From Nibricoccus sp. (GTDB lineage: Bacteria; Verrucomicrobiota; Verrucomicrobiia; Opitutales; Opitutaceae), in assembly GCA_047602425.1 (NCBI GenBank), contig JASGHG010000001.1, positions 1,950,263 through 2,014,262 on the forward strand: 64,000 bases of DNA, read 5' to 3'. Numbering within the stretch: the first letter of the stretch is position 1; each line of letters begins with the position of its first letter. Shown here one piece after another: positions 1-64,000 of this stretch. The position numbers were made by a program, and so were the translations under genes. The notes beneath the pieces are model-generated. The model searched no databases. It was not told the DNA's origin and worked only from the letters and a program-made list of their open reading frames with translations.

Positions 1-2667
1 TTGCGTAACGAATGACCTCCGCAGCACCGATCCACTTTTGGCCTTCAATACCGGCCAGCAAACGCCGATCAGAACCGATGAAGTCGATCAAATGGTTCGG
101 GTTAGTCGGGTCGGACCAAGCATTCAAAATTTCGATCGCCTTGGTCGCGTAGGCTGCGTCGCCCGTGATATACCACATGATCGCGTTCTGCAACGCTGCC
201 GCGCCATCACCTTCATAGGATGCGTTGTTTGCCGTTACACCCGCTACCGTGTTTCGGCCGACGTACTGCTTGGGTCCTAGCAGAGAGTAGCTGGACGACG
301 AATGAGAATCAGCAGCCAAAGTTAGGTAAGCGGTATAGTATGGCTCTTCATGAGCCGCGACCTTGGTGCGCATGCGGTTCAAGTCCGCCGTGGACCAATA
401 TACACCAGGATGCACAAAAGCGGGCGCGGCGACCGTAAACGTCAGCGTAGACACACCATAATGGCCATTGCTTGTGATCACTGTGAGGGTCACCGAGCCC
501 ACCGCCGCTGTCGGCGTGCCCGTGATCAACCCTGTGCTCGTATCCAACGTAAGCCCGGGCGGCAAATTCGCGACGGTGTAACTGGTCGCTCCGTTGGTGG
601 CAACGATTTGGAAACTATAAGGCGCGCCAACGTTAGCCGCCACAGTTGATGAACTAGTAATCACCGGCGCACCCGCATGCTGAGTGATCGTCAGTACAAG
701 CGGCGCACTCCCCGTGCCGATCCCGTTGGTAGCGGACTGGCTGATCGTGTAAGTGCCAGGCATCGCGATCGTGCCGGAAATTACGCCGGTCGCCATATCC
801 ACCGTTACGCCAGTTGGCAAATTCGTCGCATTGAAACTGGTCGGAACATGCGAAGCAGTGATTTGGAAGGCGAATGCCGTATCTGCTGCAAACGTGGCAC
901 TCTGGGCGCTGGTGATCACTGGCAGCGCCGGCGGCACCTTCAAGGTGACGTCATTGCCATCGCCACCGACATAGCTAATCTGAAAAGCATTTGAGCCGAC
1001 TGTAATCGCGGCGCCTTCAGCCAAACCGGTAAAGGTGCCTGAGACAGGATTGGCGCCCGTATTGTCGATGATTTTGAACGTCGTACCCGAAGCCAGCTCG
1101 ACAGAGCCCAGATCGTTCACACTCAAGATCGCACTACTCAGCGTCACGCTGCCAGCCACGACCTTGTCAGCCGTGCTCGCAGCGCTGTTGATCTCCACTG
1201 AATAAGTGGCATCCGATTGCAACGTGAGTGCGCCGGTCGTAGTAAAAGTGCCGATACCGCTATCTCCTGGAGCCAGAAACGCGTCAGCAGTACCCGAGGC
1301 ATTGCCGATCGTCACCGCAGCCGAGCTGCTGCTCGTACCGCTGAAAGTGCCTGCACTCACCGTCACTGCGCTGGCGATTGGCGCGTTGACTATCAAGGCG
1401 CCGCCCGTAACCGAGGTTGCTCCCGTGTAGGTATTGGACACTGAACCGACAAACGCGAGTGTGCCGGCAGTCACAGTCACACCACCCGTACCGCCCATTT
1501 TACCACTGATATCCTGGCGGCCCGAACCGTCTTTTTTCAATGGAGTCGCGTAGGACGTACCCGCAAAATCAAATCCGATAACACCGCCAAAATCTCCCGA
1601 GCCATTGGCCGATCCCACCGTCAGTGTATTGGTTCCCCAAATACGCCCCAGGCTGTTGCCATTCAAGGCATCGACGGTCGTTGCATTATTCAGCAACAGG
1701 CCCGCCAAAAGATTATTCGTGGCGGTTTGGGTATTACCGATGGCTAAAGATTGATGTGGAAAAGCATCGCTCACCGTCGGTTGGATGAATCCTCGTTCGA
1801 CCTGGATTCCACCGCTAAACCCACTCCAATCCACATTCGTGACGCGCGAGTTTTTTCCGGGAACAGTCGAAGTCGCAGTCAGGCCCGAGCCTGTGATAGC
1901 GCCACCCGGTGCCGAGTTGAAAATCAGTCCCTGAGTGCCAAGGATCTTAAGCTTCCCCACCGTCCCGCTATTGGCATTACCCAGAAAATAGACACCGTTA
2001 CTCGAGGCCGAAAGAACAATTTTAGGCGTCGTGGCATCATTGGTCGCGAGGGTCAAACCATAGAGATTGGTGCCATTGCCGCCACTGACGAGCGTGAGAT
2101 CTGCTGTGGCTCCAGTGTTGGTCATTCCATACAACGTCACATTGCCATTCATGACCACGTGAGTAACCGAGCTGTTAATGCCGGGAAATGCCGCGATCGT
2201 GCTGTTGCTGTTCGGCACCACGCCACCGGTCCAATTCGTCGTCGTAAACCATGATTGTGGAAACGTGATCGTGCTGACAGTCGTGGTATTAACGGCGTTG
2301 ACCGCCGTTCCACCCGGAGTAGTTGAAAACTGCAAAGTCGTCCCCAAAACCGATACCACAAAATAATCGGCAGCCGTCGTGCCAAACGGATTGGTCGTGG
2401 CCGTCGTGCCCGTAAAGCGGATCACATCCCCCACCGACCACGTCCCCGTCGGCACCACCATATTAGGACTGCCCGCCGTTGAAGTCACGGACGAGCTGGT
2501 CACCGTAGCTGGCTTCGCGTTGTTGATCGTCGTCTGAGCTTGCGCTAAGGATACGCTCAAGCAAAAGCCGGTCATGATGATAGCCAAAGTTGACTTGCGA
2601 ACGTCTAATGAGGACTTCAGCGCTAAAATACTTTTCGTAAACAAAGAAGATGGGCTAGAGTGCATCA
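1..2667 (-). CDS. Large secreted multidomain protein, C-terminus cut by the window edge. Signal peptide, autotransporter-associated beta-strand-type repeats, two putative Ig-like domains, then an alginate-lyase-fold domain.
   Basis: Absent from the ORF track because it has no stop inside the window. My manual minus-strand translation from the ATG at 2667 stays open to position 1 (MMHSSPSSLFTKSILALKSS...). It has a G/T/S-rich beta-repeat region (TGGVTVTAGTLAFVGSVSNTYTGATSVTGGALIV; FQISYVGGDGNDVTL). Two Ig-like repeats follow (LPTGVTVDMATGVISGT, LPPGLTLDTSTGLITGTP). Then FVHPGVYWSTADLNRMRTKV...ILNAWS is collinear with the mature N-terminus of the 12442-13635 product. Confidence 0.75.
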
Positions 2668-2886
2668 TATCGTATTTGAAATAAATGTTATACAGTACAG
2701 ATCTAATATATAACTTATTATCAGATCTATTTAGGCATTTGTACCTACAGTAGTTATGCCTTTATATAGTTCTATCAGTATGGTTTTATAGAGTATTTTT
2801 CTTGGAGCGTCTGGGCTGCTGGAGGTATAGAAACCAAGAATCATAATATATCTAGTCCAGGTGCATGCCCTTCAATATTTGATCCG

Positions 2887-2900
2887 TTTTCACTGTTAAC
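2887..2900 (-). promoter_or_regulatory. Copy of the recurrent PUL promoter-region motif TTAMCAGTGWAAM
   Basis: Plus strand reads TTTTCACTGTTAAC, so relative to the minus-strand gene starting at 2667 it reads GTTAACAGTGAAAA. Confidence 0.45.
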
Positions 2901-3080
2901 TAACCCCACGCCAGACTGGCATGTGCCACCAGCCGCTTACGAGCGGTCGTAATTCGTAAGCCTGTCGGATAACGAATCACCTTGGTTTGGGCCATTATAA
3001 CCACATATTCGATCGCGAACACTTCAATTGGTTTACAATTCGCCAAAACAACCCCGATGGTGAATCCGTGTTCCAGGGCA

Positions 3081-3128
3081 AAATAAAAGCCTTGGCTCAG
3101 TTGAATCGAGCCAAGGCTTTGTATTTTT
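3081..3128 (-). terminator. Rho-independent (bidirectional-looking) terminator downstream of the TonB-dependent receptor
   Basis: Perfect 10-bp stem GCCTTGGCTC / GAGCCAAGGC (3089-3098 / 3108-3117), flanked by an A-run and a T-run. It lies about 50 nt past the stop at 3169. Confidence 0.7.
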
Positions 3129-3168
3129 CGTCTTAAATACAGGCCGCGAAGAGCCTGAAAGTTAAGAA

Positions 3169-6100
3169 CTAGAATTTCACGTTTGTCATGAGTGTATAAC
3201 TACGTGGCTGCCTATATTCACCAAGGCGGCTTGCCACCGATTCACGAGCAGGCGAGTTATAGTCGCCATTCAATGGGCGCATTGCGATTGCATCTGACCA
3301 AACCGGTCGTGTCTGGCCGAGAAGATTATCGATGCGCAGTGTGAAATTCAGCTCCAAACCCTTTCTCGGCTTCCAAGTGTAACCCAGCGTACCCGTCCAA
3401 ACATCCCAACTAGGCGTGTACACCGGAGTATAGGCATTAACCGTCGGATCATCGGCAAAAGTCGTCGGACCAGTCGCAATCGTATCCGCTCCGCGATAGC
3501 CAGCAACTAACCGACCACGATACTGATAACCGAGGCCAAAGCGGAGTCTTTTGAACATGCCAGTTTGTATAGCGTAATCGCTATAAGCATTGATTACATA
3601 GTTATCCAAAGATATCACTGTGTCCTTTTGGTAGTTGGCGGCGTTGCTATATAGGCTGTTAAAATTTGAAACAGCAGACGCTTGATCGATAGAGAAACGC
3701 CCTGGAAACCCAGCAGCAGCAGCAGCAGCAGCCGTAGTATAATAGAAATTATTAACAACTGCAGTTCCAGGTGCGCCAGGGGCCACTGGAGTGGGATCCA
3801 ACGTCGCACCTGTATCTAGTAGAATCTGTTTAAAGAGTTCCGTATGATCGGCGATGTACTTCAGGCTCATCGGATAGGAATTCACGTTTTCGAGTCGATT
3901 CTTGGAAATGCTCGCATTGATTCTCCAACCAGCGGAGATGTTTCCAACAATCTCGATTTCATGACCTTGGTTGTGGCGCCCGCGAATGTCATTCGCGGCT
4001 GCAAGAACATCCGAGCCACCACGTAAATTACGACCGGTGGAGCTATCGTCACCGATCACATTAGCACCGTAAATTCCGTTAATATTACCATTAGTATTCA
4101 CTTGGCCAACACCTGTACCGGCTGATACATAGGCATTAATTTCTTTGTCCTGATAATATGTGTAATTGATGCTCAGCCTTCCCTTGAAAGCCGTAAAGCG
4201 GGTGATAATGTCATAGCCCTTTGCCTCGGTCGGAGGCAGAATCGAGCCATCGACGGCAGGAGTGGTGCTGGCTGGGACCGAATAGCTCGTCGCACTGTTA
4301 TAACCGATCGACCACCACGGAAGGACGTGATATAGACCACCAAAAGCCCAATTTGTTTTTCCGCTTTTTAACGCAGGGGAATTGTAGTCATCCTGAAAGC
4401 GATCACCTTCGTACCGCAGATCCCTGAGCGCCACGCCTGATGGATTCGGTCCGGTGACCAACAGGCCGTTACTCACCACGTTCGCAAGGCTTTGCGTTGA
4501 ACTTGTCGGCCGATTTACCGCTGGGATGGCCCCGCCTCGAACACCGAGTGAGTTATATGGCTGATAGGTTAGGTTTGCCCAGTCAGCAGGAGCATCCGGG
4601 CGCCAAATTACGCTTCTACCATCCCAATCAGCAGGATAGTCACCGATACGCACAGACTGTCTGACCAATTGATTGAAATTGTCGCGCCTGAGGGCACCGG
4701 TAACAATGAGCTTCTTTTCGAAGAATGATGCATTCATGCCCGTCAGTGCATAATTGTACTTCGTAAACGAATTAGTTGCGCCCGTCGGTTGCGTCACCCA
4801 GCGCGGCTGGATTGTCGTATTCATAACGCTATTGGTTACGCCGTTCTGGGTATAGTTATTATCTTTAAAGGTGTATGCTCCGGTCGGGACATCGGCCGAA
4901 ATAGAATCGCCCCAGTAACTGCGCACCCGGATGACGTCGAGATCCTGCCAGCGTCGGTGATCAGGATTGACACCGAGAGACCACGCGATGCCTGGTCCAT
5001 TCCTAAAGCGCTGTTGGGTCGAACCACCCATGACATTGAAACCGTAATTGCCCCATTTGCCGAAATCCTTCAGATAGGCTGCGCCCAAGCGCCATGCTTT
5101 TGTCACACGGTCCGTCATGTTTTTGGTATAAGTGTTGTCACCATAGGGCCGGCCAAAATTGGGATTCTGGCTGCCGTCGGGAAGCACCCGGTTGATATCA
5201 ATATAGGTCGCCGAGGCCAGAGAACCCGTCGCAAGCCGGTTGACTTCGCCCTTTGCGTCAGCGTCTATAGCGGCCAGTTCAATCGAAAAATTATCACTGA
5301 ACGAGTGTTGAATAGTGAGCTGTGCATTGCTGTAATATGTTGTATTAATAGGGCCGCGGACAGAGTTCACGAATCTCTGGCTGGGAGTCGCGTAGTGTGC
5401 ATAGGGGCTCGCATTTATAGCGTCGAAACGGTTGCCCGGCAGATCCATTAATTCGCCAAACAAAAGCGGGCCGCCAGCAGTACCGAGGCCGTTTGTCCCG
5501 ACTTGAACATACGGACCATAAGGCGTGGTTGTAGAGCCACCGGCTCCCAAGGTCATTGGATCGTTTTGGTACTCCAAAACGGTATTACCAAGTCCAGAAC
5601 TGGGCGCGTATACATAATAATTACTTCCACGAGTACCAATACCGAGCGGATTTAGAACTGTGCTACCGCTGCTCGTAGTTACGGCCGATGGACCCGTTGA
5701 GGAAGTAACCGCTGCTCCCGTACCCAAGCCAGTACTACCGTTAAATGTTGTCGTACCGTTCCACCCCAAAAACTGGTCACCCAGCGCAAGAAGGGGGATT
5801 TGTCTCTTTTGCTGGCCGCGCTCGCCTTCCAAGCGAACTGTCGTCTTCGACGTGGGCTTGAAGCTGATAGTCGGAGAAATCGCCTGATTGTTGTCTTGCG
5901 CGAAATCGCGCCAGCCATCGGCCTTTTGATACAATATGTTAAGTCTAGCGGCAAAATATTTGTTGATCGGCTGGTTAAGATCAACCGCCGTTCTATAAAA
6001 GCCATATGAACCCGCAGTAGCGTCAACACGTCGGAATGCGCGGCTAAATTCGGCTCGCTTTGTCAGGGCGACTTGCGTGCCACCGAGTGTACCATTACCG

Positions 6101-6669
6101 AACATCACAGCATTGGGGCCGCGGGCGAAATCGACACGATCAAGGTTGTAGGTGTCATTCGGAGCATAGTAGGGAAAGAAATTTACCATGCGATTACCGG
6201 AAGCGTTGGCACCGCGCTGCTGACCCAAGGATGTAAGGCCAAAAGTATCGCCGCCACCAGCCGGATCCAAAATTTTAACTGAATTCGTCGCCCATTGGCT
6301 TGCTGAATTAATATCACTGATGCCCATCGCGTCGATGAACTCGCGGGTAAGGGATGAATAGGCCATCGCCGTATCTGTTAATTTGAGCGCCATGCGGCCG
6401 CCCGTCAGCGCACTGGTAGGGGCGAACCCGACGTCGCGGTTCGCGCTCACTTCGAACGGGGAAAGAACAAGCGGCTCGTCGGCTGGCTCTGCCGTGTCTT
6501 TAACCGATTCAACAGAAACTTTAGTCTCTTCTGGCTTCTTCTGGCCTGATTGGGCATCTTGACCGAAAGATTGCAGTGCAAATAAAAAGAATGTAGAAAC
6601 TGGTAAGACGTATCGCGGCAGCGACATCAGCCGACTGCGGATACGAAAGCTGGTCGTGTATGTGTTCAT
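3169..6669 (-). CDS. TonB-dependent outer-membrane receptor (1166 aa)
   Basis: Signal peptide, then a plug-like N-terminal region (VLSPFEVSANRDVGFAPTSALTGGR..., DRVDFARGPNAVMFGNG). A long beta-barrel-type sequence follows, ending in the terminal aromatic residue (...TNVKF). Confidence 0.9.
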   Translation of the reverse strand: MNTYTTSFRIRSRLMSLPRYVLPVSTFFLFALQSFGQDAQSGQKKPEETKVSVESVKDTAEPADEPLVLSPFEVSANRDVGFAPTSALTGGRMALKLTDTAMAYSSLTREFIDAMGISDINSASQWATNSVKILDPAGGGDTFGLTSLGQQRGANASGNRMVNFFPYYAPNDTYNLDRVDFARGPNAVMFGNGTLGGTQVALTKRAEFSRAFRRVDATAGSYGFYRTAVDLNQPINKYFAARLNILYQKADGWRDFAQDNNQAISPTISFKPTSKTTVRLEGERGQQKRQIPLLALGDQFLGWNGTTTFNGSTGLGTGAAVTSSTGPSAVTTSSGSTVLNPLGIGTRGSNYYVYAPSSGLGNTVLEYQNDPMTLGAGGSTTTPYGPYVQVGTNGLGTAGGPLLFGELMDLPGNRFDAINASPYAHYATPSQRFVNSVRGPINTTYYSNAQLTIQHSFSDNFSIELAAIDADAKGEVNRLATGSLASATYIDINRVLPDGSQNPNFGRPYGDNTYTKNMTDRVTKAWRLGAAYLKDFGKWGNYGFNVMGGSTQQRFRNGPGIAWSLGVNPDHRRWQDLDVIRVRSYWGDSISADVPTGAYTFKDNNYTQNGVTNSVMNTTIQPRWVTQPTGATNSFTKYNYALTGMNASFFEKKLIVTGALRRDNFNQLVRQSVRIGDYPADWDGRSVIWRPDAPADWANLTYQPYNSLGVRGGAIPAVNRPTSSTQSLANVVSNGLLVTGPNPSGVALRDLRYEGDRFQDDYNSPALKSGKTNWAFGGLYHVLPWWSIGYNSATSYSVPASTTPAVDGSILPPTEAKGYDIITRFTAFKGRLSINYTYYQDKEINAYVSAGTGVGQVNTNGNINGIYGANVIGDDSSTGRNLRGGSDVLAAANDIRGRHNQGHEIEIVGNISAGWRINASISKNRLENVNSYPMSLKYIADHTELFKQILLDTGATLDPTPVAPGAPGTAVVNNFYYTTAAAAAAAGFPGRFSIDQASAVSNFNSLYSNAANYQKDTVISLDNYVINAYSDYAIQTGMFKRLRFGLGYQYRGRLVAGYRGADTIATGPTTFADDPTVNAYTPVYTPSWDVWTGTLGYTWKPRKGLELNFTLRIDNLLGQTRPVWSDAIAMRPLNGDYNSPARESVASRLGEYRQPRSYTLMTNVKF

Positions 6670-6808
6670 AAAACGATTTTGGTGTTAGGGGATTGCTTGG
6701 ATTGCTTGGATTGCTAGGCGGGGGTGGGGATAAGAGCTCGCGAGGATACTCTTTGTTGGCAGTGGCAATCCTGATAAAAGGCCCCTTTTAGTACAACGGC
6801 TGCCTTAG

Positions 6809-6821
6809 TTTCACTGGTAAC
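6809..6821 (-). promoter_or_regulatory. Copy of the recurrent PUL promoter-region motif
   Basis: Plus strand TTTCACTGGTAAC equals GTTACCAGTGAAA relative to the receptor gene starting at 6669. Confidence 0.45.
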
Positions 6822-7107
6822 TATATTTGGCTACAATATAGATTCTGAATATTGATTTGGAAAGCTTTACCTTTTCGCCGCACATCTGTAAAAACGCCCT
6901 CGCAAAGGACGGATACAAACAGGAATACGAGTTTGCATAGCTGGCTTCTATCGGTTCAGGACGTGTTAGATAATATACTACACCAAACGACTCTGTGAAC
7001 CCGTCCTATAAATCCTCAACCATATGCCTTGATGACTACCCAGAGAGCCCAACCTCTCCATCCAACCCCACGTTGTTTTGATCCGCATTTTGCCATTAAA
7101 TTGTGCG

Positions 7108-7731
7108 TTAATCGGCGCTGATCCACAGGAGGGCATTACGTAACATTGCCGCAAAAGGCGCTGTCAGCCAAATTTCTGGATGATGCCCCGCAGTGAACAC
7201 GCACACCCGTCCTTCCCCGGTCTTTCGTGTCCAGCCAGCCGGCTGAACGCCAAAGGCAGTTGATGACCGCAAAAATATGTCGATATCACCTTGGTCGATC
7301 GACATCCGATACTGCTCGTCAGTGACGACAAACGAACCAATGCTGCCAGACGTGATTACATGAGACGCCCGTGGAATCAACTGTACCGGGCATTCTGGCG
7401 GATGATCGATAAATGCGCCTCCGGTTATACTGGCAACTGGCTCTGTAGAGAGACGACCTGCATTTCCTGAATGCAACACCAGCAGCCCTCCGCCTTGTTG
7501 TACATATCTGTACCAAATCTCCCCTTGCTGCAGAAAAATATCACCAAACTTCAGCCTCAAATTTGCTGCAATAATTACCGCATCATACTCAAACATCAAT
7601 GAAGTCGGGTTGATTACATTTTGCTCATACCAGTCGAATTCAAATGGTACTGAATCAATTAGCGGTTGCAGGCCTGCACGTACGTCGGCAGCGGGATGAA
7701 ATTGGTCTCCACAGATAACAAGTAGCTTCAT
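7108..7731 (-). CDS. ThuA-domain protein (trehalose-utilisation-like, class I glutamine-amidotransferase-like fold)
   Basis: MKLLVICGDQFHP..., GGGLLVLHSG, ITGGAFIDHP, VVTDEQY, GEGRVCVFTAGHH. This is the pattern I recognise from ThuA family proteins. I chose the start at the internal MKLLVICG. Confidence 0.7.
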   Translation of the reverse strand: MKLLVICGDQFHPAADVRAGLQPLIDSVPFEFDWYEQNVINPTSLMFEYDAVIIAANLRLKFGDIFLQQGEIWYRYVQQGGGLLVLHSGNAGRLSTEPVASITGGAFIDHPPECPVQLIPRASHVITSGSIGSFVVTDEQYRMSIDQGDIDIFLRSSTAFGVQPAGWTRKTGEGRVCVFTAGHHPEIWLTAPFAAMLRNALLWISAD

Positions 7732-7999
7732 GCTAAAAACCACAATCAAACGCCACCGCTAAAGAGCAAGAGCGCAAGTCCATCACAGTACACTCAGCTT
7801 CACTGCAACTCTGTTGTGCTGGATCCATAGAAAATCGATGAGCAACTAACTGCTTCTTATGATTCTCAGGTCGACTGAGCCAATTTGACCAGAAAATTAT
7901 CATCCGATGGATTACCAGTGTAAACTTCGGATTGCTCGAAATGTAGAATACAAAGGGAGAGAGCTGCGGCCCTTAATTATAAATTTTCACTTCTTCATT

Positions 8000-8767
8000 A
8001 TGAGTTCAATATTCGATCTGTTTACACTAAATGGGAAGACTGCTGTTGTGACTGGTGCAGCACGAGGGCTTGGCCAGGGCATCGCGATCGCCCTAGCAGA
8101 AGCAGGTGCTGATATCGTCGCTGTCGATATCCTTCCTGCAGCAGATACTGTACACCGAGTCGAGACGCTCGGGCGCAAGGCCATTTCGATCACTGCCAAT
8201 CTCGGCGAAAGGACATCTGTCTCCAAAATCATCGAAGACTCCAGAAAACATTTCAGCACCCTCGATATACTTGTTAATTGTGCAGGAATCATCCGCCGAG
8301 AGGACTTCCTTAAATTTTCGGAGAAAGACTGGGACGACGTGATGGGAATCAACATCGATATGGTCTTTTTTCTCAGCCAAGCATTTTGCAACGACGTGAT
8401 TTCGCGTAACAGCACGGGCAAAATAATCAACATTGCCTCAATGCTTTCATTTCAAGGAGGCATCCGTGTTCCATCTTATACGGCCTCAAAAAGCGCCGTC
8501 GCTGGCTTAACTCGGCTCATAGCCAATGAACTCGCCGGTAAAGGCATCAACTGCAATGCAATTGCCCCAGGATATATGGCAACAGACAACACCGCGCCCT
8601 TACGTGCTGACGCTACCAGAGCAAACGCCATTCTTGACCGCATTCCTGCCGGACGCTGGGGCACACCCGACGATCTCCGGGGCGCAGTAGTATTTCTTGC
8701 ATCGACTGCGTCAGACTATGTAAATGGATTTACTCTAGCAGTCGATGGCGGTTGGTTGGCTCGCTAG
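8000..8767 (+). CDS. kduD: 2-dehydro-3-deoxy-D-gluconate 5-dehydrogenase-like SDR
   Basis: MSSIFDLFTLNGKTAVVTGAARGLGQGIAIALAEAGADIV, NCAGI, YTASKSAVAGLT, and a C-terminal ...GFTLAVDGGWLAR. This is a classical SDR with a KduD-like N-terminus. Start moved to the internal Met at 8000. Confidence 0.8.
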   Translation: MSSIFDLFTLNGKTAVVTGAARGLGQGIAIALAEAGADIVAVDILPAADTVHRVETLGRKAISITANLGERTSVSKIIEDSRKHFSTLDILVNCAGIIRREDFLKFSEKDWDDVMGINIDMVFFLSQAFCNDVISRNSTGKIINIASMLSFQGGIRVPSYTASKSAVAGLTRLIANELAGKGINCNAIAPGYMATDNTAPLRADATRANAILDRIPAGRWGTPDDLRGAVVFLASTASDYVNGFTLAVDGGWLAR

Positions 8768-8798
8768 AACACCATAAGAGCACTCGCTATCCTTGATA

Positions 8799-8813
8799 CT
8801 TACCAGTGTAACC
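8799..8813 (+). promoter_or_regulatory. Copy of the recurrent PUL promoter-region motif
   Basis: CTTACCAGTGTAACC, upstream of the plus-strand gene at 9161. Confidence 0.4.
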
Positions 8814-9160
8814 TAAGTTATATTGTACATGGGTAAGGTCATGATACATAATTGCCGAGTTAAATGTTAGTTATCCGATGTTATAAGCAAGAAGACCGAC
8901 GCCCCAAGACGATACGTAACATCTGTTTGTGGACAGATTAAATACGTGTTTTTTTGGATATAATACGTGGTCAAAATTCATGCTCAGTAAGTTAGTTCGT
9001 TTGGGTATCCTGGGAATACTCCCCGCGGAGGGGTCCGCGGGGAGTGCTTTGTCACCTCAGATAACAAGAACCCAGCATCATTAGGAACGCATATTAAGCG
9101 GAATTAAATATTGATACGCTCCACGATGTTAACCCAGCCCATTGCACATCTCAGACTTAA

Positions 9161-10021
9161 ATGCAAAACCCGCCACACGGTCAAAGTTCACTGCCCCCTC
9201 GCCTTTCAAGCCACGTCAGTAGGTTTATAGGAATCGACGAAGGTAGAAATAAACTTTTGAAATTCTCCCCAGCGAATCCACAAAAAGAGTGGTGCATTTC
9301 CATTACTGGAAAGAGCCGAACACTTCAAACACTTGATGAAAATCGTCTACTAATGGTCAGCGACACGGGATTTTCAGAAATTGATACAACGAACGGTGAA
9401 ATGTTATCGGAAACTAAGTGCTGTTCTAGTGGAGTCATTTCCGCATTTCGGCTGCAATCAGGTCACACTTTCATCGGAGGCCTCGACCTTTTTAACAGGA
9501 AAGGAGTAACGTTCGCCGAACTCGATAGTCATACGAAACTGGTCAGGCAAACTACTTTCCCTGGTGACTATGTAAGACGAGCTACACTTACGGCCACTGA
9601 CACTATATTATTTACATGCGATAGTCGTGTGTACGAAGGAGACTGGTCCGGGGCAATTATCCGGGAATTTGCTGCAACTGGATTTCGTCACGCATGGAAA
9701 GCAGTCCGGACAAAAAATAATACAACTATTATCAGTGCTGGGTATGGGGCCTTTGTCGCTGAATTCGACATTAATGGCGGAATCATTCAGCGATGGGAGT
9801 GCACAAAATTCGTCGAGGCAATACGTCCCCATTTTTTTGGAGACTTTGAACTATTGCCTTCAGGCGAATTACTTGTCTGCAACTGGTTGGGGCATGGCGA
9901 GGATCTTGGTCGCACCGGACATTCCCTGCTGCTATTTTCTAGCGATGGGGACCTACTTGCGACGTGGCAGGATGCTGCGCGCATCTCTTCGCTACAGACT
10001 TTCGTGCTCACAATAGATTGA
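9161..10021 (+). CDS. Hypothetical protein, possibly a beta-propeller-like fold
   Basis: Clean 286-aa ORF with protein-like composition and beta-rich repetitive segments. I recognise no family. Confidence 0.5.
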   Translation: MQNPPHGQSSLPPRLSSHVSRFIGIDEGRNKLLKFSPANPQKEWCISITGKSRTLQTLDENRLLMVSDTGFSEIDTTNGEMLSETKCCSSGVISAFRLQSGHTFIGGLDLFNRKGVTFAELDSHTKLVRQTTFPGDYVRRATLTATDTILFTCDSRVYEGDWSGAIIREFAATGFRHAWKAVRTKNNTTIISAGYGAFVAEFDINGGIIQRWECTKFVEAIRPHFFGDFELLPSGELLVCNWLGHGEDLGRTGHSLLLFSSDGDLLATWQDAARISSLQTFVLTID

Positions 10022-10119
10022 GCCTAGCGCAATTCATTCGATCCAACCAGCACATGAATTTTGAAATTATCAGTAATACAAAATCTTTTCCGGCACCTAT
10101 GGTCACTTTTTGAAATAAC

Positions 10120-11082
10120 ATGCTCGTACCACTAAAATTTCTACCGATCTACAAGGAACGAGTCTGGGGCGGCCAAATGTTAGCACGCTCGTTCGATCGT
10201 ATTTTGCCAAAAAGCAACTCCATCGGAGAAAGCTGGGAAATAGTTGATCGACCCGAAGCACAATCGGTGATTGCCGAGGGCCCGCTAAAAGGACTCACCT
10301 TACGATCTGCGATCGAGCGTTACAGGGACAAACTGATGGGACCAGCCTGGCCCCCGGAGCGTCCATTTCCAATACTTGTGAAATGGCTAGATTGTCGCGA
10401 ACGCCTCAGTCTCCAGGTGCATCCACCTGCGTGCGTTGCACCCGAACTCAAGGCTGAACCCAAGACAGAAAACTGGTATATTGCACATGCAGAGCCTGAT
10501 GCAGCGCTTATTGTAGGTTTGCGGCAAGGTGTCACACGAGAACGTTTTGAAACTGCACTACGCGCGAACGCCCTTGAACAATGCGTGCACCGTTTTGGTG
10601 TAGCTACAGGCGATTCCATTTTAGTACACAGTGGTCAAATACATGCCATCGATTCGGGAAACTTGATTTTAGAAATCCAACAAAACTCTGACACAACCTA
10701 TCGTGTATACGATTGGGGACGAGCAGGCCTTGATGGAAAGCCACGTCAATTACACATTACAGAGTCCCTCAAATCAATTCGCTGGGACGACTTTGAGCCC
10801 AAACCCTTGCTGGCCTCAAAACAATCAACAACCATTGCGGATGCCAAAGAATTCAGAATCCGGCGTATTGTCTTGGAAGGCGCTTCCACTCTGAAGTTCG
10901 ACGAAAAGGAAGAACCCCGAATCCTAAGTGTGGTAACAGGCGAACTAAACTGCACCACCTTCGATTCGCTTACAACCGTGCGGCGAGGAGAAAACATCAT
11001 TATACCGTATGGTTTCTCCTACGCTTTCACTGCGGCAACTGCAACGACACTCCTAGTTACAGAAAATTTTGCTCGTGCGTAG
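10120..11082 (+). CDS. manA: Class I mannose-6-phosphate isomerase
   Basis: IYKERVWGG, ESWEI, LSLQVHP, ENWYI, HAIDSGNLILEIQQNSDTTYRVYDWGR. These are the cupin phosphomannose-isomerase motifs. Confidence 0.85.
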   Translation: MLVPLKFLPIYKERVWGGQMLARSFDRILPKSNSIGESWEIVDRPEAQSVIAEGPLKGLTLRSAIERYRDKLMGPAWPPERPFPILVKWLDCRERLSLQVHPPACVAPELKAEPKTENWYIAHAEPDAALIVGLRQGVTRERFETALRANALEQCVHRFGVATGDSILVHSGQIHAIDSGNLILEIQQNSDTTYRVYDWGRAGLDGKPRQLHITESLKSIRWDDFEPKPLLASKQSTTIADAKEFRIRRIVLEGASTLKFDEKEEPRILSVVTGELNCTTFDSLTTVRRGENIIIPYGFSYAFTAATATTLLVTENFARA

Positions 11083-11179
11083 TCAAACTGCGAAGATAAG
11101 CAGCTTCGTCTGACTGTTTCAGTTACCAGTGGAAAAATCGTTAAAAAGAATCGACCAATAGGTGCGTCTATCGAACTGC

Positions 11180-12352
11180 TCAATTAGGTAGAACTTCTAC
11201 TCGAAGTTCTAGCGGTAGTTTGTCAGTCCATCTCCGGACCGAACGTAAATCATCGCGAGCCCAAATACGCAGCACATTGGCAATGACATCTCTTTTAAAC
11301 GGTTCGTTTTTAATTTCGGCTAAAGCAAAATTTGCAGCCGATTCTGGATCATTCATTGCTGTTAATTCAGCGTAGACTCCAATCGAGGAATCCTTTTCGC
11401 AGCTAAGAACCCAACGCCGCGCTCCCGCTGCATCGTAGTCGATCCACGCTGCAAGCAGCGCACGGGTGGCTTCGTGAGCCAAAGGCCCATCTGGTAATTT
11501 GGAAAGAGCCCCGCATGCTTCACTCACACTGCGTTCAGCCATGCATGAAATCACATTGGCAACGGTTCGGTTTTGCACCTCACCCGGCTGCAGCATCGCC
11601 ATCGCAAGAAACAGTGCTTCGTCTGTGCGATTCTGCGCGTGTCCCAAAATGACTTGAGCAAGCAAACGGTCTTGATCTGCACATTCCGTCTGCCCGCTCG
11701 CCCAAAGCGCCGCACTCGTGTAATTTTGCGTGCCCCACTCCCGCGCTATATGCTCTGTTAGTTCACCCGACCTCCAAGTCGGGTCGAGAGCCGAAAACCA
11801 AAGCATTGCATAATCAAATTTATTTTGCTCAACAGCAACTTCACATGCACATGCCAAAAACCGCTGCTTTCGCGCATCATCGGTGAGCGTTCCGAAAAAC
11901 GTGCATAACCAGTCTATATCATTCTGTACACAGACGTTGAGAGCTCGATTTAGTTGCTGATCAGTCAGGTCAATCTGTTTTACTAACCAATCAATTGCAC
12001 TATGCGGATCGTGGCTGCACCAAAGTGCCAGCGCCGTCAATCCGAGCTCACTATTACGTCTTTCACGCCTAAGCGCACAAAAAATTTCTGAGGCGTTCTC
12101 TTCCGACAAGCGGGCAGCCAGTGCACTTTCATCTAGCTCGATCAAGCTTGATCCACCGTGGCGAAGAGTTTCGCAACCGATTGTGTTGATGGCCCGAGAC
12201 CTGTCGCCAATGACCAATAAGCCGCGTCTATTGGGACTATTCCGTGAATGTTCATTCCGAATAGGAGCAACAGTGAGAACCCCACTAACTAGCAGACAAG
12301 CGGCAAGAGTCGCAGCAAACATCGCTCGACTAGTTTTACTTTTGCGATGCAT
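11180..12352 (-). CDS. Hypothetical exported all-helical repeat protein
   Basis: 390-aa ORF with an N-terminal hydrophobic anchor or signal (AMFAATLAACLLVSGVL) and helical-repeat-like composition. No family recognised. Confidence 0.5.
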   Translation of the reverse strand: MHRKSKTSRAMFAATLAACLLVSGVLTVAPIRNEHSRNSPNRRGLLVIGDRSRAINTIGCETLRHGGSSLIELDESALAARLSEENASEIFCALRRERRNSELGLTALALWCSHDPHSAIDWLVKQIDLTDQQLNRALNVCVQNDIDWLCTFFGTLTDDARKQRFLACACEVAVEQNKFDYAMLWFSALDPTWRSGELTEHIAREWGTQNYTSAALWASGQTECADQDRLLAQVILGHAQNRTDEALFLAMAMLQPGEVQNRTVANVISCMAERSVSEACGALSKLPDGPLAHEATRALLAAWIDYDAAGARRWVLSCEKDSSIGVYAELTAMNDPESAANFALAEIKNEPFKRDVIANVLRIWARDDLRSVRRWTDKLPLELRVEVLPN

Positions 12353-12441
12353 ATCTCTCCTCTACGGGAATTCGATGGAAAGGCTGTGCGCGTTTTCACA
12401 ACAAGACACGCGCACAGCGTTCGTTCTAAGCAGCGCCTACT

Positions 12442-13635
12442 TCAACGTGCAAACGTCAACGTTCCGAAGCCAAGCTGGTCGAAACCTCCACTGTTGGGGC
12501 CATAGTCCCCTCCACCACCTTCGGGACGTGTTTTGCCAGCATATTGCTGTATATAGTTAGAAGAAAGTCCCTTGAGCTTGACGTAGTGAGCGTAGAGCAG
12601 TTCCCACGACGGCCGGATATCGCCGCGACTGGTCGAGGATATAACTGTCTGGTTTACATTGTCGCAGTTATTGTAGGTCGTATATGGGACTGAATTTCCG
12701 AGATTGTATTCAGCGATATATTCGAACATCGCATGCATTCTAGCGCGAGCATCGCCCCAAGGATTGTAGGAGAACATATCCTGACCCTGATTATATGCCA
12801 TCTGGCAGAAAGAACCGAAAAGCGAAACATCCAGACAGGAGTGGCCTTGATCCCGACCGCTCTCTTGGCACTGAGCAATGCCACCCGAGGTGGTATTATA
12901 TACGAACGGCGCGGCATTGCTTACCTTGCCGTTTCCTGCTCCATTTTTAAAGTAATTGATCGCTTCGTTGAATTTAGCAGTGTCGTCACACAGGATACCG
13001 ATCGCCAAAATGCTGGCCATGTTACATGCATCCCAGTTCGCCCAATAGTGGCTAATGCAGGCACCATTGTGGTTCACGAGAAAATCATGATTCATAGGGT
13101 AGAAGACATTTAGCATCATGTTTTTGAACGCGGTTTGATTCGCCGCCGACCAACCGCTATAGCTTCGCATGATCTCCGCAACATTGGCGAACTGATAACC
13201 ATAGATGCCAGCAGCCAAGTATTTATCCGAGGTGCCGCCAATGCTGGTTAGCGTAGAGCTCCATGCATTCAAAATTTGTACAGCCTTGTCAGCGTTGGCC
13301 GTGGTGCCGGCAATTTTCCACCGCAACGCGTTTTGATAGGCCGCCGCGATATCGTTAAAAAGCTTACTGTAGTTTTCAGCATGAGTGCCGTCAGCGCCGC
13401 GATACACGGTCGCTACCGGCCCCTGCATCGTGTACGAGGATGATGAATGTGAATTTGCCAGTAGCTTGTTCCAACCCGAGAGCCACGGTTCGGAAGAAGC
13501 ATTAACCTTCGTCTGCATGCGTGTGAAATCTGCTGCAGTGTGCAACATGCCTGGATGGCTGAAGGCAAGCGATTGGACCGGGACTAGACTCGACAACAGG
13601 AGCGCTAACACACCTGTTAGGATGCGATTTTTCAT
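12442..13635 (-). CDS. Secreted polysaccharide lyase with alginate-lyase-type fold
   Basis: Signal peptide, then FSHPGMLHTAADFTRMQTKV...AVQILNAWSS...HYWANWDA...ESGRDQGH. This resembles alginate-lyase (PF05426-like) proteins. It is a paralogue of the C-terminal domain of the 1-2667 product. Confidence 0.65.
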   Translation of the reverse strand: MKNRILTGVLALLLSSLVPVQSLAFSHPGMLHTAADFTRMQTKVNASSEPWLSGWNKLLANSHSSSSYTMQGPVATVYRGADGTHAENYSKLFNDIAAAYQNALRWKIAGTTANADKAVQILNAWSSTLTSIGGTSDKYLAAGIYGYQFANVAEIMRSYSGWSAANQTAFKNMMLNVFYPMNHDFLVNHNGACISHYWANWDACNMASILAIGILCDDTAKFNEAINYFKNGAGNGKVSNAAPFVYNTTSGGIAQCQESGRDQGHSCLDVSLFGSFCQMAYNQGQDMFSYNPWGDARARMHAMFEYIAEYNLGNSVPYTTYNNCDNVNQTVISSTSRGDIRPSWELLYAHYVKLKGLSSNYIQQYAGKTRPEGGGGDYGPNSGGFDQLGFGTLTFAR

Positions 13636-13890
13636 GGAGTTTTGTTTTTGGGGTGATACGAAAATCTTTTAAGATTTTCTGGTAAGCCCTACCACGAATC
13701 CGTCACGAAAATCTGTACTGGGTCGGCTCTTCTTTAATAAAGAAGAGCCAGCTCATCCATGTTTTCAATAGCTCAACTGTAGATGGAGAATGCCTCCTTT
13801 GCAGCGAGATATTTATAGTGTCAATTTGCAGTAGGGTAAGGGGAGATAGTAAATCTCTCTAGCATAGGCTAAACCTTCAAATGTATTTCT

Positions 13891-13907
13891 GGTTACACTG
13901 GTAAACC
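13891..13907 (-). promoter_or_regulatory. Copy of the recurrent PUL promoter-region motif
   Basis: Plus strand GGTTACACTGGTAAACC equals GGTTTACCAGTGTAACC relative to the lyase gene starting at 13635. Confidence 0.45.
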
Positions 13908-14147
13908 AAGTCTCCATTTCATCAACGTGAAGTATGTGCCCATGCACGCTGCGCAACTATTTGTTCACAAATCAATCGACCCATTGGGCTCACGAAACTT
14001 GCATCAGATGATCCAACTGAAAGTGCTGCTTGTCGCAAATAGCGATATGGAATTCGGCCTCGCATCTCTGTTTGGATAGGATAGGCAACAATATCTAAAC
14101 TAGTAAGCCCCAAATTTGCCTAAGAAAAGAGGGTTTTCTTGGTTGGT

Positions 14148-14162
14148 GGTTAACAGTGAAAC
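14148..14162 (+). promoter_or_regulatory. Copy of the recurrent PUL promoter-region motif
   Basis: GGTTAACAGTGAAAC, about 140 nt upstream of the GH88 start at 14294. Confidence 0.45.
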
Positions 14163-14293
14163 TCTTCCCTTTGTTGGCAATTCTCATTGGAGGCGTCTAG
14201 CTAGTCGGAAGTCAGGTCGTTCAATCGATAACCCTAGGCTTTAGCGAGGCGATTTGGACACTGGCACTCCTACCATTTCTCTTTTCTTATATA

Positions 14294-15493
14294 ATGAGTA
14301 CACAAACCGCTGTGACCATGCCCCTCACTTCCACTTCCGAGTCCGTCAGTACTGAAGGACTCCAAAAAGCTTACGATCTCTGTGTCGCAAAAACCCACAA
14401 AAATATTCAGATCCTAGCGGACTCGCCCAAGACTACTTATTCGTTCGATAAAGACGGTTGCTATTCTCGCTGGCCAGAAGGTTTTTTCGAAATTGGAAAT
14501 TGGACCACCTCTTTCTTCACCGGCATGGCGCTGCTCGCGTACGAATCCACCCACGATAGTTTTTTCTTAAAGCAGCTTAACCGCCTTACAGGAGTATACA
14601 CAGATAAAATCACCCGTGCATCTATGGACACAATGCACGACCTGGGTTTCCTCTATTCGCTCTACTCTGTAGGGCTTTGGAAAATTACTGGCTCCACCGA
14701 ACATCGCAATCTCGCCCTGAAGGCAGCAGAAGAGCTTGCAAAACGTTATATCCCAAAAGGTGAATACATTCGTGCTTGGGGCAGGACTGACGACAATCGT
14801 GACGAGTACGCTGGCTTGGCCATCATCGACTGCTTGATGAACCTGCCACTCCTTTTCTGGGCTTCAAGAGAAACAGGAAACCCGTTCTTTCACGAGATTG
14901 CGATCAAACACGCCGACACCACGGCCAAAAGCTTTGTAAGAAAAGACTATTCCGTCTGTCACGCGTACCGTTTTGATCTCACCACCGGGCAACCTGATCG
15001 TGAAGATAACTATTGCGGCGCTGGTATTGGATCGCATTGGGCCCGTGGCACCGCTTGGGCCGTCTACGGCTACTCGATGACCGCACGCTACACCGGTGAA
15101 AGCCGCTACCGCGACCTCTCACAGAAAATCGCTGAACGTTTTCTTTCGTTGCTCGACGGTGAGACCGTGCCTCTTTGGGATTTCCGGATAAAAACAGACA
15201 TCCGCGACAGCTCGGCAGCCTCAATCATGGCGTGCGGTCTCTACGATCTGGCCGAGCACGGATCGAGCACGCAGCATTTCGCTCGATACGCAGATACTCT
15301 ACTCGGCAAACTGACGAAAGACTACGTGAACTACGATCTAAACATTCACGGCGTGCTAACTCGGGCACAAGTCGGCGACGGTATTGACAAGGACAAGAAC
15401 GTCAAAGGGCGCGAAGTTTATACAAGTTGGGGTGATTATTTCCTGATGGAAGCACTCGCCCGAAAACTGAGAAAGCAAAAGCCGTACTGGTAA
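14294..15493 (+). CDS. Glycoside hydrolase family 88 (unsaturated glucuronyl/uronyl hydrolase)
   Basis: GNWTTSFFTGMALLAYE, HDLGFLY, IIDCLMNLPLLFWA, GSHWARGTAWAVYG, TSWGDYFLMEAL. These are typical GH88 blocks. Confidence 0.85.
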   Translation: MSTQTAVTMPLTSTSESVSTEGLQKAYDLCVAKTHKNIQILADSPKTTYSFDKDGCYSRWPEGFFEIGNWTTSFFTGMALLAYESTHDSFFLKQLNRLTGVYTDKITRASMDTMHDLGFLYSLYSVGLWKITGSTEHRNLALKAAEELAKRYIPKGEYIRAWGRTDDNRDEYAGLAIIDCLMNLPLLFWASRETGNPFFHEIAIKHADTTAKSFVRKDYSVCHAYRFDLTTGQPDREDNYCGAGIGSHWARGTAWAVYGYSMTARYTGESRYRDLSQKIAERFLSLLDGETVPLWDFRIKTDIRDSSAASIMACGLYDLAEHGSSTQHFARYADTLLGKLTKDYVNYDLNIHGVLTRAQVGDGIDKDKNVKGREVYTSWGDYFLMEALARKLRKQKPYW

Positions 15494-15507
15494 ATCGGTC
15501 AACGAAC

Positions 15508-17181
15508 GTGGGCTCGTTGAAAACCACCTTGGGACGAGTGCCGAAACTCCAACTACCCGCTAGTTTCCTTCACGGATTAAGATGGTCTGTTGCTATATTC
15601 GTATGCTTCGTGGCCCAGGCCACGTATGCAGCTGATTGGCAATGGTCGGTTCCGGTTGGTTCGGGTCGCGCCTTTTTATGGATTCCACCAACGTGCCTCC
15701 AGATTCGAGCAGTGTTGGTTGGACAACACAATATGATCGAGCAAGGCATTCTGGAACATGCAACTATGCGCCGTACGCTCGAAAATCTTGGTATCGCAGA
15801 GGTATTCATCGCGCCGCCTTTCGATCGCGTGTTTAGATTCGATCACGATGCAGGCGAACAATTCGACGCTATCATGCACATGCTCGCCAATGAATCTGGC
15901 TACGCGGAATTAGCCACAGCCCCAGTGGTGCCAATGGGGCACTCCGCCTGCGCATCTTTCCCGTGGAATTTCGCGGCGTGGAGCCCAACACGCACGCTAG
16001 CCATTCTCTCAGTCAAGGGTGATGCACCTGAATCCGACCTAACGGGTAGCGGGGCGCCAAACCCGGACTGGGGCGGCAAAAGCATCGATGGCATACCAAG
16101 CTTAATGGTAATGGGTGAATACGAATGGTGGGAGGCTCGACTTGCACCAGCACTAAAATTTCGCGCTGCGCACCCAAGAGCACCGATTGCTTTACTCGCA
16201 GATGTGGGACATGGGCATTTTGACGCGACTAACGAGTTGGTGGCATTTCTCGCGCTGTTTATTCGCAAAGCTGCCGAAGCGCGGTTGCCGTCAAATCATG
16301 AAGGAACACAGATCCCTCTGAAGCCCGTCGATCCGGCACACGGCTGGCTTGTCGATCGGTGGAGAGGTGACGCGCTATTACATGCCGCCAGCACGCCTGC
16401 AGCAAAGTACGTCGGAGATCGCACGGAAGCGTTCTGGTGCTTTGATGAGGAAACAGCCCGCGCGACAGAAGAATACTACGCCCGAAGCAGAGGGAGAAAA
16501 ATCCAACAGGTAGATTTTGTACAAAACGGACAGCTAGCTCCCATCTCCTCCACCCACTCAGGCGTCACACTCAAATTTTCCCCCAAAGAAGACGGCCTAA
16601 CCTTCCAACTTGAAGGCGAATTCATAGCACCGCTACCACCTAAACCACCAGTCGCCGCCAAAGATAAACCGCTGCCGCCTCAAACCACTATGCCAAATCG
16701 CGCAGCAGCCGGCTCGCATGCACAAGGCGCGGTACGAATCTCGTGCATAGTCGGACCAGCCGAACAATTGGCACCGGATACGTTTCGTATCGCTTTCAAT
16801 CGCACGTTCTCGACCACGGATAGTCGAAACCACGACATCTGGATGCTCGCAAGTCATGATGGCGATGGGCAATTCAAAGGCACGGTCCAGCAAGCCCGCC
16901 TTGACTTCACCCCCAATATTGTTGGCGCCGATCAGACGATTCTCTTCCCCACAATTCCTCCGCAAAAGCGCGGCGTTGTGACTGTCGAACTCCGCGCCCA
17001 TTCCACCGCAAACGTGCCCGTTCACTACTACATTCGCGAAGGGCCAGCTGAGATCGATGGCAACACGTTGCGTTTCACCCCGATCCCCCCGCGCGCCAAA
17101 CTCCCAATCAAAATAACCGTAATAGCCTGGCAACAAGACTCGCAGCACCGAACCCAAATTGAAGACCGCTGCCCCGGTTGA
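15508..17181 (+). CDS. Hypothetical secreted protein, possibly an alpha/beta-hydrolase-like N-terminal half
   Basis: 557-aa ORF with a GTG start and a signal-like N-terminus (VAIFVCFVAQATYA). VVPMGHSACASFPW resembles a nucleophile elbow. I do not recognise the C-terminal half. Confidence 0.5.
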   Translation: MGSLKTTLGRVPKLQLPASFLHGLRWSVAIFVCFVAQATYAADWQWSVPVGSGRAFLWIPPTCLQIRAVLVGQHNMIEQGILEHATMRRTLENLGIAEVFIAPPFDRVFRFDHDAGEQFDAIMHMLANESGYAELATAPVVPMGHSACASFPWNFAAWSPTRTLAILSVKGDAPESDLTGSGAPNPDWGGKSIDGIPSLMVMGEYEWWEARLAPALKFRAAHPRAPIALLADVGHGHFDATNELVAFLALFIRKAAEARLPSNHEGTQIPLKPVDPAHGWLVDRWRGDALLHAASTPAAKYVGDRTEAFWCFDEETARATEEYYARSRGRKIQQVDFVQNGQLAPISSTHSGVTLKFSPKEDGLTFQLEGEFIAPLPPKPPVAAKDKPLPPQTTMPNRAAAGSHAQGAVRISCIVGPAEQLAPDTFRIAFNRTFSTTDSRNHDIWMLASHDGDGQFKGTVQQARLDFTPNIVGADQTILFPTIPPQKRGVVTVELRAHSTANVPVHYYIREGPAEIDGNTLRFTPIPPRAKLPIKITVIAWQQDSQHRTQIEDRCPG

Positions 17182-17202
17182 ACAAACCTTCGAGTACTCA
17201 CC

Positions 17203-18309
17203 ATGAACTCCTCCGCAGTCCTCACGCAATTCAAGGTCAATCGCCATCTTGCCTCAACACGCCGCGTCATTGCCGGTTTCGACGGGTTCGTTGATCGGAT
17301 TGTCGTCCCTGTGGCCCTAAGACACGGTCCTGGAGAGAATTTCACCCCCATAGCCACGATACCGGAGTTTGCCCAGCGGATGCAAAACGCAGCCGGACGC
17401 AGCACCAACATCGAACTTCATCAACGCATGGAGAAGCTCGGTGGCAATGGTCCAATCATGAGCAACGCTCTGATGGCCTTTGGCACCAGCCTTAAATACA
17501 TCGGAGCACTCGGCTCACAACATCCTGTGCCGGCATTGTCCGACTTTGCCAAACACAGCAAGGCCATCACGCTCTGTGATCCAGGGCTCACGACCGCTCT
17601 CGAATTTACCGACGGCAAACTCATGCTCGGCCTCATGTCGGGCTTCGATGAGCTAACCTACGAACGCATCATCGAACGAGTAGGGAGTGAAGATGCCATG
17701 CGCTCATTTGTCGCAGAGGCCCATCTTGTCTCCCTCGTTAACTGGACGATGCTGCCGCACATGACCGCGATCTTTCGAGCCTTTGTCGACCGGCTACTGC
17801 CGTCTATCCCGAAACGCGACGGGCGAATATTTTTCTTCGACCTCGCCGATCCCGAGAAGCGGGGAGATTCCGAGCTGCAAACAGCACTCGACGTTGTTAG
17901 TGATTTTGAAAAGTTCGGTAGTGTTACGCTTGGCCTGAACCTCAAGGAAGCCGAACACGTCGCACGGATACTGGAGATTCCCTCCTCCGGCGAAAGCGAG
18001 CAATCGCTGCGCTCCCTTGCCAATGCAATCCGGGAGAAGCTGCGTCTCTCTGTCGTTGTCGTTCACCCAAGGAAATCGGCAGCCTGCGCGACCGCCAATG
18101 GCACCTACTGGAAGCCAGGGCCGTACTGTGAACGGCCGCTTGTCACAACAGGCGCCGGAGACCATTTCAACGCGGGCTTTGCTCTGGGACAACTAATCGG
18201 TCTCAATCCTGAAGGCTGCCTAGCCACCGGTGTTGGTACGTCGGGCTTGTATGTGCGCACTGGCGCCAGTCCGACGCTCGACCATTTAGAAACCTTTCTG
18301 TATTGCTAG
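17203..18309 (+). CDS. PfkB-family carbohydrate kinase
   Basis: GGNGPIMSNAL near the N-terminus and TTGAGDHFNAGF near the C-terminus (PfkB signature 2). Its position beside uronate-catabolism genes supports the call. Confidence 0.7.
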   Translation: MNSSAVLTQFKVNRHLASTRRVIAGFDGFVDRIVVPVALRHGPGENFTPIATIPEFAQRMQNAAGRSTNIELHQRMEKLGGNGPIMSNALMAFGTSLKYIGALGSQHPVPALSDFAKHSKAITLCDPGLTTALEFTDGKLMLGLMSGFDELTYERIIERVGSEDAMRSFVAEAHLVSLVNWTMLPHMTAIFRAFVDRLLPSIPKRDGRIFFFDLADPEKRGDSELQTALDVVSDFEKFGSVTLGLNLKEAEHVARILEIPSSGESEQSLRSLANAIREKLRLSVVVVHPRKSAACATANGTYWKPGPYCERPLVTTGAGDHFNAGFALGQLIGLNPEGCLATGVGTSGLYVRTGASPTLDHLETFLYC

Positions 18310-18432
18310 ATTTTCTGTTGGGGTCGTAAGAAAAGTCGGTTGATGGAATAGCGACACCATCAACATCAATGAGGAGGCATCGTTCCTTTCCCAAACCCCA
18401 TCTATTTTCTGAACGCCACTTTGTCTTCAGAT

Positions 18433-19863
18433 CTATTTTGCTGAATTTCCCGGAGCAATGCCGTTAGGCGGGAGACCCCACGAGCCGGGGCTGGCATGGA
18501 GCGCAGCGTCAGTCTGTGTGCGTCCTTTGGTTTCGATCTTTGAATCAACAAGCATTTCGCTCGTAATAATTGGTGCAGCAACGATCTCGTTCACCAGCAT
18601 CACGCCACTCGTTGGCGCTGGCTTAATCGGGCTGCTCATCTCCGCGTGTTCAGGCATACCATAACCAACCATGATAGGTAACGCCGGAATCGCACGTTCG
18701 CCTAGCTGCGAGGAGAGTCGTACGTGATGGTTGGTGCCGGCGATTGTGGCGACAACATGCACTAGCGACTGCGGCCCATCTCCCACAAGCTCAAGTTCCA
18801 CGTCGGAATTGCGACCACCACGCAGATAAAGCAGCGGTCCGTGTGCGATATCGCCGCGACAACGCCGGACAATGGTTTGTGAACCGATGAGAAAAGCACG
18901 CTCACACCCACGAGCCACACAGTTTTCAAGAATGGTTTTCTGTGGTGCATCGTCCGGTGCACCGATTTCGAAGCCAGCGCGAGTATTGATCGCGGTGCAG
19001 TTGATAAGGGTAACCCGCCCAGCGTTGCCATAGGTCCGGAAGCCATCCTCGACCAGACTCTTCACATAGCCAGGGTTAAAGACATGCCGACCATCACGAT
19101 TTTCGTAAACTGAGCGAAAGCCCAAGTCGAAGGCAGGGCCTGTCGTATCACGGAGCATATCGTTGGTCGCGCGCATGACGCCTTCTGCATAGCAGTCTTC
19201 GAGGAGAATATCGCCACCGACCTGGATATAGTAACAGTGCCCCAACGCACGGCTGAAGACGCGACAGCGCCTCAAGATCGAGCCGGAGCCCAGCACCTGA
19301 ATTCCACTTTGCTTTTGAATCGAAACTAGATTCGGCCCCCCTTTGCCAAGCAGGTCTCCATAGCCAAATGGGAATGAGCCATAGACGTGAACAGTGACGT
19401 TCTCGATCGTTGTGTGTTCGCCGGCAAGTGAAAGTAGATTGCCTCCACTACCCTGATTCTCGCCAACATTTCGGATAGATAAGCCGGAGATTGTATTACC
19501 AGAACCAGCAACAATGATACAACGCGTGTAGCCACCTTGCGGCACTTTTTTGTAGAGCGCTGTGTCAATCTCAATGACTGCATCCGTGCAGTCGATTCGG
19601 TTATTGCTGCCGCGAATCAAAAACATGGGGACAGGCGGCCGCTTCTGCGTATGATCGACGTAGGCACGAATTTGTTCTAGCACGTCCGACGTAAGATAAT
19701 CGGCCATCCGGTAAACTCCGGGTTTGAGTCGGATCTGCTGCCCATTTTCGGCTGCCACGCGAGCCAAGTCGCTGAGGCTGGCAACTTCGATCTCGGCGGC
19801 AGGCGCAACGACGCCCACAAACAAAAACAAGCACGTCAGCAAAGAAACGCGAAGGGAATTCAT
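18433..19863 (-). CDS. Secreted right-handed parallel beta-helix repeat protein (pectate-lyase-like fold)
   Basis: Signal peptide from the internal Met (MNSLRVSLLTCLFLFVGVVAPAAE). Repeated ...N.I.G...I.N / CRV turns (IVAGSGNTISGLSIRNVGENQG, TIENVTVHVYG, ILRRCRVFS, LLEDCYAEG, LINCTAINT, LENCVARG). Using this Met removes the overlap with the upstream gene. Confidence 0.65.
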   Translation of the reverse strand: MNSLRVSLLTCLFLFVGVVAPAAEIEVASLSDLARVAAENGQQIRLKPGVYRMADYLTSDVLEQIRAYVDHTQKRPPVPMFLIRGSNNRIDCTDAVIEIDTALYKKVPQGGYTRCIIVAGSGNTISGLSIRNVGENQGSGGNLLSLAGEHTTIENVTVHVYGSFPFGYGDLLGKGGPNLVSIQKQSGIQVLGSGSILRRCRVFSRALGHCYYIQVGGDILLEDCYAEGVMRATNDMLRDTTGPAFDLGFRSVYENRDGRHVFNPGYVKSLVEDGFRTYGNAGRVTLINCTAINTRAGFEIGAPDDAPQKTILENCVARGCERAFLIGSQTIVRRCRGDIAHGPLLYLRGGRNSDVELELVGDGPQSLVHVVATIAGTNHHVRLSSQLGERAIPALPIMVGYGMPEHAEMSSPIKPAPTSGVMLVNEIVAAPIITSEMLVDSKIETKGRTQTDAALHASPGSWGLPPNGIAPGNSAK

Positions 19864-19870
19864 AGGGGTT

Positions 19871-21964
19871 TTAGAGTTGGAGGAAAACAGCAGAGTGGGC
19901 AGCAAGCCAGCCTTCGGCCGAAGGGACCTGCGGGATGATTCGGCGTGACTTTATACTACTGATATCAACCGGGCTGGCACGGTGGTTGACGATCACCAAA
20001 TGCGAACCAAAGCGCGCCGTTTCTATACCTTTACGTGGGGAAAGAGCCGCCTTAGGTGAAGCACCTACCAGCACTGCCACCGGCGTTTCCTTGAGCAGCA
20101 CCACCGGGTGCATTTCTCGTCGCCCGTAATTCGGCGGGACGATAGGCATCGTACGCCGCGAATATGAATACCCGTATTGAAAGCCGAACGAGTATACACC
20201 CCCAAGACCAACCGCAGACTTCATCATCGCGGCCTGTCCAGATTGGATGTATTTTCCCAAAGTTTCCCCGCCGCGAAACGCCACGGTAGTCCAACCATGA
20301 GGAATCAACGCCTCGCGCCATTGAATGCAGTCGAATGCAACCGACTCCTCCTCGATGCCGAATGTCCGGCGCACAAGTTCACAGCCCGGGCCATGGAAAA
20401 GTGTACCACCAGCCTCAACAAATTTCCGCACGGCGGCCTCTAACACACTATTGTCGCCCAAATCGTAGAGAGAATTATGTGGAACCACGAGATACCTGTA
20501 ATTCCCAAGTACCCCCGCCGCCACCTGGTCCGGATGAAGAATGTCGACGTTGTAGCCCAAATCCACGAATTGATTGTACCAGCCGAGCAGGTCCATGCGA
20601 TGCCGCCCGCCTTCGTCGACGGGCAGTGGCTCAAAAAGGCTCATTTCGGCCGGAAAGAGAATCGCAACCTCCTTCGTGCGTGGCTGCCGATCAAGGAGAG
20701 GCATCACCTCGGCCGCCCATCGATTGCCGGTTCGTATCGAATCCTTGAATACATCGTCCATGCGGAACATCACACCGCCGTCGTCCAGACCACTGTAACC
20801 ATACATGTGCATCGCCGACGCACCCGCGGCTACAAGGGTAGCCATCGCTTCTGCCGGTGGCACCGTACGGTAAATATCGCCATTAACATGTCGTCCGAGA
20901 TAAAGGCCACCGGTAAAAGATCGTCCTAAGTTGGCCGAACGCATGATCGCCCCTTCCACACTCACCGCCATTGCGTCAGGAAGGTTTTCCGCGTTGAGGG
21001 GTGAGGTGATGAACAACGCTCCATCGACATGCGGTGCCACTTTCCAAAGATCGAGCGCGCGTTTTGCAGTCGGCCAATATGATTGCTCCGGGGGATTGAA
21101 AAAATAGCCCCATTGATGCAACACTGGCTCGATGAAAAGCGCCGGTTCCAATTCGCGCCAACGTCGTTTCATCGATGCAAAATACTGCTCCATGATTTCC
21201 GCCAGCCAAGCTTGGTTATCGATCCAACGATAAAAATCAGGCGTGCGGCGCGCGAAATCCTCCCCCGATGGAATGGCGCATCCCACCCAGTCGAGTTCTT
21301 CGGGACGCAACCAATACTCAGATGGTGATAGCGCACTGAACGACTGCGCATTGAGCTCATATCGTTCATTTAGCCGAGAGATATCGCCTTTATAGCGTTT
21401 TTCTAGCCATGTCAGGTAACGCTCGCGCCCTTCTGCATCAAAGCTGGGCTTTGGAATCGGATCGAACATCGTCTGCATCACTATGCGATCCTCATCGCGA
21501 CGTCGCATTCCTGACCGGTACAACTGCAGCAATCCACGTACGTGGTCGACCATGCTCTGCTGGGCCAGTGGCGACCAGTACTTGTAAGTACCCATGAGTT
21601 TTCCATCTTGCCGTACGGCTTCTTCGCCTCGCACCGGAGGTACGTCGCGAATTGTTGGATACAAGTTATCGCCGCAAAGATAGATCGCTAAGTGGGAATA
21701 ATCGAGACCGTGCTTCGCCGCCTCATGCATCATAAACTCCTGCATGCCCACATAAATGCTGGCAGGCTCTCCCCGATATCGTGAAAAAAAATCTTCCCAC
21801 GGCTTCGAGTCGAGATTGATCGAAGTGAAGCCAAGCGAGGCAACTTCAACGATGCCCCGGCGTACAGCCTCACGATCGCTATAAAATGGCTCGAAAAAAT
21901 TACCGAACCAAATGCTCAACATCGGATTTTTGACAGATTCTTGCTGGGTAGCACGTGTGGACAT
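19871..21964 (-). CDS. Putative glycoside hydrolase, GH42-like (TIM barrel plus trimerisation-type domain)
   Basis: 697-aa ORF. Its central segment VAILFPAEMSLFEP...GWYNQFVDLGYNVDILHPDQVAAGVLGNYRYLVVPHNSLYDL...FVEAGGTLF resembles the beta-galactosidase A4 trimerisation-domain pattern. The family assignment is tentative. Confidence 0.5.
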   Translation of the reverse strand: MSTRATQQESVKNPMLSIWFGNFFEPFYSDREAVRRGIVEVASLGFTSINLDSKPWEDFFSRYRGEPASIYVGMQEFMMHEAAKHGLDYSHLAIYLCGDNLYPTIRDVPPVRGEEAVRQDGKLMGTYKYWSPLAQQSMVDHVRGLLQLYRSGMRRRDEDRIVMQTMFDPIPKPSFDAEGRERYLTWLEKRYKGDISRLNERYELNAQSFSALSPSEYWLRPEELDWVGCAIPSGEDFARRTPDFYRWIDNQAWLAEIMEQYFASMKRRWRELEPALFIEPVLHQWGYFFNPPEQSYWPTAKRALDLWKVAPHVDGALFITSPLNAENLPDAMAVSVEGAIMRSANLGRSFTGGLYLGRHVNGDIYRTVPPAEAMATLVAAGASAMHMYGYSGLDDGGVMFRMDDVFKDSIRTGNRWAAEVMPLLDRQPRTKEVAILFPAEMSLFEPLPVDEGGRHRMDLLGWYNQFVDLGYNVDILHPDQVAAGVLGNYRYLVVPHNSLYDLGDNSVLEAAVRKFVEAGGTLFHGPGCELVRRTFGIEEESVAFDCIQWREALIPHGWTTVAFRGGETLGKYIQSGQAAMMKSAVGLGGVYSFGFQYGYSYSRRTMPIVPPNYGRREMHPVVLLKETPVAVLVGASPKAALSPRKGIETARFGSHLVIVNHRASPVDISSIKSRRIIPQVPSAEGWLAAHSAVFLQL

Positions 21965-22017
21965 AACGGATAAAGATTAGTTTAGCTTCCCATTCCCACG
22001 ACCCAATACTTCAGGCA

Positions 22018-22031
22018 TTTTCACTGTTAAT
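22018..22031 (-). promoter_or_regulatory. Copy of the recurrent PUL promoter-region motif
   Basis: Plus strand TTTTCACTGTTAAT equals ATTAACAGTGAAAA relative to the gene starting at 21964. Confidence 0.45.
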
Positions 22032-22118
22032 ATAAACAAGCACACCGCAGCGGAGGGTGTGAGTATTGCGGCATTCGGCGTCGGACTCAACAAATGAGCG
22101 ATCATCCATGCGCTAAAG

Positions 22119-23159
22119 TCATTTCGAACACGTTGTAACGTCGCCCGTTGCTACGTCGATTCTCCAAGAATCCGGCTCCCATGATTGTGATGGTGCCAGG
22201 CGCAACTGACCTCCACCAATTTGAACTGGATGCCAAAGATATCGGCTATCCCACAACTCCTGTGGACGCCACATATCACCAAGGTAAATCACCGTTGTCT
22301 TTTTCGAACCCACGACCTTGAGAAGATTTGTCGATTGCGAAAGGTAAGTATGCGACTCAGGCGGTGCGAAATCTTTGAATTCAGACCAAGGCCCATCAAG
22401 TCGCTCCGCTGTCGCGTACTTGTTGGCATTTGGCCACCAGCCCGTGAGCTGCGAACCGATAACATAATATAGTCCGTCATAGTGGACGACCGCGCCCCCC
22501 TCAAGCGGAGCTCTGATAAAGGCAATAGCACGTTCAACGTCGAGATAGTCAGCCGAAAGTTTCGCAATATAAAACCCTTTTTCAGGACGGCTCTCGAAAA
22601 CCAGATATGCTTCACCATCGTCATCGATAAACTGACCGATGTCCCGGCTTTCCTTCCCGAGAGGACGGAAGCTGCGCACGTACTCGTAGTCGCCGTCAAT
22701 TTTGTCACAAACTGCCACACCGACACGGGCGATGCTGTAGCGCGATTTACTTCCGGGCATTCGTCCGTCCACATGCATGTATAAAACAAACTTCCCTGTA
22801 CGCACATTGTGGTAGACTTTCGGTCGCTCCAATACCCACTCGCTTCCGAAATTCTCTGGGTCGGCCAAACGTAGAATCTGATTCCTAAACTTCCAGTGCA
22901 CCAAATCCCGCGACGAATAACACGAAACACAACGTAACATCGGATCGTTGTCACGGGACCGGTCTTCACCGATCCAATACCATGTGTCGCCATATCGGAT
23001 AACTGAACCACCGTGCGCCTGAATATGTTTCCCTCGGTCGTCGAGCCAAGGCATAGCTGGCGAAATATATTCATCACCGGTCTCGGCCCATGATTTTTTG
23101 GGTGACGCAAAGATCACAGCCAGTCCGGTAAGAAACAACGCAGCGCGATTTAGATGCAT
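22119..23159 (-). CDS. Secreted glycoside hydrolase family 43-like protein
   Basis: Signal peptide, AHGGSVIRYGDTWYWIGEDRS, LERPKVYHN, YYVIGSQLTGW. The five-bladed-propeller GH43-type blocks are present. Confidence 0.7.
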   Translation of the reverse strand: MHLNRAALFLTGLAVIFASPKKSWAETGDEYISPAMPWLDDRGKHIQAHGGSVIRYGDTWYWIGEDRSRDNDPMLRCVSCYSSRDLVHWKFRNQILRLADPENFGSEWVLERPKVYHNVRTGKFVLYMHVDGRMPGSKSRYSIARVGVAVCDKIDGDYEYVRSFRPLGKESRDIGQFIDDDGEAYLVFESRPEKGFYIAKLSADYLDVERAIAFIRAPLEGGAVVHYDGLYYVIGSQLTGWWPNANKYATAERLDGPWSEFKDFAPPESHTYLSQSTNLLKVVGSKKTTVIYLGDMWRPQELWDSRYLWHPVQIGGGQLRLAPSQSWEPDSWRIDVATGDVTTCSK

Positions 23160-23228
23160 GCAAGCCTTTCGAGTAACGAAGCGTTCCCACTATTTTGCCA
23201 ACAGCCCCCTGCCACAATTCTTCGAGCA

Positions 23229-23242
23229 TTTACACTGTTAGC
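23229..23242 (-). promoter_or_regulatory. Copy of the recurrent PUL promoter-region motif
   Basis: Plus strand TTTACACTGTTAGC equals GCTAACAGTGTAAA relative to the GH43 gene starting at 23159. Confidence 0.45.
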
Positions 23243-23314
23243 TATATATCCGCTGGTTATCGACTGCGCAAAACAGATTTTTTGTATATAAAAGCAAAAA
23301 CACCAACAGGCAGG

Positions 23315-24382
23315 CTATTTGGGGCACTGCGTCCGCTGCGGCAGACTTTTGCCATCCACCCAGCGCCCCTCAACGAGGATCCGCCGACAGTGCTCAGGGA
23401 TTCCACGTTCGTTCTGATGTACAAGCCCCGCAAGAGTGCTCATCGCCACCCGTCCTATTTCATAGGAATTCTGATCAACACCAGCGTCAAAATTTCCATC
23501 AAGCAAACTGATTGTCGCCACCCCGACATCGCGCGGAACCTCATAGCCAAGCTTCTTCAAGCACTCACAGAAGCGGCCTTCGGTACAGATCAATGCGTCG
23601 GGTTTATATTTTTTCAACCAACGACTCAATGCCTCGCGAATTTGTACCTCTGTCTCGCCATCCTCGGCGACAAAAGGCGGCAAATGCCGTTCCAGTGGCG
23701 TAAGGTCATCCTGCGAGCTGAGGTAGCCAGCTCGAAAATTCCCTTTTGTGTTTCTTTCAAATCCCCGACCGCTCACGTACCCAATGCGTTCGTAACCCAC
23801 TTTGTGAGCCTGAGAAAAAGCAAGCGCACCACATTTCGTCTGATCACTTGTCACAATGTGAGCCCGAGGGTGTTTCACGGAGGCGCCAAACCGGACGATT
23901 GAGAAATTGCTCCAGTCAAAGTCCTGCAAATTCAACCCATCGCGATGAGGAGGAATCAAAATTCCACGAACATTTCGGGTCAGCAAAATCTTTTGCAGGC
24001 GCGGAACCGTCAAATCCTTAGTGAGAACAAATTCTTCTAAACGATATCCCAGTGTTTCAGCCGCATCGCGGGCACCGTTCCAGTAGGCATCGAACTCGTG
24101 CAAACGACGCAATGCCTTTGGATCTTCCCATTGGTTTATCCAAGCGACGGCGGAACGAATAGCGAGTTTATGCTTCGATTGGCGGTACGCCGAAAGCGAA
24201 GATAGCATCGGGTCAGGTCGATAACCCAATTTTTCCGCCGCCGCAGCGATCTCCTGCTGGCGCTCAAGCGAAACGCGCGGATCATGACGTAATGCAAGAG
24301 AGACCGTAACGTGTGAAACGCCTACCACACGAGCGACATCACGAAGGGATACTCGTTGGGAGCCTGAGGGTTTGGGCGGCAT
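23315..24382 (-). CDS. LacI-family transcriptional regulator
   Basis: N-terminal HTH VSLRDVARVVGVSHVTVSLALRHDPRVS...AAAEKLGYRPDP, followed by a periplasmic-binding-protein-like sugar-binding domain. Confidence 0.9.
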   Translation of the reverse strand: MPPKPSGSQRVSLRDVARVVGVSHVTVSLALRHDPRVSLERQQEIAAAAEKLGYRPDPMLSSLSAYRQSKHKLAIRSAVAWINQWEDPKALRRLHEFDAYWNGARDAAETLGYRLEEFVLTKDLTVPRLQKILLTRNVRGILIPPHRDGLNLQDFDWSNFSIVRFGASVKHPRAHIVTSDQTKCGALAFSQAHKVGYERIGYVSGRGFERNTKGNFRAGYLSSQDDLTPLERHLPPFVAEDGETEVQIREALSRWLKKYKPDALICTEGRFCECLKKLGYEVPRDVGVATISLLDGNFDAGVDQNSYEIGRVAMSTLAGLVHQNERGIPEHCRRILVEGRWVDGKSLPQRTQCPK

Positions 24383-24402
24383 ATGGCTATTTGAAGTTCC
24401 TA

Positions 24403-24418
24403 CTTACCAGTGTAAACC
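24403..24418 (+). promoter_or_regulatory. Copy of the recurrent PUL promoter-region motif, in the divergent LacI / symporter intergenic region
   Basis: CTTACCAGTGTAAACC. It lies 21 nt from the LacI start codon (24382) and about 120 nt upstream of the symporter start (24537). Confidence 0.5.
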
Positions 24419-24536
24419 CTAAAGAAATCGAGCCTTTGCCCTCACGCTGCAAAACTGATTCCATTCACTCCAAAGGCTAGCGGCATAACCGTGCAGCTAG
24501 CTGCTTCCCCAAGTCCCAACTTCACGACAGCTTCAA

Positions 24537-26339
24537 ATGATCACCCGCTACGACTACCTCAATATCGCCGTTTACTTCGCGTTTGTGTTGGCGATTGGCC
24601 TCTACTTTTCCCGGAGAAGCAAAAATACATCCGACTATTTCCGTGGAGGCGGTGCGCTACCGTGGTGGATTACCGGTGCTGGCGCTTGGATGGCAGGGTT
24701 TAGTGCGTGGACATTTACAGGGACCGCAGCAGAAATTTATCAAACTGGGCCGTACGCGCTGATTATTTTCTACGCGAACCTAACGGCTCTTTTCGCTATA
24801 CTTTTTTTCACGTGCTACCGCCTGCGACGCATGCGAGTTGTCACACCGTTCGAAGCTGTTCGCTTGCGCTTCGGCCCTGCTACTCAGCAGTTCTATACGT
24901 GGATTCGTTTGCCCGTCGCCGTGATTCTCGCGAGTATGATGCTTAATACCGTGGGGGTATTCATGGCTGGCGCATTCGGAAGTGACTTAACCAGCACCAT
25001 AGTCGTTCTCGGATTCACAGTAACATTTGTCTCGCTATTGGGTGGATCGTTCGCCGTCGCAGCCAGCGATTTTGTTCAAATGCTGATTGTGGTTACCGTC
25101 ACGCTGATCGTAAGCGTTCTCGCGCTGGCGCACCCGTCAATCGGCGGTGTCTCTGGGCTGGTCGCAAAAGTTCCGACCGCACACCTTAACTGGTCAGAGT
25201 TCGCTCGCCCCGAGTTGATCGCATTCTGGTTTTTTGCCCTTACACTCAACAATCTGTTTGTACAAAACAGCCTTTCGGACGACCGCACCGCTAAATTCAT
25301 GATGGCCCGCAGTGATCGTCATGCCCGCCTCATGCTCGCCATTCCTATCGCTGGCACAATAATCACACCACTATTGTGGGTCATCCCTCCGATGGCGGCG
25401 GCCGTTTTGCACCCAAATATTGGCGCCTATTTCCCTAACTTAAAGTATCCAGCAGAAGGCGCGTTCTTACTCACGGCTCACACAGTATTGCCGCAAGGCA
25501 TGCTCGGGCTACTTATCTGCGGAATCTTCGCCGCGACACTGACCCATGCCGATACCATCCTGAATCAAGGCGCTGGCATGTTGATTCGAAATTTTTACCT
25601 CCCCGTCGTCGACCCTTATTGCTCAGAGAAGAAACTGCTGCGCCTTAGTAAATTCGCCACAGCTATCTTCGGGGTGTTGATCATTCTATTGGCCGTCTAT
25701 GTCAGCAAACAGCGCACCACAGGCCTTTTTCATCTACTCAACCAACTTGGTATTGCCCTGATGCTGCCGCTCGCCATCCCCACCTGCCTCGGGATGTTCT
25801 ACAAACGAACGCCGTCGTGGTCCGCTTGGTCCACGGTCGTAATCGGCTTTTCCTTCGCCGCTTTCGCCACGTTTGTACTCAAGCCAGAGATGCTCGATTG
25901 GATCCCAGGTTTCAAAGGCCCTTTCACCCCCAAAGAACTAAACCAGTTCGCCAATATCGCAACCGTCACATTGGTCGGCACGAGTTGTGTTATCTGGTTT
26001 TTCTTCACCAGCCTCTTCTATGATCGCAGCTCAGCCGTCCATAAAGCCAATGTCGAGGAGTTCTTCGAACGTCTCCGCACCCCTTTACTAGAGCCAAAAG
26101 AGGAAGCGGCCGAAGACCTGGTCTTCCCCACCTCGGTGGGACGCTTCTGCCTGCTTTACGGCGGTATCATCACACTGTTCGCCGCAATTCCAAACTCACT
26201 CTCAGGCCGCCTTTGCTTTGTGGCATGCGGCGGAATGATTCTCACCGTGGGCGTGCTACTCACCCTGCGTTACAAACGGAAAGCTGCGTTATCCGCCAAG
26301 CCTGCAACACCTACTACCGCCAATAAATTCACCAAGTAG
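24537..26339 (+). CDS. Sodium:solute symporter (SSS) family transporter
   Basis: 600 aa with about 13-14 hydrophobic segments. The N-terminal pattern DYLNIAVYFAFVLAIGLYFSRRSKNTSDYFRGGGALPWW is typical of SSS proteins. Confidence 0.85.
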   Translation: MITRYDYLNIAVYFAFVLAIGLYFSRRSKNTSDYFRGGGALPWWITGAGAWMAGFSAWTFTGTAAEIYQTGPYALIIFYANLTALFAILFFTCYRLRRMRVVTPFEAVRLRFGPATQQFYTWIRLPVAVILASMMLNTVGVFMAGAFGSDLTSTIVVLGFTVTFVSLLGGSFAVAASDFVQMLIVVTVTLIVSVLALAHPSIGGVSGLVAKVPTAHLNWSEFARPELIAFWFFALTLNNLFVQNSLSDDRTAKFMMARSDRHARLMLAIPIAGTIITPLLWVIPPMAAAVLHPNIGAYFPNLKYPAEGAFLLTAHTVLPQGMLGLLICGIFAATLTHADTILNQGAGMLIRNFYLPVVDPYCSEKKLLRLSKFATAIFGVLIILLAVYVSKQRTTGLFHLLNQLGIALMLPLAIPTCLGMFYKRTPSWSAWSTVVIGFSFAAFATFVLKPEMLDWIPGFKGPFTPKELNQFANIATVTLVGTSCVIWFFFTSLFYDRSSAVHKANVEEFFERLRTPLLEPKEEAAEDLVFPTSVGRFCLLYGGIITLFAAIPNSLSGRLCFVACGGMILTVGVLLTLRYKRKAALSAKPATPTTANKFTK

Positions 26340-26354
26340 ACGTCACGAAAAATC

Positions 26355-27953
26355 ATGCCAGCGTCGATCTCCAATCCCGTTCTTCGTGGTTTCAACCCCG
26401 ACCCTTCCATCGTGCGGGTTGGCGACGACTACTATATTGCTACGAGCACATTCGAATGGCTTCCAGGCATCCAGCTTCACCATTCGAAAGATCTGATTCA
26501 TTGGCAGCTGATCGGGCACGCCCTTACCCGCGAATCACAGATCAATCTGCGCGGAATCGCAGATTCCGGTGGTGTTTGGGCACCTTCGCTTAGTTATGCT
26601 GACGGCCAATTCTGGCTCATTTACACGAACATCCGCACCTGCGGAATGGGCCGCCCGTTCAAGGATATCGGAATTTACCTAACCACAGCTAAAGATATAA
26701 ACGGTCCTTGGTCCGACCCGGTTACGCTCAATGCGATCGGTTTCGATCCCTCGCTTTTCCACGACGACGACGGCCGCAAATGGCTCGTCAACATGATGTG
26801 GGATTTCCGAAAAGGGCGCAACCGCTTCGCTGGAATCGTATTGCAGGAATATGATCACGCGCGGCGTGCGCTAGTAGGCCCAATGACCAAGATTTTCGAA
26901 AAAGACGTGCTTATTGAAGGGCCAAATATCTACAAGCACGACGGCTGGTACTACCTAATGCTGGCCGAAGGCGGTACGGGCTGGAATCACGGCATCTCGA
27001 TGGCACGATCCCAAAATATCGTTGGACCCTACGAGTTCGACCCACAGGACGCCGTCCTCACCACCCGCGACGACCCTACTTGGCCCTTGCAAAAAGCCGG
27101 GCATGGAGAACTTGTTCAAACCGCCAACGGCGAATGGTACGCAGTGCATCTCGCCAGCCGTCCGGTTGGCAGCGGCGACCAACGTCGCTGTATTCTCGGA
27201 CGCGAGACTTGTCTCCAAAAAGTTGTCTGGTCCAGCGATGGATGGCTCCGTCTCATCCAAGGCAGTCATCATCCCGCCATCGAAGTCCCTCCGCCAACCA
27301 ACGTCAGCCGTCACCCATGGCCCAAGGTTTCCGATCGCGACGATTTTGCAAAAACCAGCCTCGATCACCAATGGGCTTGGCTGCGTTCACCGCTCAATGA
27401 ATCGTGGCTTAGCCTGCAAGACCGTCCGGGTTGGCTGCGCCTCAGCGGTCGCGATTCACTTTTCTCTCTCTTCACACAGAGCCTTGTCGCCAAACGCGTG
27501 ACCAGTCTGCGCTCGATCGCCGATACTTGTGTCGAGTTTACCCCGACTCACTTCACGCAGATGGCCGGACTTGTCTTCTATTACGACACCCGAACCCATT
27601 ACTATCTACGAATCACTCACGATGAGATTCAGGGAAAAGTTCTCGGAATAGTCCTCACAGACGACGGATCATACGATGAATTGCTCGGCACCCAGATACC
27701 GATCAACCATTGGCATCGGGCTTGGCTCCGCGCAGAACTCAACCACACACAGCTGCAATTCTTTGCATCGCCGGACGGCCAAAGCTGGAGTCCCGTTGGC
27801 GCCGCGTTGGACGCGACTAAAATCTCCGACGACTACGGCTCAGTTCTCCACTTCACCGGCGCATTCTTCGGCCTTTGTGCTCAAGATCTCGGTGGCACAA
27901 ATACGCCCGCATATTTTGATTACTTCCAGCTTCGCGCTATCGAGCGGTCCTGA
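26355..27953 (+). CDS. GH43 beta-xylosidase / alpha-L-arabinofuranosidase-like enzyme with a C-terminal beta-sandwich
   Basis: NPVLRGFNPDPSIVRVGDDYYIATSTFEWLPGIQLHHSKDLIHW, GGVWAPSL, IEGPNIYKHDGWYYL. These are the canonical GH43 (XynB-type) blocks. Confidence 0.9.
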   Translation: MPASISNPVLRGFNPDPSIVRVGDDYYIATSTFEWLPGIQLHHSKDLIHWQLIGHALTRESQINLRGIADSGGVWAPSLSYADGQFWLIYTNIRTCGMGRPFKDIGIYLTTAKDINGPWSDPVTLNAIGFDPSLFHDDDGRKWLVNMMWDFRKGRNRFAGIVLQEYDHARRALVGPMTKIFEKDVLIEGPNIYKHDGWYYLMLAEGGTGWNHGISMARSQNIVGPYEFDPQDAVLTTRDDPTWPLQKAGHGELVQTANGEWYAVHLASRPVGSGDQRRCILGRETCLQKVVWSSDGWLRLIQGSHHPAIEVPPPTNVSRHPWPKVSDRDDFAKTSLDHQWAWLRSPLNESWLSLQDRPGWLRLSGRDSLFSLFTQSLVAKRVTSLRSIADTCVEFTPTHFTQMAGLVFYYDTRTHYYLRITHDEIQGKVLGIVLTDDGSYDELLGTQIPINHWHRAWLRAELNHTQLQFFASPDGQSWSPVGAALDATKISDDYGSVLHFTGAFFGLCAQDLGGTNTPAYFDYFQLRAIERS

Positions 27954-29050
27954 CTTTTTTGGGACTTCGAACAGAAGCGATGCCGCGACCTCTGCATCCA
28001 ATCCTCCCCCGATCAACCCACGTACCTTCGACCATCGTCGCGATTGGAACTTCAGGGATCCCTTTTTCACCGCGCTGGATCATCGCTGCCAGTAGCTCAA
28101 TCGCACGTTCGCCAATATGCTCAGGTTGCTCCACGATCCCAGAAATGCGTGTTCTTGAATCCGCATTTAGCGCACTGACGACAAAATATGGAATTCGAGC
28201 CATTCTTGGTTTTAGATAACTAGAGAAGTTTTTAGCATTATCTTCACCGCCTACAATAATCACGTCCGGTCCGAAAACGTTTGCACCAGCGCTCCAGTTC
28301 GTGACGTGCATCCTCAGAATAAACGAGTGGCGGAATGAGTGCAGTACCACCCATGAGGTTTTGCCAAGCCACAGCAGCAGTAAAATGGTGATGCACGACC
28401 TCGTCTTGCCCCGTCGAAAGTGCCAGCCCTATTCGAAGAAACCCTGCCTCGACCAGCCGTTGGCATAAGTTCATCATATTAGTGAACTGACGCGGAACCA
28501 CACGGTGAAACTCAGGCTGCTGTACTCCGTAGGTTGCCGTTACGACCGAAAAATCATCCCAGTTAAACAAATTGCTTCGATCAACTAGCTTGGCCATCGG
28601 TGCGAGTAAAATGCCTTCGACTCCTCGGCTGCGCAGCATTCGCTGCAAGTCCTGCCTAAAGGGACGTGGGTCGTCAACGAACAAGACCTCGAACCCAAAC
28701 CCCAGCGACCGTGCCCTCTCCCGAGCAGCATTCAACAAAGCGTCTAGATAAAAATTTTCCTGCGGCGTTTTGACCGAAGTAATCGCAAATAGCTGCGACT
28801 GATAGCTGGGCTTTCTCTGCAAACGCAAATAATGCATGAGTTGAGAAACACGGGGATCGGGCGTGTATCCCAGCTGCTGAGCCACCGCACGCACGCGCTC
28901 TCGCGTCGCCAGAGAAATTTTTGGGTGATTTCGCAATGCCAGAGAAACTGTCATCGAGCAGACCCCAATTGCCTTCGCGATTTCTCTAACTGTCGGCTTT
29001 TTAGTACTTTTTATTGGTTCCATTTGCCAATTAGGTTTACTGCATACCAT
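27937..29050 (-). pseudogene. LacI-family regulator split by a 1-nt frameshift (pseudogene or assembly error)
   Basis: ORF 28244-29050 gives the HTH (PTVREIAKAIGVCSMTVSLALRNHPKIS...QQLGYTPDP) and most of the sugar-binding domain. ORF 27937-28350 in another frame gives the missing C-terminus (GPDVIIVGGEDNAK...ERAIELLAAMIQRGEKGIPEVPIATMVEGTWVDRG), collinear with the intact paralogue at 23315-24382. The frames meet at AAACGTTTTCGGACC (minus strand, about 28270-28284). Confidence 0.8.
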
Positions 29051-29160
29051 TAAAACACTCGTTTGATCCCAGCCAAGTCGTAACTTACTCCCGTGCGGTC
29101 CGAAAAATGCCGCATGCCCCTAAATCCCCGTACAACCGTTAAGGTTCACCCATAACTACC

Positions 29161-31503
29161 ATGCTACGAAAACATGCGATATTCGTCACTGCGCTCGCCG
29201 CATTGAGTCAATCGAGCTATGCTCAAAATAAACCGTCTTCTACCAACAACGAAGAGGACATTGTTACACTAACCACGTTTCAGGTTACTACGAACAAGGA
29301 CAACGGATACCGTGCCTCTAATTCTGTTTCCGGATCGCGTATCGATACTCCAATCAAGGATCTTCCGTTCGCCTTACAGGCTTTCACACAGGACTTCATA
29401 AGCGATCAACATCCAACCAACATATTCGACGTCACGAAATTCTCACCCGGCGTAACTTATCGCAGCAACGATTTCGCAGAAGGAAATGCTAATCTCGCCA
29501 TCCGCGGTTTCGCAATTGGTTCAGCCGGCAATAGCATGCTGCTCCGTGACGGATTCCGCGGGCCTTCTGTCCTCGATTTCACAAATGTTGCCCGCATGGA
29601 AGTGGTAAAGGGACCAGCTTCCTTCCTATACGGACAGGTGGCTCCCGGTGGCATCGTAAACGTCATTACCAAAACTCCACAGGACAAGTTCGGTGCTACA
29701 GTGTCTGCAGAGTACGGCTCCTATAATCAATATCGCAGCACGGTGGACGTCACTGGCCCAATTCAAAAGGATCTGCTGTACCGAGCAGCGTATTCATACA
29801 ATCACGATATTGAATACTGGAAGCCCTACGAAGCGAATCAGAGCGATTTCGCCCCGCAGCTGCTTTGGAAACCAAACTCAAGCGCAACGCTCTCCGTCAA
29901 ATACGAGACATACCGCAAAGAAGAAACTCCGCCCGTCTTTCAAAAACCAGGCTGGGGATATTCGAACGGTGTTATTCCAACCGCAACAGATCCCAACTAT
30001 AGCGGCGTGGACGTTCCAGGCCTGCCGTCCAACTGGAATAGTATGGCTGACTCCGACTACCGCATCAGTAAAGACGACAGTGTGCTTGCAACGCTCGATC
30101 TCAAAGCAAACGACAACTGGGTAGCACGTGCGAGCTATTCGTTTGATCGCAACACAGTCGACATGGTCTTCTCTGGAAATTTGGGCGTAACCAATGGGAG
30201 TTATATCCAAGGTCGCCGCTGGCGCGGTGTAACCTACAAGACAACTTCGAACACCTTTGAAGGCCAACTTGTCGGCACCTACAAATTCGGCAGGTCCAGT
30301 CTTCGCCTGCTTTTGGGATCCCAATTCAACCCTTACAAATTCAAGAACTGGCAGGCACAGATCGCCAACAGCTCGTCACCAAGTTACTCACCGGCCTCTC
30401 CACTCCCTCCTTGGGATTTACGCGATCCCTCCACCTGGAACCGCGTGATTCCCATGAGTTTCACGCACGACCAAATGACCAGCAACGCCACCAGCTCGAT
30501 CACACGCTCGACAGACAGCGCGTTGTACGGAGGTGCAACCGTAGGCTTCCTCGACGACCGTATAATGCTCCTCCTCGGAGTCAGAGCGACCACCAGCGTG
30601 AGCCAAACGAATGATTTGCTGACCAATGTGGCAGGCCAAGAGTTCACCACAAAAAAGAGCACACCCCAGCTGGGCCTCCTCTATAAAGTAACCTCCGGAA
30701 TTTCCGCGTTCGCTTCCTACAGCGAATCGTTTGTCCCAAATGCCCGCGTACTTCAATCAGTTGATAAAAGCTCTTCTGCTTGGCGGCAGATCATCGTCGG
30801 ACCCGCTGCCCCCACTCTTGGAAAGGGATACGATGTCGGCATCAAAACTGACCTCTTCGGAGGAAAGATCTCCAGCACATTGGCCCTCTACGACGTTCAA
30901 CAAACTAATATCATTAATGATATCGCCGAATTCAATTCAGCAACCGGCTCTCAGTTTATAACCAACATACAAAGCGGAAAGCAAGAGAGTAAAGGTGTTG
31001 AACTCGACGTTGTATATTCTGTGACCAACAATTGGCAGATTTATGCATCTGGCAGTGTGATGGATGCTAAGATCGTATATTTGTACACAAAGACCATTGA
31101 TGACTACTATCTCTCCGTCAGTGACTATACTACCCTGGACACCTCGGGGCAGGCCAACTACAAGAACGTGATCCGCTATCACGGTCGGCCGTTGCAGATG
31201 AGCGCGCCACGTCAATACAACCTTTGGACTCGCTACGGTTTCACCGGTGTTTTGAAAGGATTTTACGTAGCGGGTGGCGCCAACTATACAGGTGACCAGA
31301 CGCTACTCCCAGATACGCCGTCTTGGGCACACCAAACCTACACGCTTTGGAGTGGCCTCGTTGGATATACCACCAAGCTTTTTGGCCATGAAACGAAATT
31401 CGAGCTGAACGGCAAAAACTTGACCAACGAATACTACCGGCCATCGCAAAGCTCTCGATGCCGTCCCCGTGAGTTTGTTTTAAGTGCCTCTACAAAATTT
31501 TAG
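29161..31503 (+). CDS. TonB-dependent outer-membrane receptor (780 aa)
   Basis: Signal peptide, plug region (SGSRIDTPIKDLPFALQAFTQDFI, MEVVKGPASFLYGQVAPGGIVNVITK), beta-barrel, terminal ...STKF. Confidence 0.9.
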   Translation: MLRKHAIFVTALAALSQSSYAQNKPSSTNNEEDIVTLTTFQVTTNKDNGYRASNSVSGSRIDTPIKDLPFALQAFTQDFISDQHPTNIFDVTKFSPGVTYRSNDFAEGNANLAIRGFAIGSAGNSMLLRDGFRGPSVLDFTNVARMEVVKGPASFLYGQVAPGGIVNVITKTPQDKFGATVSAEYGSYNQYRSTVDVTGPIQKDLLYRAAYSYNHDIEYWKPYEANQSDFAPQLLWKPNSSATLSVKYETYRKEETPPVFQKPGWGYSNGVIPTATDPNYSGVDVPGLPSNWNSMADSDYRISKDDSVLATLDLKANDNWVARASYSFDRNTVDMVFSGNLGVTNGSYIQGRRWRGVTYKTTSNTFEGQLVGTYKFGRSSLRLLLGSQFNPYKFKNWQAQIANSSSPSYSPASPLPPWDLRDPSTWNRVIPMSFTHDQMTSNATSSITRSTDSALYGGATVGFLDDRIMLLLGVRATTSVSQTNDLLTNVAGQEFTTKKSTPQLGLLYKVTSGISAFASYSESFVPNARVLQSVDKSSSAWRQIIVGPAAPTLGKGYDVGIKTDLFGGKISSTLALYDVQQTNIINDIAEFNSATGSQFITNIQSGKQESKGVELDVVYSVTNNWQIYASGSVMDAKIVYLYTKTIDDYYLSVSDYTTLDTSGQANYKNVIRYHGRPLQMSAPRQYNLWTRYGFTGVLKGFYVAGGANYTGDQTLLPDTPSWAHQTYTLWSGLVGYTTKLFGHETKFELNGKNLTNEYYRPSQSSRCRPREFVLSASTKF

Positions 31504-31521
31504 GTGTAGGTGGTGTTGTTC

Positions 31522-31556
31522 AAAACCGCCCGTGCTTAGCATGGGCGGTTTTTCTT
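31522..31556 (+). terminator. Rho-independent terminator after the TonB-dependent receptor
   Basis: AAAACCGCCC-GTGCTTAGCAT-GGGCGGTTTT followed by a T-run, 19 nt after the stop. Confidence 0.8.
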
Positions 31557-31577
31557 TATCTAAAAAGGCCAAGGTAT

Positions 31578-32435
31578 ATGCACCTTCTTTCCAATAATTC
31601 ACTCCAGCTTGAGGTGCTTGATCCGGCCTCGGCATCTGAGCAAAGGCATCAAGGTATGCGGTTCTCACACGGTGGTTATATTTGGCAAGTGCGCGACGCC
31701 AGAGATCAAACAATGTTTGTTGGGCCGGAATGGCCAAATCCATTTCCCGACTCCTACAACGGGCAGGGACTTCCAGAATCATTTTCGCTAAAGCCCTATC
31801 CTGAAGATCAGCCGTCATGTGCATCTGACAAAATTCTGATACCTGGGGCAGGAATCACTTCTGCAGCAACAGGGAAAAGGAACGCAGTCGATACCCCTTG
31901 TAAATGGGAAATGGTTCGGAACGATACAGCTCTCGAATTTCGAACTGCCCACACAGCCGGACCACTAAACATGCTTTTCCAGCGTTCGATCGAACTACAA
32001 GAACAAACAATTATATCCAAGTCACTCATCACCAATACAGGCGACATCGCTTTTGTAATTACTTGGTTTGCCCATCCCTTTCTACCTCTTTCAAATGGTT
32101 TTGCTCAAGGTCAGTTACAGCCTGGATATGCAATGAAGGATAACTCGGATTTTACTATAGATTCAGGTCACATGTTTTCGATGCAGCGCCCCTTTCTGAA
32201 AGCAGGCGATAATCATCTCGAATGGCTTCAGATTGAGGCAAATAGCGACTTCGAAGCTATAGTGGCCCATCCGCACACAAAACAAATTCGTATTAATACC
32301 AACTTCATTCCTGATCGCTGTGCAGTATGGGCAAATAGCAAAACATGGTCGATCGAACCGTATACTATTAGGACAATACAACCAGGATATCGAGATACTT
32401 GGTTCATCACATATAAGCTGGATTTTGACAGATAA
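31578..32435 (+). CDS. Hypothetical protein, possibly aldose-epimerase-like
   Basis: 285-aa ORF with protein-like composition (LQLEVLDP...GMRFSHGGYIWQVRD...). The fold guess is weak. Confidence 0.45.
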   Translation: MHLLSNNSLQLEVLDPASASEQRHQGMRFSHGGYIWQVRDARDQTMFVGPEWPNPFPDSYNGQGLPESFSLKPYPEDQPSCASDKILIPGAGITSAATGKRNAVDTPCKWEMVRNDTALEFRTAHTAGPLNMLFQRSIELQEQTIISKSLITNTGDIAFVITWFAHPFLPLSNGFAQGQLQPGYAMKDNSDFTIDSGHMFSMQRPFLKAGDNHLEWLQIEANSDFEAIVAHPHTKQIRINTNFIPDRCAVWANSKTWSIEPYTIRTIQPGYRDTWFITYKLDFDR

Positions 32436-32936
32436 ACCCAAGGGCGGCTGTTACCGTACTAATACAGCACCAATCCGGACCATATGAATATCACCGGTAA
32501 TCGGATGTGAACCACGTTCCCGTTAGCGAACGGTTTTCGCAATCGCAGGTATGTCCGCCAGAGCGGAACGTTCTTTTCCCGGTGCGTTCTTGCTCTCTCT
32601 GGCCACCCCTCCCACCGGACCGCCGCTGCACAGACAGGTTCGTTTTGGTCCTCCTTAAAAGGAATCCCCCAACCGCCCCCTCGTTCCGCTCGGCACCCCC
32701 GCCCTTCGAGGAGAGAGCAATCCCGCTCCTCAAAATCAAAAAGGAACATGCGCAGATCCTTTGCGGACAGTCTAGGAATTCGCCCGTGTTGTCCGTCCAG
32801 GCGGTGCACTAATCATGGAATCCGAGCGGAGTGGCAACTTTGAGTGCCTCTACTGTAATTGCGGTAGCCAACCCACCGTGAATTCGGAGGGTCCGCCCTA
32901 TCGCTGGCGGGCAGCATCCCCTTCGACAATGTGAAC

Positions 32937-33170
32937 ATGCCGATCAATACCGAACCAACCAATCAGAAATACCGCCTCGACGCCGACAAGGCCGTCATCA
33001 TCCGCACCACGCCTCCTGTCGTAATGGATGTGAAAGAGGCAAGCGCCTACTTGGTTTGCTCTCCAAGAAAATTGCGCGATCTGATCGCGAACCGTCGCGT
33101 CAAGTCTGCTCGCATAGGAGCTAAAATCGTTATCCGTCGTGAATGGCTGGATATGTTTTTGGGAGCGTGA
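32937..33170 (+). CDS. Excisionase-family / MerR-like helix-turn-helix DNA-binding protein
   Basis: VMDVKEASAYLVCSPRKLRDLIANRRVKSARIGAKIVIRREWLDMFL matches the excisionase-type HTH pattern (..eAA.yL.vS..tl..li..g.i...riG.r..i....ld.fl). Confidence 0.65.
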   Translation: MPINTEPTNQKYRLDADKAVIIRTTPPVVMDVKEASAYLVCSPRKLRDLIANRRVKSARIGAKIVIRREWLDMFLGA

Positions 33171-33423
33171 GCATTTTTGTCGATATCGTCTGGGTTTACC
33201 TGCCAGATAAAAACAGCCCAACAACACAGCACAGGCTCGCCTTAGCCCCGTCATTTTTCCTAGGTTTTGTCTAAATAAATGCTTAGGTTACCAAAATTTG
33301 GCTATTTTTTGTCACATTTTGACTAAAACGGCTCGCCTGCTTGGCTAATTTGCCTAGTATTCAGGCATGCCTTCACATGCTGTCGCACATACCGCCGCCA
33401 AGGACTCCAACCCTACAGCCAAA

Positions 33424-33726
33424 ATGCGGAAGTTCACCACATCCACACTTCGCAACAAAGTGGGGCGTGTCATCAAGTGTATCAAAAATAACGAGAGCGT
33501 GCTTTTAACTACCCATAAAAAACCGCAGGCAGTCTTGGTCCCCTACGAGGAATATGTTGCAGCCTTCGCTCCCAAACCCAAATCCGAATCGTCCGCTTTG
33601 GAATTCTTAACGACACATTACGCCGAGTTGGCTGAATCCATGAACACCCCCGCTGCGCGTGCCGGTGCCAAGGAAGCATTCGAAGCCGGACCTGATGCGT
33701 TTCGTGACCTTCGACTCACGGAATGA
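33424..33726 (+). CDS. Type II antitoxin, Phd/YefM-like
   Basis: MRKFTTSTLRNKVGRVIKCIKNNESVLLTTHKKPQAVLVPYEEY is a typical Phd/YefM N-terminal fold pattern. Its stop overlaps the start of the next gene (ATGA at 33723-33726). Confidence 0.65.
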   Translation: MRKFTTSTLRNKVGRVIKCIKNNESVLLTTHKKPQAVLVPYEEYVAAFAPKPKSESSALEFLTTHYAELAESMNTPAARAGAKEAFEAGPDAFRDLRLTE

Positions 33727-34379
33727 GCACCAAGTCGAAAGCTAGCGCCGTCCCGCCAGCCAGAATCACTGTTCTTGCCGGTGTCAATGGTTCGGGGAAG
33801 AGCAGCCTGATGGGTGCGTTGCTGCATCAAAAAGGAGTATCGTTTTTCAACCCCGATGCTTTCGCGCGGCTGCTCCGAAAAGTGGATGCCGGTCTGAGCA
33901 TAGAAGCAGCCAATGGCGAGGCATGGAACGTCGGGCGGAAGCAGCTGGAGCATGCGATTAAAAACAAAGCGAGCTACAATTTCGAGACCACCTTGGGTGC
34001 AAATACGATACCTAAGCTCCTCAAACAGGCAGCACTGGAAGGCTTGGAGGTAGTGATATGGTATTGTGGATTGGTCACTCCCGAACTCAATATCCAGCGC
34101 GTTGCACAACGCGTAACCAAAGGAGGCCACGACATCCCAGAAGACAAGATTCGCTCCAGGTGGATTTCCAGCCGTGAAAACTTGATCCACCTCTTGCCAT
34201 TTCTGACCGAGGTCAAAGTGTTCGACAACTCGGCCGAGGCGACGGCGCAATCCGATGGCGGCTTTGCCCCCGCGCCCATTCTGCTACTTCACGTTCGTGG
34301 CAAGAAAATCGTGGCCTGCTCACCTAAGCCACCGGCATGGGCCAAACCGATCATCGCGGCCGCGCGGTTAAACGCGTAG
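33723..34379 (+). CDS. Zeta-toxin-like P-loop kinase / AAA ATPase (putative toxin)
   Basis: Walker A ITVLAGVNGSGKSS near the N-terminus. About 218 aa, translationally coupled to the upstream antitoxin-like gene. Confidence 0.6.
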   Translation: MSTKSKASAVPPARITVLAGVNGSGKSSLMGALLHQKGVSFFNPDAFARLLRKVDAGLSIEAANGEAWNVGRKQLEHAIKNKASYNFETTLGANTIPKLLKQAALEGLEVVIWYCGLVTPELNIQRVAQRVTKGGHDIPEDKIRSRWISSRENLIHLLPFLTEVKVFDNSAEATAQSDGGFAPAPILLLHVRGKKIVACSPKPPAWAKPIIAAARLNA

Positions 34380-34560
34380 GCATCCGATGCGAGTAATTGC
34401 CGGGTTTCATTGATTGTACGCCTCCGGCTGTAAATCACAGTAAACGAACGTGGGGCTGTGCGGTTCGCTACGCCCGACAGCCAGCCAAAACCTGACAGTT
34501 CGTCCTGTCCTTCTGCGATGGCTTACCCAAGGAAAAACGCGCTCACAACCCGCCGAAAAA

Positions 34561-34621
34561 TTCCTGCCAAATTCCTGTCAGAATTTGTGCAATTTCCTGC
34601 AAATTCCTGCCATTCCTGTCA
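34561..34621 (+). repeat. Five direct copies of TTCCTG(C/T)(C/A)A (iteron / arm-type-site-like array)
   Basis: TTCCTGCCA at 34561, TTCCTGTCA at 34572, TTCCTGCAA at 34594, TTCCTGCCA at 34604, TTCCTGTCA at 34613. All are in one orientation, 80-140 nt left of the att-like fragment. Confidence 0.7.
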
Positions 34622-34701
34622 ACTTTGCTCAAAAATAGTTATGCTGGAAAATTATGTTAGTTACGTAATTTCAGCAGGATACATACCCGCTATAAATCGA
34701 A

Positions 34702-34728
34702 TTCAACTCCCGCCACCTCCACCAATTT
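34702..34728 (+). repeat. tmRNA/tRNA 3'-end fragment (att-like, left copy)
   Basis: TTCAACTCCCGCCACCTCCACCA+ATTT. There is no 5' T-stem partner and no gene body upstream. Confidence 0.75.
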
Positions 34729-34780
34729 TTATCACGTAAGTCGCTGGTAATTTGTCGTGGGGACCATAAAAGTGGTCTCC

Positions 34781-34970
34781 GCGACAGCGTATGGGGCCTT
34801 TTGGTTTGCGACAGCGTTTGCGCTCCACGCATTGTCGTATGCTAGTCCCTAGAGGTAAGCTGATCTTCTGCTAGATTTGCGACAGTGTATGCGCCCCCGA
34901 ATTAAGGAAGATTTCAAGACCGACGAACAAGTAGGAAAGTCCATTTTGCAGCTGTTCGGATTGCGACAGT
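34781..34970 (+). repeat. Four direct copies of (T)TGCGACAG(C/T) just inside the left island end
   Basis: GCGACAGCG at 34781 and 34808, GCGACAGTG at 34879, GCGACAGT at 34963. A related TTTGTGACAGCG lies at 54741-54752 near the right end. Confidence 0.6.
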
Positions 34971-34972
34971 CC

Positions 34973-35470
34973 TTACGTGCCACGAACTCGATGGGGCCAG
35001 GTATCCCCGTCTGCGTCAGTCACTCGTGTCCCTATATTGACAGTGTCACCCGGATAATAAGTCACTGTTTTGTCGTAGTCGGGATCGAGGGCCATTGGAT
35101 TGTGACGCTCAGGCACATCGAGATTCGGGTCTACAATTGCCTCGAAATGACTTCCTTCCTTCGCATGGAAACCGGATTTAAGATAAATGGTGCTCGCAGA
35201 ACCGAAGTAAATGTCGGCACCACCCGGTTCGATCACTACATTTCCAGACGTACTGATGGAGCCTTCGTCGAGAATGACAATAGACGGCGGGCTGCTAGCC
35301 GTATCCTTTAACAGCAGTCCAGTTCCTGTGATCACTACACTGCCACTGCCGTTCAAAGAGACGGTGGTGTCGGCAAGCAGTGCGCTCACCGAGGCCATAA
35401 AAAATATGCAGGCAATGAGACTTCGGAGTAAGCGGCTTGATCGCAAATTCTGCCTGATCTGAAGATTCAT
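34973..35470 (-). pseudogene. Truncated duplicate of the N-terminal third of the 35529-36944 gene
   Basis: By my manual alignment, about 130 of the first 156 residues are identical to the 471-aa neighbour (MNLQI.QNL.SSR..RSLIACIF...LKxGFHAKEG.HF.AIVDPNLDVPERHNP...). Similarity ends abruptly after ...RVTD.DGD and the ORF stops 9 codons later. Confidence 0.7.
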
Positions 35471-35528
35471 GGAATTGAATGGACGGCTAAAATAGCTTGC
35501 CTTTCACCGCGAGCGTTCGATTACGACT

Positions 35529-36944
35529 TTACTGGGGGGCGATATTATAAACTCGTGGATAGGGAGGTTCGGTATGGTTCCCATCCGAAGGTTTGTGCAG
35601 ACATGTATATGTGATTTTATCCAGATACAGGCCAAAAGGCACTGTGGGGTCTAACATCCAGTACCATCCAGTACCATCCTCCCAGAGAAGGTCCACACGA
35701 TCCACGACCCACGATCTCGTTTCTCGATGGTAGATTGCTATATTTATAAATGTCTTCTCTGCATGAAATCCATATTTGTCATTATACCAGAATAATACGT
35801 AACCATTTCCTGCTTTATATTTCAGATTGTAAAAGCCAGATAAATCCGGTGATCCCCAGCTCCAAGGAACAACGCCATTATCGTTGATCTCAAAATATAT
35901 TTGGATCTGTTTATTTGTGCCAGTTCCGCCTATGGTGGCACTTGTAACCGTGGTCGGAATATTGATCCACGAAAGCACCTTGACCGTTGTCTGTGCCGAG
36001 TAAACCCAATCACTTACTGAATCTTTTACGGCCGTCCTCAGGGCATAGGTTCCAGGTAGGTAAAAATCTATACTGGCTGTATAAGTAGCGTCGCTTTGAT
36101 TTCCAGAAAGCGTCCCGGCGACAAACACCCAATCGCCGCCGGGTATTTTAACCTGGAGACCTATTGAAATCATGTCTCCATCTTGGTCCGTGGCATGGGC
36201 CGACACCTGCAAAACCTCGCCTGGATCTACAACCGAGGACTTCGGGACACTAGGTGCCGAAGGCACAGGCAGATGACTGCCAATGCTGATTGGCACTTCA
36301 TTCGAATAGATCCAGTCGCTCACTGAGTCCTTGGCGGTCGTGCGCAATAGAAATACTCCCCCAGTTGGAAACTGCACGGGAACCGTCTTCTGCGAGTCAC
36401 CACTCGAAGAGTATGACCAGTTGGCGAGAGTCACCCAATCGCCGCCTTCCTTCACTTGCAACGCATGAACGGTTATGTCTCCGTCGACATCAGTGACTCG
36501 TGTCCCTATATTGACAGTATCACCCGGATAATAAGTCACTGTTTTGTCATAGTCGGGATCGAGGACCACCGGATTGTGACGCTCAGGCACGTCCAGATTC
36601 GGGTCTACAATCGCCGTGAAATGACACCCTTCCTTCGCATGGAAACCAGGCTTGAGATAAATGGTGCTCGCAGAACCGAAGTATACATCGGCACCATCCG
36701 GTTCGATCGCTACATTTCCGGACGTACTGATCGAGCCTTCATCGAGTATGCCAATAAACGGCGGGGTGCTAGCCATATCCTTTATCATAAGCCCAGTTCC
36801 TGTGATCACTATATTGCCACTGCCATTCACGGATACAGTGGTGTCGGCAAGCAGTGCGCTCACCAAGGCCATGACAAAAATACACGCAATGAGACTTCGG
36901 ATGAAGCGGCTTGATGGCAAATTCTGCATGATTTGAAGATTCAT
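35529..36944 (-). CDS. Secreted protein: N-terminal LKPGFHAKEG-type module, two Ig-like repeats, unknown C-terminal domain
   Basis: Signal or anchor (IACIFVMALVSALLA). STIYLKPGFHAKEGCHFTAIV is a motif I recall from '3-coathanger stack'-annotated proteins. Two internal repeats (...TDVDGDITVHALQVKEGGDWV...AKDSVSDWIYS / ...TDQDGDMISIGLQVKIPGGDWV...VKDSVSDWVYS). A W/Y-rich roughly 130-aa tail follows. Confidence 0.7.
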   Translation of the reverse strand: MNLQIMQNLPSSRFIRSLIACIFVMALVSALLADTTVSVNGSGNIVITGTGLMIKDMASTPPFIGILDEGSISTSGNVAIEPDGADVYFGSASTIYLKPGFHAKEGCHFTAIVDPNLDVPERHNPVVLDPDYDKTVTYYPGDTVNIGTRVTDVDGDITVHALQVKEGGDWVTLANWSYSSSGDSQKTVPVQFPTGGVFLLRTTAKDSVSDWIYSNEVPISIGSHLPVPSAPSVPKSSVVDPGEVLQVSAHATDQDGDMISIGLQVKIPGGDWVFVAGTLSGNQSDATYTASIDFYLPGTYALRTAVKDSVSDWVYSAQTTVKVLSWINIPTTVTSATIGGTGTNKQIQIYFEINDNGVVPWSWGSPDLSGFYNLKYKAGNGYVLFWYNDKYGFHAEKTFINIAIYHRETRSWVVDRVDLLWEDGTGWYWMLDPTVPFGLYLDKITYTCLHKPSDGNHTEPPYPRVYNIAPQ

Positions 36945-37098
36945 GGTATTAAATTGAAGATAATATAGCCTGTTTGTTATCGCTAGAGCTCAATTGTGAC
37001 TACAGAGAATGCGGTTTGTCTTTCGCAGCATTATACTTGGTCAAGAGTCAAGACCTGACGTGTTTTTGCTCGTCTGTTGTGACGTGTTTTGCTCGTTT

Positions 37099-37305
37099 TT
37101 AGTCTGTTCTGATTTTCTTGATCGCCAAGGCAATACCGATCAAAAGGAATAGTGATATAAATATCACCGTTATCGCTTTGAATTGAACAGGGCTATAGCC
37201 AAACATAAGGTAGAGGACTGAACACGCGAATAATGACATCACCGCGCCGCCAATAGCACCACACAGTAGTCCGACAACGACAGTATATACTTTATTGTAA
37301 TTCAT
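37099..37305 (-). CDS. Small two-TM membrane protein, putative immunity protein for the RHS C-terminal toxin
   Basis: 68 aa with two hydrophobic helices (VVVGLLCGAIGGAVMSLFACSVLYL; ITVIFISLFLLIGIALAI). Its ATG overlaps the RHS stop codon (ATGA, 37302-37305). Confidence 0.65.
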   Translation of the reverse strand: MNYNKVYTVVVGLLCGAIGGAVMSLFACSVLYLMFGYSPVQFKAITVIFISLFLLIGIALAIKKIRTD

Positions 37306-40300
37306 TTATAATAATTATGAGCGGGTTGCGGTGCTGCACCTCCTGAGAAAAATAAATCCGTGACCGGAGATAAGTTCGCAACGACTACACCGGCCCCGGT
37401 ACCCAACTGGGTACCTAAAGTAGGCGGAGCTTTTTCACCGCGGAATAGGAGCGGCTTCCAACGCCCTTGTAAGGCCCCAGAATCGAGGAGGCCCTGCGTA
37501 AACGGACTTGGTTGCACAAATGACGCAAAGGCCCTTTCTGTGAGATCACCGGCTATAGATCCTCCAGCGCCAAACAGACCTCCTACGGTTGCAGCATACC
37601 CCAAATCTTTTTCCCAATCCGAACCACTAGCCACATTTTTCACTATTTGGCCAGTGCCGTTGATGACCGCACTACCTACACCGTTCAATACGGCACGACC
37701 GAGTATATTAGTCGTAAGCTGTGCAACCTTTCCTCCCAATCCTACGCCTGCCGCTCCAGCAAGACCACTCACTAAAACAGATGTTTTGTTCACCTTCGAC
37801 CAATCTCCATGATTACTTATCAGCTGCACTGTAAGATCTACTCCGGCGCCAATAAAAAAGCCCGCAATAGCCCAAGCAAATTTGCCTTCCGGGTCGGTCA
37901 TCATCACCGGGTTTCCGTTTGCAAACGCATACCAATTCATACCACCCGCAAAGCCAATTGGGTCGGCGTTTAGGAATCGTTGGGTATATGGGTTATAAAA
38001 CCTAGCTCGCATATAAACCAATCCACTCGACTCAGTCATCACTCCCAATGAACCGTGCAGAAGAAATGGAGTGTCAGCGCTGCCAGTTTGTGACCTCACC
38101 TGGCCGTAGGCCGCATATTCCCAACGTCCAAGTACCGAGGTGCCATTGTCGCTTGAGAGGGCGATAGTACTTCCCTGATGGTTGTAGTGGTAGGTTTTAG
38201 TGGCTCCATCTGTTTCTTCGTAAACAAGCCCGATTCCCCAAACATAGCGTGTGATCGTCCCGCCATTGTTGCGCACGAGGACCCGGCTGAGTGAAGCATT
38301 GGGGTCGACCAAGTAGTGGATCGAACCCACCCGATAGCGGTGGCCTTCGGGGTTGTAGCCGTAGCTGACATTGTTGCAGCTGCTGAGTCGATTGCGACCG
38401 TCGTAAGTATAACTGCCGAACGAGCCATCTTTTGGCAATGGACCTAGCGTCATGTTTCCATCGTCGTCGTGAATAACAGGAACGTCGTTCCACGTCTCCA
38501 ATCGGTTGTCGTTGTCGTAGGTCGCCGAGTAATAAGGCGCTGAAGTAACTCCGCCGGAGTCCGAGACCGGAGCGGTAACCGCGAGGTCAATCCGACCATC
38601 CTTGTCGTAGCGCAACACCTGTTGCCAAATCACATTCCCCAAGACATCGAGTTCCTGAACAAAGCAAAGCTGGCTTGCGGCGTCATATTGCATATTTCGC
38701 TTTGTTCCATTGGGCCGATACACCTGTTTGAGCCTGCCTCCTGCATCGTAAGCGTAAGATGTAACCCGCCCGTTCCAGTCACTGACCGATGCCATGCGGT
38801 TGTAGGCATCATATCCATAGGTTACCACCTTGTTGCCTGGGTAGGTGATCGTCTCCAGATTGCCAGCAGCATCATAAGTGTACTGAAGCGTGTTACCATC
38901 TCCATCCCGGTACAATTTCAACCGATTGAAATCGTCGTATTCTCGATGGGTGGTCATGCCGCCCTCCGATACTTCATGCAACATGCCGTTGGGATAATAG
39001 CTGAATGTCGTCTCAATACCCAAACCGTCTTTTTGCTTCAGTAGGCGGCCTTCGGCATCGTACTCTTTGAATTCGGTGACTCGCAGCGAAGGAGCAGTGA
39101 CCGTCTTTAACAAGCCACGCGTATCTTTTTCAACAATCGTACTTTTCTGCTCAGGAGTCTTGGTCGTCACCTTTCGCGCGACATCGTCGTAGGTCCAAGT
39201 ATAAGTCTGCTCCCGCCGGTTCTTGAGCGTTTTTGGACGCCCATCCTTGTCATAGCCATGGATGATCGAAAAGCCCATCGCGTCACCAGTAGAGTCAACT
39301 AAGCCCAAGCTATTGTAGACGCTATCAGTTTCGTGCCCCAGCGCCGTCTTCATGTAGTTACGCTGGCCGTTTGCATCGTAATCGAAATAGGTGTGTCGGA
39401 CGAGTGGATCGATCGTTTCTTTGAGCCGTGACGCGTCGTCATATTTAAACTGCGTATCGTTGCCAAAAGCATCGATAGTGAAGCCCAAGAGATTCCGTTC
39501 GTCGTAATGCTGCGATTTTACTACCTGGCCATCCGCTCCCTTCACCTCAATAAGGTTGCCCAAAGCATCATAGTCATAATCGACTTTATTATTGCGAGGA
39601 TCCAAGATGTAATCAACAGCACCAGCATCATCATATGTCGTCGTGGAAACAATAGAATCGCTCGGCGGAGTTCCTCCCACTGGTGAAGTCGCATCGTAAA
39701 GGCCGGACCATTGAACAGTTTTGGTTTTTTGCCGGCGTTTGTTATATTCGAAGGTCGTTTTCCGTCCACCGCGATCGATGAACTGTATAACATCACCCCG
39801 CGCATTCAGGTCGGTGATCTCGGTTGGGGCGGTCGTATCGGTCGGGGCGGTCGGGTAGGTGGCAGTTACTCGTTTTGTGTAACCCGCGACATCAGTATAC
39901 ACATAGCTAATGACTTCCCCTGCGGCGAATGCTGTCGGGTGTACCGTCAACACACGCCCACGCGAATCGTAAGTATATGAAGTGGTAAAGCCTCCAGTCG
40001 CTGTCACGTTCTTCACTTTGTGATACCCGTAGTATTCCGTAGTCGTTTGATTTCCTTCAAACGAGTTTTCCACACGCGAAGTTGAACTGTCGTCGTTCTC
40101 CGGAGTGATCGTTCGCGAGTTGCCGTCAGGATTGGTAACCTGGTTAACCTCGTGATGGGCGTCATAGGCCATTGTCGTCTCTTCACCTTTGGGCGACCGT
40201 GTATACTCTACCCGGTCGTTTCCGTCGTAGCCCCATCGCGAAACATTGCCGAGTTGGTCTCGGTAGGCGATCTTCCGACCACGCTCATCGAAATACGTCC

Positions 40301-43268
40301 ACGCTATCTTCCCAAGAGGATCTGTTTCGCGAGTCATTCCGCCTGCAAAGCCATAGGTCCAAAGATGCGAGTCCAGCCCCAGGCTTCGTTGTTCTAAAAT
40401 ACGATCCGAAGTATCATAGACATTCGTCACCACGGTACGGCCTCGTGCATCGCTAATCTGCGTCATCAGTCCACGCGAATTAATAGTATACGTAGTTTCC
40501 TTACCCTCGGCATCCTTGAATACAAAATTTCCTTGATTTACGGTGTATTGAACCTCCCGGTCTGTGTTATCGGTGACTGTCTTTAGTCGACCAGATTCAT
40601 AGCCAAAATCGAAATAGCGGCCGAAGCTGTCGGTCACGCGCGTTAGAAGGCCGTTAGCATAAGTAGCGCTCAGTTTTCTTTCGGTTCCCGTGCTATTATT
40701 CTTATCAATAATGTCGGTGAACATTTTGTTCGCATCGAACTTAACCGTGGCTCCCTTTCTAAACTCCATGGTATAGGTCCCGTCGGCAGCCTGTGTAAGC
40801 GTCGCATTGACTCCCGCCGGGGGGGCATAGGTGGTGGTGGTAGCAGTGGAAAGCTTCGGCATTCTCGTAAACTCATAATTCCGAGTTCCAAAAGAAACAG
40901 AGGTCCTAGAATTTACCAGCTGGTCACCGGCCCAATTGGCGATGAGCGCAGGTACCAGCCAATGTTTTGGTGAACCATCCAAGTCGACGACATCCAACAG
41001 GGCGCGGGCAGCAACTACAAATGGCGCAACCTCTGCAGCCGTCGCACGTCGTAAATCGAAATCATTAGGATGCCGCTCTGAAAGTTGAATCGCATAACTG
41101 TGTGTCCAGCCTTTGCCCATTTTCGCCGGATCAGCCAATCGGCGTGCCGACGAATACTGGCGAACCAAAGCAAGCCCATGCGGAGACTCTCCGCCAAGCG
41201 TTAGGTCTGTGTCCTCCTTGTAAAACGCGCCGTTAGTAGTATCGACCGGATCCCATGATAGCGAGAGGGGAAGTGCAGAGGGTGTGTTTGTACCAAAAGT
41301 CGAACTCGCAAAGTAATCCTGATCGAAGGGTGTGACATTCAATTGATTTGGCATAGTCGCATAACCGCCAGCAAGCCCCCCCGTAATACCCATTAAACAG
41401 GTAGCGGCTCCTGAGGCATCTTCGGAGTAAAGCAAATAGCCTGTGCCTTTATACTCGTTTGACCATATTAGGCACTGATTCGGGATCGCTAAGCGTGCTA
41501 CCGGTTTCTCCATCTCGCTTTGAATTGCTGCGATTTCTGTTGCATCGAGTGTAGTGTAATTACCAATTAATGGCTTAATTAATTGGTAGTGGCTGTTGCT
41601 ATTGGCATAATATACATTATGATTATTAGATGAATCGATCCATTCAATCGCCCGTTGCATAAGCTTAACCGTTGATACGGCGGTATCAGGCACAGTCTGC
41701 TCAAGTGTAACATGCTCTAGCGCACTACCCAGATAGTTTCCGGCTAAAAATATCTTTTTACGATCAACCGCATTAACAGATCTGGGCGCAATGTTATCCA
41801 ATCTGAGCGGCAAATCCACATAAGGTGCCATCGAGGGGGTTGTCTTTATTCCGACTATACCAGCAAAACAATCGCACAGTTTTCTGCTACCACCCACAGA
41901 TCCCAGGATTTCATCCAGTAAATTCATCTGATTGAGATACTGCAGTCCAATGATATTAAGGTTCTCGGTTAACAATTTCCTCCCCTGTGGCAACTCCTGG
42001 CTGGTCACATATTCCGATTGTATTTGCAGGCGTTTCGCCAAACGACCAAGGCATTGGTCGAAACCGTACGCAATAACAGAACATCCCGCACGATCCAGTG
42101 CCTTGGCATTTTGTGTAATGGTGTAGGGAATATCCGGGAAAGTGTAGCTAAAGGTAACAGCCGCAACTACGGCCGCATCGACTTCTTCAACCAACATGGT
42201 GTCATCAAGCCAGAGCTGAGCTTTGCCTGAACTAAAATATACCGCCAATTTTTTACCCTGAAGTTCGGCCGTATAAAATGTCTTTTGCAGACTCCCTACT
42301 GTAACCGAAAATGTCATTGCATAATCAGTCGGTATCCCGGCCCACGACACTGCCGGAAATGCCACTGTATCTTCAAACATAACAGAAGGCAATTCCTCCG
42401 GTAGCGCTGTGAAAAATTCTGATTTTAATATAGCTTTGCCACAAATGTCAGCTCCAGATTCATCGTGAACCGTCGTCTGACAATATTGGATAAGACTGGT
42501 AGAGTATGACGACAGTTTATCTCGAAGAGCCGTCAGTCCACTTTGAGTCAGTTTAACCGAAAGCGTCTGATCAGAACCAGCCGCCGCATCATACACCGCA
42601 GCATTGCTGTAGGATATAGCCGAATCCAAGGAAATGGCTGGATTCCGCGAATGTCGCTTGAAGGATGGATCCAAGACGTAGTTTTTTCCAGCTATAGATG
42701 CAATTACCCATACATGGGGTACTCGAATGAAGTCCCGATCATATATGAGCGGGCTATCAAAATAATCGACGCGGCACTGCAACAACTGATCTCCAGCCAA
42801 GCTTGCATCGGACCCCAACCAATCAGCTACATCATTAGGGTCCATAACAACACCCCCAAATTTATAGGATGCATCGGCGCCACTTGCCTTCAATAAGGCC
42901 ACAAGCAAGGCACAGGTATCAAAATCGTTGCCAACTTTTTCCACCAAGGTCAGCTGCGCACCCCGCTTAAGTCCGTGGTAAGGGACGAACTCGATTGTAT
43001 TTTTCACCCACTCATAAATTCTGACAGGGTCGTTATTCAATGCGCTCGCAAGCGCCGTGATCTCCGGAGTAATTTCGTCAGCAACCGGGAGCAGCTGAGT
43101 CACCATATCTCTCGCCGCGACAACCCCCGCAGGTCTGGCCTGAAGCGCAGCGGCAAAACTTCTATTGCGCGCAGTAGCCTCCACAGGCTTAAACGTCCAA
43201 CCAGTTTGGGAGTGAAGCCTAGTGACTGCTAGAAGCAGCATGAGCGCTGATAAAGTGATCTTTTTCAT
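37302..43268 (-). CDS. RHS/YD-repeat toxin (1988 aa) with Sec signal peptide, N-terminal transglutaminase-like domain, RHS core and a glycine-rich C-terminal toxin
   Basis: MKKITLSALMLLLAVTRLHSQ signal. IYEWVKNTIEFVPYHGLKRG...GNDFDTCALLVALLKASG is a transglutaminase-like Cys core. There are dozens of YD repeats (e.g. YTYDSRGRVLTV, FEYNKRRQKT, YDYDALGNLIEV, YGYDAYNRMASV). The RHS-associated core reads YHYNHQGSTIAL...YMRARFYNPYTQRFLNADPIGFAGGMNWYAFANGNPVMMTDPEGK. A 192-aa G/A/V-rich tail follows. Confidence 0.9.
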   Translation of the reverse strand: MKKITLSALMLLLAVTRLHSQTGWTFKPVEATARNRSFAAALQARPAGVVAARDMVTQLLPVADEITPEITALASALNNDPVRIYEWVKNTIEFVPYHGLKRGAQLTLVEKVGNDFDTCALLVALLKASGADASYKFGGVVMDPNDVADWLGSDASLAGDQLLQCRVDYFDSPLIYDRDFIRVPHVWVIASIAGKNYVLDPSFKRHSRNPAISLDSAISYSNAAVYDAAAGSDQTLSVKLTQSGLTALRDKLSSYSTSLIQYCQTTVHDESGADICGKAILKSEFFTALPEELPSVMFEDTVAFPAVSWAGIPTDYAMTFSVTVGSLQKTFYTAELQGKKLAVYFSSGKAQLWLDDTMLVEEVDAAVVAAVTFSYTFPDIPYTITQNAKALDRAGCSVIAYGFDQCLGRLAKRLQIQSEYVTSQELPQGRKLLTENLNIIGLQYLNQMNLLDEILGSVGGSRKLCDCFAGIVGIKTTPSMAPYVDLPLRLDNIAPRSVNAVDRKKIFLAGNYLGSALEHVTLEQTVPDTAVSTVKLMQRAIEWIDSSNNHNVYYANSNSHYQLIKPLIGNYTTLDATEIAAIQSEMEKPVARLAIPNQCLIWSNEYKGTGYLLYSEDASGAATCLMGITGGLAGGYATMPNQLNVTPFDQDYFASSTFGTNTPSALPLSLSWDPVDTTNGAFYKEDTDLTLGGESPHGLALVRQYSSARRLADPAKMGKGWTHSYAIQLSERHPNDFDLRRATAAEVAPFVVAARALLDVVDLDGSPKHWLVPALIANWAGDQLVNSRTSVSFGTRNYEFTRMPKLSTATTTTYAPPAGVNATLTQAADGTYTMEFRKGATVKFDANKMFTDIIDKNNSTGTERKLSATYANGLLTRVTDSFGRYFDFGYESGRLKTVTDNTDREVQYTVNQGNFVFKDAEGKETTYTINSRGLMTQISDARGRTVVTNVYDTSDRILEQRSLGLDSHLWTYGFAGGMTRETDPLGKIAWTYFDERGRKIAYRDQLGNVSRWGYDGNDRVEYTRSPKGEETTMAYDAHHEVNQVTNPDGNSRTITPENDDSSTSRVENSFEGNQTTTEYYGYHKVKNVTATGGFTTSYTYDSRGRVLTVHPTAFAAGEVISYVYTDVAGYTKRVTATYPTAPTDTTAPTEITDLNARGDVIQFIDRGGRKTTFEYNKRRQKTKTVQWSGLYDATSPVGGTPPSDSIVSTTTYDDAGAVDYILDPRNNKVDYDYDALGNLIEVKGADGQVVKSQHYDERNLLGFTIDAFGNDTQFKYDDASRLKETIDPLVRHTYFDYDANGQRNYMKTALGHETDSVYNSLGLVDSTGDAMGFSIIHGYDKDGRPKTLKNRREQTYTWTYDDVARKVTTKTPEQKSTIVEKDTRGLLKTVTAPSLRVTEFKEYDAEGRLLKQKDGLGIETTFSYYPNGMLHEVSEGGMTTHREYDDFNRLKLYRDGDGNTLQYTYDAAGNLETITYPGNKVVTYGYDAYNRMASVSDWNGRVTSYAYDAGGRLKQVYRPNGTKRNMQYDAASQLCFVQELDVLGNVIWQQVLRYDKDGRIDLAVTAPVSDSGGVTSAPYYSATYDNDNRLETWNDVPVIHDDDGNMTLGPLPKDGSFGSYTYDGRNRLSSCNNVSYGYNPEGHRYRVGSIHYLVDPNASLSRVLVRNNGGTITRYVWGIGLVYEETDGATKTYHYNHQGSTIALSSDNGTSVLGRWEYAAYGQVRSQTGSADTPFLLHGSLGVMTESSGLVYMRARFYNPYTQRFLNADPIGFAGGMNWYAFANGNPVMMTDPEGKFAWAIAGFFIGAGVDLTVQLISNHGDWSKVNKTSVLVSGLAGAAGVGLGGKVAQLTTNILGRAVLNGVGSAVINGTGQIVKNVASGSDWEKDLGYAATVGGLFGAGGSIAGDLTERAFASFVQPSPFTQGLLDSGALQGRWKPLLFRGEKAPPTLGTQLGTGAGVVVANLSPVTDLFFSGGAAPQPAHNYYK

Positions 43269-43287
43269 GACTTAAATATAGTAAAAT

Positions 43288-44094
43288 TTACTGAGGTCCT
43301 TCCACGTTCCCTTCCTTGTCATATTTATGCGTTCGCGTGGGATCAGCTGTGAGACGATTATTTGCGTCATACTGATAACGGGCGGTGGCTGCTGGGTTGG
43401 GCGTGCTAGCCGCATTGTACGGACTGGAACCACTCGCAATCTCGACATAGTCGGGGTAGCCATCGTTATCGAAATCGATCGATGCAGCTGGAGACTCGAT
43501 CGTGAATCTCTTTCGCACCGTAGGGGTAGAGGCCCCTGAACGATCAGTGACTATAACAACCACAAAATGCAGTCCCGTACCCAGTTCGATGGGACAACAC
43601 GTGTAGCTAAAGCCTGCTCCGAGGTATCGGCTTGATGGCCCCGGGTATCCCAATGAGTTTACGGAATAGTCAGCAATATCCGGTCGGGCGAGTCCTACCG
43701 AAGGCCTTCCGACAAATATACCGTCGATGTATATTTTTATCGAATCGACCGGTGTCCCATCATCCCGGTCGACTGCCCACCCGCCTATATTCAAAATCCC
43801 CCCCTGCAGGTAAGCCGTTTCCAACGATGCAAGGGGCGGAGAGTTCACAATCGCATGGAAATAACTTCCTTCCCTGGCTTGAAAGCCGGCCTTTAAGACA
43901 ATCTGAGACGATGCAGAATACGTTACATTGGCACCGCTTTCAACAGTCACATTTGGGCCAGCCTCAATCGTCGATGGTCCTGAGACGGTCGTTGAGACCC
44001 CTGAAGAATACGTAACATCCTGTATGATTGTTTGGGCTCTGAGTCCCAACGCGGTCAACAACCAAAATAAAAGCAACAATGGAATTCGTTTCAT
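43288..44094 (-). CDS. Secreted accessory protein: LKAGFQAREG-type module, Ig-like domain, DNDG calcium-binding-like motif, C-terminal YD repeat
   Basis: Signal peptide MKRIPLLLLFWLLTALGLRAQ. SSQIVLKAGFQAREGSYFHAIV, IDFDNDGYPDYVE, and a terminal YQYDANNRLTADPTRTHKYDKEGNV. Its stop lies 19 nt upstream of the RHS start. Confidence 0.7.
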   Translation of the reverse strand: MKRIPLLLLFWLLTALGLRAQTIIQDVTYSSGVSTTVSGPSTIEAGPNVTVESGANVTYSASSQIVLKAGFQAREGSYFHAIVNSPPLASLETAYLQGGILNIGGWAVDRDDGTPVDSIKIYIDGIFVGRPSVGLARPDIADYSVNSLGYPGPSSRYLGAGFSYTCCPIELGTGLHFVVVIVTDRSGASTPTVRKRFTIESPAASIDFDNDGYPDYVEIASGSSPYNAASTPNPAATARYQYDANNRLTADPTRTHKYDKEGNVEGPQ

Positions 44095-44149
44095 ATTTTG
44101 AAAGGGCCAAGGCAGGTTAGTAATAGGTTTCTAATAATTTTTAATTCAG

Positions 44150-45062
44150 CTAGTTACTGCTCTTGAGCCGTGTGATTTCCGTTTGTTGAGCAGCTATTTG
44201 AAAAGCTTGGGCTTCGATTTTAGATTTCTGTTCGTTAAGCTGTTTCTGCTGGTTGATGACGTGCAAAGTCAGCTCTTCAACTTTAGCCAAGAGGATCGGC
44301 CTGCATATCGCCGATGGAGACGCCGTTGGCAGCAACCTCCGTCGCCGAGGGCACGCCGGGCAAATGGCCTTGCTGCTCGATATGCCGCTCCACCTCGGCA
44401 AGCGGTGCTAACTTGTAGTCTTTGGCAAAAACGCAGTCCGACCAGTTGGTGGTTTCAACAACCACTTCTCTCGCGCGAATCCTTCCATTGACCGAAAGCT
44501 TTTCATTCGGGCTCGTCGTTCCGATACCGACATTTCCACCAACTGCTATATGTAATCTTGAAGTTTTCGCTGAATTAAAATCCTCAACGATATCGAAGGA
44601 GTTAGAGTTCCTAGCTACGGAACCACAAGTTAGCCCCCAACTATTGCCATAGGCATTCAATGAAAGCACTGCTTCAGCCAGCACACTTTGGCTATCGTTG
44701 CGTACCGCCGCTACAACTGCACTATCTACCGTCTTCCACAGATGCAGATCATAAATTGGTCCTACAGACCCAATGCCAATGTTGCCGTTATTATCAATCC
44801 GAAGACGGACCATTCCCGCTACATCATCATAGAATTGAAATCCTCCAGGAGTACCCACGCTTGGACCAAGTCGAAAACTGTGACCCAAAGAGTCCTGCAA
44901 TTGCAGAGGGTCCGTCGCAGTATTACCGACTAGCGTCAGTCTTGCTGCAGGATTGCTAGTACCAATACCGACATTGCCTGATTCAGGCCAAGGATAAGTA
45001 TTTTGAGAGTAACCAGCAGCTGAGGTCATGAGAAACGTAACAAAAGCGGCGATCTTTTTCAT
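44150..45062 (-). pseudogene. Tail-fibre-like secreted protein, paralogue 1 of 9 (frameshifted in the conserved C-terminal module)
   Basis: ORF 44283-45062 ends ...GVSIGDMQADPLG*. The expected continuation ILLAKVEELTLHVINQQKQL...coiled coil is in ORF 44150-44401 in another frame. An extra C sits in GCAGGCCGATCC (about 44298-44301), where intact paralogues read GCAGGCGATCC. Confidence 0.8.
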
Positions 45063-45076
45063 GGGGGTAATAAAAG

Positions 45077-46285
45077 CTATAATGTTTTATTCAGTTTTGT
45101 GTTTTCTGTTTTAAGAGCGGCAATTTCGGCTTGTTGGTCATTGAGACGCTTCTCTTGCTGGATCTGGCGGAGCGTCAGTTCTTCAATCTTGGCGAGGAGG
45201 ATTGCTTGCATATCACCGACGGAGACGCCTTTGGCGGCGACTTCCTGCGCGGAGGGGACTCCGGGGAGGTGCCCTTGTCGTTCGATGTGTTGCTCGACTT
45301 CGCTGAGCGGTGCCAGCTTGTATTCCTTAGCGAAAACGTAGTCTGACCAATTCGTCGTCTCCACGATCACTTCCCTCGCCCGAATCCTGCCATTGACCGA
45401 AAGCTTCTCATTCGGGCTTGTCGTACCTATGCCGACGTTGCCATCGCCACGTATCACCATCTTTGAGTTTGCTGGAGCCGATCCCTTGAGTCGGAAATCG
45501 ATAAATGTATTGTCACTATTATAAGTGTTAGCTATAAAAACCTTGTTAGCGGTTGGATCCTCACCAAGCCGACCCATGTAGTACGTTTGTGATCCGAACG
45601 CAATGACCTCTCCATCGGTGTCATCCCATCGCCTTACGTCCAAAATGGCGCTAGGACTTGCGGTGGCTATACCGATTTTCCCACCGCTCCCTGTAACAAA
45701 CATAGCGTCATTAAGGTTAAGGATCTTGTATAGGGATTGCGTTCGATCATATGAGATCAGTCTCCCTCGATCGGCCGATGTTTGATATGTGAGCTCAACA
45801 CCTCTACCAACCGAAGGCAGTCCGACCTCATCCGTAACAGACACTGCACCTGCAATATCTAGCTTAGATCTCGGGGTAATCGTACCCACTCCGACGTCAC
45901 CTGAGCCGCCCAATACAGTGATCCCTCCTCCGTATAAGTCGCCACTACTTAAGGGACCACCAAGAAAAACACGATCGTTAACCGCTCGCAATACGCCGAT
46001 CCAATCCGAACCCGCCTGATTTGGGGCTAATATCCCACTGTTACCGACAAGGATTTGCCCAGCGCCTGTGAAATTGCCACCCGGGACAAGCGCTGGATCG
46101 ACATTCAGCGCAAGCGACCGTGCTGGCTGATTCACGCCTAGACGCAATGCCTTGTAGTACGAGCTATACCCAAAGTTTGTTTCCTGAATGGGAATCTGAT
46201 CGGGTCCTACGTAAACCGTCTGCGCGAGAACAGACGCAACTGCAGCAACTGCAAACAGGACTAGGATGCTAAGATTTTTTTTCAT
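45077..46285 (-). CDS. Tail-fibre-like secreted protein, paralogue 2 of 9
   Basis: Signal peptide and a divergent N-terminus. Internal GDVGVGTITPRSKLDI / GKIGIATASPSAILDV. Conserved C-module GNVGIGTTSPNEKLSVNGRIRAREVIVETTNWSDYVFAKEYKLAPLSEVEQHIERQGHLPGVPSAQEV...MQAILLAKIEELTL plus a coiled coil. Confidence 0.85.
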   Translation of the reverse strand: MKKNLSILVLFAVAAVASVLAQTVYVGPDQIPIQETNFGYSSYYKALRLGVNQPARSLALNVDPALVPGGNFTGAGQILVGNSGILAPNQAGSDWIGVLRAVNDRVFLGGPLSSGDLYGGGITVLGGSGDVGVGTITPRSKLDIAGAVSVTDEVGLPSVGRGVELTYQTSADRGRLISYDRTQSLYKILNLNDAMFVTGSGGKIGIATASPSAILDVRRWDDTDGEVIAFGSQTYYMGRLGEDPTANKVFIANTYNSDNTFIDFRLKGSAPANSKMVIRGDGNVGIGTTSPNEKLSVNGRIRAREVIVETTNWSDYVFAKEYKLAPLSEVEQHIERQGHLPGVPSAQEVAAKGVSVGDMQAILLAKIEELTLRQIQQEKRLNDQQAEIAALKTENTKLNKTL

Positions 46286-47277
46286 TTTTGGCCTTCTTTC
46301 TCAATTAGCTTTTGCTGAAGCCGGACATTTTCCGATTCGAGAGTTTGAACTCGTTTTTCCTGTGCAATTACGTGCAGCGTTAATTCTTCAATTTTCCCCA
46401 AGAGGATGGCTTGCATGTTGCCGACAGAGACGCCGTTGGCAGCAACCTCCTTCGCCGACGGCACGCCTGGCAAATGACCTTGCTGCTCGATATGCTGCTC
46501 CACCTCGGAAAGCGGTGCTAACTTGTAGTCCTTGGCAAAAACGCAGTCCGACCAGTTGGTGGTTTCAACAACCACTTCCTTCGCCCGAATTTTGCCATTG
46601 ACCGAGAGCTTTTCGGTCGGGCTCGTCGTGCCGATGCCGACGTTGCCGGAAGCTGCCAAATATACCCTCTCGGTCCCGTCGGTAACTGGATTTCCACCCA
46701 AGGCATTGGACTGCATAAAAGCGAGATCACCGTAGGAGGTTCTGCCTTGCACGAGCGCCCAATTTCTCGAATTTGATTGTGTATAATCATTCAAAAACGC
46801 GATCCCACTTCCGCCTATACCTGACAAACCAGTATCATGAAATGCGGTAATAATATTCTGAGATACCTTTGCCACTTCCAACGCATAACCCGGCGCTGAA
46901 GTTCCGATGCCAACATTATTGTTGGCTTTTAGCACAATGTATCCACCCGCAGGATTATTTCGATTAAATAGGAATATATCCTCACCTGTCGTACTTCCAT
47001 TAAAGATCCCGATTGCTCCACTACTGAAACCAACATTATAGACATTTCCGCTTTGTCCTGCATAAAAATTACCGTGGTTGAAGCCCCAGTACCCCTGAGG
47101 CGCTTTCGCGATAAAGCTGATTAGCCCATTGGCTGTAATCGTACCATTTACTTCGAGAGCTGAAGTCGGGTTCATTGTACCAATACCGACACTTCCGGAC
47201 GCCGGCCAGGGAGTATTTTGTGCATAGCTGCTGACCGCGCCGATGAATGACGACAAGACTATCGATAGAATTTTCAT
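46282..47277 (-). CDS. Tail-fibre-like secreted protein, paralogue 3 of 9
   Basis: Signal peptide, YAQNTPWPASGSVGIGTMNP, and the conserved C-module. Its stop overlaps the start of paralogue 2 by 4 nt. Confidence 0.85.
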   Translation of the reverse strand: MKILSIVLSSFIGAVSSYAQNTPWPASGSVGIGTMNPTSALEVNGTITANGLISFIAKAPQGYWGFNHGNFYAGQSGNVYNVGFSSGAIGIFNGSTTGEDIFLFNRNNPAGGYIVLKANNNVGIGTSAPGYALEVAKVSQNIITAFHDTGLSGIGGSGIAFLNDYTQSNSRNWALVQGRTSYGDLAFMQSNALGGNPVTDGTERVYLAASGNVGIGTTSPTEKLSVNGKIRAKEVVVETTNWSDCVFAKDYKLAPLSEVEQHIEQQGHLPGVPSAKEVAANGVSVGNMQAILLGKIEELTLHVIAQEKRVQTLESENVRLQQKLIEKEGQK

Positions 47278-47342
47278 GATGAAGAACTCGACAAGTAACG
47301 TGCGAATAATCGGGATCCAGAAACGAAAGAATTATGACTTTG

Positions 47343-48581
47343 CTAGGGATGGGTGGATTTTAGATGGGCAATCTCGGCTTGTTGGGCGGCAATTTGCGTC
47401 TGTTGCGTATTTAGCTGCTTCTGCTGGCGGATCACGTGCAGTGTGAGCTCTTCGATTTTCGCGAGGAGGATAGCTTGCATATCGCCAATGGAGACACCGT
47501 TGGCTGCAACCTCCTTCGCTGAGGGCACGCCGGGCAAATGACCTTGCTGTTCGATGTGCTGTTCCACCTCGGAAAGCGGTGCTAACTTGTAGTCCTTGCC
47601 AAAAATATGGTCCGACCAGTTGGTGGTTTCAACAACCACTTCTCTTGCACGAACTCGGCCGTTGACCGAAAGTTTCTCGCTCGGATTCGTCGTACCGATA
47701 CCGACGTTGCCCAAAGGATCAATGGTAGCGGCATCTAGGTTGCTATTACCGTCCGAAACACGGAACGTTATTCTCCCCTTAGTGCCGCCGGCATAAACAG
47801 AGCCGAAGTATGCGTTATCGCCACCCTCGCCGGATGCTCCCCCTCCATACGAAACAAATGCGTAGCAGTTTGAAGAATTCGGTCTTGAAACTCGCAACCC
47901 GTCAGAAAGCAATCCGGCACTATTTAAATTCTGAACATGAAGTTTTGCTTCCGGGCTGGCGGGGCCAACGGCGAGGCTGCCCGTAGTCACGATATTTGTA
48001 TTCGTTGAAGTTATGAGATTTCCAGCAATAATGTGTGCCTGCCCTCCAGCTGGAGTTTCCTCAACATTATGTATAGTAATGGCGCCTTTGCTATCTATTA
48101 CACGCCACGCTACAGTCGGTGCATATTCCGACGCTCGGATTCTAATATATACCGTACGCGGCCCGCCGGTGCTACCAACCACGCGGACTTCCCGAAGATG
48201 CTCATTGTAAGTTTGTCGCTCTACACTAAAACCCACGCGGTCATTAAAGTAGGTTCCAAAAACCTTCACTTCGGCAATTTCTTCGCTCGCATTCGAACCA
48301 CTGCGAATTTGAAACCTAACGTAGTGGTTGTTAGGAATTGTCGCTAATTTGATCCATCTTTCATCACCAATCCCGAGGGATATACTTTGCAGCGAGGAGA
48401 AATATAGTTCTCCGATTCTAAATGATCCTCCTACATGAGTGTCACCACTCACATCGAGGGTAAAATTAGGATTAGTCGTGCCAATTCCAACGTTCCCGGA
48501 CGCGGGCCAAGGATACGTGTTTTGAGCATAAGTGCTGCCTGCAAAAACAAGCCCAAATATAAATGAGATGAAATATTTCAT
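47343..48581 (-). CDS. Tail-fibre-like secreted protein, paralogue 4 of 9
   Basis: Signal peptide, YAQNTYPWPASGNVGIGTTNP, a unique core, and the conserved C-module plus coiled coil. Confidence 0.85.
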   Translation of the reverse strand: MKYFISFIFGLVFAGSTYAQNTYPWPASGNVGIGTTNPNFTLDVSGDTHVGGSFRIGELYFSSLQSISLGIGDERWIKLATIPNNHYVRFQIRSGSNASEEIAEVKVFGTYFNDRVGFSVERQTYNEHLREVRVVGSTGGPRTVYIRIRASEYAPTVAWRVIDSKGAITIHNVEETPAGGQAHIIAGNLITSTNTNIVTTGSLAVGPASPEAKLHVQNLNSAGLLSDGLRVSRPNSSNCYAFVSYGGGASGEGGDNAYFGSVYAGGTKGRITFRVSDGNSNLDAATIDPLGNVGIGTTNPSEKLSVNGRVRAREVVVETTNWSDHIFGKDYKLAPLSEVEQHIEQQGHLPGVPSAKEVAANGVSIGDMQAILLAKIEELTLHVIRQQKQLNTQQTQIAAQQAEIAHLKSTHP

Positions 48582-48598
48582 TGATTCTGAATTTACGA

Positions 48599-49804
48599 TT
48601 ACTTGGCCTGCGCTTTAAGCCGTGTATTTTCTGACTCCAAAGCTTCGATACGCTTTTCTTGTCTAATTGCGTGGAGCGTTAACTCTTCAATCTTAGCCAA
48701 TAGAATCGCTTGCATTTCGCCCATCGAAACCCCTTTCTCCGCCACGTCTTTCGCCGAAGGAACGCCAGGGAGATGCTTCTCGATTATGATGTGCTGTTCA
48801 ACCTCGGTCAAAGGCTGCAACTTGTACCCATCGGCAAACACGTAGTCCGACCAATTCGTCGTCTCTACGACCACTTCTCTTGCGCGGATTCGGCCGTTGA
48901 CTGACAGTTTTTCGGTTGGGCTCGTCGTACCGATGCCAACGTTGCCACCTTCGGGATTCAATAAGAGGGAATAACTAGTTCCACTCTGCAATGTAGTATT
49001 ACCTGTGGCATTATTATACAATTCCAGCGTCCCGGCTTGCGCCGCAGTTGGTGTACCGTAACCAAGTCCAGAGCCAAGTTTTCCGCTATTGGATATGGCA
49101 ACGCTTCCGCAAACTTCTAATGTTTTGGATGGACTCGTCGTTCCGATGCCGACGCTGCCATTCGCATCAATACGCATACGTTCGGATATATTGACTGCGC
49201 CTCCATCAGTCGACGTTTGAACGGGCCCCGTTAAAAACGCAATGTATCCTCCGTTGGCCTCGATTGCTGAACGTGATGCTGGAACCTCGGTGCTGGATAC
49301 ATAACCAATGTCCAAATGTTTTGCCTTAACGGCATAGCCAAGAAACGACGCACCAGAACTATATTGCGAACCAAGCACGAACAGCGTGCCGCTGCCATAC
49401 GCACCGTAGAGATAGTCCACCCCCCAAGTGCTGTTATCATAGCCAGCGGTAATCGGGCCAATCACATGCAACGGTGTGCGTGGGCTCGTCGTGCCAATAC
49501 CGACGTTGCCGCCGCCGGGGTTAAGGCTTAACGGGTAGTACTGTACTCCGGTTTTCATCGCTTGGACGTATCCATAACCGAAGTCGGCTCGAAAACCGAT
49601 TCGCGTGCCTTCTGGGCTTCCATCTCCAGGATCAGACGAAGCCGCACCACTAAAGAGACCTGAGCCGACAACCGCCAATTTCGTACTAGCTCCCGGGTTA
49701 GTCGTTCCGATACCAATGTTGCCGGAGTTCTGCCAGAGGTTTGTTTGAGCGTAGCTGGTGGTAATGACGGCGAGCGGAAAAAGGAGGACTGTGTAGATTT
49801 TCAT
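48599..49804 (-). CDS. Tail-fibre-like secreted protein, paralogue 5 of 9
   Basis: Signal peptide and four GN(V/I)GIGTT punctuation motifs (GNIGIGTTNPGAS, GNVGIGTTSPRTPLHV, GSVGIGTTSPSKTLEV, GNVGIGTTSPTEKLSV), then the conserved C-module. Confidence 0.85.
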   Translation of the reverse strand: MKIYTVLLFPLAVITTSYAQTNLWQNSGNIGIGTTNPGASTKLAVVGSGLFSGAASSDPGDGSPEGTRIGFRADFGYGYVQAMKTGVQYYPLSLNPGGGNVGIGTTSPRTPLHVIGPITAGYDNSTWGVDYLYGAYGSGTLFVLGSQYSSGASFLGYAVKAKHLDIGYVSSTEVPASRSAIEANGGYIAFLTGPVQTSTDGGAVNISERMRIDANGSVGIGTTSPSKTLEVCGSVAISNSGKLGSGLGYGTPTAAQAGTLELYNNATGNTTLQSGTSYSLLLNPEGGNVGIGTTSPTEKLSVNGRIRAREVVVETTNWSDYVFADGYKLQPLTEVEQHIIIEKHLPGVPSAKDVAEKGVSMGEMQAILLAKIEELTLHAIRQEKRIEALESENTRLKAQAK

Positions 49805-49849
49805 ATGGATGTTTTAACCACTGATATTCATTGATGAACACTGATATAG

Positions 49850-50791
49850 TTATATACTCCCGGCTTTGAGCTGGGCGTTTTCCGCTTCGAGGGCTTTGAT
49901 TCGCTCGTTCTGCGATGCGAGCTGTTTCGCTTGCTGAATTTGATGCAATGTCAGTTCCTCAATCTTCGCCAAGAGGATCGCCTGCATGTAGCCAATGGAG
50001 ACGCCCTTCTCAGCCACTTCTTTCGCGGACGGAACTCCGGGAAGATGCTTCTCGGTTATGATGTGCAGCTCCACCTCGGCGAGTGACTGCACCTTATAGC
50101 CGTCGACAAACACATAATCCGCCCAGTTCGCTGTCTCCACAATCACTTCCCTCGCGCGGATTCGGCCGTTGACTGAGAGCTTTTCCGATGGGCTCGTCGT
50201 GCCGATGCCGACGTTGCCAGTGTTGGCTTGAATTCTTACCTTCTCGCTGCCGTCCAGATTGAACGTTATGAATCCACCAAAACCCGATGTTCCGGACTGT
50301 AGTTTTAATTCGCCGCTTTGAATATTAGCCAATAGGTTCGCCTGTATGCTTCCGTTCGTAGCGAAATTTATTCCTTTAAACTGGGAATTGTCGGTGCCGT
50401 TTAGAGTTAAAATTGGCGCAATACCCTTAACTTCCAGCAAGCTTGCCGGCGTAGTCGTGCCGATACCTATTTTACCACCGTTGGGATTTAAAAGTAGTGG
50501 ATAAATTTGAGTGAGATCCGTTTGGTTTGTTACCTGCAACGACCCTCCATCGCCGCCGTTCACGCTAAAATCAATCACGCCATTGCTACCCGCTCCCTGT
50601 AACCGAAGGATTCCAACTTGGTTTGATCCACTGCTCGCAGGAAAGCCGGTATCGCCAAGGATGTGTGTTCTCAATCCCGGGCTCACAATTCCGATGCCAA
50701 TATTACCGGAGGCAGGCCATGGATAAGTGTTTTGCGCGTAGCTATTGGCTATAATGGCGAGCGAAGTGAGGAGGAGTGCAAAAGATTTCAT
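49850..50791 (-). CDS. Tail-fibre-like secreted protein, paralogue 6 of 9
   Basis: Start placed at the internal MKSFALLLTSLAIIANSYAQ|NTYPWPASGNIGIG. Conserved C-module present. Confidence 0.85.
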   Translation of the reverse strand: MKSFALLLTSLAIIANSYAQNTYPWPASGNIGIGIVSPGLRTHILGDTGFPASSGSNQVGILRLQGAGSNGVIDFSVNGGDGGSLQVTNQTDLTQIYPLLLNPNGGKIGIGTTTPASLLEVKGIAPILTLNGTDNSQFKGINFATNGSIQANLLANIQSGELKLQSGTSGFGGFITFNLDGSEKVRIQANTGNVGIGTTSPSEKLSVNGRIRAREVIVETANWADYVFVDGYKVQSLAEVELHIITEKHLPGVPSAKEVAEKGVSIGYMQAILLAKIEELTLHQIQQAKQLASQNERIKALEAENAQLKAGSI

Positions 50792-50840
50792 CGGGGCATT
50801 TTCAACCACTGATTTTCACTAACGACCATGGATATAGGTT

Positions 50841-51896
50841 TTATTGGGATCGGGCTTTGAGCTGGCTGTTCTCGGTCTTGAGCGTGGTGACTTCAGCGCG
50901 AAGAGAGGCCAGTTCTTTTTCCTGCGCTATCTGGTGCAGTGTAATCTCCTCAATCTTGGCGAGCAGGATCGCCTGCATGTCGCCGAGTGAGACGCCGTTG
51001 GCTGTCACATCCTTCGCGGATGGGACGCCAGGGAGGTGCTTCTCCATTTTAATGTGCTGCTCGACCTCTGCCAAAGGTCGCAACCTGTAGCTATCTGCGA
51101 AAACGTAATCTGACCAATTGCTCGTCTCTACGACTACTTCTCTCGCACGGATTCGGCCGTTGACCGAAAGTTTTTCCGATGGACTCGTCGTACCTATGCC
51201 AACGTTGCCGTTCGATCCTTGTATAAACATTCGAATGCTCGGAGTATAAGCTGATCCGATGGTCAGGCCGATATTCGTGCTAATCGCCAGATTTCCAGCG
51301 GAGAAACTAACCTGCCCAGAATTTGAATCTCGAGCGATCCACCCGTTGCCCGATATGTATTCAGCATTGTGTGTTATTGCCAGTTCCCCGGAGTATCCGC
51401 TAAAATAGCCTCCACCCTGACCGCTGTTCAGGTTAACACGCAAAGATGTACCGGTGTCGCCAGGGCTGCCATAGCATTTATCGGCATAAATCACCGGAAT
51501 GTTGGTGCCCGTTGTAGGGCCAAGAATGTGCAGCGATGCTGTCGGAGCCGACGCGCCGATTCCAATACGACCAGCAGCATCAATTAATAATCTATCGGCG
51601 CAAGCAAGATTGTCAGCGAAATGCCATTTGCTTTCACCAGATCCGTCCACGTATATACCAAAGGTTCGCCCACCGACCGCTGTGTTGGAAAACTGAATCC
51701 CTGAACCCCAGCCGGGACCATTGCCGGTGAGATAAATCGCGGGAAAATTAACCGACGCCGAGTCTATATGCAAACGGCCAGAAACAGGGATGGTCGTTCC
51801 GATGCCAATATTTCCTGAATTCTGCCACAAATTGGACTGAGCATAACCAGCCGTTGTGGACGCAAAGACAATAAAATGAACCAAAGTGAATTTCAT
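50841..51896 (-). CDS. Tail-fibre-like secreted protein, paralogue 7 of 9
   Basis: Signal peptide, YAQSNLWQNSGNIGIGTT, and the conserved C-module plus coiled coil. Confidence 0.85.
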   Translation of the reverse strand: MKFTLVHFIVFASTTAGYAQSNLWQNSGNIGIGTTIPVSGRLHIDSASVNFPAIYLTGNGPGWGSGIQFSNTAVGGRTFGIYVDGSGESKWHFADNLACADRLLIDAAGRIGIGASAPTASLHILGPTTGTNIPVIYADKCYGSPGDTGTSLRVNLNSGQGGGYFSGYSGELAITHNAEYISGNGWIARDSNSGQVSFSAGNLAISTNIGLTIGSAYTPSIRMFIQGSNGNVGIGTTSPSEKLSVNGRIRAREVVVETSNWSDYVFADSYRLRPLAEVEQHIKMEKHLPGVPSAKDVTANGVSLGDMQAILLAKIEEITLHQIAQEKELASLRAEVTTLKTENSQLKARSQ

Positions 51897-51909
51897 CGAA
51901 TCATACTTG

Positions 51910-53115
51910 TCACTTAGCCGTGGTTTTTAATCGTGAATTTTCGGTTTCGAGAACCTGGAGTTTAGCCTGCAAATCATTGATCATCTTTGCCTGCGTAAGT
52001 TGGATTTTTTCCTGCGCGATTTGATGCAGTGTTAGTTCCTCGATCTTCGCCAAGAGAATCGCCTGCATATCTCCGATGGAAACGCCCTTTTGGCCGACCT
52101 CCTGCGCGGAGGGCACGCCGGGGAGGTGCTTCTCGTTTTTGATGTGCTGCTCCACTTCAGCCAATGGTTGCAACTTGTAGCTATCGGCAAAGACATGGTC
52201 CGACCAATTGGCCGTTTCAACGACCACTTCCTTCGCCCGTATCTTGCCGTTTACGGAGAGTTTTTCCGACGGGCTCGTCGTTCCTATACCGATATTCCCA
52301 CCACGGGTGATCGACAGTCTTTCTGCAAAAGTGCCGTCAGAATTAAGATCGTTTGTATATAGCCCTATCGTCGTTCCATAACCTCCATCACGACCGAATA
52401 CTATACCCGCCCCCCCGCCACCACCTGATTGGTATGTGATTCCATCCCAGCATACGTTACCGACATCTCCGTCTATTCGAATGCCATTTCCACTCAGCTG
52501 ATTGATATTAGAAGGGAGTGTTGTTTGGCTACTTCCGGCGATGGTCAAACGACTGGAGGGGGCAGTAGTCCCAATCCCGACCTTTCCACCAATCGGGTTG
52601 ATGACCAGGCTCTTATAGTTGTCTCCCGGCTTCACAGCTTGAATCCATGAATAACCCCCGTCGTTGATGCCTATGAGGAGCTTATTATCTGTGTTCTCGC
52701 CAGTACCCGTAGTGACCTGAAGAATCCCTTGATCAGTAACAGATGAACTCGACCCCGTAACCGATAATTTCCCCCAAGGCGTTTTTGTTCCTATCCCTAC
52801 GTTGCCGTAGTCATACATTGAAATTATCGCTTGGATATTGCCGTCCGAATATCGCTTATTGCCTATCGTAAATGTATACCCCGTCCGGTCTGAACTGAAA
52901 ATAAGTGCACCCTGATTTGGGTACTCCAAGTTCTCCATTGTCACCCCACGATAGCTGTTGGACAGCAATCTAATTGCGGTACTATTTACGTCCAATGCAT
53001 ATTGAGGATTCGTAGTCCCGATGCCGACATTACCTGCATTCTCCCACAGGTTGGTTTGCGTGTAACCAGCAACGGTAACCATAATAATACAGAGTAATGC
53101 AATGATGGATCTCAT
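51910..53115 (-). CDS. Tail-fibre-like secreted protein, paralogue 8 of 9
   Basis: Signal peptide, YTQTNLWENAGNVGIGTTNP, four punctuation motifs, and the conserved C-module plus coiled coil. Confidence 0.85.
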   Translation of the reverse strand: MRSIIALLCIIMVTVAGYTQTNLWENAGNVGIGTTNPQYALDVNSTAIRLLSNSYRGVTMENLEYPNQGALIFSSDRTGYTFTIGNKRYSDGNIQAIISMYDYGNVGIGTKTPWGKLSVTGSSSSVTDQGILQVTTGTGENTDNKLLIGINDGGYSWIQAVKPGDNYKSLVINPIGGKVGIGTTAPSSRLTIAGSSQTTLPSNINQLSGNGIRIDGDVGNVCWDGITYQSGGGGGAGIVFGRDGGYGTTIGLYTNDLNSDGTFAERLSITRGGNIGIGTTSPSEKLSVNGKIRAKEVVVETANWSDHVFADSYKLQPLAEVEQHIKNEKHLPGVPSAQEVGQKGVSIGDMQAILLAKIEELTLHQIAQEKIQLTQAKMINDLQAKLQVLETENSRLKTTAK

Positions 53116-53144
53116 TATTTTATGAAGTTAAATCTAGAATAGAC

Positions 53145-54327
53145 TTACGGCTTAGTTGCCTTTAATCGCTCGTTCTGCGCCTTGAGATAAAACACCTCGT
53201 TCTGGAGCGAGTTGAGCGATTTTTCCTGCGCGATCTGCTGCAATGTTAGTTCTTCGATTTTTGCCAGAAGGATGGCCTGCATGTCGCCGACGGAAACGCC
53301 GTTGGCGGCAATTTCCTGCGCGGACGGCACACCGGGTAGGCGCTTCTCGGTTTTGATGTGCTGCTCTACTTCGGAGAGCGACTGTAACTTGTAGCTATCG
53401 GCAAACACGTAATCCGACCAACCCGTCGTCTCTACGATCACTTCCTTCGCCCGGATCCTGCCATTGACCGAAAGCTTCTCGCCCGGGCTCGTTGTGCCAA
53501 TGCCGACGTTGCCACCATTCTCTTGGAGCGTAACTGGCTCTCCGCTTGATGTTGTATATATTGCCAGCCGCCTAGCAGCATTGAACCATTTGATATAGCC
53601 TGCCTGACTATACCACGTTCCTAGGCCAAGGTAAGAATCCACCGACTGCCCTCCCGAAAGCCACGCCCCATAATAGTCTCCGTCTGAACCCACATTAAAC
53701 GTTCCTCCAACTACGCTCAACTTTTGCATCGGAGTAGTCGTGCCGATGCCAATATTGCCGTTTTTAAGAACGGTCCAAGGATTTGAAAACGCTCCGTTAT
53801 AACCCTCCAATGTGAACATCGAGTCCCGTGCACTGAATTGCCATGCAGAAATTGAGGTGTTGTATATGCCTCCACCTGTAACAGCTCTGTTGAAGCCAAG
53901 TCCCGCTGTTTCGCCCGCTCGAATGCTGATGGCATTCGCTCCACCGTCAGAAATCACTAATTTATCTCCAGGATTGGTCGTCCCAATGCCGACATTGCCA
54001 CCCAATGGGTTAAGCGCAAGAGGGTAGCAAAATCCATTAGCTCCATTGTTGCGGGTCTGCATCCACCATGCATTCAAGGCGCTTTGATCATAACCCATCG
54101 CTAGGTCTACTCCTCCGTTACCCGCAGTGAAATTTACGATAGCCGAAGCCGTAGAGTTGAGCGACGGCGCGAACGTCGAAGCATTCTTAACCGTCAAGGC
54201 AGATGTCGGACTCGTTGTGCCTATACCAACGTTGCCAGAAGCAGGCCAAGGATATGTATTTTGGGCGTGGACTACAGTTGCAGCGGCGAGGCTCGAAGGA
54301 GGCGAGGAGCAGGAGGTGTTTGCTCAT
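53145..54327 (-). pseudogene. Tail-fibre-like secreted protein, paralogue 9 of 9 (frameshift inside the signal peptide)
   Basis: The track ORF (53145-54197) starts inside the protein. Its frame is open up to 54323 and reads ...SLAAATVVHAQNTYPWPASGNVGIGTTSPTSALTVKNAS..., but contains no start codon. The only ATG (54327, MSKHLLLLASFE...) is in another frame. The two frames join near 54292. Confidence 0.75.
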
Positions 54328-55221
54328 AAAGATAGGGTTGGACGAAGTTAAAGCGGAACAAGTGCAGGCGCAGACCTGCCTTTACCTTGTGGTGCAAGAG
54401 GGCGGTGCGACCCAAAAGAACAGCGGGCCGGCTTATTGGGCCAACTAGCTGCAACCAGCGGTTGGGGTGGCCATGAGCGGGCAGCCTGAGCAAGCTACCG
54501 GACAGCCAGAAGCCATGCCGGAAGGCACGGACGTGCGGAGCGTAACAGCTCGAAAGCATAATTGAAGGGTTGCGCGACAGGTAATGACGGCATGAACGCC
54601 ATCGGCGTGATGCGATCTGGGGTCCTACCCTATCGCGCCAAGTCACCCGCCAAGGGTTTCCCACGTGAAAAGAGTTGAATGCTAGATCAGTTCCCAATTC
54701 GCCGAACCATTTGCCTGATGTCAATACGTTTTCTTCAGTTTTTGTGACAGCGCAGCAAATTTCAGGTCACAGCAGTTGCGTCGATCGCACACAAAAACTG
54801 CCCACAGCGCCCGTATGGCGTCGGTCAAATTCTAAACCACGCTTCAATGGGATTTGCGTTCCCTACAAAAAACCCTTCACCCAATTCTTATCGGCTTTCT
54901 TATCGGTTTTGAAACCCCGACTCGCCAAGCAGAGTGAAAATTCAAAATACTGCACATTGTTCATCTGTCAGTTTACAAACGCAATGGACGTAGATGGACG
55001 TCCTTCAGAAAACTTAAAATCCCTTGTCCGAAAGGATGTGCATCCAAAACCGGCGAGGGTCGAAATGAAGCATACGAACAGAGTATCTAACCGCTAGATT
55101 GCCGCTAAAATGGTTAGCTTAAGCCTAACTTTTTGATACGGACAGAGGCCATAAATTATAATTAAAACATTTATCTTGAACAACTTACTAAAGTATTTAA
55201 TTTTCTATAAACTGCCCAAAC

Positions 55222-55253
55222 GCGGGTTCAACCCCCGCCACCTCCACCAATTT
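55222..55253 (+). repeat. tmRNA/tRNA 3'-end fragment with complete T-arm and encoded CCA (att-like, right copy)
   Basis: GCGGG-TTCAACC-CCCGC-CACCTCC-A-CCA followed by ATTT. Compare the E. coli ssrA 3' end GCGGGUUCAACUCCCGCCAGCUCCACCA. The upstream sequence is AT-rich and not tmRNA- or tRNA-like. Confidence 0.75.
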
Positions 55254-55255
55254 GC

Positions 55256-55304
55256 AAAAAGCGCTGTGACATATTTTTATTTCGCAGCGCTTTTTTGTTT
55301 TTTT
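55256..55304 (+). terminator. Rho-independent terminator (bidirectional-looking) immediately after the CCA end
   Basis: AAAAA-GCGCTG-(18-nt loop)-CAGCGC-TTTTTTGTTTTTTT. It could also terminate the convergent radical SAM gene. Confidence 0.75.
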
Positions 55305-55370
55305 AAGGGCCGAAGCTCGAAAATGAAAATGCCATAACCATCGCTTCGCTCTACGCGTGGCGAGGAGGGG

Positions 55371-56501
55371 TCATAAAAATTCGAGTTGGCGGTCGCCGGG
55401 GGGCATAAACGCATCTGTCGAGAGCTCGTGGCGGTTTGTTTGGAAGCCCAAGCGACGCGCGGTCACTTCAAACATGCGCGCCATCTGATCAGCGAAAAGT
55501 CCTGAACCCCGCATGCGTTCGCCCCAGTTTGAGTTATAAAGCGCACCGTCGCGCATGGCACGCACGCGAGCGAGGACCCGATCTTTCTTCGTTGGCTCGT
55601 GCTCGTCCAGCCACGCGCAAAAAATATCCTTCACACCATGGGGTAAACGCAGAAGGACATAGCCCGCGCGTGTGGCGCCGGCTTCACGTGCAGCCTCAAG
55701 AATGGAAGGTAATTCGTGGTCGGTCAGGCCTGGAATCATGGGCGCCGCCAGCACGGAAACCGGGATGCCTGCGGCGGAAAGGCGTCTGATTGTCTCAAGT
55801 CGAAGGTTTGGCAAAGAGGCCCGGGGCTCCATTTTGTGCGCGAGCTCCGAATTCAGAGTGGTGACCGAAATCGTCACATTGGCCGCGTTTGCAGCGGCTA
55901 AACTCGCCAGCAGATCGATATCGCGAGAGACAAGAGCGTTCTTGGTGATAATAGCCACTGGGTTTTTGAAATTGTCCAGCACCTCCAAGCATTGTCGGGT
56001 CAGACAAAAATGTCGCTCGGCAGGTTGATAGCAATCCGTCACGCCGCTCATTACGAGCACCTGCGGCTTCCATTTTCTCGAGGAAAGTTCTTGGCGCAGA
56101 AGAATTGGCGCGCGGGTCTTCACGAAAATCTTCGTCTCGAAATCGAGCCCGGCAGAGAAGCCGAGATATTCGTGAAACGGCCTGGCGAAACAGTATGCAC
56201 AGCCGTGCTCACAGCCCCGATATACATTGATCGACGTTTCAAAGCCGACATCAGGACTGTCGTTATGCGTGATAATCGATTCCGCGCTGTCCTCGAAAAA
56301 CTGTGTCCTTGGCGCCGGCAAATCTTCGGGGTTGAGAGAAGCATCAGGATCCGGTTCGACTTTGATCCTTTCGAATCTGCCTGAGGGATTTATCGTTGAA
56401 CCTCTCCCTCGAAAAGCGGCGCTAAATTGATCCGACGTTTTAGTGTTCATTTGAACACCTATTGCCATCATAGGGCTTTCGTCAAACGTCGCGGCCGTCA
56501 A
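55371..56501 (-). CDS. PA0069-family radical SAM protein
   Basis: The GRGSTINPSGRFE N-terminal motif and YRGCEHGCAYCFARP (CxxxCxxC cluster) are characteristic of this family. Confidence 0.85.
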   Translation of the reverse strand: MTAATFDESPMMAIGVQMNTKTSDQFSAAFRGRGSTINPSGRFERIKVEPDPDASLNPEDLPAPRTQFFEDSAESIITHNDSPDVGFETSINVYRGCEHGCAYCFARPFHEYLGFSAGLDFETKIFVKTRAPILLRQELSSRKWKPQVLVMSGVTDCYQPAERHFCLTRQCLEVLDNFKNPVAIITKNALVSRDIDLLASLAAANAANVTISVTTLNSELAHKMEPRASLPNLRLETIRRLSAAGIPVSVLAAPMIPGLTDHELPSILEAAREAGATRAGYVLLRLPHGVKDIFCAWLDEHEPTKKDRVLARVRAMRDGALYNSNWGERMRGSGLFADQMARMFEVTARRLGFQTNRHELSTDAFMPPGDRQLEFL

Positions 56502-56506
56502 TCAAC

Positions 56507-57040
56507 TCAACGAGCTGCGTCGAGGCGAGTTCCGGCGGATTTTTCGGCCGAGCCAAGCACGAGCGGCGCTAATTCGACCCGGAATTTTTCCACAACCTCG
56601 CGTTGCGCTGTCGCGCGCTCAATCAGACGCTCAAACGAAATTCCAATGAAATCTGCCGAACCATCTTCCATCGTTTCGTCCAAGGCACGCCACAATGCTT
56701 CCTTCCCCGCGATACCGAGCGAAAGCGCTTCCAAGGCCTGAAAGGTGGAGAAAGACCTGCGGTTGGCCTTCCGGAGTTTGCGGCGGCCGATATGCGCCGA
56801 CCAGCGCGCAAGCACTTGGCGACCGCGGGGCGTTTTTGCACCCAGTTTGTCGGCAATTCGCCGCAGCTCTTCGCGGTCAGCCACAATTTCGTCCATCAGT
56901 TTTTCCACCGCCGATCCAAGCAATTCGTCCCGATGCTTCTCTATGAGAGCCCGAAGCATTTCGATCGCAATTTCCGCTCCACTGAGGTGATTGCCGAGAT
57001 AGATCTCCAGATTGGTTTTCATGCGATGAAGACGGTGCAT
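56507..57040 (-). CDS. Hypothetical all-helical protein
   Basis: 177-aa ORF ending 5 nt upstream of the radical SAM start, with helical-bundle-like composition. No family recognised. Confidence 0.5.
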   Translation of the reverse strand: MHRLHRMKTNLEIYLGNHLSGAEIAIEMLRALIEKHRDELLGSAVEKLMDEIVADREELRRIADKLGAKTPRGRQVLARWSAHIGRRKLRKANRRSFSTFQALEALSLGIAGKEALWRALDETMEDGSADFIGISFERLIERATAQREVVEKFRVELAPLVLGSAEKSAGTRLDAAR

Positions 57041-57140
57041 CCAGAAGGAGGCTTGGACCGCTAAATGAGGGCAATTCCTTCTATTTTACGGTTCGGCTTG
57101 TTCCGACTGCTTTTCGCAGAAATTGAAGCGATCTCTTCGC

Positions 57141-57227
57141 CTATTTCTTTCCGGCCTTCCGGATGCCAACGATGACCGCGATGAGGATGATACCGCCGAG
57201 AATAAAGAAATTTGTTTCGATACCCAT
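57141..57227 (-). CDS. Possible 28-aa single-TM mini-protein
   Basis: My manual translation gives MGIETNFFILGGIILIAVIVGIRKAGKK*. It is below the ORF-track size cut-off and is supported only by its hydrophobic core and basic tail. Confidence 0.25.
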   Translation of the reverse strand: MGIETNFFILGGIILIAVIVGIRKAGKK

Positions 57228-57447
57228 TTTGCCCGCTTTCCTGTTTTGATAAGTGCGAATGCGCTGAGTCTAAAACTCACGTTTTTCCTCTGCGAAAAAA
57301 TTTGGGGTTTCACGCCCGGCGTTTGCGTTTTTCCGGCGGATGTCCGACGTGAAAATCTGCCCGTCGAAACCTATCCCTATCGACCTTTAGCCCTGAACGG
57401 GCCGCCGGGATTGAAGCCCGGCGGCCCGGTTAAAATGGTCACTGCGC

Positions 57448-58002
57448 CTATCCGCGTCGAGAGCGTGACGACGACGCTGGCTCTTCGCTCTCTTCGGATT
57501 CCTCCTCAGATTCCGAACTTTCTTCCAGATCCAAGCCCATTGCGATCTCGGTGAGAAGTTTGTCGGTTTTCCCCTCTTCATCGAGGGTTTCCTGGAGGGT
57601 CTCCGCGATTTCTTTCTCGCCCGCGATTTCCGCCAAGGTGCGCGCACCGCCGTAACCGGCAATTTCGTAGTGCTCCACTTTCTGCGCCGCAACGATCAGC
57701 GCCATATCCTTGAGCCCGCCTTCGGCGTCCTCCTCGAGCACCTCCTTGCCTTCCTCAATCAGGCCTTCCATCGCCTTGCATTTTTTTCCTTTTGGCGATT
57801 CGCCGAGGGTTTTCATCAGCCGCTCGATGCGCGCGGCGTGCTCTTTGGTTTCCTCGAGATGGGTTTCGAATGCGGTTTTTAATTCTTCGTTTTGTGCGGC
57901 TTTGGCCAAACGCGGCAACGCTTTCGTGAGTTGCATTTCCGCGCTATAGAGATCCTTGAGCTCTTCGATCAGGAGATCTTTGGGAGTGTTGATGGAAGAC
58001 AT
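57448..58002 (-). CDS. YciE/YciF-like ferritin-fold (DUF892) stress protein with an acidic C-terminal tail
   Basis: MSSINTPKDLLIEELKDLYSAEMQLTKALPRLAKAAQNEELKTAFETHLEETKEHAARIE... The tail reads EESSESEEESEESEE. Confidence 0.8.
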   Translation of the reverse strand: MSSINTPKDLLIEELKDLYSAEMQLTKALPRLAKAAQNEELKTAFETHLEETKEHAARIERLMKTLGESPKGKKCKAMEGLIEEGKEVLEEDAEGGLKDMALIVAAQKVEHYEIAGYGGARTLAEIAGEKEIAETLQETLDEEGKTDKLLTEIAMGLDLEESSESEEESEESEEPASSSRSRRG

Positions 58003-58127
58003 TTTTCGATGGGTTTTGAGTTGAGTTGTTCATCGTAAAATAGCCCGAACGCGATGCCGGTGACATCGGAGAATTCCCGTGATAGCGCCTCAGACCGACG
58101 CGTTACAGTCAGCAGGGAACGTGGCGC

Positions 58128-61100
58128 TCAACCTACGACGTGCGGCGCAAGTTCCTCGCGCAATCGACGACAGGCACTGCGCAAGGAGTGCAGGCGCTTT
58201 TCCACAAGTTGCCAGTCTTCCGCACGCGCCGCTTCTTCCAAATCGAGAGAACAGCGACGCACTTGCAGGCCGCCGAATGAAACTGCGTCGCCACCAAAAC
58301 TATGCGCCGCCTGTGCAAGCGCCCCACCCTGCCGGACGTTTGCCAATTCAGCCAAGCGATCCAGGCGGCCGGCTTCGTCGTTGAGATAGAGACCGAGGAT
58401 TTTCGGCAAAACAGATTTTCCCTGCGGATCCTTCAACGCCCGTGTGGTCTCGAAAACCCGGCGATCGATCACCGGATCGGTGGCAATCGATCCATCACCA
58501 GCTCCATTCGGCGCCGAATCAATTCCCAGACGGTCGAACACCGCTTCCAATTCGTGCTGGCGGATTGGTTTTGAAATATAATCGGTCATGCCGGCCGCCA
58601 GGCATTTCACGCGATCTTCCGGTCGCGCGTAAGCGGTGACAGCGATGATCGGCACGGTCGCAGAGATGCCGGGCAGTGTGCCCGAACGGACAAGGCGCGT
58701 CGTTTCATAACCATCCAAAAGCGGCATTTGACAGTCCATCAGAACCAAATCGTACCGTTTTTGAGCAAGCTTCTCCAAGGCCAGATGCCCATCGGCAGCC
58801 TCCTCCGCAAAGCAGCCCATCTTTTTTAGCATAAGCATTCCGACTTGGCGGTTTGCCGAACTGTCTTCGACCAACAAAATATTCAACCCATAACGCTTGC
58901 CCGCGGGCTTTCCTTCATGCTGGGCGGGCGAGTTTCCATTTACCGAAATCGGATTTGGGTCATTAGGCTGGTGCGCTCGCACTGGCGCGAACGACAGCTC
59001 AACCCAGAACAACGACCCTTTGCCCTCCGTGCTCTCAAAGCCAATGGCGCCTCCCATCAATTCGACCAATTGTTGCGAGATCGCGAGTCCCAAGCCCGTC
59101 CCGCCAAAACGCCGGGTGGCACTGCCGTCCGCCTGAACAAAAGGTTGGAAAATTTTGCCCTGTGCCGCTTGCGGAATTCCGATTCCGGTATCGCGAATTT
59201 CAACGCGCAAACGCGTGCGGGTCGCCGCTTCGGCCACCGGCCGCACGGTTACGGTCACCTCGCCCGCTTCGGTAAACTTAATCGCGTTGCCGATCAAATT
59301 GAGCAGCACCTGTCGCACGCGGCCATCGTCCCCCAAAACCAAGGTCTCGGACCAGGGAAGAATTTCGCAAGTGAGCTTGAGTTGTTTTTCCAAAGCCCGC
59401 CTCGAAAGGAGAGCCACGGTTCCCTGGACTAGTTTTGGAAAATCGAACTCGACGGTTTCGATCCGCATGCGTCCGGCTTCGATCCGCGAGAAATCCAAAA
59501 TGTCGTTGATGATGGACAACAAACTTTCCGCACCGCCCAAAATCGTGCGCGCCATCTCGGTCTGCTCCGCGCTAAGCGGAGTCTCGACCAAAAAGTCCGC
59601 CATGCCGATGATGGCGTTCATCGGTGTACGGATTTCATGGCTCATGGTCGCGAGAAATTCCGATTTAAGCTTGGAGGCTTCCAAGGCTTGGTCACGGGCC
59701 TGAACGAGACTCGTTTCGAGCTGTTTCCGTTCAGTGATGTCGAGATTGATGCCGACCACTTTGACGACTTTGCCGTTGACGTCTTTGACCGCGACTTCGG
59801 CTGCCTGGATGTTGCGGGTGGCGCCATCGGAAGGCCGGATGATCCGAAACTCCCGCCGACTTACACCACCACCCACCGCCAAAAGGCGTTGGAGCTGCAG
59901 CTCTTGAGCCGCCAGATCTTCCGGATGCACCGCTTTCGCCCACGCTTCGCGCGAAACCTCGCGGGATGGCGTCGGCGGAATACCGTAAATCCGAAACATG
60001 CCCTCGTCCCAAAATATTTTGCCGTGGTCGATATCCCATTCCCACACGGTCACGCCCCCCGCCTCCGCCGCCAGCCGCAAGCGCTCCTCGTTTTCATGCA
60101 AGACTGACTCGGCCCGCTTGCGTTCGGTGATATCGGTGATGAAGCCGTGCCAGAGCACGCTGCCATCCGCTTCGCGCTCCGGCATCGAATTTCCCAACAA
60201 CCATTTTTCGCCGCCATCGGCAAAACGCACTCGATATTCGCAATGCCAGGTTTGCAACGTACGCGCCGAAAGATCGATCGACTGGCTTACCCGCGACAAG
60301 TCTTCGGGATGTACAGTGGCCAGAACCTTACCGGCGTTTTCACGCACTTCCTCGGGACTTACGCCATAAATCTGCTGGATGCCCGCGCTCGAATAAGGAA
60401 AGCAATAACTGCCATCCGGCCTGCGGCGGAATTGGAAGATCATGCCAGGAACCATCGAGCCGAGTTTGCTCAAGCGCGTCGCAAGCTCGTCGCGAGCCGC
60501 CTGGGCTTTCCTGCTTTCCGTAATGTCCACCGCGACACCCACGAGCCAGAATTTGCCGGGCTCAAGTTTCGAAATCAAAACCGATTCACGTATCCAAATA
60601 AGCTCGTCGCCGCGCAACAGCCGGAACTCCTGAACATAACCCGTCTTTCCCGCCTCCATCGCCGCACGCGAACGCTGGTTCATCTCCGCCTGCTCCGGAA
60701 TTTCGAACTGGTACCACAGGCCCACGCTGGTGACCGGCTCCTGCTGCCCCGACAACCGGCGATATAGGCCGGAGGGATGAATCGTCATCTTCCAATTCCA
60801 TTCTCCACCGCCAAGTTCCACCTTTGCCTCCCAGACGAGACATTCCGCCTGATCGAGCACACGATGCAATCGTTCTTCGCTGGCTTTGAGGGCGGATTCT
60901 GCCTTCTTTCGATTGGTTATATCCTGCACCGCGGTCAGGAAGCCCGTGATCTTTCCATTTTTGTCACGCAGGGCCGTGGTGGCGAGCAGCACCGGCAATC
61001 GGCTGCCGTCCTTGCGGACGTAGGTCCACTCACGTTCGTCCGGCTTGCCGAGCCGCGCCTGAGCTTCGAATACTTCTGCTCCCGGTTCGATTTTTTGTCC

Positions 61101-61610
61101 AAGCATCAAACTCAACTCTGAAGCTCTCGCGGCAACCTCGGATTCCAAGGGCAGAGCCGCCAGCGAACATTTTCCGATGACCTCCGCCTTGGTGTAGCCG
61201 AGCATTTGTTCGGCGCCGGCATTAAATTCGCGGATTGTTCCTCCTGGTTCGGTGGCGATCACGCAAAATCCCGCCGCATCGAGCACGCCGCGCTGCAGTT
61301 GATGAGACGCCGCATCCAACAGTTCGGCTAGTTGTGCGTCTTTGGCTCTTTCGCGCAACTTCCATTCGAATTTGCGTGAAAGATACCATATTGTTACCGC
61401 CAAAATCAAAACGCCGACGGCGGCCCCCGCCGCAACGGTGCCGGCTTTCAGGACGACCGGCGCGGTTCCCACACCGGTCCACAATCTGATCAGGGGAAAA
61501 TTCAAACACCAACCCGCAAGCACCAAACACGAAAGCACCGTCAACCCAATCGCGATGCCACGAACAGCACGCTCCCCCTTCGTCATCACCAAATGTGAAT
61601 CCGTCTTCAT
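58128..61610 (-). CDS. Hybrid sensor histidine kinase / response regulator with multiple PAS domains and a C-terminal Hpt
   Basis: Two N-terminal TM segments and several PAS-like repeats. HisKA SHEIRTPMNAIIGMADFL, HATPase GTGLGLAISQQLVELMGG, REC ILLVEDSSANRQV...DLVLMDCQMPLLDGYE, and a terminal Hpt-like AHSFGGDAVSFGG. Confidence 0.9.
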   Translation of the reverse strand: MKTDSHLVMTKGERAVRGIAIGLTVLSCLVLAGWCLNFPLIRLWTGVGTAPVVLKAGTVAAGAAVGVLILAVTIWYLSRKFEWKLRERAKDAQLAELLDAASHQLQRGVLDAAGFCVIATEPGGTIREFNAGAEQMLGYTKAEVIGKCSLAALPLESEVAARASELSLMLGQKIEPGAEVFEAQARLGKPDEREWTYVRKDGSRLPVLLATTALRDKNGKITGFLTAVQDITNRKKAESALKASEERLHRVLDQAECLVWEAKVELGGGEWNWKMTIHPSGLYRRLSGQQEPVTSVGLWYQFEIPEQAEMNQRSRAAMEAGKTGYVQEFRLLRGDELIWIRESVLISKLEPGKFWLVGVAVDITESRKAQAARDELATRLSKLGSMVPGMIFQFRRRPDGSYCFPYSSAGIQQIYGVSPEEVRENAGKVLATVHPEDLSRVSQSIDLSARTLQTWHCEYRVRFADGGEKWLLGNSMPEREADGSVLWHGFITDITERKRAESVLHENEERLRLAAEAGGVTVWEWDIDHGKIFWDEGMFRIYGIPPTPSREVSREAWAKAVHPEDLAAQELQLQRLLAVGGGVSRREFRIIRPSDGATRNIQAAEVAVKDVNGKVVKVVGINLDITERKQLETSLVQARDQALEASKLKSEFLATMSHEIRTPMNAIIGMADFLVETPLSAEQTEMARTILGGAESLLSIINDILDFSRIEAGRMRIETVEFDFPKLVQGTVALLSRRALEKQLKLTCEILPWSETLVLGDDGRVRQVLLNLIGNAIKFTEAGEVTVTVRPVAEAATRTRLRVEIRDTGIGIPQAAQGKIFQPFVQADGSATRRFGGTGLGLAISQQLVELMGGAIGFESTEGKGSLFWVELSFAPVRAHQPNDPNPISVNGNSPAQHEGKPAGKRYGLNILLVEDSSANRQVGMLMLKKMGCFAEEAADGHLALEKLAQKRYDLVLMDCQMPLLDGYETTRLVRSGTLPGISATVPIIAVTAYARPEDRVKCLAAGMTDYISKPIRQHELEAVFDRLGIDSAPNGAGDGSIATDPVIDRRVFETTRALKDPQGKSVLPKILGLYLNDEAGRLDRLAELANVRQGGALAQAAHSFGGDAVSFGGLQVRRCSLDLEEAARAEDWQLVEKRLHSLRSACRRLREELAPHVVG

Positions 61611-62108
61611 GAAAATTCCCGCGCATGCCTCCAGCCCTTCATAAAGAGGGCGTGCGCCAGCAAGCCTGGCGCGTCGAGAAGCTGAAAAAGCGGCATGACG
61701 GTGGGGTAAATGTGATGGTTATCAGACGAGTATATTTTATACGGTCCCAAATCACAGGTCTTTAGCAAAAGTCGTCAAAACCGCCGCGCGCCGTCTACCT
61801 CACAGTTTTGCTTTGTTAAGCCTGAAGTAGCGCGGCGTCTATTGGGCTATATCGTTTATTTATAATCACTAACAAACTATTATTTTGGCGTCATTTTTCT
61901 CCTACTTAGGTATCGAAAGGAAGAAGCCCACGCCGATTTTTTGCCGGTTTGAACGACCTTTGCCCCCTCTGACCAAGCAGTATCGCCGAAATGGGGAAAT
62001 CGGTCGGATTTTCCTCATCCTGCTTTTTGAAATGCATTCGACCGGTCAAGCGTCGCGTGTCAGAAATGTCGGCGCTTCGTTTCTTTCCCAAACCAGCCTC
62101 TTTCCCTC

Positions 62109-62879
62109 ATGGCACTCGCACTCGATCTTTCGAAACGCGTCGCGCTCGTTACCGGTGCGACCGGGCAACTCGGCCGCGTCATGGCCCGCACGCTTGCGCA
62201 ATGTGGCGCCGACATTGCCCTCCATTACCACAACGATCGCACCAAGGCGGAAACCTTGCAGCGCGAGATCGAAACGCTGGGCCGCCGCGCCGTCGTTGTG
62301 CAGGCCGATGTCACAACATCGGTAAGTCTCAGCGCCATGCGCGATCAGATCGTTGGCGGCCTCGGCGCGCCCGACATCGTGGTGGCGAATGCGGTCGCGC
62401 AAATTTTCCCCTGGACAACGGTTTTGGAGGAATCCGAAGCCGATTACGAGAGCCAGTTCCGCTCCTGTGTGATGCAAAACGTGCTTCTGGCCAAACTATT
62501 CGTTCCCGCCATGATTGCGAAAGGCTGGGGCCGTTACATCGGCATCAATACCGAATGCTCCATGCAAATGTTGTCCACGCAGTCGGCCTATGTCGCCGGC
62601 AAGCGCGGAATGGATGGCATGCTTCGCGTGCTCGCACGTGAGGTGGGACGGCACAACATCACCGTCAATCAGGTCGCACCCGGCTGGACCATCAGCGAAC
62701 AGGATCGCGTGAACAAGACCGAGCGGCGACCCGAGTATGAAGCACATGTTCCGCTCGCTCGACGCGGCACGGATCAAGAGGTGGCCAATGCCGTCGCATT
62801 CCTCGCCTCCGATCTTGCATCGTTCATCACCGGAGCCTTCGTGCCAGTTTGCGGCGGCAATGTCATGCCAACAATCTAA
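62109..62879 (+). CDS. SDR-family oxidoreductase (FabG-like)
   Basis: VALVTGATGQLGRVMARTLAQCGADI, YVAGKRGMDGMLRVLA, INQVAPGW, ITGAFVPVCGG. Confidence 0.8.
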   Translation: MALALDLSKRVALVTGATGQLGRVMARTLAQCGADIALHYHNDRTKAETLQREIETLGRRAVVVQADVTTSVSLSAMRDQIVGGLGAPDIVVANAVAQIFPWTTVLEESEADYESQFRSCVMQNVLLAKLFVPAMIAKGWGRYIGINTECSMQMLSTQSAYVAGKRGMDGMLRVLAREVGRHNITVNQVAPGWTISEQDRVNKTERRPEYEAHVPLARRGTDQEVANAVAFLASDLASFITGAFVPVCGGNVMPTI

Positions 62880-63016
62880 ACTATCCTCTTGGGGTAAACA
62901 CTGCCGCCTGCGCCACCCAAGATGGAACCAAATTCCAAAAAAGTGACTCTAACCACTCAGCGCCGCTCAGTTGGTTAGGCTTCTTCATCCCGTTTCAATC
63001 CACACCCCGCCGCACT

Positions 63017-63595
63017 ATGAAAATCTATTTCGCTCTCCTTCTCGTCGCAGCCTTGGCGTTCGGAGGCCGACTCGCCGCTCACGATTTTTCTGCCCACGAA
63101 TTGGGACCGCTCTCTCCCGAAGAAGCCAGGCTCATTCGGGATTTCCGCGAAAACCCTGAGCCTTATCGTCGGCTTCTCTACGCCCAGCATGCACCTCCTC
63201 AACGCCCCCACCACGCACCCGTTCTTGGGCCAAGAGACGTGATCGACGTCACGGTGGAAGGAGGACTGATCGCATTTAATGGCAAACGCAGAGGCTACGA
63301 ACCTGTTTCCTTTCGCATCGTTCGTGGCGAGACCATCACGATTGCCGTGCGGCGTGAAAGACATTCCGAAGAAACATCGATCGTCGTCTCCTATCGCGCC
63401 GATGGACTGCATTTCGACGTGCCGCGTCAGACGGGTCGCGCCGAGCCGCGAGGCTTTGTTGTGATCGGAGAAGATCCACGCTGGCAAACGGGTGCTCCGA
63501 TCCTGTTCGACGATACAGTGAACAGTTCCCGATCCATCTCCGAGGCCCAAGCCATCTCGTTTCACATTCGCTATGCGGCCTCGCGTAGACCGTAG
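63017..63595 (+). CDS. Hypothetical secreted protein
   Basis: Start placed at the internal MKIYFALLLVAALAFGGRLAA signal peptide. No family recognised. Confidence 0.5.
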   Translation: MKIYFALLLVAALAFGGRLAAHDFSAHELGPLSPEEARLIRDFRENPEPYRRLLYAQHAPPQRPHHAPVLGPRDVIDVTVEGGLIAFNGKRRGYEPVSFRIVRGETITIAVRRERHSEETSIVVSYRADGLHFDVPRQTGRAEPRGFVVIGEDPRWQTGAPILFDDTVNSSRSISEAQAISFHIRYAASRRP

Positions 63596-63604
63596 AACGC
63601 GTTT

Positions 63605-64000
63605 TTATGCCTTCACAAGGGTTCGCTCTCCGCTTTTTGCAGCAGCATAAATCGCCTCGATGATCGCCAGGTCCCTGCGGCCCATTTCACCGGGCGCGAG
63701 TGAAGGGGAACCTGTTAAAAGCTCCAACGCCATGCCATCCAATTGCGCGGCTTGTTGATTGACGCTGGGCTTTCGCACGCGACCGCGCGAAGTTGTGAGG
63801 ACCGGCGTGTCGTAGTAAAAGGCCGGCGGGCCTAATTGAGCCCAGCCGGTGTCCGACTCGACGCGGAAGCGGCTGACGTTTTCGGCGTAGGTGGCAAGGC
63901 ATGAGGCCTTGGCTCCGTCGGAAAATTCGGCTTCCCACTTCACGGATTCCTCGATTTCAGAAAAAATTTCAGGACGAGTGACCGGACCGAAGCTGGCCCG
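63605..64000 (-). CDS. Gfo/Idh/MocA-family oxidoreductase, C-terminal part (N-terminus beyond the window)
   Basis: The frame is open from the stop at 63605 to the window edge. The C-terminal pattern ...NQQAAQLDGMALELLTGSPSLAPGEMGRRDLAIIEAIYAAAKSGERTLV is typical of this family. Confidence 0.65.
   Translation of the reverse strand, partial: RASFGPVTRPEIFSEIEESVKWEAEFSDGAKASCLATYAENVSRFRVESDTGWAQLGPPAFYYDTPVLTTSRGRVRKPSVNQQAAQLDGMALELLTGSPSLAPGEMGRRDLAIIEAIYAAAKSGERTLVKA

Follow-up and report, generated by a model that had tools for sequence, protein, structure and literature searches.

Introduction

The closest described systems are the local sugar regulons of the LacI/GalR family, known from RegPrecise-type analyses (Ravcheev et al. 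2014, PMC4052901). In these systems the regulator gene lies within the carbohydrate-utilisation cluster, a short conserved site precedes each transcription unit as well as the regulator's own gene, and the site co-varies with the regulator's orthologous group. Most LacI-family motifs (1173 of 1303) are even palindromes of 16-22 bp with CG at the centre, autoregulation is found in 72% of the factors, and nearly all characterised local regulators are repressors (PMC4052901). A LacI/GalR-family protein can also activate: at the ackA, pta and ilvB promoters of Bacillus subtilis, CcpA acts from sites upstream of the -35 box in a helix-face-dependent manner (PMC3463425). A third relative is the sux locus of Xanthomonas, which associates a LacI-type regulator with a TonB-dependent receptor, an inner-membrane symporter and glycan-cleaving enzymes (PMC12798719).

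Here, we analyzed a stretch of 64,000 nucleotides of an Opitutaceae genome (the window), in which a 13-mer recurs upstream of polysaccharide-degradation genes, close to a gene encoding a LacI-family protein. The locus has the layout of the local sugar regulons (PMC4052901), but its 13-mer is asymmetric, spans only 13-15 bp, and keeps a fixed orientation and distance to the -35 box. CcpA is different in that it is a global regulator, requires HPr-Ser-P, binds cre sites that are CG-centred palindromes and activates only a few promoters (PMC3463425), whereas we propose activation for a whole dedicated regulon. Compared to what is described of sux, the locus is far larger, with around eleven promoters, belongs to Verrucomicrobia (Opitutaceae), and has an activator-like geometry where SuxR is described as a repressor (PMC12798719). 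The literature that we searched describes no regulatory code by which Verrucomicrobia control the degradation of polysaccharides, and the pair proposed below would be the first cis-element and regulator for a polysaccharide locus in Opitutaceae.

Distribution of the Motif

We found eight exact matches to TTAMCAGTGWAAM in the window, when 0.01 would be expected from shuffled sequences. A search allowing one mismatch revealed two more copies, at 23229 and 11123. These ten sites and the gene of the candidate regulator are:

2887..2899, minus strand: 13-mer TTAACAGTGAAAA; TTG at 2875-2873; upstream of a giant multi-lyase gene of 3162 aa (start 2668)
6808..6820, minus strand: 13-mer TTACCAGTGAAAC; -35-like TTGTAC at 6796-6791 and -10-like CAGGAT at 6773-6768; gene of a 1166-aa TonB-dependent receptor (start 6669)
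7912..7924, plus strand: 13-mer TTACCAGTGTAAA; TCG in the -35 position; short-chain dehydrogenase gene (real start ATG 8000)
8800..8812, plus strand: 13-mer TTACCAGTGTAAC; TTG after 10 nt and -10-like CATAAT at 8847-8852; 9161 gene, with a leader of about 300 nt
11123..11135, plus strand: one-mismatch copy TTACCAGTGGAAA; convergent genes on either side; downstream TTG absent
13892..13904, minus strand: 13-mer TTACCAGTGTAAC; -35-like TTGAAG at 13880-13875 and -10-like GAGATT at 13857-13852; alginate-lyase-fold gene (start 13635)
14150..14162, plus strand: 13-mer TTAACAGTGAAAC; -35-like TTGGCA at 14174-14179; GH88 gene and co-directional genes up to 18309
22018..22030, minus strand: 13-mer TTAACAGTGAAAA; then TTGGGT-N16-TAAACT; GH42-like gene (start 21964 or 21922)
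23229..23241, minus strand: one-mismatch 13-mer CTAACAGTGTAAA; then TTGTGG-N17-AATAGT; GH43 gene (start 23159)
24404..24416, plus strand: 13-mer TTACCAGTGTAAA; then TCGAGC-N17-AAAACT; sodium:solute symporter and GH43 genes (start 24537)
23315..24382, minus strand: LacI-family regulator of 355 aa with a LacI helix-turn-helix and a Peripla_BP_3 domain; candidate reader of the motif

Two of these sites, 7912 and 24404, have TCG in place of the expected TTG. The short-chain dehydrogenase gene starts at ATG 8000 rather than at 7907, which places the site at 7912 upstream of it. The copy at 11123 is doubtful, or else a putative binding site without a promoter.

In the whole genome (5.16 Mb) there are only nine exact matches to TTAMCAGTGWAAM. 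A scan with a weight matrix identified 12 sites scoring 19.3 bits or more, every one of them at genome positions 1939743-1974666, i.e., in one stretch of 35 kb, two being upstream of the window. The best score outside this stretch is 18.7 bits, without a downstream TTG. Intergenic DNA makes up 13.5% of the span, yet it holds all 12 sites, 11 of which aim at a gene start 54-349 nt downstream. The consensus is (G)TTWMCA-G-TGWAAM(C). Unconserved flanks and spacers rule out a repeat or the remnant of a mobile element. Since an Rfam search of positions 1-34000 gave no match, the 13-mer is not part of a known RNA.

An earlier note on this DNA had listed eight copies. All of them are real, with coordinates correct to within 2 nt, except that the entry at 23229 is a one-mismatch variant; missing from the list were 7912(+), 11123(+) and the two sites upstream of the window. 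Its description of copies that are always intergenic and lie 55-350 nt before start codons in one direction agrees with the counts above, and so does the copy 21 nt from the LacI start (24404 against the start codon at 24382). The note also saw a regulon-defining motif that a similar density within genes would have called into question. With 12 sites in 35 kb, none elsewhere in the genome and none within genes, the data support the 13-mer as the marker of one regulon in a single polysaccharide-degradation cluster. As the note had remarked, the second TonB locus (29.1 kb) has no copy; it bears another palindrome, AACCGTTAAGGTT, at 29134-29146.

Promoter Geometry

We aligned 33 sites from 8 genomes, picked by the 13-mer alone. 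Positions 25-27 of the alignment are T in 30, T in 23 and G in 26 of the sites, and the distance from the 13-mer to this TTG is 11 bp in most of them and 10 bp in one. Two positions further downstream are also enriched, position 49 for A (19/33, P = 7e-5) and position 53 for T (16/33, P = 3e-3), and they coincide with -11 and -7 for a spacer of 17 bp. The -10 signal is modest, as nAnnnT occurs at exactly 17 bp in only 8 of the 33 sites and at 16-18 bp in 13. In the -35 hexamer, conservation is confined to the TTG, positions 4-6 being random; the spacers are unconserved, even between genomes of 43-67% GC.

Among the tRNA promoters of the genome, 24 of 43 have the pattern TTGaCn-N16-17-nAnnTT, against 6.7 in shuffles. 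The TTG-17-A/T pattern of the cluster agrees with it and thus matches the organism's own sigma-70 promoters. Scored with a matrix derived from these tRNA promoters, the promoters of the cluster reach 2.9 bits in the median, compared with -11.2 at control offsets and 12.2 for the tRNA promoters themselves. The cluster promoters are thus predicted to be promoter-like yet weak, and of sigma-70 type. Given the TTG 11 nt downstream and the -10-like nAnnnT 17 nt past the hexamer, the 13-mer would occupy about -59 to -47, with its centre near -53. A candidate activator site in helix phase with the -35 box, at a fixed distance upstream of it, is the arrangement of class-I-type activation. Between the two roles offered by the earlier note, a promoter element or a directional activator site, the second fits best; the 13-mer is not itself the core promoter, the -35-like and -10-like boxes being downstream of it.

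Other arrangements of the promoter fit less well. Taking the 13-mer as the -35 box and the TTG as the -10 box leaves the would-be -11 position unconserved, with a -10-like signal 17 bp past the TTG hexamer. The sigma-54 geometry (GG-N10-GC) is a misfit in every register. The column counts of the 33 sites support neither a general -10 box upstream of the 13-mer nor a general antisense promoter.

A dedicated alternative sigma factor of ECF-like type would account for an element that is bipartite and strictly directional, with part of the 13-mer (e.g., GWAAC) as -35 box and (G)TTG as -10 box. ECF -35 boxes resemble GTGAAAC or GTGTAAC, and SigH/SigR-type -10 boxes resemble (C/G)GTTGAA. The adjacent mobile region also holds a gene for a Sigma70_r4 protein, around 10 kb upstream. 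However, the distance from AAM to TTG is 11 nt, compared with 16-18 nt in known ECF promoters, and the spacing is 5-6 bp short when this geometry is fitted. The extra A/T signal stands where a sigma-70 -10 box is expected if TTG is the -35 box. Moreover, the motif-bearing loci have no sigma or anti-sigma gene in common, homologues of the Sigma70_r4 protein are absent from them, and the motif tracks the LacI orthologue. We consider this explanation highly improbable.

Association with the LacI-Family Regulator

The protein encoded at 23315-24382 has a LacI-type helix-turn-helix (PF00356, residues 12-57, E = 1.5e-12), which aligns with LacI-family chains of the PDB and with CcpA, and a periplasmic-binding-protein-like effector domain (PF13377, residues 193-346, E = 2.6e-10), which diverges strongly from solved structures. 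Every locus with an orthologue of 58-65% identity (L009-L014) carries the motif before shuffled orthologous target genes, and the same holds for L003 of another genus, whose orthologue is 44% identical. The footprinting in relatives that the earlier note had proposed thus finds the motif retained before orthologous targets. In each of these loci one copy is directly upstream of the LacI gene and oriented away from it, which is the position expected under autoregulation. In the window, L009, L011 and L012 its distance to the LacI start is 21-35 nt. Among the motif-bearing genomes of the family, a copy often lies 50-140 nt from the orthologue, and in six further genomes the distance is 49-135 nt.

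A search of 401 genomes of the family gave 42 matches to the bipartite pattern in 29 genomes, against 5 for a reversed control. A LacI orthologue (E <= 1e-90) is present in 22 of 28 motif-bearing genomes and in 1 of 59 others (Fisher P = 3e-14). The 13-mer thus appears tightly tied to the orthologues of this protein, a link that the earlier note had underplayed. The cluster itself consists of low-GC, apparently transferred DNA, and genomes of the same genus have neither motif nor regulator, so the reader of the motif should travel with the cluster. The motif could also serve as a tracer of this mobile cluster in genomes and metagenomes.

We searched for similar elements beside paralogous LacI clades (35-50% identity; L015-L019, L039-L047), where pattern, clustering and palindrome searches gave only noise; an apparent variant, TTACCAATGCGAA-N11-TTG, lies within an ORF. 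Matches in one genome of the same genus (G004) are within a duplicated ORF and are irrelevant.

The evidence on the reader is correlative, i.e., co-occurrence, and a different transcription factor encoded elsewhere might read the site, the LacI gene being a co-transferred passenger. Canonical LacI operators look different from the motif (PMC4052901), and six of the 28 motif-bearing genomes lack an orthologue at the threshold used. Yet three of these six are genomes that are 66-83% complete, and all six have a single exact bipartite match. A reader encoded elsewhere fits poorly with the transfer of the cluster and with the copy that directly precedes the LacI gene in each of the orthologous loci. 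In the loci compared, LacI is the only DNA-binding protein that is shared. We therefore regard a different reader as very unlikely. From these associations, the 13-mer is predicted to be bound, most likely, by the LacI-type regulator of the cluster itself.

If so, the operator would be unusual. The earlier note rightly set the motif apart from the CG-centred LacI palindromes: the core is CAGTG, CG is absent and the site spans 13-15 bp. It had overlooked a partial dyad symmetry, formed by the CA-G-TG core and the pair T2/A12. In the 33-site alignment the CAGTG core is invariant and so are three, but only three, of the six symmetric pairs; the sites are asymmetric in a conserved way. The lac O1 operator of Escherichia coli is a precedent, as an odd-centred pseudo-palindrome with unequal half-sites that a LacI-family dimer binds asymmetrically; it differs in that it overlaps the transcription start, represses, and is unrelated in sequence to the 13-mer. 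In our reading, the 13-mer may be a non-canonical, asymmetric LacI-family operator of a horizontally mobile polysaccharide regulon.

Proposed Mode of Regulation

The phase-locked placement of the sites upstream of weak promoters suggests activation. We propose, with belief and doubt in balance, that the 13-mer is the site of the divergent LacI-family regulator and that this protein mostly activates from around -53. The regulon would comprise around eleven transcription units for the uptake and breakdown of a uronic-acid-containing polysaccharide, encoding lyases, GH88, GH43 and GH42-like enzymes, a TonB-dependent receptor, a symporter, a dehydrogenase and a kinase. The 13-mer would end 11 bp before the -35 TTG of weak sigma-70-type promoters, always with the same half-site facing the promoter, and the bound regulator would aid RNA polymerase from an upstream, helix-phase-locked position, akin to class-I activation or to CcpA at ackA. 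On this model, a LacI-family protein would be the dedicated activator of a whole regulon, which is rare, and the built-in orientation rule would make the mechanism directly testable. Natural promoters for such tests are available, around eleven in this genome and dozens among its relatives, and they are candidates for sugar-inducible promoters in a phylum for which genetic tools are scarce.

The family's record favors a classical repressor operator, where the inducer-free LacI protein on the 13-mer shuts adjacent promoters and the inducer frees it: characterised local regulators are nearly all autoregulated repressors (PMC4052901), the comparable sux locus of Xanthomonas has a LacI-type repressor (PMC12798719), and at the lev promoter, an upstream-bound CcpA blocks an activator and thereby represses (PMC3463425). 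Repression here might likewise block some other activator, or exclude the polymerase alpha subunit or contacts with upstream DNA. However, a site centred at -53 is clear of the -35 box, the -10 box and the start site. A single exact spacing and orientation relative to the -35 box in 33 promoters of 8 genomes would be abnormal for repressor operators, and the cluster promoters are weak rather than near-consensus. Hence, we find general repression rather unlikely.

Repressor geometry is nonetheless seen at the candidate promoters of the LacI and ThuA genes, where the site lies over the -35 box or the spacer region. At 24404, the site overlaps a candidate LacI promoter on the opposite strand. At 7912, the reverse complement of the site yields TTTACA-17-GATAAT (7924..7896), a candidate promoter toward the ThuA gene (start 7749). 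Under the activator reading, these two opposite-strand promoters would be repressed. More tentatively, and with doubt somewhat outweighing belief, an Opitutaceae clade of divergent LacI-family proteins may consist of dedicated activators. Bound at -53, in a single orientation, to an asymmetric operator that lacks a central CG, they would bring RNA polymerase to all promoters of a horizontally mobile island for polysaccharide utilisation and repress their own divergent promoter. Finally, the predicted transcription start, around 47 nt past the 13-mer, would leave a few genes with leaders of only 6-13 nt.

A directional motif confined to the polysaccharide-utilisation cluster

The 13-mer TTAMCAGTGWAAM has eight exact matches in the window, against 0.01 expected from dinucleotide-preserving shuffles, and a search allowing one mismatch adds 23229(-) and 11123(+). 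The whole genome (5.16 Mb, 57.4% GC; the window is C1:1950263-2014262) contains only nine exact matches. A weight-matrix scan of the genome gave 12 sites at or above 19.3 bits, apart from all else: the next-best score elsewhere is 18.7 bits, in a match that lacks the downstream element described below. The 12 sites are confined to genome positions 1939743-1974666, and all are intergenic in a span that is 13.5% intergenic DNA. Hence, the idea that the motif is equally dense inside genes or in unrelated intergenic regions, which the earlier note named as grounds for refuting its proposal, fails decisively. Chance or a repeat remnant was excluded as the source of the 13-mer. The observation of a directional motif is confirmed and extended: the coordinates of the eight sites first reported are correct within 2 nt, and two sites had been omitted, 7912(+) and 11123(+). 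The former seems genic only because of a mechanical ORF start at 7907; the true start of the dehydrogenase is the ATG at 8000, with MSSIFDLFTLNGKTAVVTGAARGLG. The latter lies between convergent genes.

Genes preceded by the sites, annotated by Pfam and NCBIfam (window coordinates; the first two sites lie outside the window)
-10519: AhpD/CMD-like protein
-6985: periplasmic-binding-domain protein
2887: 3162-aa secreted protein with alginate-lyase and pectate-lyase domains
6808: 1166-aa TonB-dependent receptor
7912: short-chain dehydrogenase
8800: uncharacterised gene at 9161, then a mannose-6-phosphate-isomerase-like cupin
13892: alginate-lyase-fold protein
14150: GH88, an uncharacterised gene and a ketohexokinase-like kinase
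22018: GH42-like protein and beta-helix protein
23229: GH43
24404: sodium:solute symporter and a second GH43

The gene of the 3162-aa protein is cut by the window edge, running from window 1-2668 on to genome 1943442 (L002:442-9930, minus strand), and the protein also has six MBG repeats, He_PIG and fn3 domains. The 9161 gene has a predicted untranslated leader of around 300 nt (8859-9160) with no match in Rfam. In a genome of the same genus (G004), each of two large ORFs, separated by 60 kb, contains the 13-mer with identical flanks (L005:4793, L006:4596); this pair was rejected as a regulatory site and reflects a duplicated gene.

Promoter-like geometry downstream of the motif

We aligned 33 sites selected by the 13-mer alone (at most one mismatch); the Nibricoccus genome supplied 12, and seven loci of other genomes the remaining 21. 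Dyad symmetry of the 13-mer is partial, with an invariant CA-G-TG core and T2/A12 pair, and G0/C14 are common around it. Read on the opposite strand, the distal half is TGGTAA, TGTTAA or TGGAAA; the proximal half differs systematically, being TGTAAM or TGAAAM. The site is directional because this half-site asymmetry is conserved.

A second element, TTG, lies at positions 25-27 (T in 30/33, T in 23/33 and G in 26/33), and the 11 bases that separate it from the 13-mer carry no information, though the genomes span 43-67% GC. Beyond it, position 49 stands out as the most informative column (A in 19/33, P = 7e-5), and T occurs at position 53 in 16/33 sites (P = 3e-3). These positions coincide with -11 and -7 of a -10 hexamer that follows a TTGnnn -35 hexamer at 17 bp, the offset at which the joint nAnnnT count is maximal (8 sites; the mean per offset is 2.0). 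The housekeeping promoters of Nibricoccus, taken from the regions in front of 43 stand-alone tRNA genes, follow TTGaCn-N16-17-nAnnTT in 24 cases, compared with 6.7 in shuffles, and the first base of their -10 element is not T. Since TTG is their dominant feature, a -35 box is the best reading of the TTG that follows the 13-mer. Transcription is predicted to start about 47 nt past the 13-mer, which would itself cover about -59 to -47. With tRNA-derived matrices, the median score of the cluster promoters is 2.9 bits, whereas control offsets give -11.2 and the tRNA promoters 12.2; the cluster promoters appear real but weak. The tRNA promoters also have an A-tract directly upstream of the -35 box.

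The earlier note had suggested a promoter element or a directional activator site. That interpretation holds in part: a directional regulon site is upheld and a core promoter element is not, the -35-like TTG lying downstream. A dedicated ECF-like sigma factor is very improbable: GWAAC and GTTG look like ECF boxes, but they are separated by only 11 nt, no sigma gene accompanies the motif, and a -10 signal of sigma-70 type follows further on.

The motif co-occurs with a LacI-family regulator

The LacI-family protein encoded at 23315-24382 is the sole DNA-binding protein encoded in the 35-kb span. Searching it against one genome per species, we found six loci with 58-65% identical orthologues, in Opitutaceae or other Verrucomicrobiota assemblies (Oleiharenicola lentus among them), and the motif is present in all six. 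It precedes orthologues of the symporter, GH88, TonB receptor, GH42-like, giant lyase, beta-helix and binding-protein genes, whose order is shuffled from genome to genome, and each locus has one copy just upstream of the LacI gene, directed away from it. In this search, the motif was absent around homologues of at most 50% identity. In G014, a genome of another genus of the family (43% GC), an orthologue 44% identical is flanked by copies of TTACCAGTGTAAA, which precede a 2-hydroxyacid dehydrogenase and a 1175-aa TonB receptor.

Among the 401 family genomes scanned, 29 genomes from 15 genera together had 42 matches to the bipartite pattern; the reversed control had 5. A LacI orthologue (E <= 1e-90) is present in 22 of 28 motif-bearing genomes, often 50-140 nt from a copy; in the other group, the remaining 59 of 60 relatives, G014 alone has one at this level, and it too bears the motif (Fisher P = 3e-14). 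The same-genus genomes examined have neither motif nor regulator. Motif-bearing orthologues have the recognition segment VSHVTVSLALR and the hinge YRPDPMLSSLSAYR in common, and no sigma factor or other regulator common to the motif-bearing loci was found.

The system would count as a LacI-family local sugar regulon. Xanthomonas TonB-receptor carbohydrate loci with LacI-type repressors offer a functional parallel (PMC12798719). Among 1303 LacI-family motifs, 1251 are even palindromes, 1173 are CG-centred and only 4% are odd palindromes (PMC4052901). The candidate Nibricoccus operator deviates from this norm, as does its upstream position locked to the promoter. Our literature search found no description of the 13-mer or of the regulation of such loci in Opitutaceae.

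Proposed activation and local repression

We infer activation, with local repression at two places. A regulator bound at -53 would contact RNA polymerase as an activator rather than act as a steric repressor, because the site lies off the core promoter, has one spacing and orientation in 33 promoters, and precedes weak promoters. The LacI/GalR family offers a precedent in CcpA, whose activation of ackA, pta and ilvB depends on the helix face and works from sites that lie upstream of the -35 box (PMC3463425). Against the activator reading count the only moderate -10 signal, a few very short predicted leaders of 6-13 nt (the binding-protein and GH88 genes of L014, an orthologue locus, and possibly the GH42-like gene of the window) and the fact that LacI-family proteins are generally repressors.

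At two places, ThuA and the LacI gene, the reverse complement of the site overlaps a candidate opposite-strand promoter. TTTACA-17-GATAAT (7924..7896, minus strand) points to ThuA, and has a 10/12 sigma-70-like match, joint-best in the scanned cluster part (2500-15000). The -35 hexamer of this promoter corresponds to the proximal half of the 7912 site read as its reverse complement. Candidate LacI-gene promoters are overlapped in the window and in the orthologue loci L009, L010 and L012. The same bound protein would repress both; 72% of LacI-family factors are autoregulated (PMC4052901). A pure repressor would agree with the habit of the family and account for these two places, but it leaves the lock of phase and orientation unexplained, and we consider it possible though rather unlikely.

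Upstream of confirmed start codons of cluster genes (window, L009, L010 and L014), the leaders are C/T-rich (e.g., ccttccctccttcATG) and have no Shine-Dalgarno sequence.

Genomic setting

The entire polysaccharide cluster sits in low-GC DNA (48-54% vs 57.4% in the genome) that extends over at least 90 kb, from before C1:1916000 to around 2006000 (window to ~55700), and the start of the cluster adjoins a large serine recombinase and two RepB/ParB genes. That another, unlinked factor reads the 13-mer is improbable: the case for LacI binding is correlative, but no regulator other than LacI moves with the island, which is apparently foreign DNA. Just upstream of the first motif site there are also a DUF932 gene, an HTH_3 gene and a 388-aa Sigma70_r4 protein.

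Between a truncated LacI gene (28244-29050) and a 780-aa TonB receptor lie the palindromes GTAACTTAC (29080-29088) and AACCGTTAAGGTT (29134-29146), probably the operator of that truncated regulator and unrelated to the 13-mer. The genome has 84 predicted tRNAs; outside the window, two near-duplicate arrays (C1:2388522-2391778 and 2425174-2431080) hold ~40 tRNA genes in total and may be part of a large phage or mobile element.

Follow-up and report, generated by a model that had tools for sequence, protein, structure and literature searches.

A 20.5-kb block of Nibricoccus sp. DNA is bracketed by two short, almost identical direct repeats, and the question raised by this locus is where the repeats come from and which mobile elements, if any, they delimit. 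Islands at the tmRNA gene are reportedly a general case, named 'traffic at the tmRNA gene' by Williams in 2003, and a preliminary description of this locus had proposed that the repeats are copies of an ssrA 3' end.

The repeats and the 3' end of ssrA

In the window (the whole 64-kb stretch of DNA that was analysed) the left copy, at 34702-34724 on the + strand, reads TTCAACTCCCGCCACCTCCACCA, and the right copy, at 55227-55249 on the same strand, reads TTCAACCCCCGCCACCTCCACCA. As re-reading of the coordinates and sequence confirmed, the two 23-mers are identical at 22 of 23 positions, or at 26 of 27 when the ATTT directly 3' of each copy is counted, with a C in the T-loop of the right copy where the left copy has a T. 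Exactly two copies occur in the window when up to 3 mismatches are allowed, and none was found in 100 shuffles; a search with the 16-mer CCCGCCACCTCCACCA, also at up to 3 mismatches, returned both known copies and one chance match within a kinase gene, and no degenerate third copy in the window. The same 27-mer was found at 18 Opitutaceae/Verrucomicrobiota loci, and at 16 of these an intact tmRNA gene ends in it. The right copy reaches 7 nt further left (ACGCGGG, 55220-55226), which completes a T-arm (GCGGG/TTCAACC/CCCGC). Beyond its right end come an inverted repeat whose arms are 18 nt long (55256-55273 and 55278-55295) and then a T-run, with a predicted fold for 55213-55300 of -30.8 kcal/mol (z = -6.0); the full T-arm and terminator previously noted at this copy are thus both present. 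The features of the locus are collected in Table 1.

Table 1. Features of the repeats, the block between them and the adjoining DNA (positions in the window)
Feature	Position	Strand	Evidence or content
E2 (a second, decayed integrative element), right-end module	32850..34701	+	Pfam, nucleotide identity, repeats
HTH_17 excisionase-like gene of E2	32931-33170		Pfam
Phd/YefM antitoxin gene of E2	33367-33726		Pfam
Zeta-toxin-like ATPase gene of E2	33723-34379		Pfam
E2 non-coding arm with AATTCCTGYCA repeats	34559-34621
Left ssrA 3' fragment	34702..34728	+	T-loop to CCA plus ATTT; without T-stem 5' strand
E1 left end	34729..34984	+	~20 nt in common with element after fragment in L140
Two signal-peptide genes, '3-coathanger stack' model	34973..36944	-	NCBIfam NF045639, blastp
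68-aa hydrophobic ORF, directly downstream of RHS gene	37099..37305	-	Weak sub-threshold Pfam matches only
RHS repeat protein, 1988 aa	37302..43268	-	Pfam, PDB sequence matches
268-aa signal-peptide protein, 3-coathanger stack domain, just upstream of RHS gene	43288..44094	-
Nine paralogous fibre-like genes	44283..54197	-	Alignment, PHROG, profile match
~1 kb without convincing gene, E1 right end	54198..55219	.
Right ssrA 3' fragment	55220..55253	+	ACGCGGG, full T-arm, 3' acceptor strand, CCA, ATTT
Terminator-like hairpin and T-run	55256..55301	+	Inverted repeat, fold, junction comparison
PA0069-family radical SAM gene, chromosomal flank	55371..56501	-

No tRNA or tmRNA gene was found in the 64-kb window by ARAGORN or by Rfam at gathering thresholds, and the sole match at relaxed thresholds was to tmRNA (RF00023, 55213-55249, 14.5 bits, E = 0.097) and spans only the T-arm and 3' acceptor strand. 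These searches concur with the earlier observations that neither copy has a gene body upstream and that the intact ssrA could not be placed in the window. The comparison with intact genes clearly indicates that both repeats derive from ssrA. The lack of a tmRNA gene in the window is the only point in favour of a chance or dispersed repeat unrelated to tmRNA, an outcome that the preliminary description had named as fatal to its own view; the idea is refuted by the shuffles, by the exact identity to the 3' ends of 16 tmRNA genes, by the T-arm and terminator at the right copy and by the occurrence of the same junction in three genomes (see below). We consider it probable, at roughly three chances in four, that both repeats are junctions formed where integrative elements inserted in tandem at the ssrA 3' end. 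Such copies on either side of the 20.5-kb block, henceforth E1, would be the ordinary footprint of mobile islands stacked at this gene, and no recombinase was found in E1 itself.

A second element at the left copy

The DNA that ends at the left copy belongs to E2, whose right-end module is found at 90-92% nucleotide identity in four other assemblies (L137-L140; window positions 32850-34705/34747), with an equally sharp left boundary, at 32850, in all five contexts. [quoted passage not shown] Two of these related sites, L138 and L139, lack E1: the fragment runs straight into a terminator hairpin, beyond which lie ordinary-looking, non-mobility genes, and the bases downstream in L138 (ATTGCAAAAGG) are similar to those after the right copy in the window (ATTTGCAAAAAG). 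Since the fragment is directly followed by the terminator in these two relatives, E1 looks like an insertion between fragment and terminator, although the downstream genes differ from those of the window and the two sites, being in other chromosomal contexts, do not qualify as strict empty sites of this locus. What comes after the fragment in L140 is ~20 nt homologous to the left end of E1 (homology extends to 34747) and then different cargo. L137 fits poorly, as its E2 module gives way after TTCA to unrelated DNA with no ssrA fragment.

[quoted passage not shown] The preliminary description had regarded both copies as att junction scars; that they are junctions of integrated elements is upheld, but the left copy is not a bare, stand-alone scar, since E2 ends and the block begins at it. 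As in an island, the block is flanked by direct repeats that copy the tmRNA 3' end, and its composition (GC 0.47-0.53) is unlike that of the flanking chromosome at 55-64 kb (0.51-0.58, mostly 0.53-0.58). Neither repeat is the end of an intact ssrA, which would form the left junction of an island, and no site-specific recombinase of its own accompanies the block; since the left copy is preceded by the arm of another element, it is an internal junction of a tandem array.

The E2 relatives L138-L140 encode a Resolvase plus Recombinase protein of 494-521 aa, that is, a large serine recombinase, and L139 and L140 additionally carry two ParB/RepB genes and one DUF932 gene. In the window, tblastn with five mobility proteins of the E2 relatives (serine recombinase, ParB, DUF932 and HTH_3 queries) and one tyrosine integrase found no recombinase, including no counterpart of the large serine recombinase, and Pfam searches of all large ORFs found none in the block or elsewhere in the window. 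Elements that lack a recombinase and retain both attachment sites can be moved in trans. The preliminary statement that no integrase is present stands, but its corollary, that the element is immobilised, was inferred only, movement in trans being possible.

No intact ssrA was found in the 34.7 kb of the window that precede the left copy, in 21 kb on the upstream side of the fragment in a sibling MAG or in the 7-10 kb covered on that side in L138 and L139; the intact gene is probably more than 45 kb upstream, beyond the window. A different history would also account for its absence: the fragments could have been made at ssrA, in this lineage or in a donor, and the segment comprising the E2 remnant, E1 and the terminator later moved off ssrA by inversion, translocation or horizontal transfer of the composite, so that the functional ssrA resides at some other, unrelated locus and positions 1-32849 hold ordinary chromosomal genes, not island cargo. 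In keeping with this, the left 32.8 kb carries polysaccharide-utilisation functions and no mobility genes by Pfam, E2 breaks off abruptly at 32850, its excisionase-like gene having no recombinase next to it, and in contig L055, the closest relative of the right flank (about 80% nucleotide identity), the radical SAM gene is adjoined by a MarR gene and not by ssrA. Collinearity with L055 begins exactly at the radical SAM stop codon (55371), ~120 nt past the right copy, and ssrA is absent from beside the radical SAM gene also in two more distant relatives; on this comparison, L055 does not support an ancestral ssrA locus at this place. We nevertheless regard such a relocation as unlikely. The boundary at 32850, being common to all five contexts, looks like a cargo-exchange point of E2 and not like a private rearrangement. 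Further, the HTH_3 regulator that lies beside the recombination module in the sibling MAG, a backbone gene of E2, has a homologue (MFT3868442.1, at least 90% identical) in the MAG from which the window comes. Counted from accession numbers, this homologue precedes the first gene of the window by 8 protein accessions, which, together with the E2 module, places the left part of the window between two conserved E2 landmarks. For the one left-flank gene tested (285 aa, 31578-32435), no homologue exceeded 40% identity, so at least this gene looks accessory, and repeats of ssrA have been documented as far as 100 kb away from the gene (PMC3146451).

Cargo and ends of the block

All called genes between the two copies, namely the RHS gene, nine fibre-like paralogues and small accessory genes, are on the - strand, in agreement with the co-directional cargo (an RHS toxin and nine fibre genes) reported earlier. 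In the RHS protein, a DUF6531 domain and an RHS shell precede a C-terminal domain that is unclassified; a transglutaminase-like match at the N-terminus is weak and does not reach the Pfam cutoff. Its PDB sequence matches are to type VI secretion (T6SS) Rhs proteins, Tse5 and teneurin-like proteins. The DUF6531 domain, the RHS repeat shell, the variable C-terminal domain, the small downstream ORF and the similarity to solved T6SS Rhs proteins are those of Rhs polymorphic toxin loci, and by its position alone the 68-aa ORF may encode an immunity protein. Unlike in such loci, no VgrG, PAAR or type VI secretion genes were found among the window ORFs screened, and the adjoining genes encode secreted proteins of the fibre-like and coathanger-domain kinds. 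The two coathanger proteins at the left end straddle the 26-bit cutoff of NF045639 (26.2 bits for the 165-aa protein, just over it, and 24.6 bits for the 471-aa protein, just under it), and the 165-aa protein is a duplicate of residues 1-163 of the 471-aa protein (82% identical by blastp).

Eight of the nine fibre-like paralogues have a signal peptide; all nine share GNVGIGT repeats and a conserved C-terminal domain and vary in their middle part. A coiled coil follows the C-terminal domain except in the 259-aa member (44283-45062), which is cut short after this domain. The gene nearest the right copy (53145-54197) has an upstream extension without a start codon or signal peptide. PHROG tail-fibre matches involve the repeat motif only. 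The profile of the nine paralogues matches two structures of Bdellovibrio mosaic adhesive trimeric (MAT) fibres, 8OND and 8OML, with E = 2e-16 for Bd2133 and E = 1e-10 for Bd1334, in a region that was crystallised as a trimeric beta-helix (PMC10769870). However, the window proteins are much shorter (259-412 aa), lack the S74 chaperone domain and have the conserved part at the C-terminus and the variable part N-terminal or central, which is the reverse of MAT fibres.

The left end of E1 contains a 15-bp hairpin without a U-run at ~34753-34786, three exact GCGACAGYGTWTG repeats at 34781-34891 and a diverged fourth copy inside a 30-nt repeat at 34955-34984, and the ~1 kb at the right end contains a tandem pair of TTCTTATCGG (54885-54908), an AT-rich stretch and a sigma-70-like promoter match on the + strand (55133-55162). 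No motif is common to both ends, the GCGACAG repeats being found at the left and the TTCTTATCGG pair at the right. This lack of a shared arm-type repeat would agree with a block that is not one element, in which the right copy, with the ~1 kb of adjoining non-coding DNA, is the remnant of another element and the RHS gene and fibre array were gathered between the scars by other routes, for instance local duplication or homologous recombination. For the block as a whole no relative was recovered, such fibre arrays are widespread in metagenomes with no tmRNA/ssrA fragment in the surrounding DNA examined, and the alignment identifies the fibre genes as clear local tandem duplicates. We consider this assembly quite improbable, however: the genes are co-directional and tightly packed, GC is uniformly low, the ~20 nt of the left end that also follow the fragment in L140 suggest a defined element terminus, and an RHS locus in Opitutaceae (L012) converges on an intact ssrA 3' end in the same arrangement.

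Proposed history and comparison with known islands

In the history that we propose for the tandem array, E2 would have entered first, by a crossover in the middle of the ssrA T-loop (TTCA|A) that pushed the native ssrA 3' end and terminator to its right side. E1, with an attachment site containing a 34-nt copy of the ssrA end (ACGCGGG-TTCAACC-CCCGCCACCTCCACCA-ATTT), would then have recombined inside the common stretch CCCGCCACCTCCACCAATTT. Recombination in this stretch would give a left copy in which the E2 arm and the T-loop of the target (T variant) are joined to the left end of E1, and a right copy in which the right arm of E1 and its own T-arm (C variant) are joined to the native terminator. 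The right copy fits a hybrid of the E1 attachment site and the native ssrA end, given its 7 extra ssrA bases, the T-loop base change and the terminator hairpin, which we read as the native ssrA terminator, as terminators also come right after the fragment in L138 and L139 and after several intact ssrA genes. In the present genome, the recombinase module of E2 would have been lost and, since E1 has no recombinase, E1 would survive as a cis-mobilisable-type island with both attachment sites kept. We infer the order of the two events, the crossover interval and, since no related copy of E1 was recovered, its arrival as a single unit; no relative of E1 with a recombinase or in excised form was recovered.

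More tentatively, with the odds against it, E2-type elements could represent an undescribed Verrucomicrobiota family that inserts in the middle of the ssrA T-loop via a large serine recombinase, has a fixed cargo-exchange point (CTACTGTTATTACGGTAG) and swells to more than 50 kb with whole polysaccharide-utilisation loci, and E1 could be movable in trans. If so, movement of the RHS/fibre block in trans would spread a toxin-plus-adhesin arsenal among Opitutaceae.

Cis-mobilisable elements (CIMEs) have been defined previously, and the accretion of integrative elements into attR has been described (PMC5704250). As in CIMEs, both attachment-site repeats are kept in the block, genes for integration and transfer are missing from it, and it shares its target, the 3' end of one gene, with a second element in tandem. 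CIMEs, however, were defined in Firmicutes at tRNA or protein-coding targets and some were shown to be mobilised, whereas the block here would be mobilisable at most and its neighbour E2 has lost its recombinase as well. [quoted passage not shown] There, as here, the islands that follow one another downstream of ssrA are delimited by direct repeats of its 3' end, the repeats can be tens of kb from the gene, some islands lack integration genes, and a large serine recombinase occurs with a ParB-like gene, which in our case are found only in the relatives of E2. In contrast to those islands, the host belongs to Verrucomicrobiota (Opitutaceae) and not Chloroflexota, ssrA itself is not seen in the window, the cargo consists of RHS and fibre genes and not dehalogenases, and E2 has HTH_17 plus a Phd/zeta module. 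[quoted passage not shown] No large serine recombinase adjoins the left junction in the window; in L138-L140 the recombinase module lies near the right junction, 3-5 kb from it, and not at the left junction by ssrA.

The repeat as the 3' end of ssrA

The two 23-mers, TTCAAC(T/C)CCCGCCACCTCCACCA, lie on the + strand at the positions listed in the table, are 22/23 identical and are both followed by ATTT, as the preliminary description of this DNA had reported. A search of the window allowing up to 3 mismatches returned these two copies and no others, with none in 100 dinucleotide-preserving shuffles, and when the query was relaxed to the final 16 bases, no degenerate third copy was found in the window. 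The right copy had been described as carrying a full T-arm and a terminator, and both are present: the T-arm is completed by the adjoining bases, and 3' of the copy, an inverted repeat whose arms are 18 nt long precedes a T-run, the fold of 55213-55300 scoring z = -6.0 against shuffles. ARAGORN found no tRNA or tmRNA gene in the 64-kb window and Rfam gave no match there at curated thresholds; at relaxed thresholds the sole match in the window was the tmRNA model, which aligned to the right copy over its T-arm and 3' acceptor strand (14.5 bits). Because ARAGORN and Rfam detect none, a gene body is absent from both copies, which agrees with the earlier observation. The idea that the right copy belongs to a tmRNA in permuted or degenerate form was dropped, as ARAGORN and Infernal found no 5' acceptor strand or tag region. 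A comparison of the arms revealed no motif that the two copies have in common with each other or with any of the fetched loci. A near-consensus sigma-70-type promoter match (TTGATA-18-TATAAT, 11/12) is found at 55133-55162 (+), in the non-coding right arm of the 20.5-kb RHS/fibre block between the copies (henceforth referred to as E1), and is directed toward the right ssrA fragment.

The 27-mer TTCAAYYCCCGCCACCTCCACCAATTT was scanned over genomes, one per species, and located at 50 loci; the scan pattern contained ATTT, so that the generality of those four bases is not shown by the scan. An intact tmRNA gene ended exactly in the 27-mer at 16 of the 18 loci from Opitutaceae or other Verrucomicrobiota. 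A body-less fragment in another member of the Opitutaceae (L016, 6691-6717) starts exactly at TTCAAC, as does the left copy of the window, and a Pseudomonadales MAG (L033, 4304-4434) has a second, body-less copy that starts at the T-loop 104 nt past the end of the intact gene. Together, the tmRNA genes and these two fragments indicate that the repeat is the family's genuine ssrA 3' end, as the preliminary description had proposed, and that displaced fragments starting at the T-loop recur. A search of viral contigs with the 27-mer returned only a phage encoding its own complete tmRNA (L056:593-1035, an AT-rich IMG/VR contig; tag AREEYDNLVQFEQAEELEMVA), the 3' end of which is identical to the 27-mer.

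A second element at the left copy

Both copies had originally been interpreted as att scars. They do behave like junctions of integrated elements, but the left copy is part of a second integrative element, now decayed (henceforth referred to as E2), the right-end module of which abuts it. In this module an excisionase-like ORF is followed, toward the left copy, by a Phd/zeta toxin-antitoxin pair and then by an arm with AATTCCTGYCA repeats. Relatives were found via the Phd and zeta proteins, whose 90%-identity clusters have members in four other assemblies, and the respective contigs (L137-L140) are all 90-92% identical in nucleotide sequence to window 32850-34705/34747. The left boundary of the module (CTACTGTTATTACGGTAG..CGTGAATTCGGAGGG) is equally sharp in the five contexts, where its left neighbours are polysaccharide-utilisation genes, a MacB-type transporter, a recombinase module or gp25/Tsi6-like genes; judged from these sequences, the boundary looks like a fixed cargo-exchange point within the element.

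Features of the two copies, the E2 module and the E1 block (window positions unless a locus is named)
Feature	Position	Strand	Remark
Left copy	34702-34724	+	
Right copy	55227-55249	+	
Right-copy extension	55220-55226	+	ACGCGGG, 7 nt more ssrA-like sequence, completes the T-arm
HTH_17 excisionase-like ORF	32931-33170		left of the left copy; 31.8 bits (Pfam)
E2 module, left boundary	32850; L137:9127; L138:7704; L139:5503; L140:9128		same base
After the fragment, window (left copy)			20.5-kb block
After the fragment, L138			ATTGCAAAAGG, then terminator hairpin
After the fragment, L139			terminator hairpin, then ordinary-looking genes, none for mobility
After the fragment, L140			~20 nt homologous to the start of the block in the window, then other cargo
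Block, in order of transcription:			
Nine fibre-like paralogues	44283-54197	-	
3-coathanger stack protein		-	268 aa
RHS protein		-	1988 aa
Hydrophobic ORF		-	68 aa
Coathanger-like protein	35529-36944	-	471 aa
Truncated duplicate of the 471-aa protein	34973-35470	-	165 aa; 82% identical to residues 1-163

On its other side, the junction between the module and the ssrA fragment falls at an identical base in the window, L138, L139 and L140 (..AATCGAA immediately followed by TTCAACTCCCGCCACCTCCACCA). The first bases of L138 past CCA resemble those past the right copy of the window, ATTTGCAAAAAG, which is weak evidence alone because only ~10 bases are involved. The homology of L137 to the window stops after TTCA. 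Given this end point and an ssrA similarity of E2 that begins in the T-loop, the most plausible reading of the fragment to the right of E2 is the native ssrA end in a displaced position, which also accounts for the terminator that follows the fragment in L138 and L139. We considered the idea that the fragment is a part of E2 that moves with it, and dropped it since identity between the genomes stops at CCA or shortly past it, the pattern to be expected where the end of a conserved gene meets divergent flanks. At L137:10890-10960 the E2 module is present and unrelated DNA (with an Endonuclease_NS gene) lies past TTCA, the ssrA fragment being absent; a deletion, or integration at a secondary site, might explain this arrangement.

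E1 is located between the left fragment and the terminator. Its right junction contains ACGCGGG, the 5' strand of the T-stem, which is not in the target fragment, and has C rather than T in the T-loop. Both differences would be expected if E1 had brought a 34-nt copy of the ssrA end in its own attachment site and the strands were exchanged within CCCGCCACCTCCACCAATTT, to the right of the variant base; this crossover interval, like the order in which the two elements inserted, is our inference. The finding is real and its first interpretation essentially right, with two refinements: the left copy is part of the second, decayed element, and ssrA similarity begins at different points in the two elements. 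We read the array as accretion of integrative elements at a single target, a process known from tRNA-targeting elements (PMC5704250). [quoted passage not shown]

The earlier statement that no integrase lies between the copies also stands: no recombinase domain was present in the window ORFs scanned with Pfam, and tblastn against the window gave no match with a large serine recombinase, ParB, DUF932 or HTH_3 as query, nor with a tyrosine integrase. A 494-521-aa Resolvase+Recombinase protein precedes the module in L138-L140, accompanied in L139 and L140 by two ParB/RepB genes and a DUF932 gene; none of these genes is found in the window. Large serine recombinases 49-79% identical to that of E2 are encoded in 69 viral or proviral IMG/VR contigs (L142-L210), and a tmRNA gene, an ssrA fragment and the HTH_17/Phd/zeta module are absent from all 69 loci. 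The zeta-toxin protein had no relatives in viral contigs, and tblastx detected no synteny between the regions downstream of the fragments and those downstream of intact ssrA genes.

The whereabouts of ssrA

In a sibling MAG with a relative of E2 (GCA_047600805.1, JASGKG010000001.1) no tmRNA was found in the 21 kb that lead from the fragment in the direction of ssrA; this stretch contains genes of the E2 backbone, Dnd (DNA phosphorothioation) genes and several genes without annotation. The MAG from which the window derives encodes a protein (MFT3868442.1) with at least 90% identity to the HTH_3 regulator beside the recombination module of the sibling MAG. Counted from accession numbers, it lies ~8 protein accessions to the left of the first gene of the window, the window gene at 3169-6669 corresponding to MFT3868451.1; the recombinase, ParB and DUF932 genes of E2 are without such a homologue (at least 90% identity) in this MAG. 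The part of the window that precedes the left copy carries genes for TonB-dependent receptors, glycoside hydrolases, an alginate lyase, LacI regulators and a sugar symporter. The upstream HTH_3 homologue therefore places the polysaccharide-utilisation genes between two conserved E2 landmarks, and they fill the same variable slot in which L137 and L140 carry other cargo. One gene tested from the polysaccharide-utilisation region had no homologue above 40% identity. Considering the landmarks, the variable slot and this gene together, our preferred reading is that ssrA lies further upstream and that E2 is very large or has been remodelled.

A rearrangement by which the array was carried away from ssrA is, in our estimation, a less likely alternative to that arrangement. 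The right chromosomal flank argues against an ancestral ssrA here. The closest relative of this flank (L055, ~80% nucleotide identity) is collinear only to the stop codon of the radical SAM gene (55371), after which it has a MarR gene, and ssrA is absent beside the radical SAM gene in the relatives at 84%, 77% and 70% protein identity, that is, also in two more distant than L055. Variation seems to recur at the radical SAM flank. In the relative at 70% protein identity (L004:11180-17995) a dnd cluster precedes the radical SAM gene, and the island that comes after it is a different one, with a tyrosine integrase.

Cargo of the block and its wider context

Apart from documenting traffic at the tmRNA gene in Opitutaceae, the array is a textbook island footprint with no bearing on open questions; it is a new instance, in an under-studied phylum, of a well-known phenomenon. 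We know of no description of ssrA-linked islands in Opitutaceae. The exact junctions make excision and trans-mobilisation testable, and the array shows the route by which the RHS toxin gene and the nine-gene secreted-fibre array were probably acquired.

Every gene between the copies is on the - strand, and the cargo is co-directional and includes the RHS gene and nine fibre genes, just as the preliminary description had noted; the ~1 kb at the right end of the block (54198-55219) contains no convincing gene. The 165-aa, 471-aa and 268-aa proteins match the 3-coathanger stack domain model, the 471-aa protein slightly under the cutoff. The fibre paralogues combine GNVGIGT repeats with a central part that varies and a C-terminal domain (~100 aa) that is conserved; eight of the nine have a signal peptide, and all except a truncated 259-aa member have a coiled-coil end. 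No Pfam or NCBIfam model covers the family, and PHROG tail-fibre models match the repeat motif only. A profile built from the nine paralogues matches the crystallised trimeric beta-helix regions of the Bdellovibrio MAT fibres Bd2133 and Bd1334 (8OND, 8OML; PMC10769870). Tandem arrays of this family are common in metagenomes, with up to 14 copies (7-14 genes in contigs including L058, L061, L063 and L078), and a fibre-alignment scan found a tmRNA or ssrA fragment beside none of them within the contig stretches examined. The frame of the fibre gene nearest the right copy (region 53145-54330) continues upstream through ..AAATVVHAQNTYPWPASGNVGIGTT with neither a start codon nor a hydrophobic signal segment before the in-frame stop, so that its 5' end has probably decayed.

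The RHS protein is similar to T6SS Rhs proteins of solved structure, and no type VI secretion genes were detected among the window ORFs screened. In an Opitutaceae MAG (L012:1-3100, JANQKV010000060) an RHS locus lies directly downstream of an intact ssrA and converges on its 3' end; it comprises the C-terminus of an RHS toxin, an ORF with ankyrin repeats, an orphan RHS fragment and a tandem repeat of 23 nt, a layout that mirrors the one at the left copy of the window.

Follow-up and report, generated by a model that had tools for sequence, protein, structure and literature searches.

The RHS gene at 37302–43268 (minus strand) raises the question of how a 'caged toxin' that combines a Sec signal peptide with a transglutaminase-like N-terminus might be exported and presented. 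The window examined is a stretch of 64,000 nucleotides, part of a 5.16-Mb contig from a Nibricoccus sp. MAG (Opitutaceae, Verrucomicrobiota), and our negative findings on the gene neighbourhood hold within it. The gene is intact and real. One unbroken ORF encodes 1988 aa (~215 kDa), recorded at NCBI as MFT3868476.1, 'RHS repeat-associated core domain-containing protein [Nibricoccus sp.]', and Pfam and NCBIfam matches bear out the YD-repeat shell and RHS core recognised in an earlier note. The protein runs from the signal peptide through a ~590-aa N-terminal module, a DUF6531 plug, the shell and the core to a 192-aa C-terminal domain. This architecture, whose N-terminus the earlier note found unusual, falls within a class that was first recognised by comparing genomes, as signal peptide/TM + inactive transglutaminase + RHS (Zhang, de Souza, Anantharaman, Iyer and Aravind 2012, Biol Direct 7:18; PMC3482391). 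Like the Nibricoccus protein, that class has a signal peptide, a transglutaminase fold that lacks a catalytic residue, RHS repeats and a variable C-terminal toxin, and Verrucomicrobia are among its named lineages, in the Ntox10 row. A delivery pathway had thus already been assigned, namely the Sec/T2SS route with the transglutaminase as surface anchor, although this assignment is computational only (PMC3482391). The published description covers the transglutaminase domain only, which here is the first ~150 aa of the ~590-aa module, and the Nibricoccus toxin, unlike that row, is neither Ntox10 nor another named Ntox family. We consider it probable that the protein is a polymorphic RHS toxin of the class described by Zhang et al. 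that acts through the steps proposed here.

Residues 1–20 (43209–43268, minus strand), read directly from the sequence as MKKITLSALMLLLAVTRLHS|Q, show by eye the n/h/c layout of a Sec-type signal peptide. Every neighbouring secreted ORF has a signal peptide with this ...[A/S]|Q ending, and layout and ending together support the cleavable-looking signal peptide proposed earlier. A signal peptide also directly precedes the module in the closest relatives, P0001 and L079. Sec would carry the protein over the inner membrane, with cleavage at LHS|Q.

The module is joined to the cage by a linker (residues 638–672; 41253–41357, minus strand) that has low pLDDT in the AF2 model and contains no TM segment; hydropathy scans likewise find none at the homologous position in five of seven other module–RHS fusions. 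The DUF6531 N-terminal plug follows (residues 673–741; 41046–41252, minus strand; Pfam PF20148, 2.2e-10). It starts D-PVDTTNG-A and lacks the Glu of the PVxxxxGE N-terminal autocleavage motif of T6SS Rhs proteins, exemplified by PVYVASGE and PVSMVTGE (PMC8636562). The YD-repeat shell (residues 742–1717; 38118–41045, minus strand) is defined by RHS_repeat, YD_repeat_2x and RHS_core, with Pfam RHS_repeat reaching 1.2e-50 across 13 stretches of the protein. By phmmer it matches the solved Rhs cages 8h8a, 7q97, 8qja, Tse5 and Tse15, as well as the shells of the bacterial teneurin-like proteins 9pt5 and 9ifo. Homology to these cages indicates that plug and repeats fold into a cocoon that closes around the 192-aa C-terminal domain. 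The RHS-associated core (residues 1718–1795; 37881–38117, minus strand; NCBIfam Rhs_assc_core TIGR03696, 1.3e-19) ends in ...NGNPVMMTDPEGK, which aligns residue for residue with ...NNPLRLTDPDGM of YenC2; in the alignment to YenC2 residues 652–690, Asp1769 and Asp1792 fall on the two YenC2 Asp residues. Core match and alignment both uphold the autoproteolysis motif noticed earlier. On the YenC2 residue numbers and catalytic role reported by Busby et al. 2013, the aspartyl autoprotease would consist of Arg1756, Asp1769 and Asp1792, with predicted cleavage after ...TDPEGK1796 leaving the toxin free within the cage.

The putative toxin domain (residues 1797–1988; 37305–37880, minus strand), characterised by composition, hydropathy and GC3, contains 17% Gly and 12% Ala, four small-xxx-small stretches and moderately hydrophobic segments, and its GC3 is 0.39 against 0.55 in the shell. 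Pfam and NCBIfam searches return no match for it, Ntox10 and the other named Ntox families included, and a word-indexed protein search finds nothing homologous at E≤1e-3. The Gly-rich Tse15 toxin resembles it only weakly, through composition (E=0.003). From composition alone, the payload most likely attacks the membrane of the target. The adjoining 68-aa ORF (37099–37305, minus strand) has two transmembrane helices predicted from its sequence, no family match above threshold and the lowest GC at the locus (0.41), and its ATG start shares bases with the TGA that ends the RHS gene (ATGA). It is a likely immunity gene, whose translationally coupled product would be the cognate factor. A small membrane ORF coupled through ATGA and a shift in composition where the core meets the C-terminal domain are what typifies toxin-immunity cassettes; the toxin/immunity pair may have been gained by C-terminal displacement, with which the differing codon composition is consistent.

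At the other end of the protein, the roughly 600 aa that the earlier note could not assign prove assignable, while its expectation that no secretion adaptor would be matched in the N-terminal region stands. Residues 45–637 (41358–43136, minus strand) match positions 3–627 of the 628-position profile of a large family, end to end; the family counts 9,162 cluster representatives at E≤1e-3, of which 3,120 remain at E≤1e-30. By this comparison, the transglutaminase core and the ~600 aa that follow it are a single conserved module of an uncharacterised family, comprising the core, a beta-sandwich, a helical hairpin, a long beta-hairpin and an alpha/beta domain ending GTGYLLYS...GGLAGG; structural relatives in PDB/BFVD were found only for the core. 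Most family members are ~1000-aa membrane-anchored proteins, such as P0003–P0005, annotated 'transglutaminase-like putative cysteine protease', whose 590-aa module is homologous to that of Nibricoccus throughout (23–27% identity) and shares the invariant residues GNxFDT, HVW and GxGY...GGLxGG. Typical members also carry a ~230-aa coiled-coil head and, in 138 of 155, a TM-rich tail, and they neighbour a ~1260-aa protein combining a prenyltransferase-like alpha-toroid with CARDB (adjacent to the module gene in 53 of 78 loci by clustering, present in 57 by BLAST). Because head, tail and alpha-toroid/CARDB partner are all missing here, module function may differ in this context. Fusion of the module to RHS cages is only occasional within the family. 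The seven other fusions (L002, L034, L043, L052, L061, L067 and L079), from loci that are Acidobacteriota, Burkholderiales-type or unassigned metagenome, have unrelated C-terminal domains; L079 has the identical signal peptide–module–RHS layout, and one fusion has a SUFU/SUKH-type immunity gene after it. Such recurrence is what one expects of a conserved carrier whose toxins are polymorphic.

The transglutaminase-like core itself (residues ~66–205; 42654–43073, minus strand), assessed with Pfam PF01841, Foldseek and column counts, scores only at the borderline for Transglut_core (22–23 bits against a cutoff of 23). Structure prediction, a check the earlier note had proposed, yields an AF2 model of the module (pLDDT 78, pTM 0.83) that Foldseek matches to the transglutaminase-like cysteine proteases 3isr, 3kd4, 9crn and 8z4f with probability 0.96–1.0 and weak E-values of 0.016–0.25. 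The predicted fold supports a transglutaminase-like identity despite the borderline sequence score. The Cys highlighted in the earlier note is nevertheless not the nucleophile. Setting the canonical G-x-C-x-D-F-A...LLR..GIPAR against G-N-D-F-D-T-C...LLK places Asp115 of the motif G113-N-D115-F-D-T-C119 at the nucleophile position, a column that holds Ala in 107, Asp in 34 and Ser in nine relatives, and Cys in none of the 154. C119 lies four residues further on and is unique to this protein, with Ala in 125 relatives. An active transglutaminase or cysteine protease that processes the toxin or cross-links it to the envelope, as the earlier note implied, could draw on the retained His185 and Asp200 (conserved in 150 and 151 of the 154), on the proximity of C119 to the active-site helix and on the 24% of relatives that have a Cys two residues ahead of the canonical position. 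Set against the column counts, and against the conclusion of Zhang et al. that the domain is inactive in this class (PMC3482391), it is scarcely credible. The domain is predicted to be catalytically inactive because its nucleophile is replaced by Asp; given the same 24%, inactivity may not extend to the entire family. With no cleavage-motif Glu in the plug and no TM segment between, the non-catalytic module would stay covalently joined to the cage and probably presents it, acting as a tether in the envelope or at the cell surface or as an adhesion platform, as Zhang et al. proposed in 2012.

Bacillus subtilis WapA and related Gram-positive toxins combine a Sec signal peptide, an N-terminal anchoring region, a YD-repeat cage, a polymorphic C-terminal toxin and a downstream immunity gene, and mediate contact-dependent inhibition without a dedicated injection system; they are cited in PMC7259588 and PMC12704120. 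WapA is anchored in a monoderm by cell-wall-binding repeats, whereas the host here is diderm, with an outer membrane also to be crossed or associated with, and the two N-terminal modules are unrelated. A Gram-negative parallel is the RHS-family bacteriocin Bcn-A of Xanthomonas perforans. As described in PMC7259588, Bcn-A has no T6SS link, its activity appears in culture supernatant and disappears when the T2SS secretin gene xpsD is mutated, and a membrane-localised immunity protein is encoded downstream, comparable to the 68-aa membrane ORF. The passages on its structure describe a shorter protein (1,398 aa) that requires three accessory ORFs, with an N-terminal plug and beta-propeller by homology modelling and without mention of a transglutaminase module; the comparison is by description rather than sequence. 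By analogy with Bcn-A, T2SS is the most likely outer-membrane route and would be encoded outside the window. At ~215 kDa and with its cocoon folded, the protein would be a large T2SS substrate.

Retention in the envelope of the producer, at the periplasm or inner-membrane face, would dispense with T2SS surface display, targets being reached by lysis, outer-membrane vesicles or holin/endolysin-type (T10SS-like) release as for Tc toxins. We regard this as rather unlikely. The TM-rich tail of most module relatives speaks for an extracytoplasmic module that is anchored in the membrane and not secreted, genes for outer-membrane translocation components are absent from the neighbourhood, and the 2026 teneurin-like protein paper states that Sec-dependent caged toxins have 'no obvious delivery machinery' (PMC13018210); but the RHS protein has neither TM tail nor lipobox that would retain it, no holin or endolysin genes are seen in the window, and Bcn-A exemplifies a T2SS-dependent extracellular RHS toxin. 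T6SS Rhs effectors (RhsA, Rhs1/Tre23, Tse5, Tse15, RhsP) share the DUF6531 plug, YD cocoon, C-terminal aspartyl autoproteolysis and caged toxin, Gly-rich in Tse5 and Tse15 as here, but the Nibricoccus protein differs from them in its Sec signal peptide; characterised Gram-negative Rhs toxins are mostly T6SS substrates, and the solved bacterial Rhs cages matched by phmmer are all T6SS-associated or Tc toxin. A T6SS or other contractile or specialised system encoded elsewhere might then take the protein as cargo, the signal peptide being a hydrophobic N-terminal helix and the module a novel adaptor, since the secretion-gene search covered the window, not the whole genome. Yet no scanned ORF in the window matches PAAR, VgrG, Tc, T6SS or T7SS families, in agreement with the earlier note, and no prePAAR, VgrG-binding clade domain, Eag chaperone or vgrG lies nearby. 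The missing Glu, the occurrence of the module family with a signal peptide or TM head and TM tail, and its presence in Bacillota (Pelotomaculum, Clostridiaceae), which lack T6SS, make this very improbable.

Bacterial teneurin-like proteins (BiTLP and others; PMC13018210; 9pt5/9ifo) resemble the Nibricoccus protein in their Sec-targeted YD shell around a polymorphic toxin, their N-terminal adhesion or anchoring modules are variable, and at least one of their C-terminal domains is membrane-disrupting; their delivery mechanism is stated to be unknown. They are defined by FN-plug, NHL and YD-shell, usually with a TIP domain, whereas the plug here is DUF6531, a Pfam search detects neither NHL nor TIP, and Verrucomicrobiota are not in the six phyla reported. 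The phmmer matches to these shells, the resemblance of the N-terminal module to a binding platform and a C-terminal domain that has no recognisable enzymatic motif or homologues might point to cell-cell adhesion or recognition as the main role, with a non-toxic or structural C-terminus and an unrelated 68-aa ORF. We find this improbable, as the autoproteolysis residues are intact, the coupled membrane ORF and compositional break are typical of a toxin-immunity cassette, and other module fusions carry different C-terminal domains, in one case followed by an immunity gene.

A Sec-exported polymorphic toxin remains the preferred reading, and the partners proposed for it in the earlier note, the fibre array and flanking secreted proteins, find no support. 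The fibre C-module has no match in 84 loci encoding module relatives, the seven module–RHS fusions included, and the fibre copy that adjoins the RHS cassette is a truncated one, as would fit neighbours better than partners. Only 20 nt upstream of the RHS gene lies a 268-aa secreted ORF (43288–44094, minus strand) with a 3-coathanger stack domain (NF045639, 42 bits), possibly co-transcribed with it. A single YD repeat closes this ORF; the RHS gene aside, no YD motif occurs except this one, at 43377. The ORF is probably what remains, as a relic, of the N-terminal part of a further RHS gene.

The RHS protein is encoded by one single ORF of 1988 aa on the minus strand of the window (37302..43268) and is identical to an NCBI entry, MFT3868476.1, annotated 'RHS repeat-associated core domain-containing protein' on a 5.16-Mb contig of a Nibricoccus sp. 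MAG (Opitutaceae, Verrucomicrobiota). Its N-terminus, MKKITLSALMLLLAVTRLHS followed by QTGW, resembles a Sec signal peptide over residues 1-20. A transglutaminase fold stands close behind, with a conserved module starting at residue ~45 and the transglutaminase core within it spanning residues ~66-205. The cage comprises a DUF6531 plug (residues 673-741, Pfam), RHS repeats in 13 stretches (PF05593, 1.2e-50, Pfam; TIGR01643 also matched) and an RHS-associated core (TIGR03696, residues 1718-1795, 1.3e-19, NCBIfam). The span from plug to core of ~1,120 aa is long enough for a cocoon. The gene itself and the anatomy proposed for it in the earlier note, namely signal peptide, transglutaminase-like domain, RHS cage and core, are thus borne out by the ORF, Pfam, NCBIfam and alignments.

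The same note left some 600 aa behind the transglutaminase core as unassignable. A word-indexed homologue search with the N-terminal region returned four matches, comprising a partial Verrucomicrobiota protein with 39% identity and three ~950-aa proteins annotated 'transglutaminase-like putative cysteine protease'. Their alignment with the query begins at residue ~45 and runs unbroken up to a final GTGY...GAGAYLISGGLAGG motif. Run against 1.84 billion cluster representatives, the alignment profile yielded 9,162 matches at E<=1e-3, and profile positions ~5-627 were covered in nearly all of the best 150. Given this whole-length coverage, transglutaminase core and "unassignable" residues constitute one conserved module of ~590 aa (residues 45-637), and the region can now be placed in a family of 3,120 clusters at E<=1e-30. 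A typical member has ~1000 aa and begins with a signal peptide or TM segment, after which come a coiled-coil head of ~230 aa, the module and a tail of ~145 aa; in 138 of 155 members this tail is predicted to contain one or more TM segments. Scanning the GTDB species genomes yielded 524 relatives, distributed among Geobacter, Nitrospirota, Alcanivorax, Undibacterium, Acidobacteriota, Thiomargarita and a few Bacillota.

The AF2 model of the module, built from 72 sequences, is confident (pLDDT 78, pTM 0.83). Foldseek matches to it in the PDB, and likewise in BFVD, are restricted to the first ~150 residues, which resemble the transglutaminase-like cysteine proteases 3isr, 3kd4, TglA (9crn) and PeiP (8z4f) with probabilities of 0.96-1.0 and weak E-values of 0.016-0.25. 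The remaining ~430 aa, modelled separately (pLDDT 72), fold into a beta-sandwich, a helical hairpin, a long beta-hairpin and an alpha/beta domain, and this 427-aa part has no Foldseek match above noise in the PDB. Repeated MHC/CD1 and Hsp70-SBD rows were dismissed as noise (probability <=0.06, TM ~0.1). By sequence, the N-terminal 673 aa had no match in the PDB; within residues 1-693 Transglut_core was the sole Pfam match even at E<=10, and NCBIfam gave no N-terminal match. Domain search and structure prediction of the N-terminus hence recover the transglutaminase-like core, and matched no known secretion adaptor.

The Pfam match to this core (PF01841, residues 66-144) is borderline, at 22-23 bits vs a gathering cutoff of 23. 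In transglutaminase-fold enzymes the nucleophilic Cys precedes the conserved Arg/Lys of ...LLR..GIPAR by twelve residues and lies within G-Q-C-W-V-F in FXIII and TG2 and G-x-C-x-D-F-A in bacterial enzymes. We anchored the nucleophile register on the conserved D(F/T)A...LL(R/K)..G of canonical transglutaminases, its placement being fixed by a shared Asp at +2. The query then reads G113-N-D115-F-D117-T-C119-A-L-L-V-A-L-L-K, and as the Asp two residues later (D117) fixes the register, Asp115 occupies the nucleophile position. The His and Asp of the triad are kept and the Cys is replaced by Asp115. In 154 relatives this position is held by Ala (107), Asp (34) or Ser (9) and never by Cys; His185 is retained in 150, Trp187 in all 154 and Asp200 in 151. 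The transglutaminase domain of the RHS protein is, on these residues, predicted not to be an active cysteine protease. An active transglutaminase/cysteine-protease core, as previously supposed, does not agree with an incomplete Cys-His-Asp triad and Asp115 at the nucleophile position. Nor does the Cys formerly picked as nucleophile qualify, since C119 lies four residues after that position and is peculiar to the query, with Ala there in 125 of the 154 relatives. In ~24% of the module family, as aligned for the module-related proteins P0005-P0154, a Cys precedes the canonical position by two residues (QCN[DA]xDT); it is missing from the query. This family Cys might be structural, or a nucleophile that has migrated.

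At the other end of the cage, the core terminates in YNPYTQRFLNADPIGFAGGMNWYAFANGNPVMMTDPEGK, which can be aligned column by column to YenC2 residues 652-690, such that Asp1769 and Asp1792 fall on both YenC2 Asp residues. These aspartates we take to be the catalysts of C-terminal autoproteolysis in BC/Rhs cages, with residue roles after Busby et al. 2013. Arg1756 was positioned by hand from the sequence, two residues ahead of the aligned Tyr, and the core motif PxxxxDPxG[LM] ends in Lys rather than Leu or Met. The RHS core carries the putative Arg and two Asp of the aspartyl autoprotease, and cleavage is predicted. N-terminal autocleavage of T6SS-Rhs proteins takes place at a D-PVxxxxGE motif (PMC8636562), of which the Glu is the nucleophile (PMC11461821). 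The plug of the RHS protein starts D-PVDTTNG-A, with Ala at the Glu position, and the Glu is also missing in the plugs of four module-RHS fusions from other loci read by eye (L079, L002, L034 and L061). Given a plug without this Glu, and given that a TM segment between module and plug is missing from five of seven such fusions, we infer that module and RHS cage remain covalently linked.

The C-terminal domain beyond the core (residues 1797-1988, 192 aa) is composed of 17% Gly and 12% Ala and holds four small-xxx-small stretches as well as moderately hydrophobic segments. GC3 drops from 0.55 in the shell to 0.39 in this domain. It has no Pfam or NCBIfam match, and no homologue at E<=1e-3 in the word-indexed protein search. 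Its one similarity, a weak match to the Gly-rich Tse15 toxin (E=0.003, 19 bits), was rejected as evidence of common function, the score arising from the shared core motif and Gly-rich composition. An ORF of 68 aa with two hydrophobic helices begins at the ATG inside an ATGA overlapping the RHS stop; its GC of 0.41 is the lowest in the locus, and it has no homologues and matches no Pfam or NCBIfam family above threshold. Together, the 192-aa domain and the 68-aa ORF suggest the usual toxin-immunity arrangement, with a composition pointing to a membrane-targeting toxin.

Seven further module-RHS fusions carry C-terminal domains that are unrelated to each other. They come from a Logan assembly of a sequencing run (L002, with a SUFU/SUKH-type gene downstream), Acidobacteria (L034, L061 and L067), Sulfuricellaceae (L043), Burkholderiaceae (L052) and metagenome Ga0182021_10010938 (L079:1835-7819). 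The last of these, at 1994 aa, repeats the query's layout of signal peptide, module and RHS with no coiled-coil head; its module is 28% identical to that of the query and its C-terminal domain is different. Because the fusions bear unrelated C-terminal domains, the module would be a constant carrier with swapped warheads, which is the pattern of polymorphic toxins. Other payloads also occur after the module, as in P0047, P0050 and P0102, where a HEIGH metallopeptidase-like tail and PKD-like regions follow.

The module gene has a conserved neighbour encoding a protein of ~1260 aa (up to ~2900), in which a prenyltransferase/squalene-cyclase-type alpha-alpha toroid is combined with CARDB and fn3 (for example L074:15457-18993, L043:585-9215 and L052:2099-9133). 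This toroid/CARDB protein adjoins the module gene in 53 of 78 loci by clustering, was found in 57 loci by BLAST with one member and is present in four of six RHS-fusion loci. An HMM search of six-frame ORFs found it absent from the window. The gene pair is conserved, and we found no published description of it. In an acidobacterial subclade, a small Cys-rich secreted Ntox16 protein is encoded just upstream of the stand-alone module gene (L001:7659-8060, L018, L044, L048 and L075), and some of these contigs also hold a DUF6714 gene and an ECF sigma factor. The Ntox16 neighbours link the stand-alone module to toxin genes. Ntox16 was rejected as a general neighbour of the family, being found at only 5 loci, at least four of them of Acidobacteriota type.

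How might such a protein be delivered? The ORFs scanned in the window include no T6SS, T7SS, Tc, PAAR, VgrG or T2SS genes, in agreement with the earlier observation that no PAAR, VgrG, Tc, T6SS or T7SS delivery system is encoded there. Compared with solved structures by phmmer, the shell of the RHS protein matches the cages of T6SS Rhs effectors and teneurin-like proteins. T6SS Rhs effectors, however, have a PAAR/prePAAR or VgrG-binding clade domain at the N-terminus, which the RHS protein does not; vgrG, eag chaperone or T6SS genes nearby, of which there are none among the window ORFs scanned; and the D-PVxxxxGE autocleavage motif, whose Glu it lacks. A Tc BC component is similarly disfavoured. 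Tc-toxin C components are matched by the last ~120 aa of cage and core only, which is the extent of the likeness to TcdB2-TccC3 and YenC2, whereas a BC component has a TcB-type half with a beta-propeller gate and a TcA partner; searches of Pfam and other family collections found no TcA/TcB-type family in the RHS protein or the scanned window ORFs. Bacterial teneurin-like proteins combine an FN-plug, an NHL beta-propeller and a YD shell, usually with a TIP, while the RHS protein has no NHL by Pfam and a plug of the DUF6531 type, and the teneurin-like structures 9pt5 and 9ifo are matched only in the shell (residues ~860-1125).

The architecture that the RHS protein does share in full is that of a class described by Zhang et al. 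in 2012 (PMC3482391), with a transglutaminase fold after the signal peptide, a lost triad residue, and an RHS array and polymorphic C-terminus thereafter. Table 1 of that study places 'Inactive transglutaminase' under the T2SS/Sec-dependent route, its Ntox10 row connects RHS and transglutaminase with T2SS and Verrucomicrobia, and one or more triad residues are lost in the class (PMC3482391). The N-terminus is therefore not of a new kind, as had been supposed, but belongs to a class already defined and assigned by inference to Sec/T2SS. A full-text literature search found no experimental work on it. The nearest experimental precedent for a Sec/T2SS route is Bcn-A of Xanthomonas perforans, an RHS-family bacteriocin that is active in culture supernatant and loses this activity in a T2SS secretin mutant (PMC7259588). 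The 'inactive transglutaminase' of a Shewanella vesicle paper is not of the same family, as it is 7-TM-fused and not joined to the Rhs gene. For Sec-exported RHS and teneurin-like caged toxins, the way out of a diderm producer and into a target is an unsolved problem, a 2026 paper on Sec-dependent bacterial teneurin-like proteins saying of delivery that its mechanism 'remains to be elucidated' (PMC13018210).

The RHS gene overturns nothing, and it comes from an uncultured MAG with an orphan toxin. It nevertheless provides a clean, intact Verrucomicrobiota example of the Zhang class, in which the 2012 'inactive transglutaminase' is merely the head of a ~590-aa module. Thousands of membrane proteins, so far uncharacterised, share this module as their defining part and have a conserved toroid/CARDB neighbour. 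A far-reaching reading, to which we give little credence, is that the module, a dead transglutaminase with ~430 aa lacking a detectable structural relative, could be the hallmark of a widespread Sec-dependent envelope system not yet characterised. Such a system would be paired with the toroid/CARDB protein, anchored by the TM tail, and would display or hand over polymorphic payloads such as RHS cages, the metallopeptidase-like tail and the adjacent Ntox16. The Nibricoccus gene would then be a streamlined, partner-less version independent of T6SS, T7SS and Tc. More genes are now at hand for laboratory tests of the anchoring hypothesis, and cultured Geobacter, Alcanivorax and Undibacterium carry the family.

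Upstream of the RHS gene, nine to ten paralogous secreted proteins of 259-412 aa with GN(V/I)GIGT repeats form a fibre array on the minus strand (44283-54197). They share a highly conserved C-module of ~110 aa (EKLSVNGRIRAREVVVETxNWSDYVF...HLPGVPSA...MQAILLAKIEELTL) followed by a coiled coil. The repeats are phage tail-fibre-like, matching PHROG tail-fibre families and no Pfam or NCBIfam family. The array had been put forward as a candidate partner of the RHS protein. Since an HMM search found the C-module in 0 of 84 related loci and this module is cut short in the copy beside the RHS cassette (44283-45062), the adjacency is read as juxtaposition and not as partnership. Three secreted ORFs flanking the RHS gene carry a '3-coathanger stack' domain; flanking secreted proteins had also been proposed as partners, which found no support. 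One of the three, of 268 aa (43288-44094, minus strand; NF045639, 42 bits), stops 20 nt short of the RHS start, its end formed by a lone YD repeat, and appears to be a relic N-terminus of another, displaced RHS gene. No further orphan rhs C-terminal/immunity cassettes were seen, the window having no other YD or DPxG motif except this relic at 43377. The other two (34973-35470 and 35529-36944, minus strand) are paralogous, with N-terminal hydrophobic segments and a 300-nt repeat of 89% identity; the 165-aa paralog is a truncated duplicate of the 471-aa one.

The window otherwise holds carbohydrate-utilisation genes, TonB-dependent receptors, LacI regulators, a Phd/Zeta pair, an HTH_17 gene and a hybrid histidine kinase. 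An excisionase-like HTH_17 ORF followed by the Phd/YefM antitoxin and Zeta-toxin/AAA_33 pair (32931-34379, plus strand) lies at the edge of a lower-GC block (~0.49 vs 0.55-0.58 at the window ends), and this region may mark the boundary of a mobile element. The window contains no tRNA that would flank an island, and counts from a promoter and terminator scan equalled shuffle expectation and are uninformative. Signal peptides ending in Ala or Ser followed by Gln are found in most of the predicted secreted proteins read between 34973 and 54197 (LHS-Q, LRA-Q, GYS-Q, VLA-Q and SYA-Q). Such endings are reminiscent of the Bacteroidetes 'Q-rule' for signal peptidase I substrates, and the same ending occurs in the closest module homologues, P0001 and L079.

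Follow-up and report, generated by a model that had tools for sequence, protein, structure and literature searches.

Organization of the toxin cassette

The window analyzed here is a 64,000-nucleotide stretch of a Nibricoccus sp. contig (JASGHG010000001.1). On the minus strand of this window, a gene for a large RHS protein is followed by a small open reading frame (ORF), and both occupy the positions given for them in the original prediction (RHS gene, 37302–43268; small ORF, 37099–37305). The features of this cassette are listed below, where CT denotes the C-terminal toxin domain and its residues are numbered from the first position after the predicted cleavage site.

43209–43268, minus strand: N-terminal signal peptide MKKITLSALMLLLAVTRLHSQ, read from the translation
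37302–43268, minus strand: RHS/YD-repeat polymorphic toxin gene, 1988 aa (RHS_repeat 1.2e-50, DUF6531, TIGR03696)
37881–38117, minus strand: RHS-associated core with the aspartyl autoprotease motif DPIG-x19-DPEG (TIGR03696, residues 1718–1795)
37305–37880, minus strand: putative CT of 192 aa, a glycine-zipper, predicted all-helical domain of an unnamed RHS-CT family (91 relatives, conserved columns, AF2)
37731–37868, minus strand: Tse5-CT-like N-terminal module, CT residues 5–50 (profile hit 8cp6_C, hhalign)
37515–37604, minus strand: predicted helix 4, CT residues 93–122, with the family-conserved zipper A96/G100/G104/G107/G111 (AF2, conserved columns)
37347–37418, minus strand: predicted C-terminal helix, CT residues 155–178, with the conserved zipper G156/G160/G164/A(S)168-N169 (AF2, conserved columns)
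37099–37305, minus strand: two-TM immunity candidate, 68 aa, ATGA overlap with the toxin stop codon (TM segments, synteny, homolog)

The 1988-aa protein begins with a Sec-type signal peptide. This is followed by a weak transglutaminase-like region, a DUF6531 plug (residues 673–741), YD repeats, the RHS core, and the C-terminal toxin domain. PF05593 (RHS_repeat) matches 17 stretches of the protein (E = 1.2e-50), TIGR01643 matches nine, and Rhs_assc_core (TIGR03696) covers residues 1718–1795 (1.3e-19). A repeat shell, a plug, a core with its autoprotease motif, a variable tip, and a coupled downstream ORF are features of RHS/YD polymorphic toxins, and all are present. RHS genes of relatives can be aligned with this one only to residues ∼1796–1804, and the tips beyond this point differ. 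The DPIG-x19-DPEG motif is intact, with the same spacing as in orthologs of Tse5 (DPLG-x19-DPTG), an RHS toxin of Pseudomonas aeruginosa. Tse5 is cleaved after DPxGL (PMC10684867), and the protein described here is predicted to be cut after DPEGK.

A Pfam search of the RHS protein found no PAAR domain. A Sec signal peptide is not the normal make of T6SS cargo, and the sole T6SS sheath gene of the genome lies ∼1 Mb from the RHS gene. A second RHS gene of the same genome has the same type of start. A scan around the cassette for promoters and terminators found none, and no public sequencing run was found to contain this stretch.

The start codon of the 68-aa ORF overlaps the toxin TGA by 4 nt (ATGA), and its product has two hydrophobic stretches (residues about 5–38 and 38–66), which agrees with the tiny two-helix membrane protein that had been proposed. 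The ORF has a GC content of 40.6%. Its exact sequence is absent from a collection of 15 billion proteins, which makes it likely that gene calling missed it. A word-indexed homolog search with the ORF gave no candidates, and PHROGs contained no match for it. The closest toxin homolog (56% identity), however, is followed by the most similar of the small ORFs, which encodes 65 aa, has an equal 4-nt overlap, and is 35% identical to the 68-aa ORF (E = 2e-11). Because of this conserved neighbor, sequence comparison indicates that the 68-aa ORF is genuine.

A coupled two-TM ORF of 57–109 aa is likewise present at all 10 of the stand-alone homolog loci that were examined. Its start ranges from a 1–24-nt overlap with the toxin stop codon to 4 nt past the stop (the overlap at locus L018 is 7 nt if an in-frame Met is taken as the start). 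When compared with one another and with Tsi5, the immunity protein of Tse5, these ORFs are similar within subfamilies only, which implies that the immunity genes either have several origins or evolve fast. According to a recent review, channel-forming effectors are almost always neutralized by membrane immunity proteins (PMC12744356). The description of the small ORF as a sensible immunity protein is thus supported by its homolog and by the 10 loci, and the 68-aa protein is very probably the antidote of the CT.

Composition, conservation, and predicted structure of the C-terminal domain

The CT comprises residues 1797–1988, directly after ...NPVMMTDPEGK. Gly and Ala account for 17.2% and 12.5% of its residues, compared with 8.1% and 8.5% in the remainder of the RHS protein, and charged residues are depleted. 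This composition bears out the original prediction of a tail rich in small residues (37305–37880). The peptides quoted from it are present, except that one misses a residue and should read GRAVLNGVGSAVINGTG. The claim of GxxxG/A-like spacing holds only in part. The CT has 26 small-xxx-small pairs versus 24.8 ± 3.2 in shuffled sequences (p = 0.41) and 7 GxxxG pairs versus 5.4 (p = 0.28). These counts match composition, and zipper spacing above chance in the single sequence was rejected. In contrast, glycines at i/i+4 are conserved across 86 aligned relatives, which suggests that the glycine zipper of the CT is real in the family sense only. The canonical string (G/A/S)xxxGxxxG occurs twice, as A96-G100-G104 and G156-G160-G164.

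A full phmmer scan of 1.84 billion representative proteins returned 91 relatives of the CT at E ≤ 1e-3, including 14 at E ≤ 1e-10. The family amounts to ∼90 clusters at 50% identity, and conservation was computed on the 86 sequences that were aligned. At least 62 of 90 relatives carry the domain directly after NPxxxxDPxG, and the median CT length among them is 184 aa. The number and placement of these relatives mark the CT as a conserved domain and not low-complexity noise. The family is sporadic, being present in 5 of 401 genomes of the order. Other searches were less productive: A word-indexed homolog search with the CT in full-length RHS proteins recovered only the query itself, the same type of search with the family alignment gave only six matches, through which homolog loci could be reached, and neither a single-CT search of genome contigs nor tblastn of plasmids produced a match.

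Most of the invariant columns in the alignment are glycines. The zipper positions that are kept include G7/G11/G13, G42/G45/G47/G49, G100/G104/G107/G111, and G160/G164/S168, the last two sets being retained in 47%–90% of the 86 sequences. Four polar residues (D15, Q19, N66, and N82) are also kept; of these, D15(E) and Q19 show almost no variation.

AF2 modeling with the family alignment predicts an all-helical CT (pLDDT 76, but pTM of only 0.47) with helices at residues 2–22, 32–55, 59–85, 93–122, 126–133, and 155–178, of which five are long and one is short. Helix 1 alone reaches a hydrophobicity at the classical TM level (1.62), whereas values for the other helices are between 1.1 and 1.5. 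A Foldseek search of the model against the PDB returned no structure below E = 0.75. The weak neighbors are mostly integral membrane proteins, none of them significant.

The C-terminal domain of Tse5 (Tse5-CT) is an experimentally demonstrated membrane-depolarizing pore-former, and two TM helices are predicted for Tsi5 (PMC9637101). When the CT family profile was searched against 177,635 PDB sequences, Tse5-CT (8cp6_C) ranked second. Profile–profile comparison with hhalign aligned the CT family and Tse5-CT over 46 columns (probability 94.9%, E = 4.8e-8), and the match begins at equivalent positions just past the cleavage site in both. The score was 50.8, versus 10.7 ± 2.1 (maximum 18.4) for 100 column-shuffled controls. 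A separate comparison of the N-terminal module with Tse5 gave a probability of 81%. This module is laid out as a GxxxGxGxDxxxQ helix, a ...VN... loop, and a GxxGxGxG helix.

The CT family HMM scores 16–30 bits on Tse5-CT orthologs (29 bits on L028) and 31 bits on the distant homolog L037. L037 and L049 look intermediate between the CT family and Tse5-CT. In the reverse search with the Tse5 HMM, no member of the CT family reached an E-value below 0.47 (Z = 1e6). The homology is limited to ∼46 of the 192 CT residues, and the C-terminal two-thirds cannot be aligned. A basic amphipathic C-terminal region (LSGQAANTANRAAKLAARKAAH) is conserved in Tse5 orthologs L028–L037 but absent from the CT; in place of the basic LSGQAANTANRAAK region of Tse5, the CT has three further zipper helices. 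These comparisons indicate that the first ∼46 residues of the CT are homologous to Tse5-CT. The Tsi5 genes also overlap the tse5 stop codon, with an ATGA overlap in L028, L032, and L037. The original prediction had recognized no named family for the toxin and its partner. This is correct for Pfam and NCBIfam; however, a known relative does exist in the Tse5/Tsi5 architecture, and the CT is distantly Tse5-CT-like.

Proposed function and alternative explanations

The explanation that we favor, and consider probable, is that the cassette encodes a membrane-depolarizing toxin and its immunity protein of the Tse5/Tsi5 kind. The proposal that the CT is a membrane-inserting, pore-forming effector is supported by its sequence: The domain is conserved, appears all-helical and non-enzymatic, carries zipper positions, and has an N-terminal module homologous to Tse5-CT.

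For this cassette we infer cleavage, membrane insertion, pore formation, depolarization, protection, and the delivery route. The RHS protein would be exported via Sec, a route proposed because a signal peptide is present and a PAAR domain is absent. The YD-repeat shell would enclose the 192-aa C-terminal fragment, and the RHS aspartyl autoprotease would free it by a cut after DPEGK. [quoted passage not shown] Oligomerization via the small-residue faces could then form an ion-conducting pore, leading to collapse of the membrane potential. The conserved D15, Q19, N66, and N82 could line this pore or take part in helix pairing. The co-translated 68-aa protein, with its two helices in the inner membrane, would bind the CT within the bilayer and so protect the producer and its siblings.

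An alternative is that the zipper helices mainly serve as a device for membrane insertion or translocation (a pre-toxin module) and form no dedicated pore, so that the CT would be a cargo-less vehicle or would be toxic by side effect. One relative from the same order, P0108, has an organization of this type. Its RHS core is followed by family positions 1–124, a PT-HINT domain, and an extra C-terminal domain of ∼110 aa; the next gene encodes a soluble DUF7738 protein, and the small TM ORF is absent. Because P0108 carries the module as a pre-toxin part with a soluble neighbor, the CT-family module is not always the toxin itself. The fact that only the first ∼46 residues are common to Tse5-CT also resembles the behavior of a reusable unit. 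However, a HINT domain is found in none of 90 representative relatives, and long-tailed relatives have no enzymatic domain after the module. The stand-alone form is the rule, has a conserved zipper helix of its own at the end, and comes with a membrane immunity gene in every case, and therefore this form would be harmful in the membrane by itself. Moreover, the proven pore-former Tse5-CT bears the common module (PMC9637101). We therefore consider it unlikely that the CT is mainly an insertion or translocation device.

A broader proposal, which we regard as rather unlikely, would give the module both roles. The ∼125-residue, four-helix zipper module after the RHS cleavage site, partly common to Tse5-CT, might be an autonomous insertion and translocation device. 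Standing alone and extended by a fifth zipper helix, the module would be a depolarizing toxin that needs membrane immunity, whereas followed by PT-HINT and a soluble domain, the arrangement seen in P0108, it would carry this cargo through the target inner membrane. If this is true, then it explains how Sec-exported RHS toxins without an injection machine reach cytoplasmic targets.

The CT might instead be an unrecognized enzymatic toxin, acting for example on lipids or a cell-wall precursor, that is blocked at the membrane by the small TM protein. Enzymes are common among RHS tips, D15(E) and Q19 hardly vary, and a missing profile match is no proof of absence. Nevertheless, the CT has no match in Pfam, NCBIfam, PHROGs, or PDB sequences, in agreement with the original failure to recognize nuclease, deaminase, or ADP-ribosyltransferase motifs. 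A Foldseek search of the PDB likewise gave no enzymatic family. The candidate enzymatic identity was rejected after the CT, 35 relatives scanned singly, and 10 long-tailed relatives all lacked a family match. The conserved columns, mostly glycines, include no triad-like invariant His, Cys, Lys, or Glu, and the predicted fold is made up of long helices and lacks a globular core that would form a pocket. An enzymatic CT is thus highly improbable. Finally, the tail might be a low-complexity remnant without function, and the small ORF might be open by chance. This would fit the unrecorded 68-aa protein and the composition-level zipper spacing of the single sequence, but this explanation has a negligible probability and is already contradicted by the position-specific conservation in 91 relatives, the 35% identical ORF with equal overlap behind the nearest toxin homolog, and the coupled two-TM ORFs at 10 of 10 loci.

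If the cassette is a depolarizing toxin–immunity pair, then the CT family, which is definable and searchable (∼90 clusters) and has no Pfam or NCBIfam model, would enlarge the small set of RHS-borne membrane-depolarizing toxins. It is tied by sequence to Tse5-CT, the only characterized toxin of this set. That a small two-TM ORF is coupled to tips of this type is a reliable rule for annotation, and the four polar residues together with the four zipper segments provide targets for dissecting Tse5-like pore formation. The rare relative that combines the module with PT-HINT and cargo hints at a translocation role, which is relevant to the passage of RHS toxins across the inner membrane of the target.

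Comparison with known toxin systems

The CT family is unnamed, but the kind of weapon is already known. Tse5 (RhsP1, PA2684) and the protein described here both consist of an RHS shell and a DPxG-x19-DPxG autoprotease followed by a hydrophobic, Gly/Ala-rich helical CT. The two CTs have in common GxxxGxGx(D/E)xxxQ ... (V/I)NW..V..S...G within the first ∼46 residues. In both cases a two-TM ORF of 56–77 aa (here 68 aa) lies directly downstream, with a stop-codon overlap in most loci. The CT here has 192 aa, five long predicted helices, and four zipper-bearing segments. Tse5-CT has 149 aa and a long insertion in a loop, and its basic amphipathic C-terminal region has no counterpart here. Gly makes up 17% of the CT here but 9% of Tse5-CT, and there is no detectable sequence similarity between Tsi5 and the 68-aa protein. 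Tse5 begins with a PAAR-like region and is delivered by VgrG4 and the H1-T6SS, whereas a Sec signal peptide and a transglutaminase-like region are found at the N-terminus of the protein here.

The ionophore toxins of CDI systems (CdiA-CT EC93, "type 10") are, by description, similar to the CT in being C-terminal tips with about five predicted membrane helices and a glycine zipper. They too are without a database designation, and their CdiI partners are small membrane immunity proteins that are very hydrophobic and highly polymorphic, comparable with the small membrane partner here (PMC11630599). In contrast to the CT, which follows an RHS core, they lie behind a VENN motif on CdiA and have a receptor-specific entry domain at the N-terminus. 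No CdiA-CT EC93-type protein is among the 91 phmmer matches of the CT.

The T7SS toxins TspA (with TsaI), EsxX (with ExiCD), and TelE have a C-terminal glycine-zipper helical domain that depolarizes membranes, as proposed for the CT, and membrane-embedded immunity proteins guard against the secreted form, as the candidate here would (PMC12744356, PMC10434224). Their carriers are different (LXG domains, Gram-positive T7SSb), their zipper is one extended stretch versus four segments here, and there is no evidence of homology. EsxX additionally requires a soluble cytoplasmic immunity protein, which an RHS shell would make unnecessary. The pre-toxin modules of PT-HINT (PF07591) proteins and the translocation zipper of Agrobacterium Tde1 (PMC10240207) resemble the arrangement in P0108, where the module lies upstream of PT-HINT and a further domain, as modules that assist toxins in crossing the target membrane do. 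Unlike these pre-toxin modules, the protein described here has no HINT or extra cargo domain, and its partner gene encodes a membrane protein and not a soluble one.

The RHS protein and its C-terminal tip

A large RHS gene and a small ORF overlapping its stop codon lie on the minus strand of the window.

Features of the RHS gene and the overlapping ORF
37302-43268, minus strand: RHS gene, a single open frame of 1988 codons
RHS protein, N-terminus: signal peptide, MKKITLSALMLLLAVTRLHSQ
RHS protein, residues 66-144: transglutaminase-like match, sub-threshold
RHS protein, residues 673-741: DUF6531 plug
RHS protein: RHS repeats, 17 matches
RHS protein, residues 1718-1795: RHS-associated core (TIGR03696)
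37099-37305, minus strand: ORF of 68 codons, its ATG within an ATGA whose TGA is the toxin stop codon

The core-to-tip junction (...DPIGFAGGMNWYAFANGNPVMMTDPEGK/FAWAIAG...) is a double DPxG aspartyl-protease motif, and its 19-residue DPxG-DPxG spacing is that of orthologues of Tse5, the pore-forming Rhs toxin of Pseudomonas aeruginosa. Because Tse5 is cut one residue past DPxG (PMC10684867), the fragment set free would, by analogy, comprise residues 1797-1988 (37305-37880). This coincides exactly with the tail boundary drawn in the original prediction.

The tail falls within a real but unnamed family. Zero matches to it were obtained in Pfam, NCBIfam, PHROGs, or PDB sequences. Run exhaustively against 1.84 billion representative proteins, phmmer returned 91 at E ≤ 1e-3, 14 of which reach E ≤ 1e-10, and the top non-self match is 56% identical (E 8e-44). 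The domain begins directly behind an NPxxxxDPxG motif in 62 of 90 relatives; most of the remainder are fragments starting within the domain, and three of the 90 are repeat-protein noise. Median tip length among the relatives is 184 aa.

That the tail carries no enzymatic toxin motif, as originally read, held up: HMM searches against the Pfam and NCBIfam libraries gave no enzymatic toxin family, and enzymatic Pfam families matched none of 35 individually scanned relatives and none of 10 long-tailed ones. Enzyme-type His, Cys, Lys, or Glu invariants are absent from the family alignment. Conserved instead are G7, G11, G13, D15 (or E), and Q19 in helix 1; N31; G42, G45, G47, and G49 in helix 2; R62, N66, and N82 in helix 3; G100, G104, G107, and G111 in helix 4; and G160, G164, S168, and N169 in the last helix. 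AF2 run with the family alignment gives an all-helical model (pLDDT 76, pTM 0.47) with helices at 2-22, 32-55, 59-85, 93-122, 126-133, and 155-178. Foldseek comparison of this model with the PDB found nothing significant, and the weak neighbors are mostly integral membrane proteins.

The tail is rich in Gly (17.2%) and Ala (12.5%) relative to the remainder of the RHS protein (8.1% and 8.5%), and has about half its share of charged residues. The GxxxG-like spacing noted in the original prediction is borne out by the conserved glycines of the family alignment, but not by counts in the single sequence, which match composition: small-xxx-small occurs 26 times versus 24.8±3.2 in shuffles (p=0.41), and GxxxG seven times versus 5.4 (p=0.28). 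The zipper therefore counts as evidence only once relatives are aligned.

RHS genes from related genomes can be aligned with this one only as far as residues ~1796-1804 and differ thereafter. The tip family occurs in five of 401 genomes of the order, with one strong case in 401 genomes of the phylum, and also in the Gammaproteobacteria Congregibacter and Paraglaciecola; it is a cassette shuffled horizontally. The GC content of the RHS and fiber island (33000-54300) is 49.7%, versus 57.4% for the genome and ~56-57% for the window flanks, which is consistent with horizontal acquisition; that of the immunity gene is 40.6%. At the edge of this island (33367-34379, plus strand), a 119-aa Phd/YefM-like antitoxin and a 218-aa zeta-toxin/AAA_33-like P-loop protein are translationally coupled.

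With regard to delivery, the genome holds a single T6SS sheath gene (TssC), at C1:962314-963222, ~1 Mb distant. Sec-type signal peptides begin this RHS protein and one second RHS protein of the genome, and no PAAR was found in either. Besides the gene described here, the genome has two RHS genes (C1:334969-335205 and C1:4847010-4847210; 2256 and 2570 aa) with unrelated tips, one of which also starts with a Sec-type signal peptide. Behind each lies a soluble candidate immunity ORF (194 and 124 aa). Immediately upstream of the RHS gene (43288-44094, minus strand) is a 268-aa protein that has a signal peptide, a free-standing C-terminal YD-like repeat (ARYQYDANNRLTADPTRTHKYDKEGN), and no match in Pfam. 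In the upstream region 44283-54197 (minus strand), about ten paralogous secreted fiber-like proteins are encoded in tandem; they have variable cores, a common C-terminal module (...GNVGIGTTSPSEKLSVNGRIRAREVVVETTNWSDYVFA...), and weak PHROG tail-fiber matches.

The overlapping two-TM ORF

In the 68-aa product, a short loop and a KKIRTD tail accompany two hydrophobic segments, as expected from the earlier description of a tiny two-helix membrane protein encoded across an ATGA overlap. An ORF of 57-109 aa encoding two hydrophobic helices is present in all 10 stand-alone loci inspected (L015, L016, L018, L019, L021, L024, L025, L026, L047, and L048). Measured from where the toxin stop codon ends, its start lies anywhere from 24 nt upstream to 4 nt downstream, and overlaps span 1-24 nt (7 nt for L018, provided that its in-frame Met is the start). 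For the closest toxin, P0003 (56% identical), the coupled ORF is 65 aa long, also overlaps by 4 nt, and is 35% identical to the 68-aa ORF (E 2e-11). These observations strengthen the case for an immunity protein, and the conservation of arrangement indicates that the ORF is a real, co-inherited gene.

The two-TM ORFs of the other loci come from other sequence families, with those of L015, L018, and L021 related to one another, and none of the immunity ORFs compared resembles Tsi5, the Tse5 immunity protein. This diversity is fast, pairwise co-diversification, as expected for immunity genes. In a weaker relative (L022), the gene after the toxin encodes a 142-aa multi-TM protein. A collection of 15 billion catalogued proteins includes the RHS protein itself but lacks the exact 68-aa sequence; therefore, the ORF has probably been missed by gene calling. 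Two copies of TTTTGCTCGT(C/T)T(G/T)TT(G/A)GT, 23 nt apart (37064-37103), span its stop codon and the adjacent downstream sequence. Between the ORF and the next gene, no terminator-like hairpin was detected.

The module ahead of a PT-HINT domain

One relative from the same order, P0108, is a 474-aa RHS tip (G409, L045 431-2364) composed of family positions 1-124 (128 bits), PT-HINT (PF07591, 3e-14), and ~110 more residues forming a C-terminal domain of unassigned function. The gene that follows encodes a soluble DUF7738 protein, and a small TM ORF is absent there. Because the module precedes PT-HINT, the four-helix module can act as a pre-toxin element, and it possibly helps cargo into or across the membrane. 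The arrangement is rare, with no HINT domain among 90 representatives, and we consider it unlikely that the module is a reusable device for membrane translocation. The pairing of TM immunity with the stand-alone five-helix form, and of a soluble partner with the cargo form, argues that the stand-alone form may itself be the membrane-active toxin.

In a same-genus locus (G403, L044 571-4688), orphan RHS C-terminal modules stand in a row, and a soluble candidate immunity gene comes after each. Among them are a module whose Gly-rich tip is of another kind and a module that combines PT-HINT with a C-terminal domain containing an 'AAHLEAHGG' string.

Relationship to Tse5

When the family profile was compared with all PDB sequences, the 149-aa C-terminal toxin of Tse5 (8cp6_C, "Toxin protein Tse5") ranked second at E 0.57, with striking agreement between motifs (GAGIELGMQ versus GaGiDlavQ; INWKHVGASAAIG versus vnvtsvgvsgaaG). 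Using hhalign, the family alignment matches this single sequence with a probability of 81%. A Tse5-CT alignment was made from 10 loci of named genomes (Pseudomonas species, Phytopseudomonas, Trinickia, and a distant Chiayiivirga MAG). Profile-profile comparison with the 86-sequence family gave a probability of 94.9% (E 4.8e-8) over 46 columns, in which residues 5-50 of the tail correspond to Tse5-CT residues 16-79. The score is 50.8, versus 13.1 for the reversed alignment and 10.7±2.1 (maximum 18.4) for 100 column shuffles. The family HMM scores 29 bits on the Tse5-CT orthologue in L028 and 31 bits on the Chiayiivirga sequence (...IEGKSLSEVDGSDVMVAAGIGAV...), which reads like an intermediate of the two families.

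Past approximately residue 50, the families part: Tse5-CT has a basic amphipathic region, whereas the family described here has three more zipper helices. We do not class the tail as a Tse5-CT orthologue and read the two as probable distant relatives with a common N-terminal module. A short Tse5-like RHS tip from the same order (G437, L049 637-2333, minus strand) also looks like an intermediate. It has the shared ~60-aa module and then a lysine-rich amphipathic region (KVGKALKAKKTLSRLRKKR), and the gene behind it encodes a 151-aa protein that has three or four TM segments.

Tse5-CT is experimentally established as a membrane-inserting, cation-conducting, depolarizing toxin, and Tsi5 is an inner-membrane immunity protein with two TM segments (PMC9637101). 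In the 10 Tse5-CT loci, Tsi5 is a 56-77-aa two-TM ORF overlapping the tse5 stop, with ATGA in L028, L032, and L037. The Tse5-CT-like N-terminal module and the coupled two-TM ORFs thus favor the original prediction of a membrane toxin with its immunity protein. Judged from sequence, the best explanation is probably an RHS-encapsulated, membrane-depolarizing toxin and a co-translated two-TM immunity protein, similar to Tse5/Tsi5. Toxin/immunity pairs of this kind are known already; what is added here is an unnamed family of C-terminal domains, apparently related at a distance to Tse5-CT.
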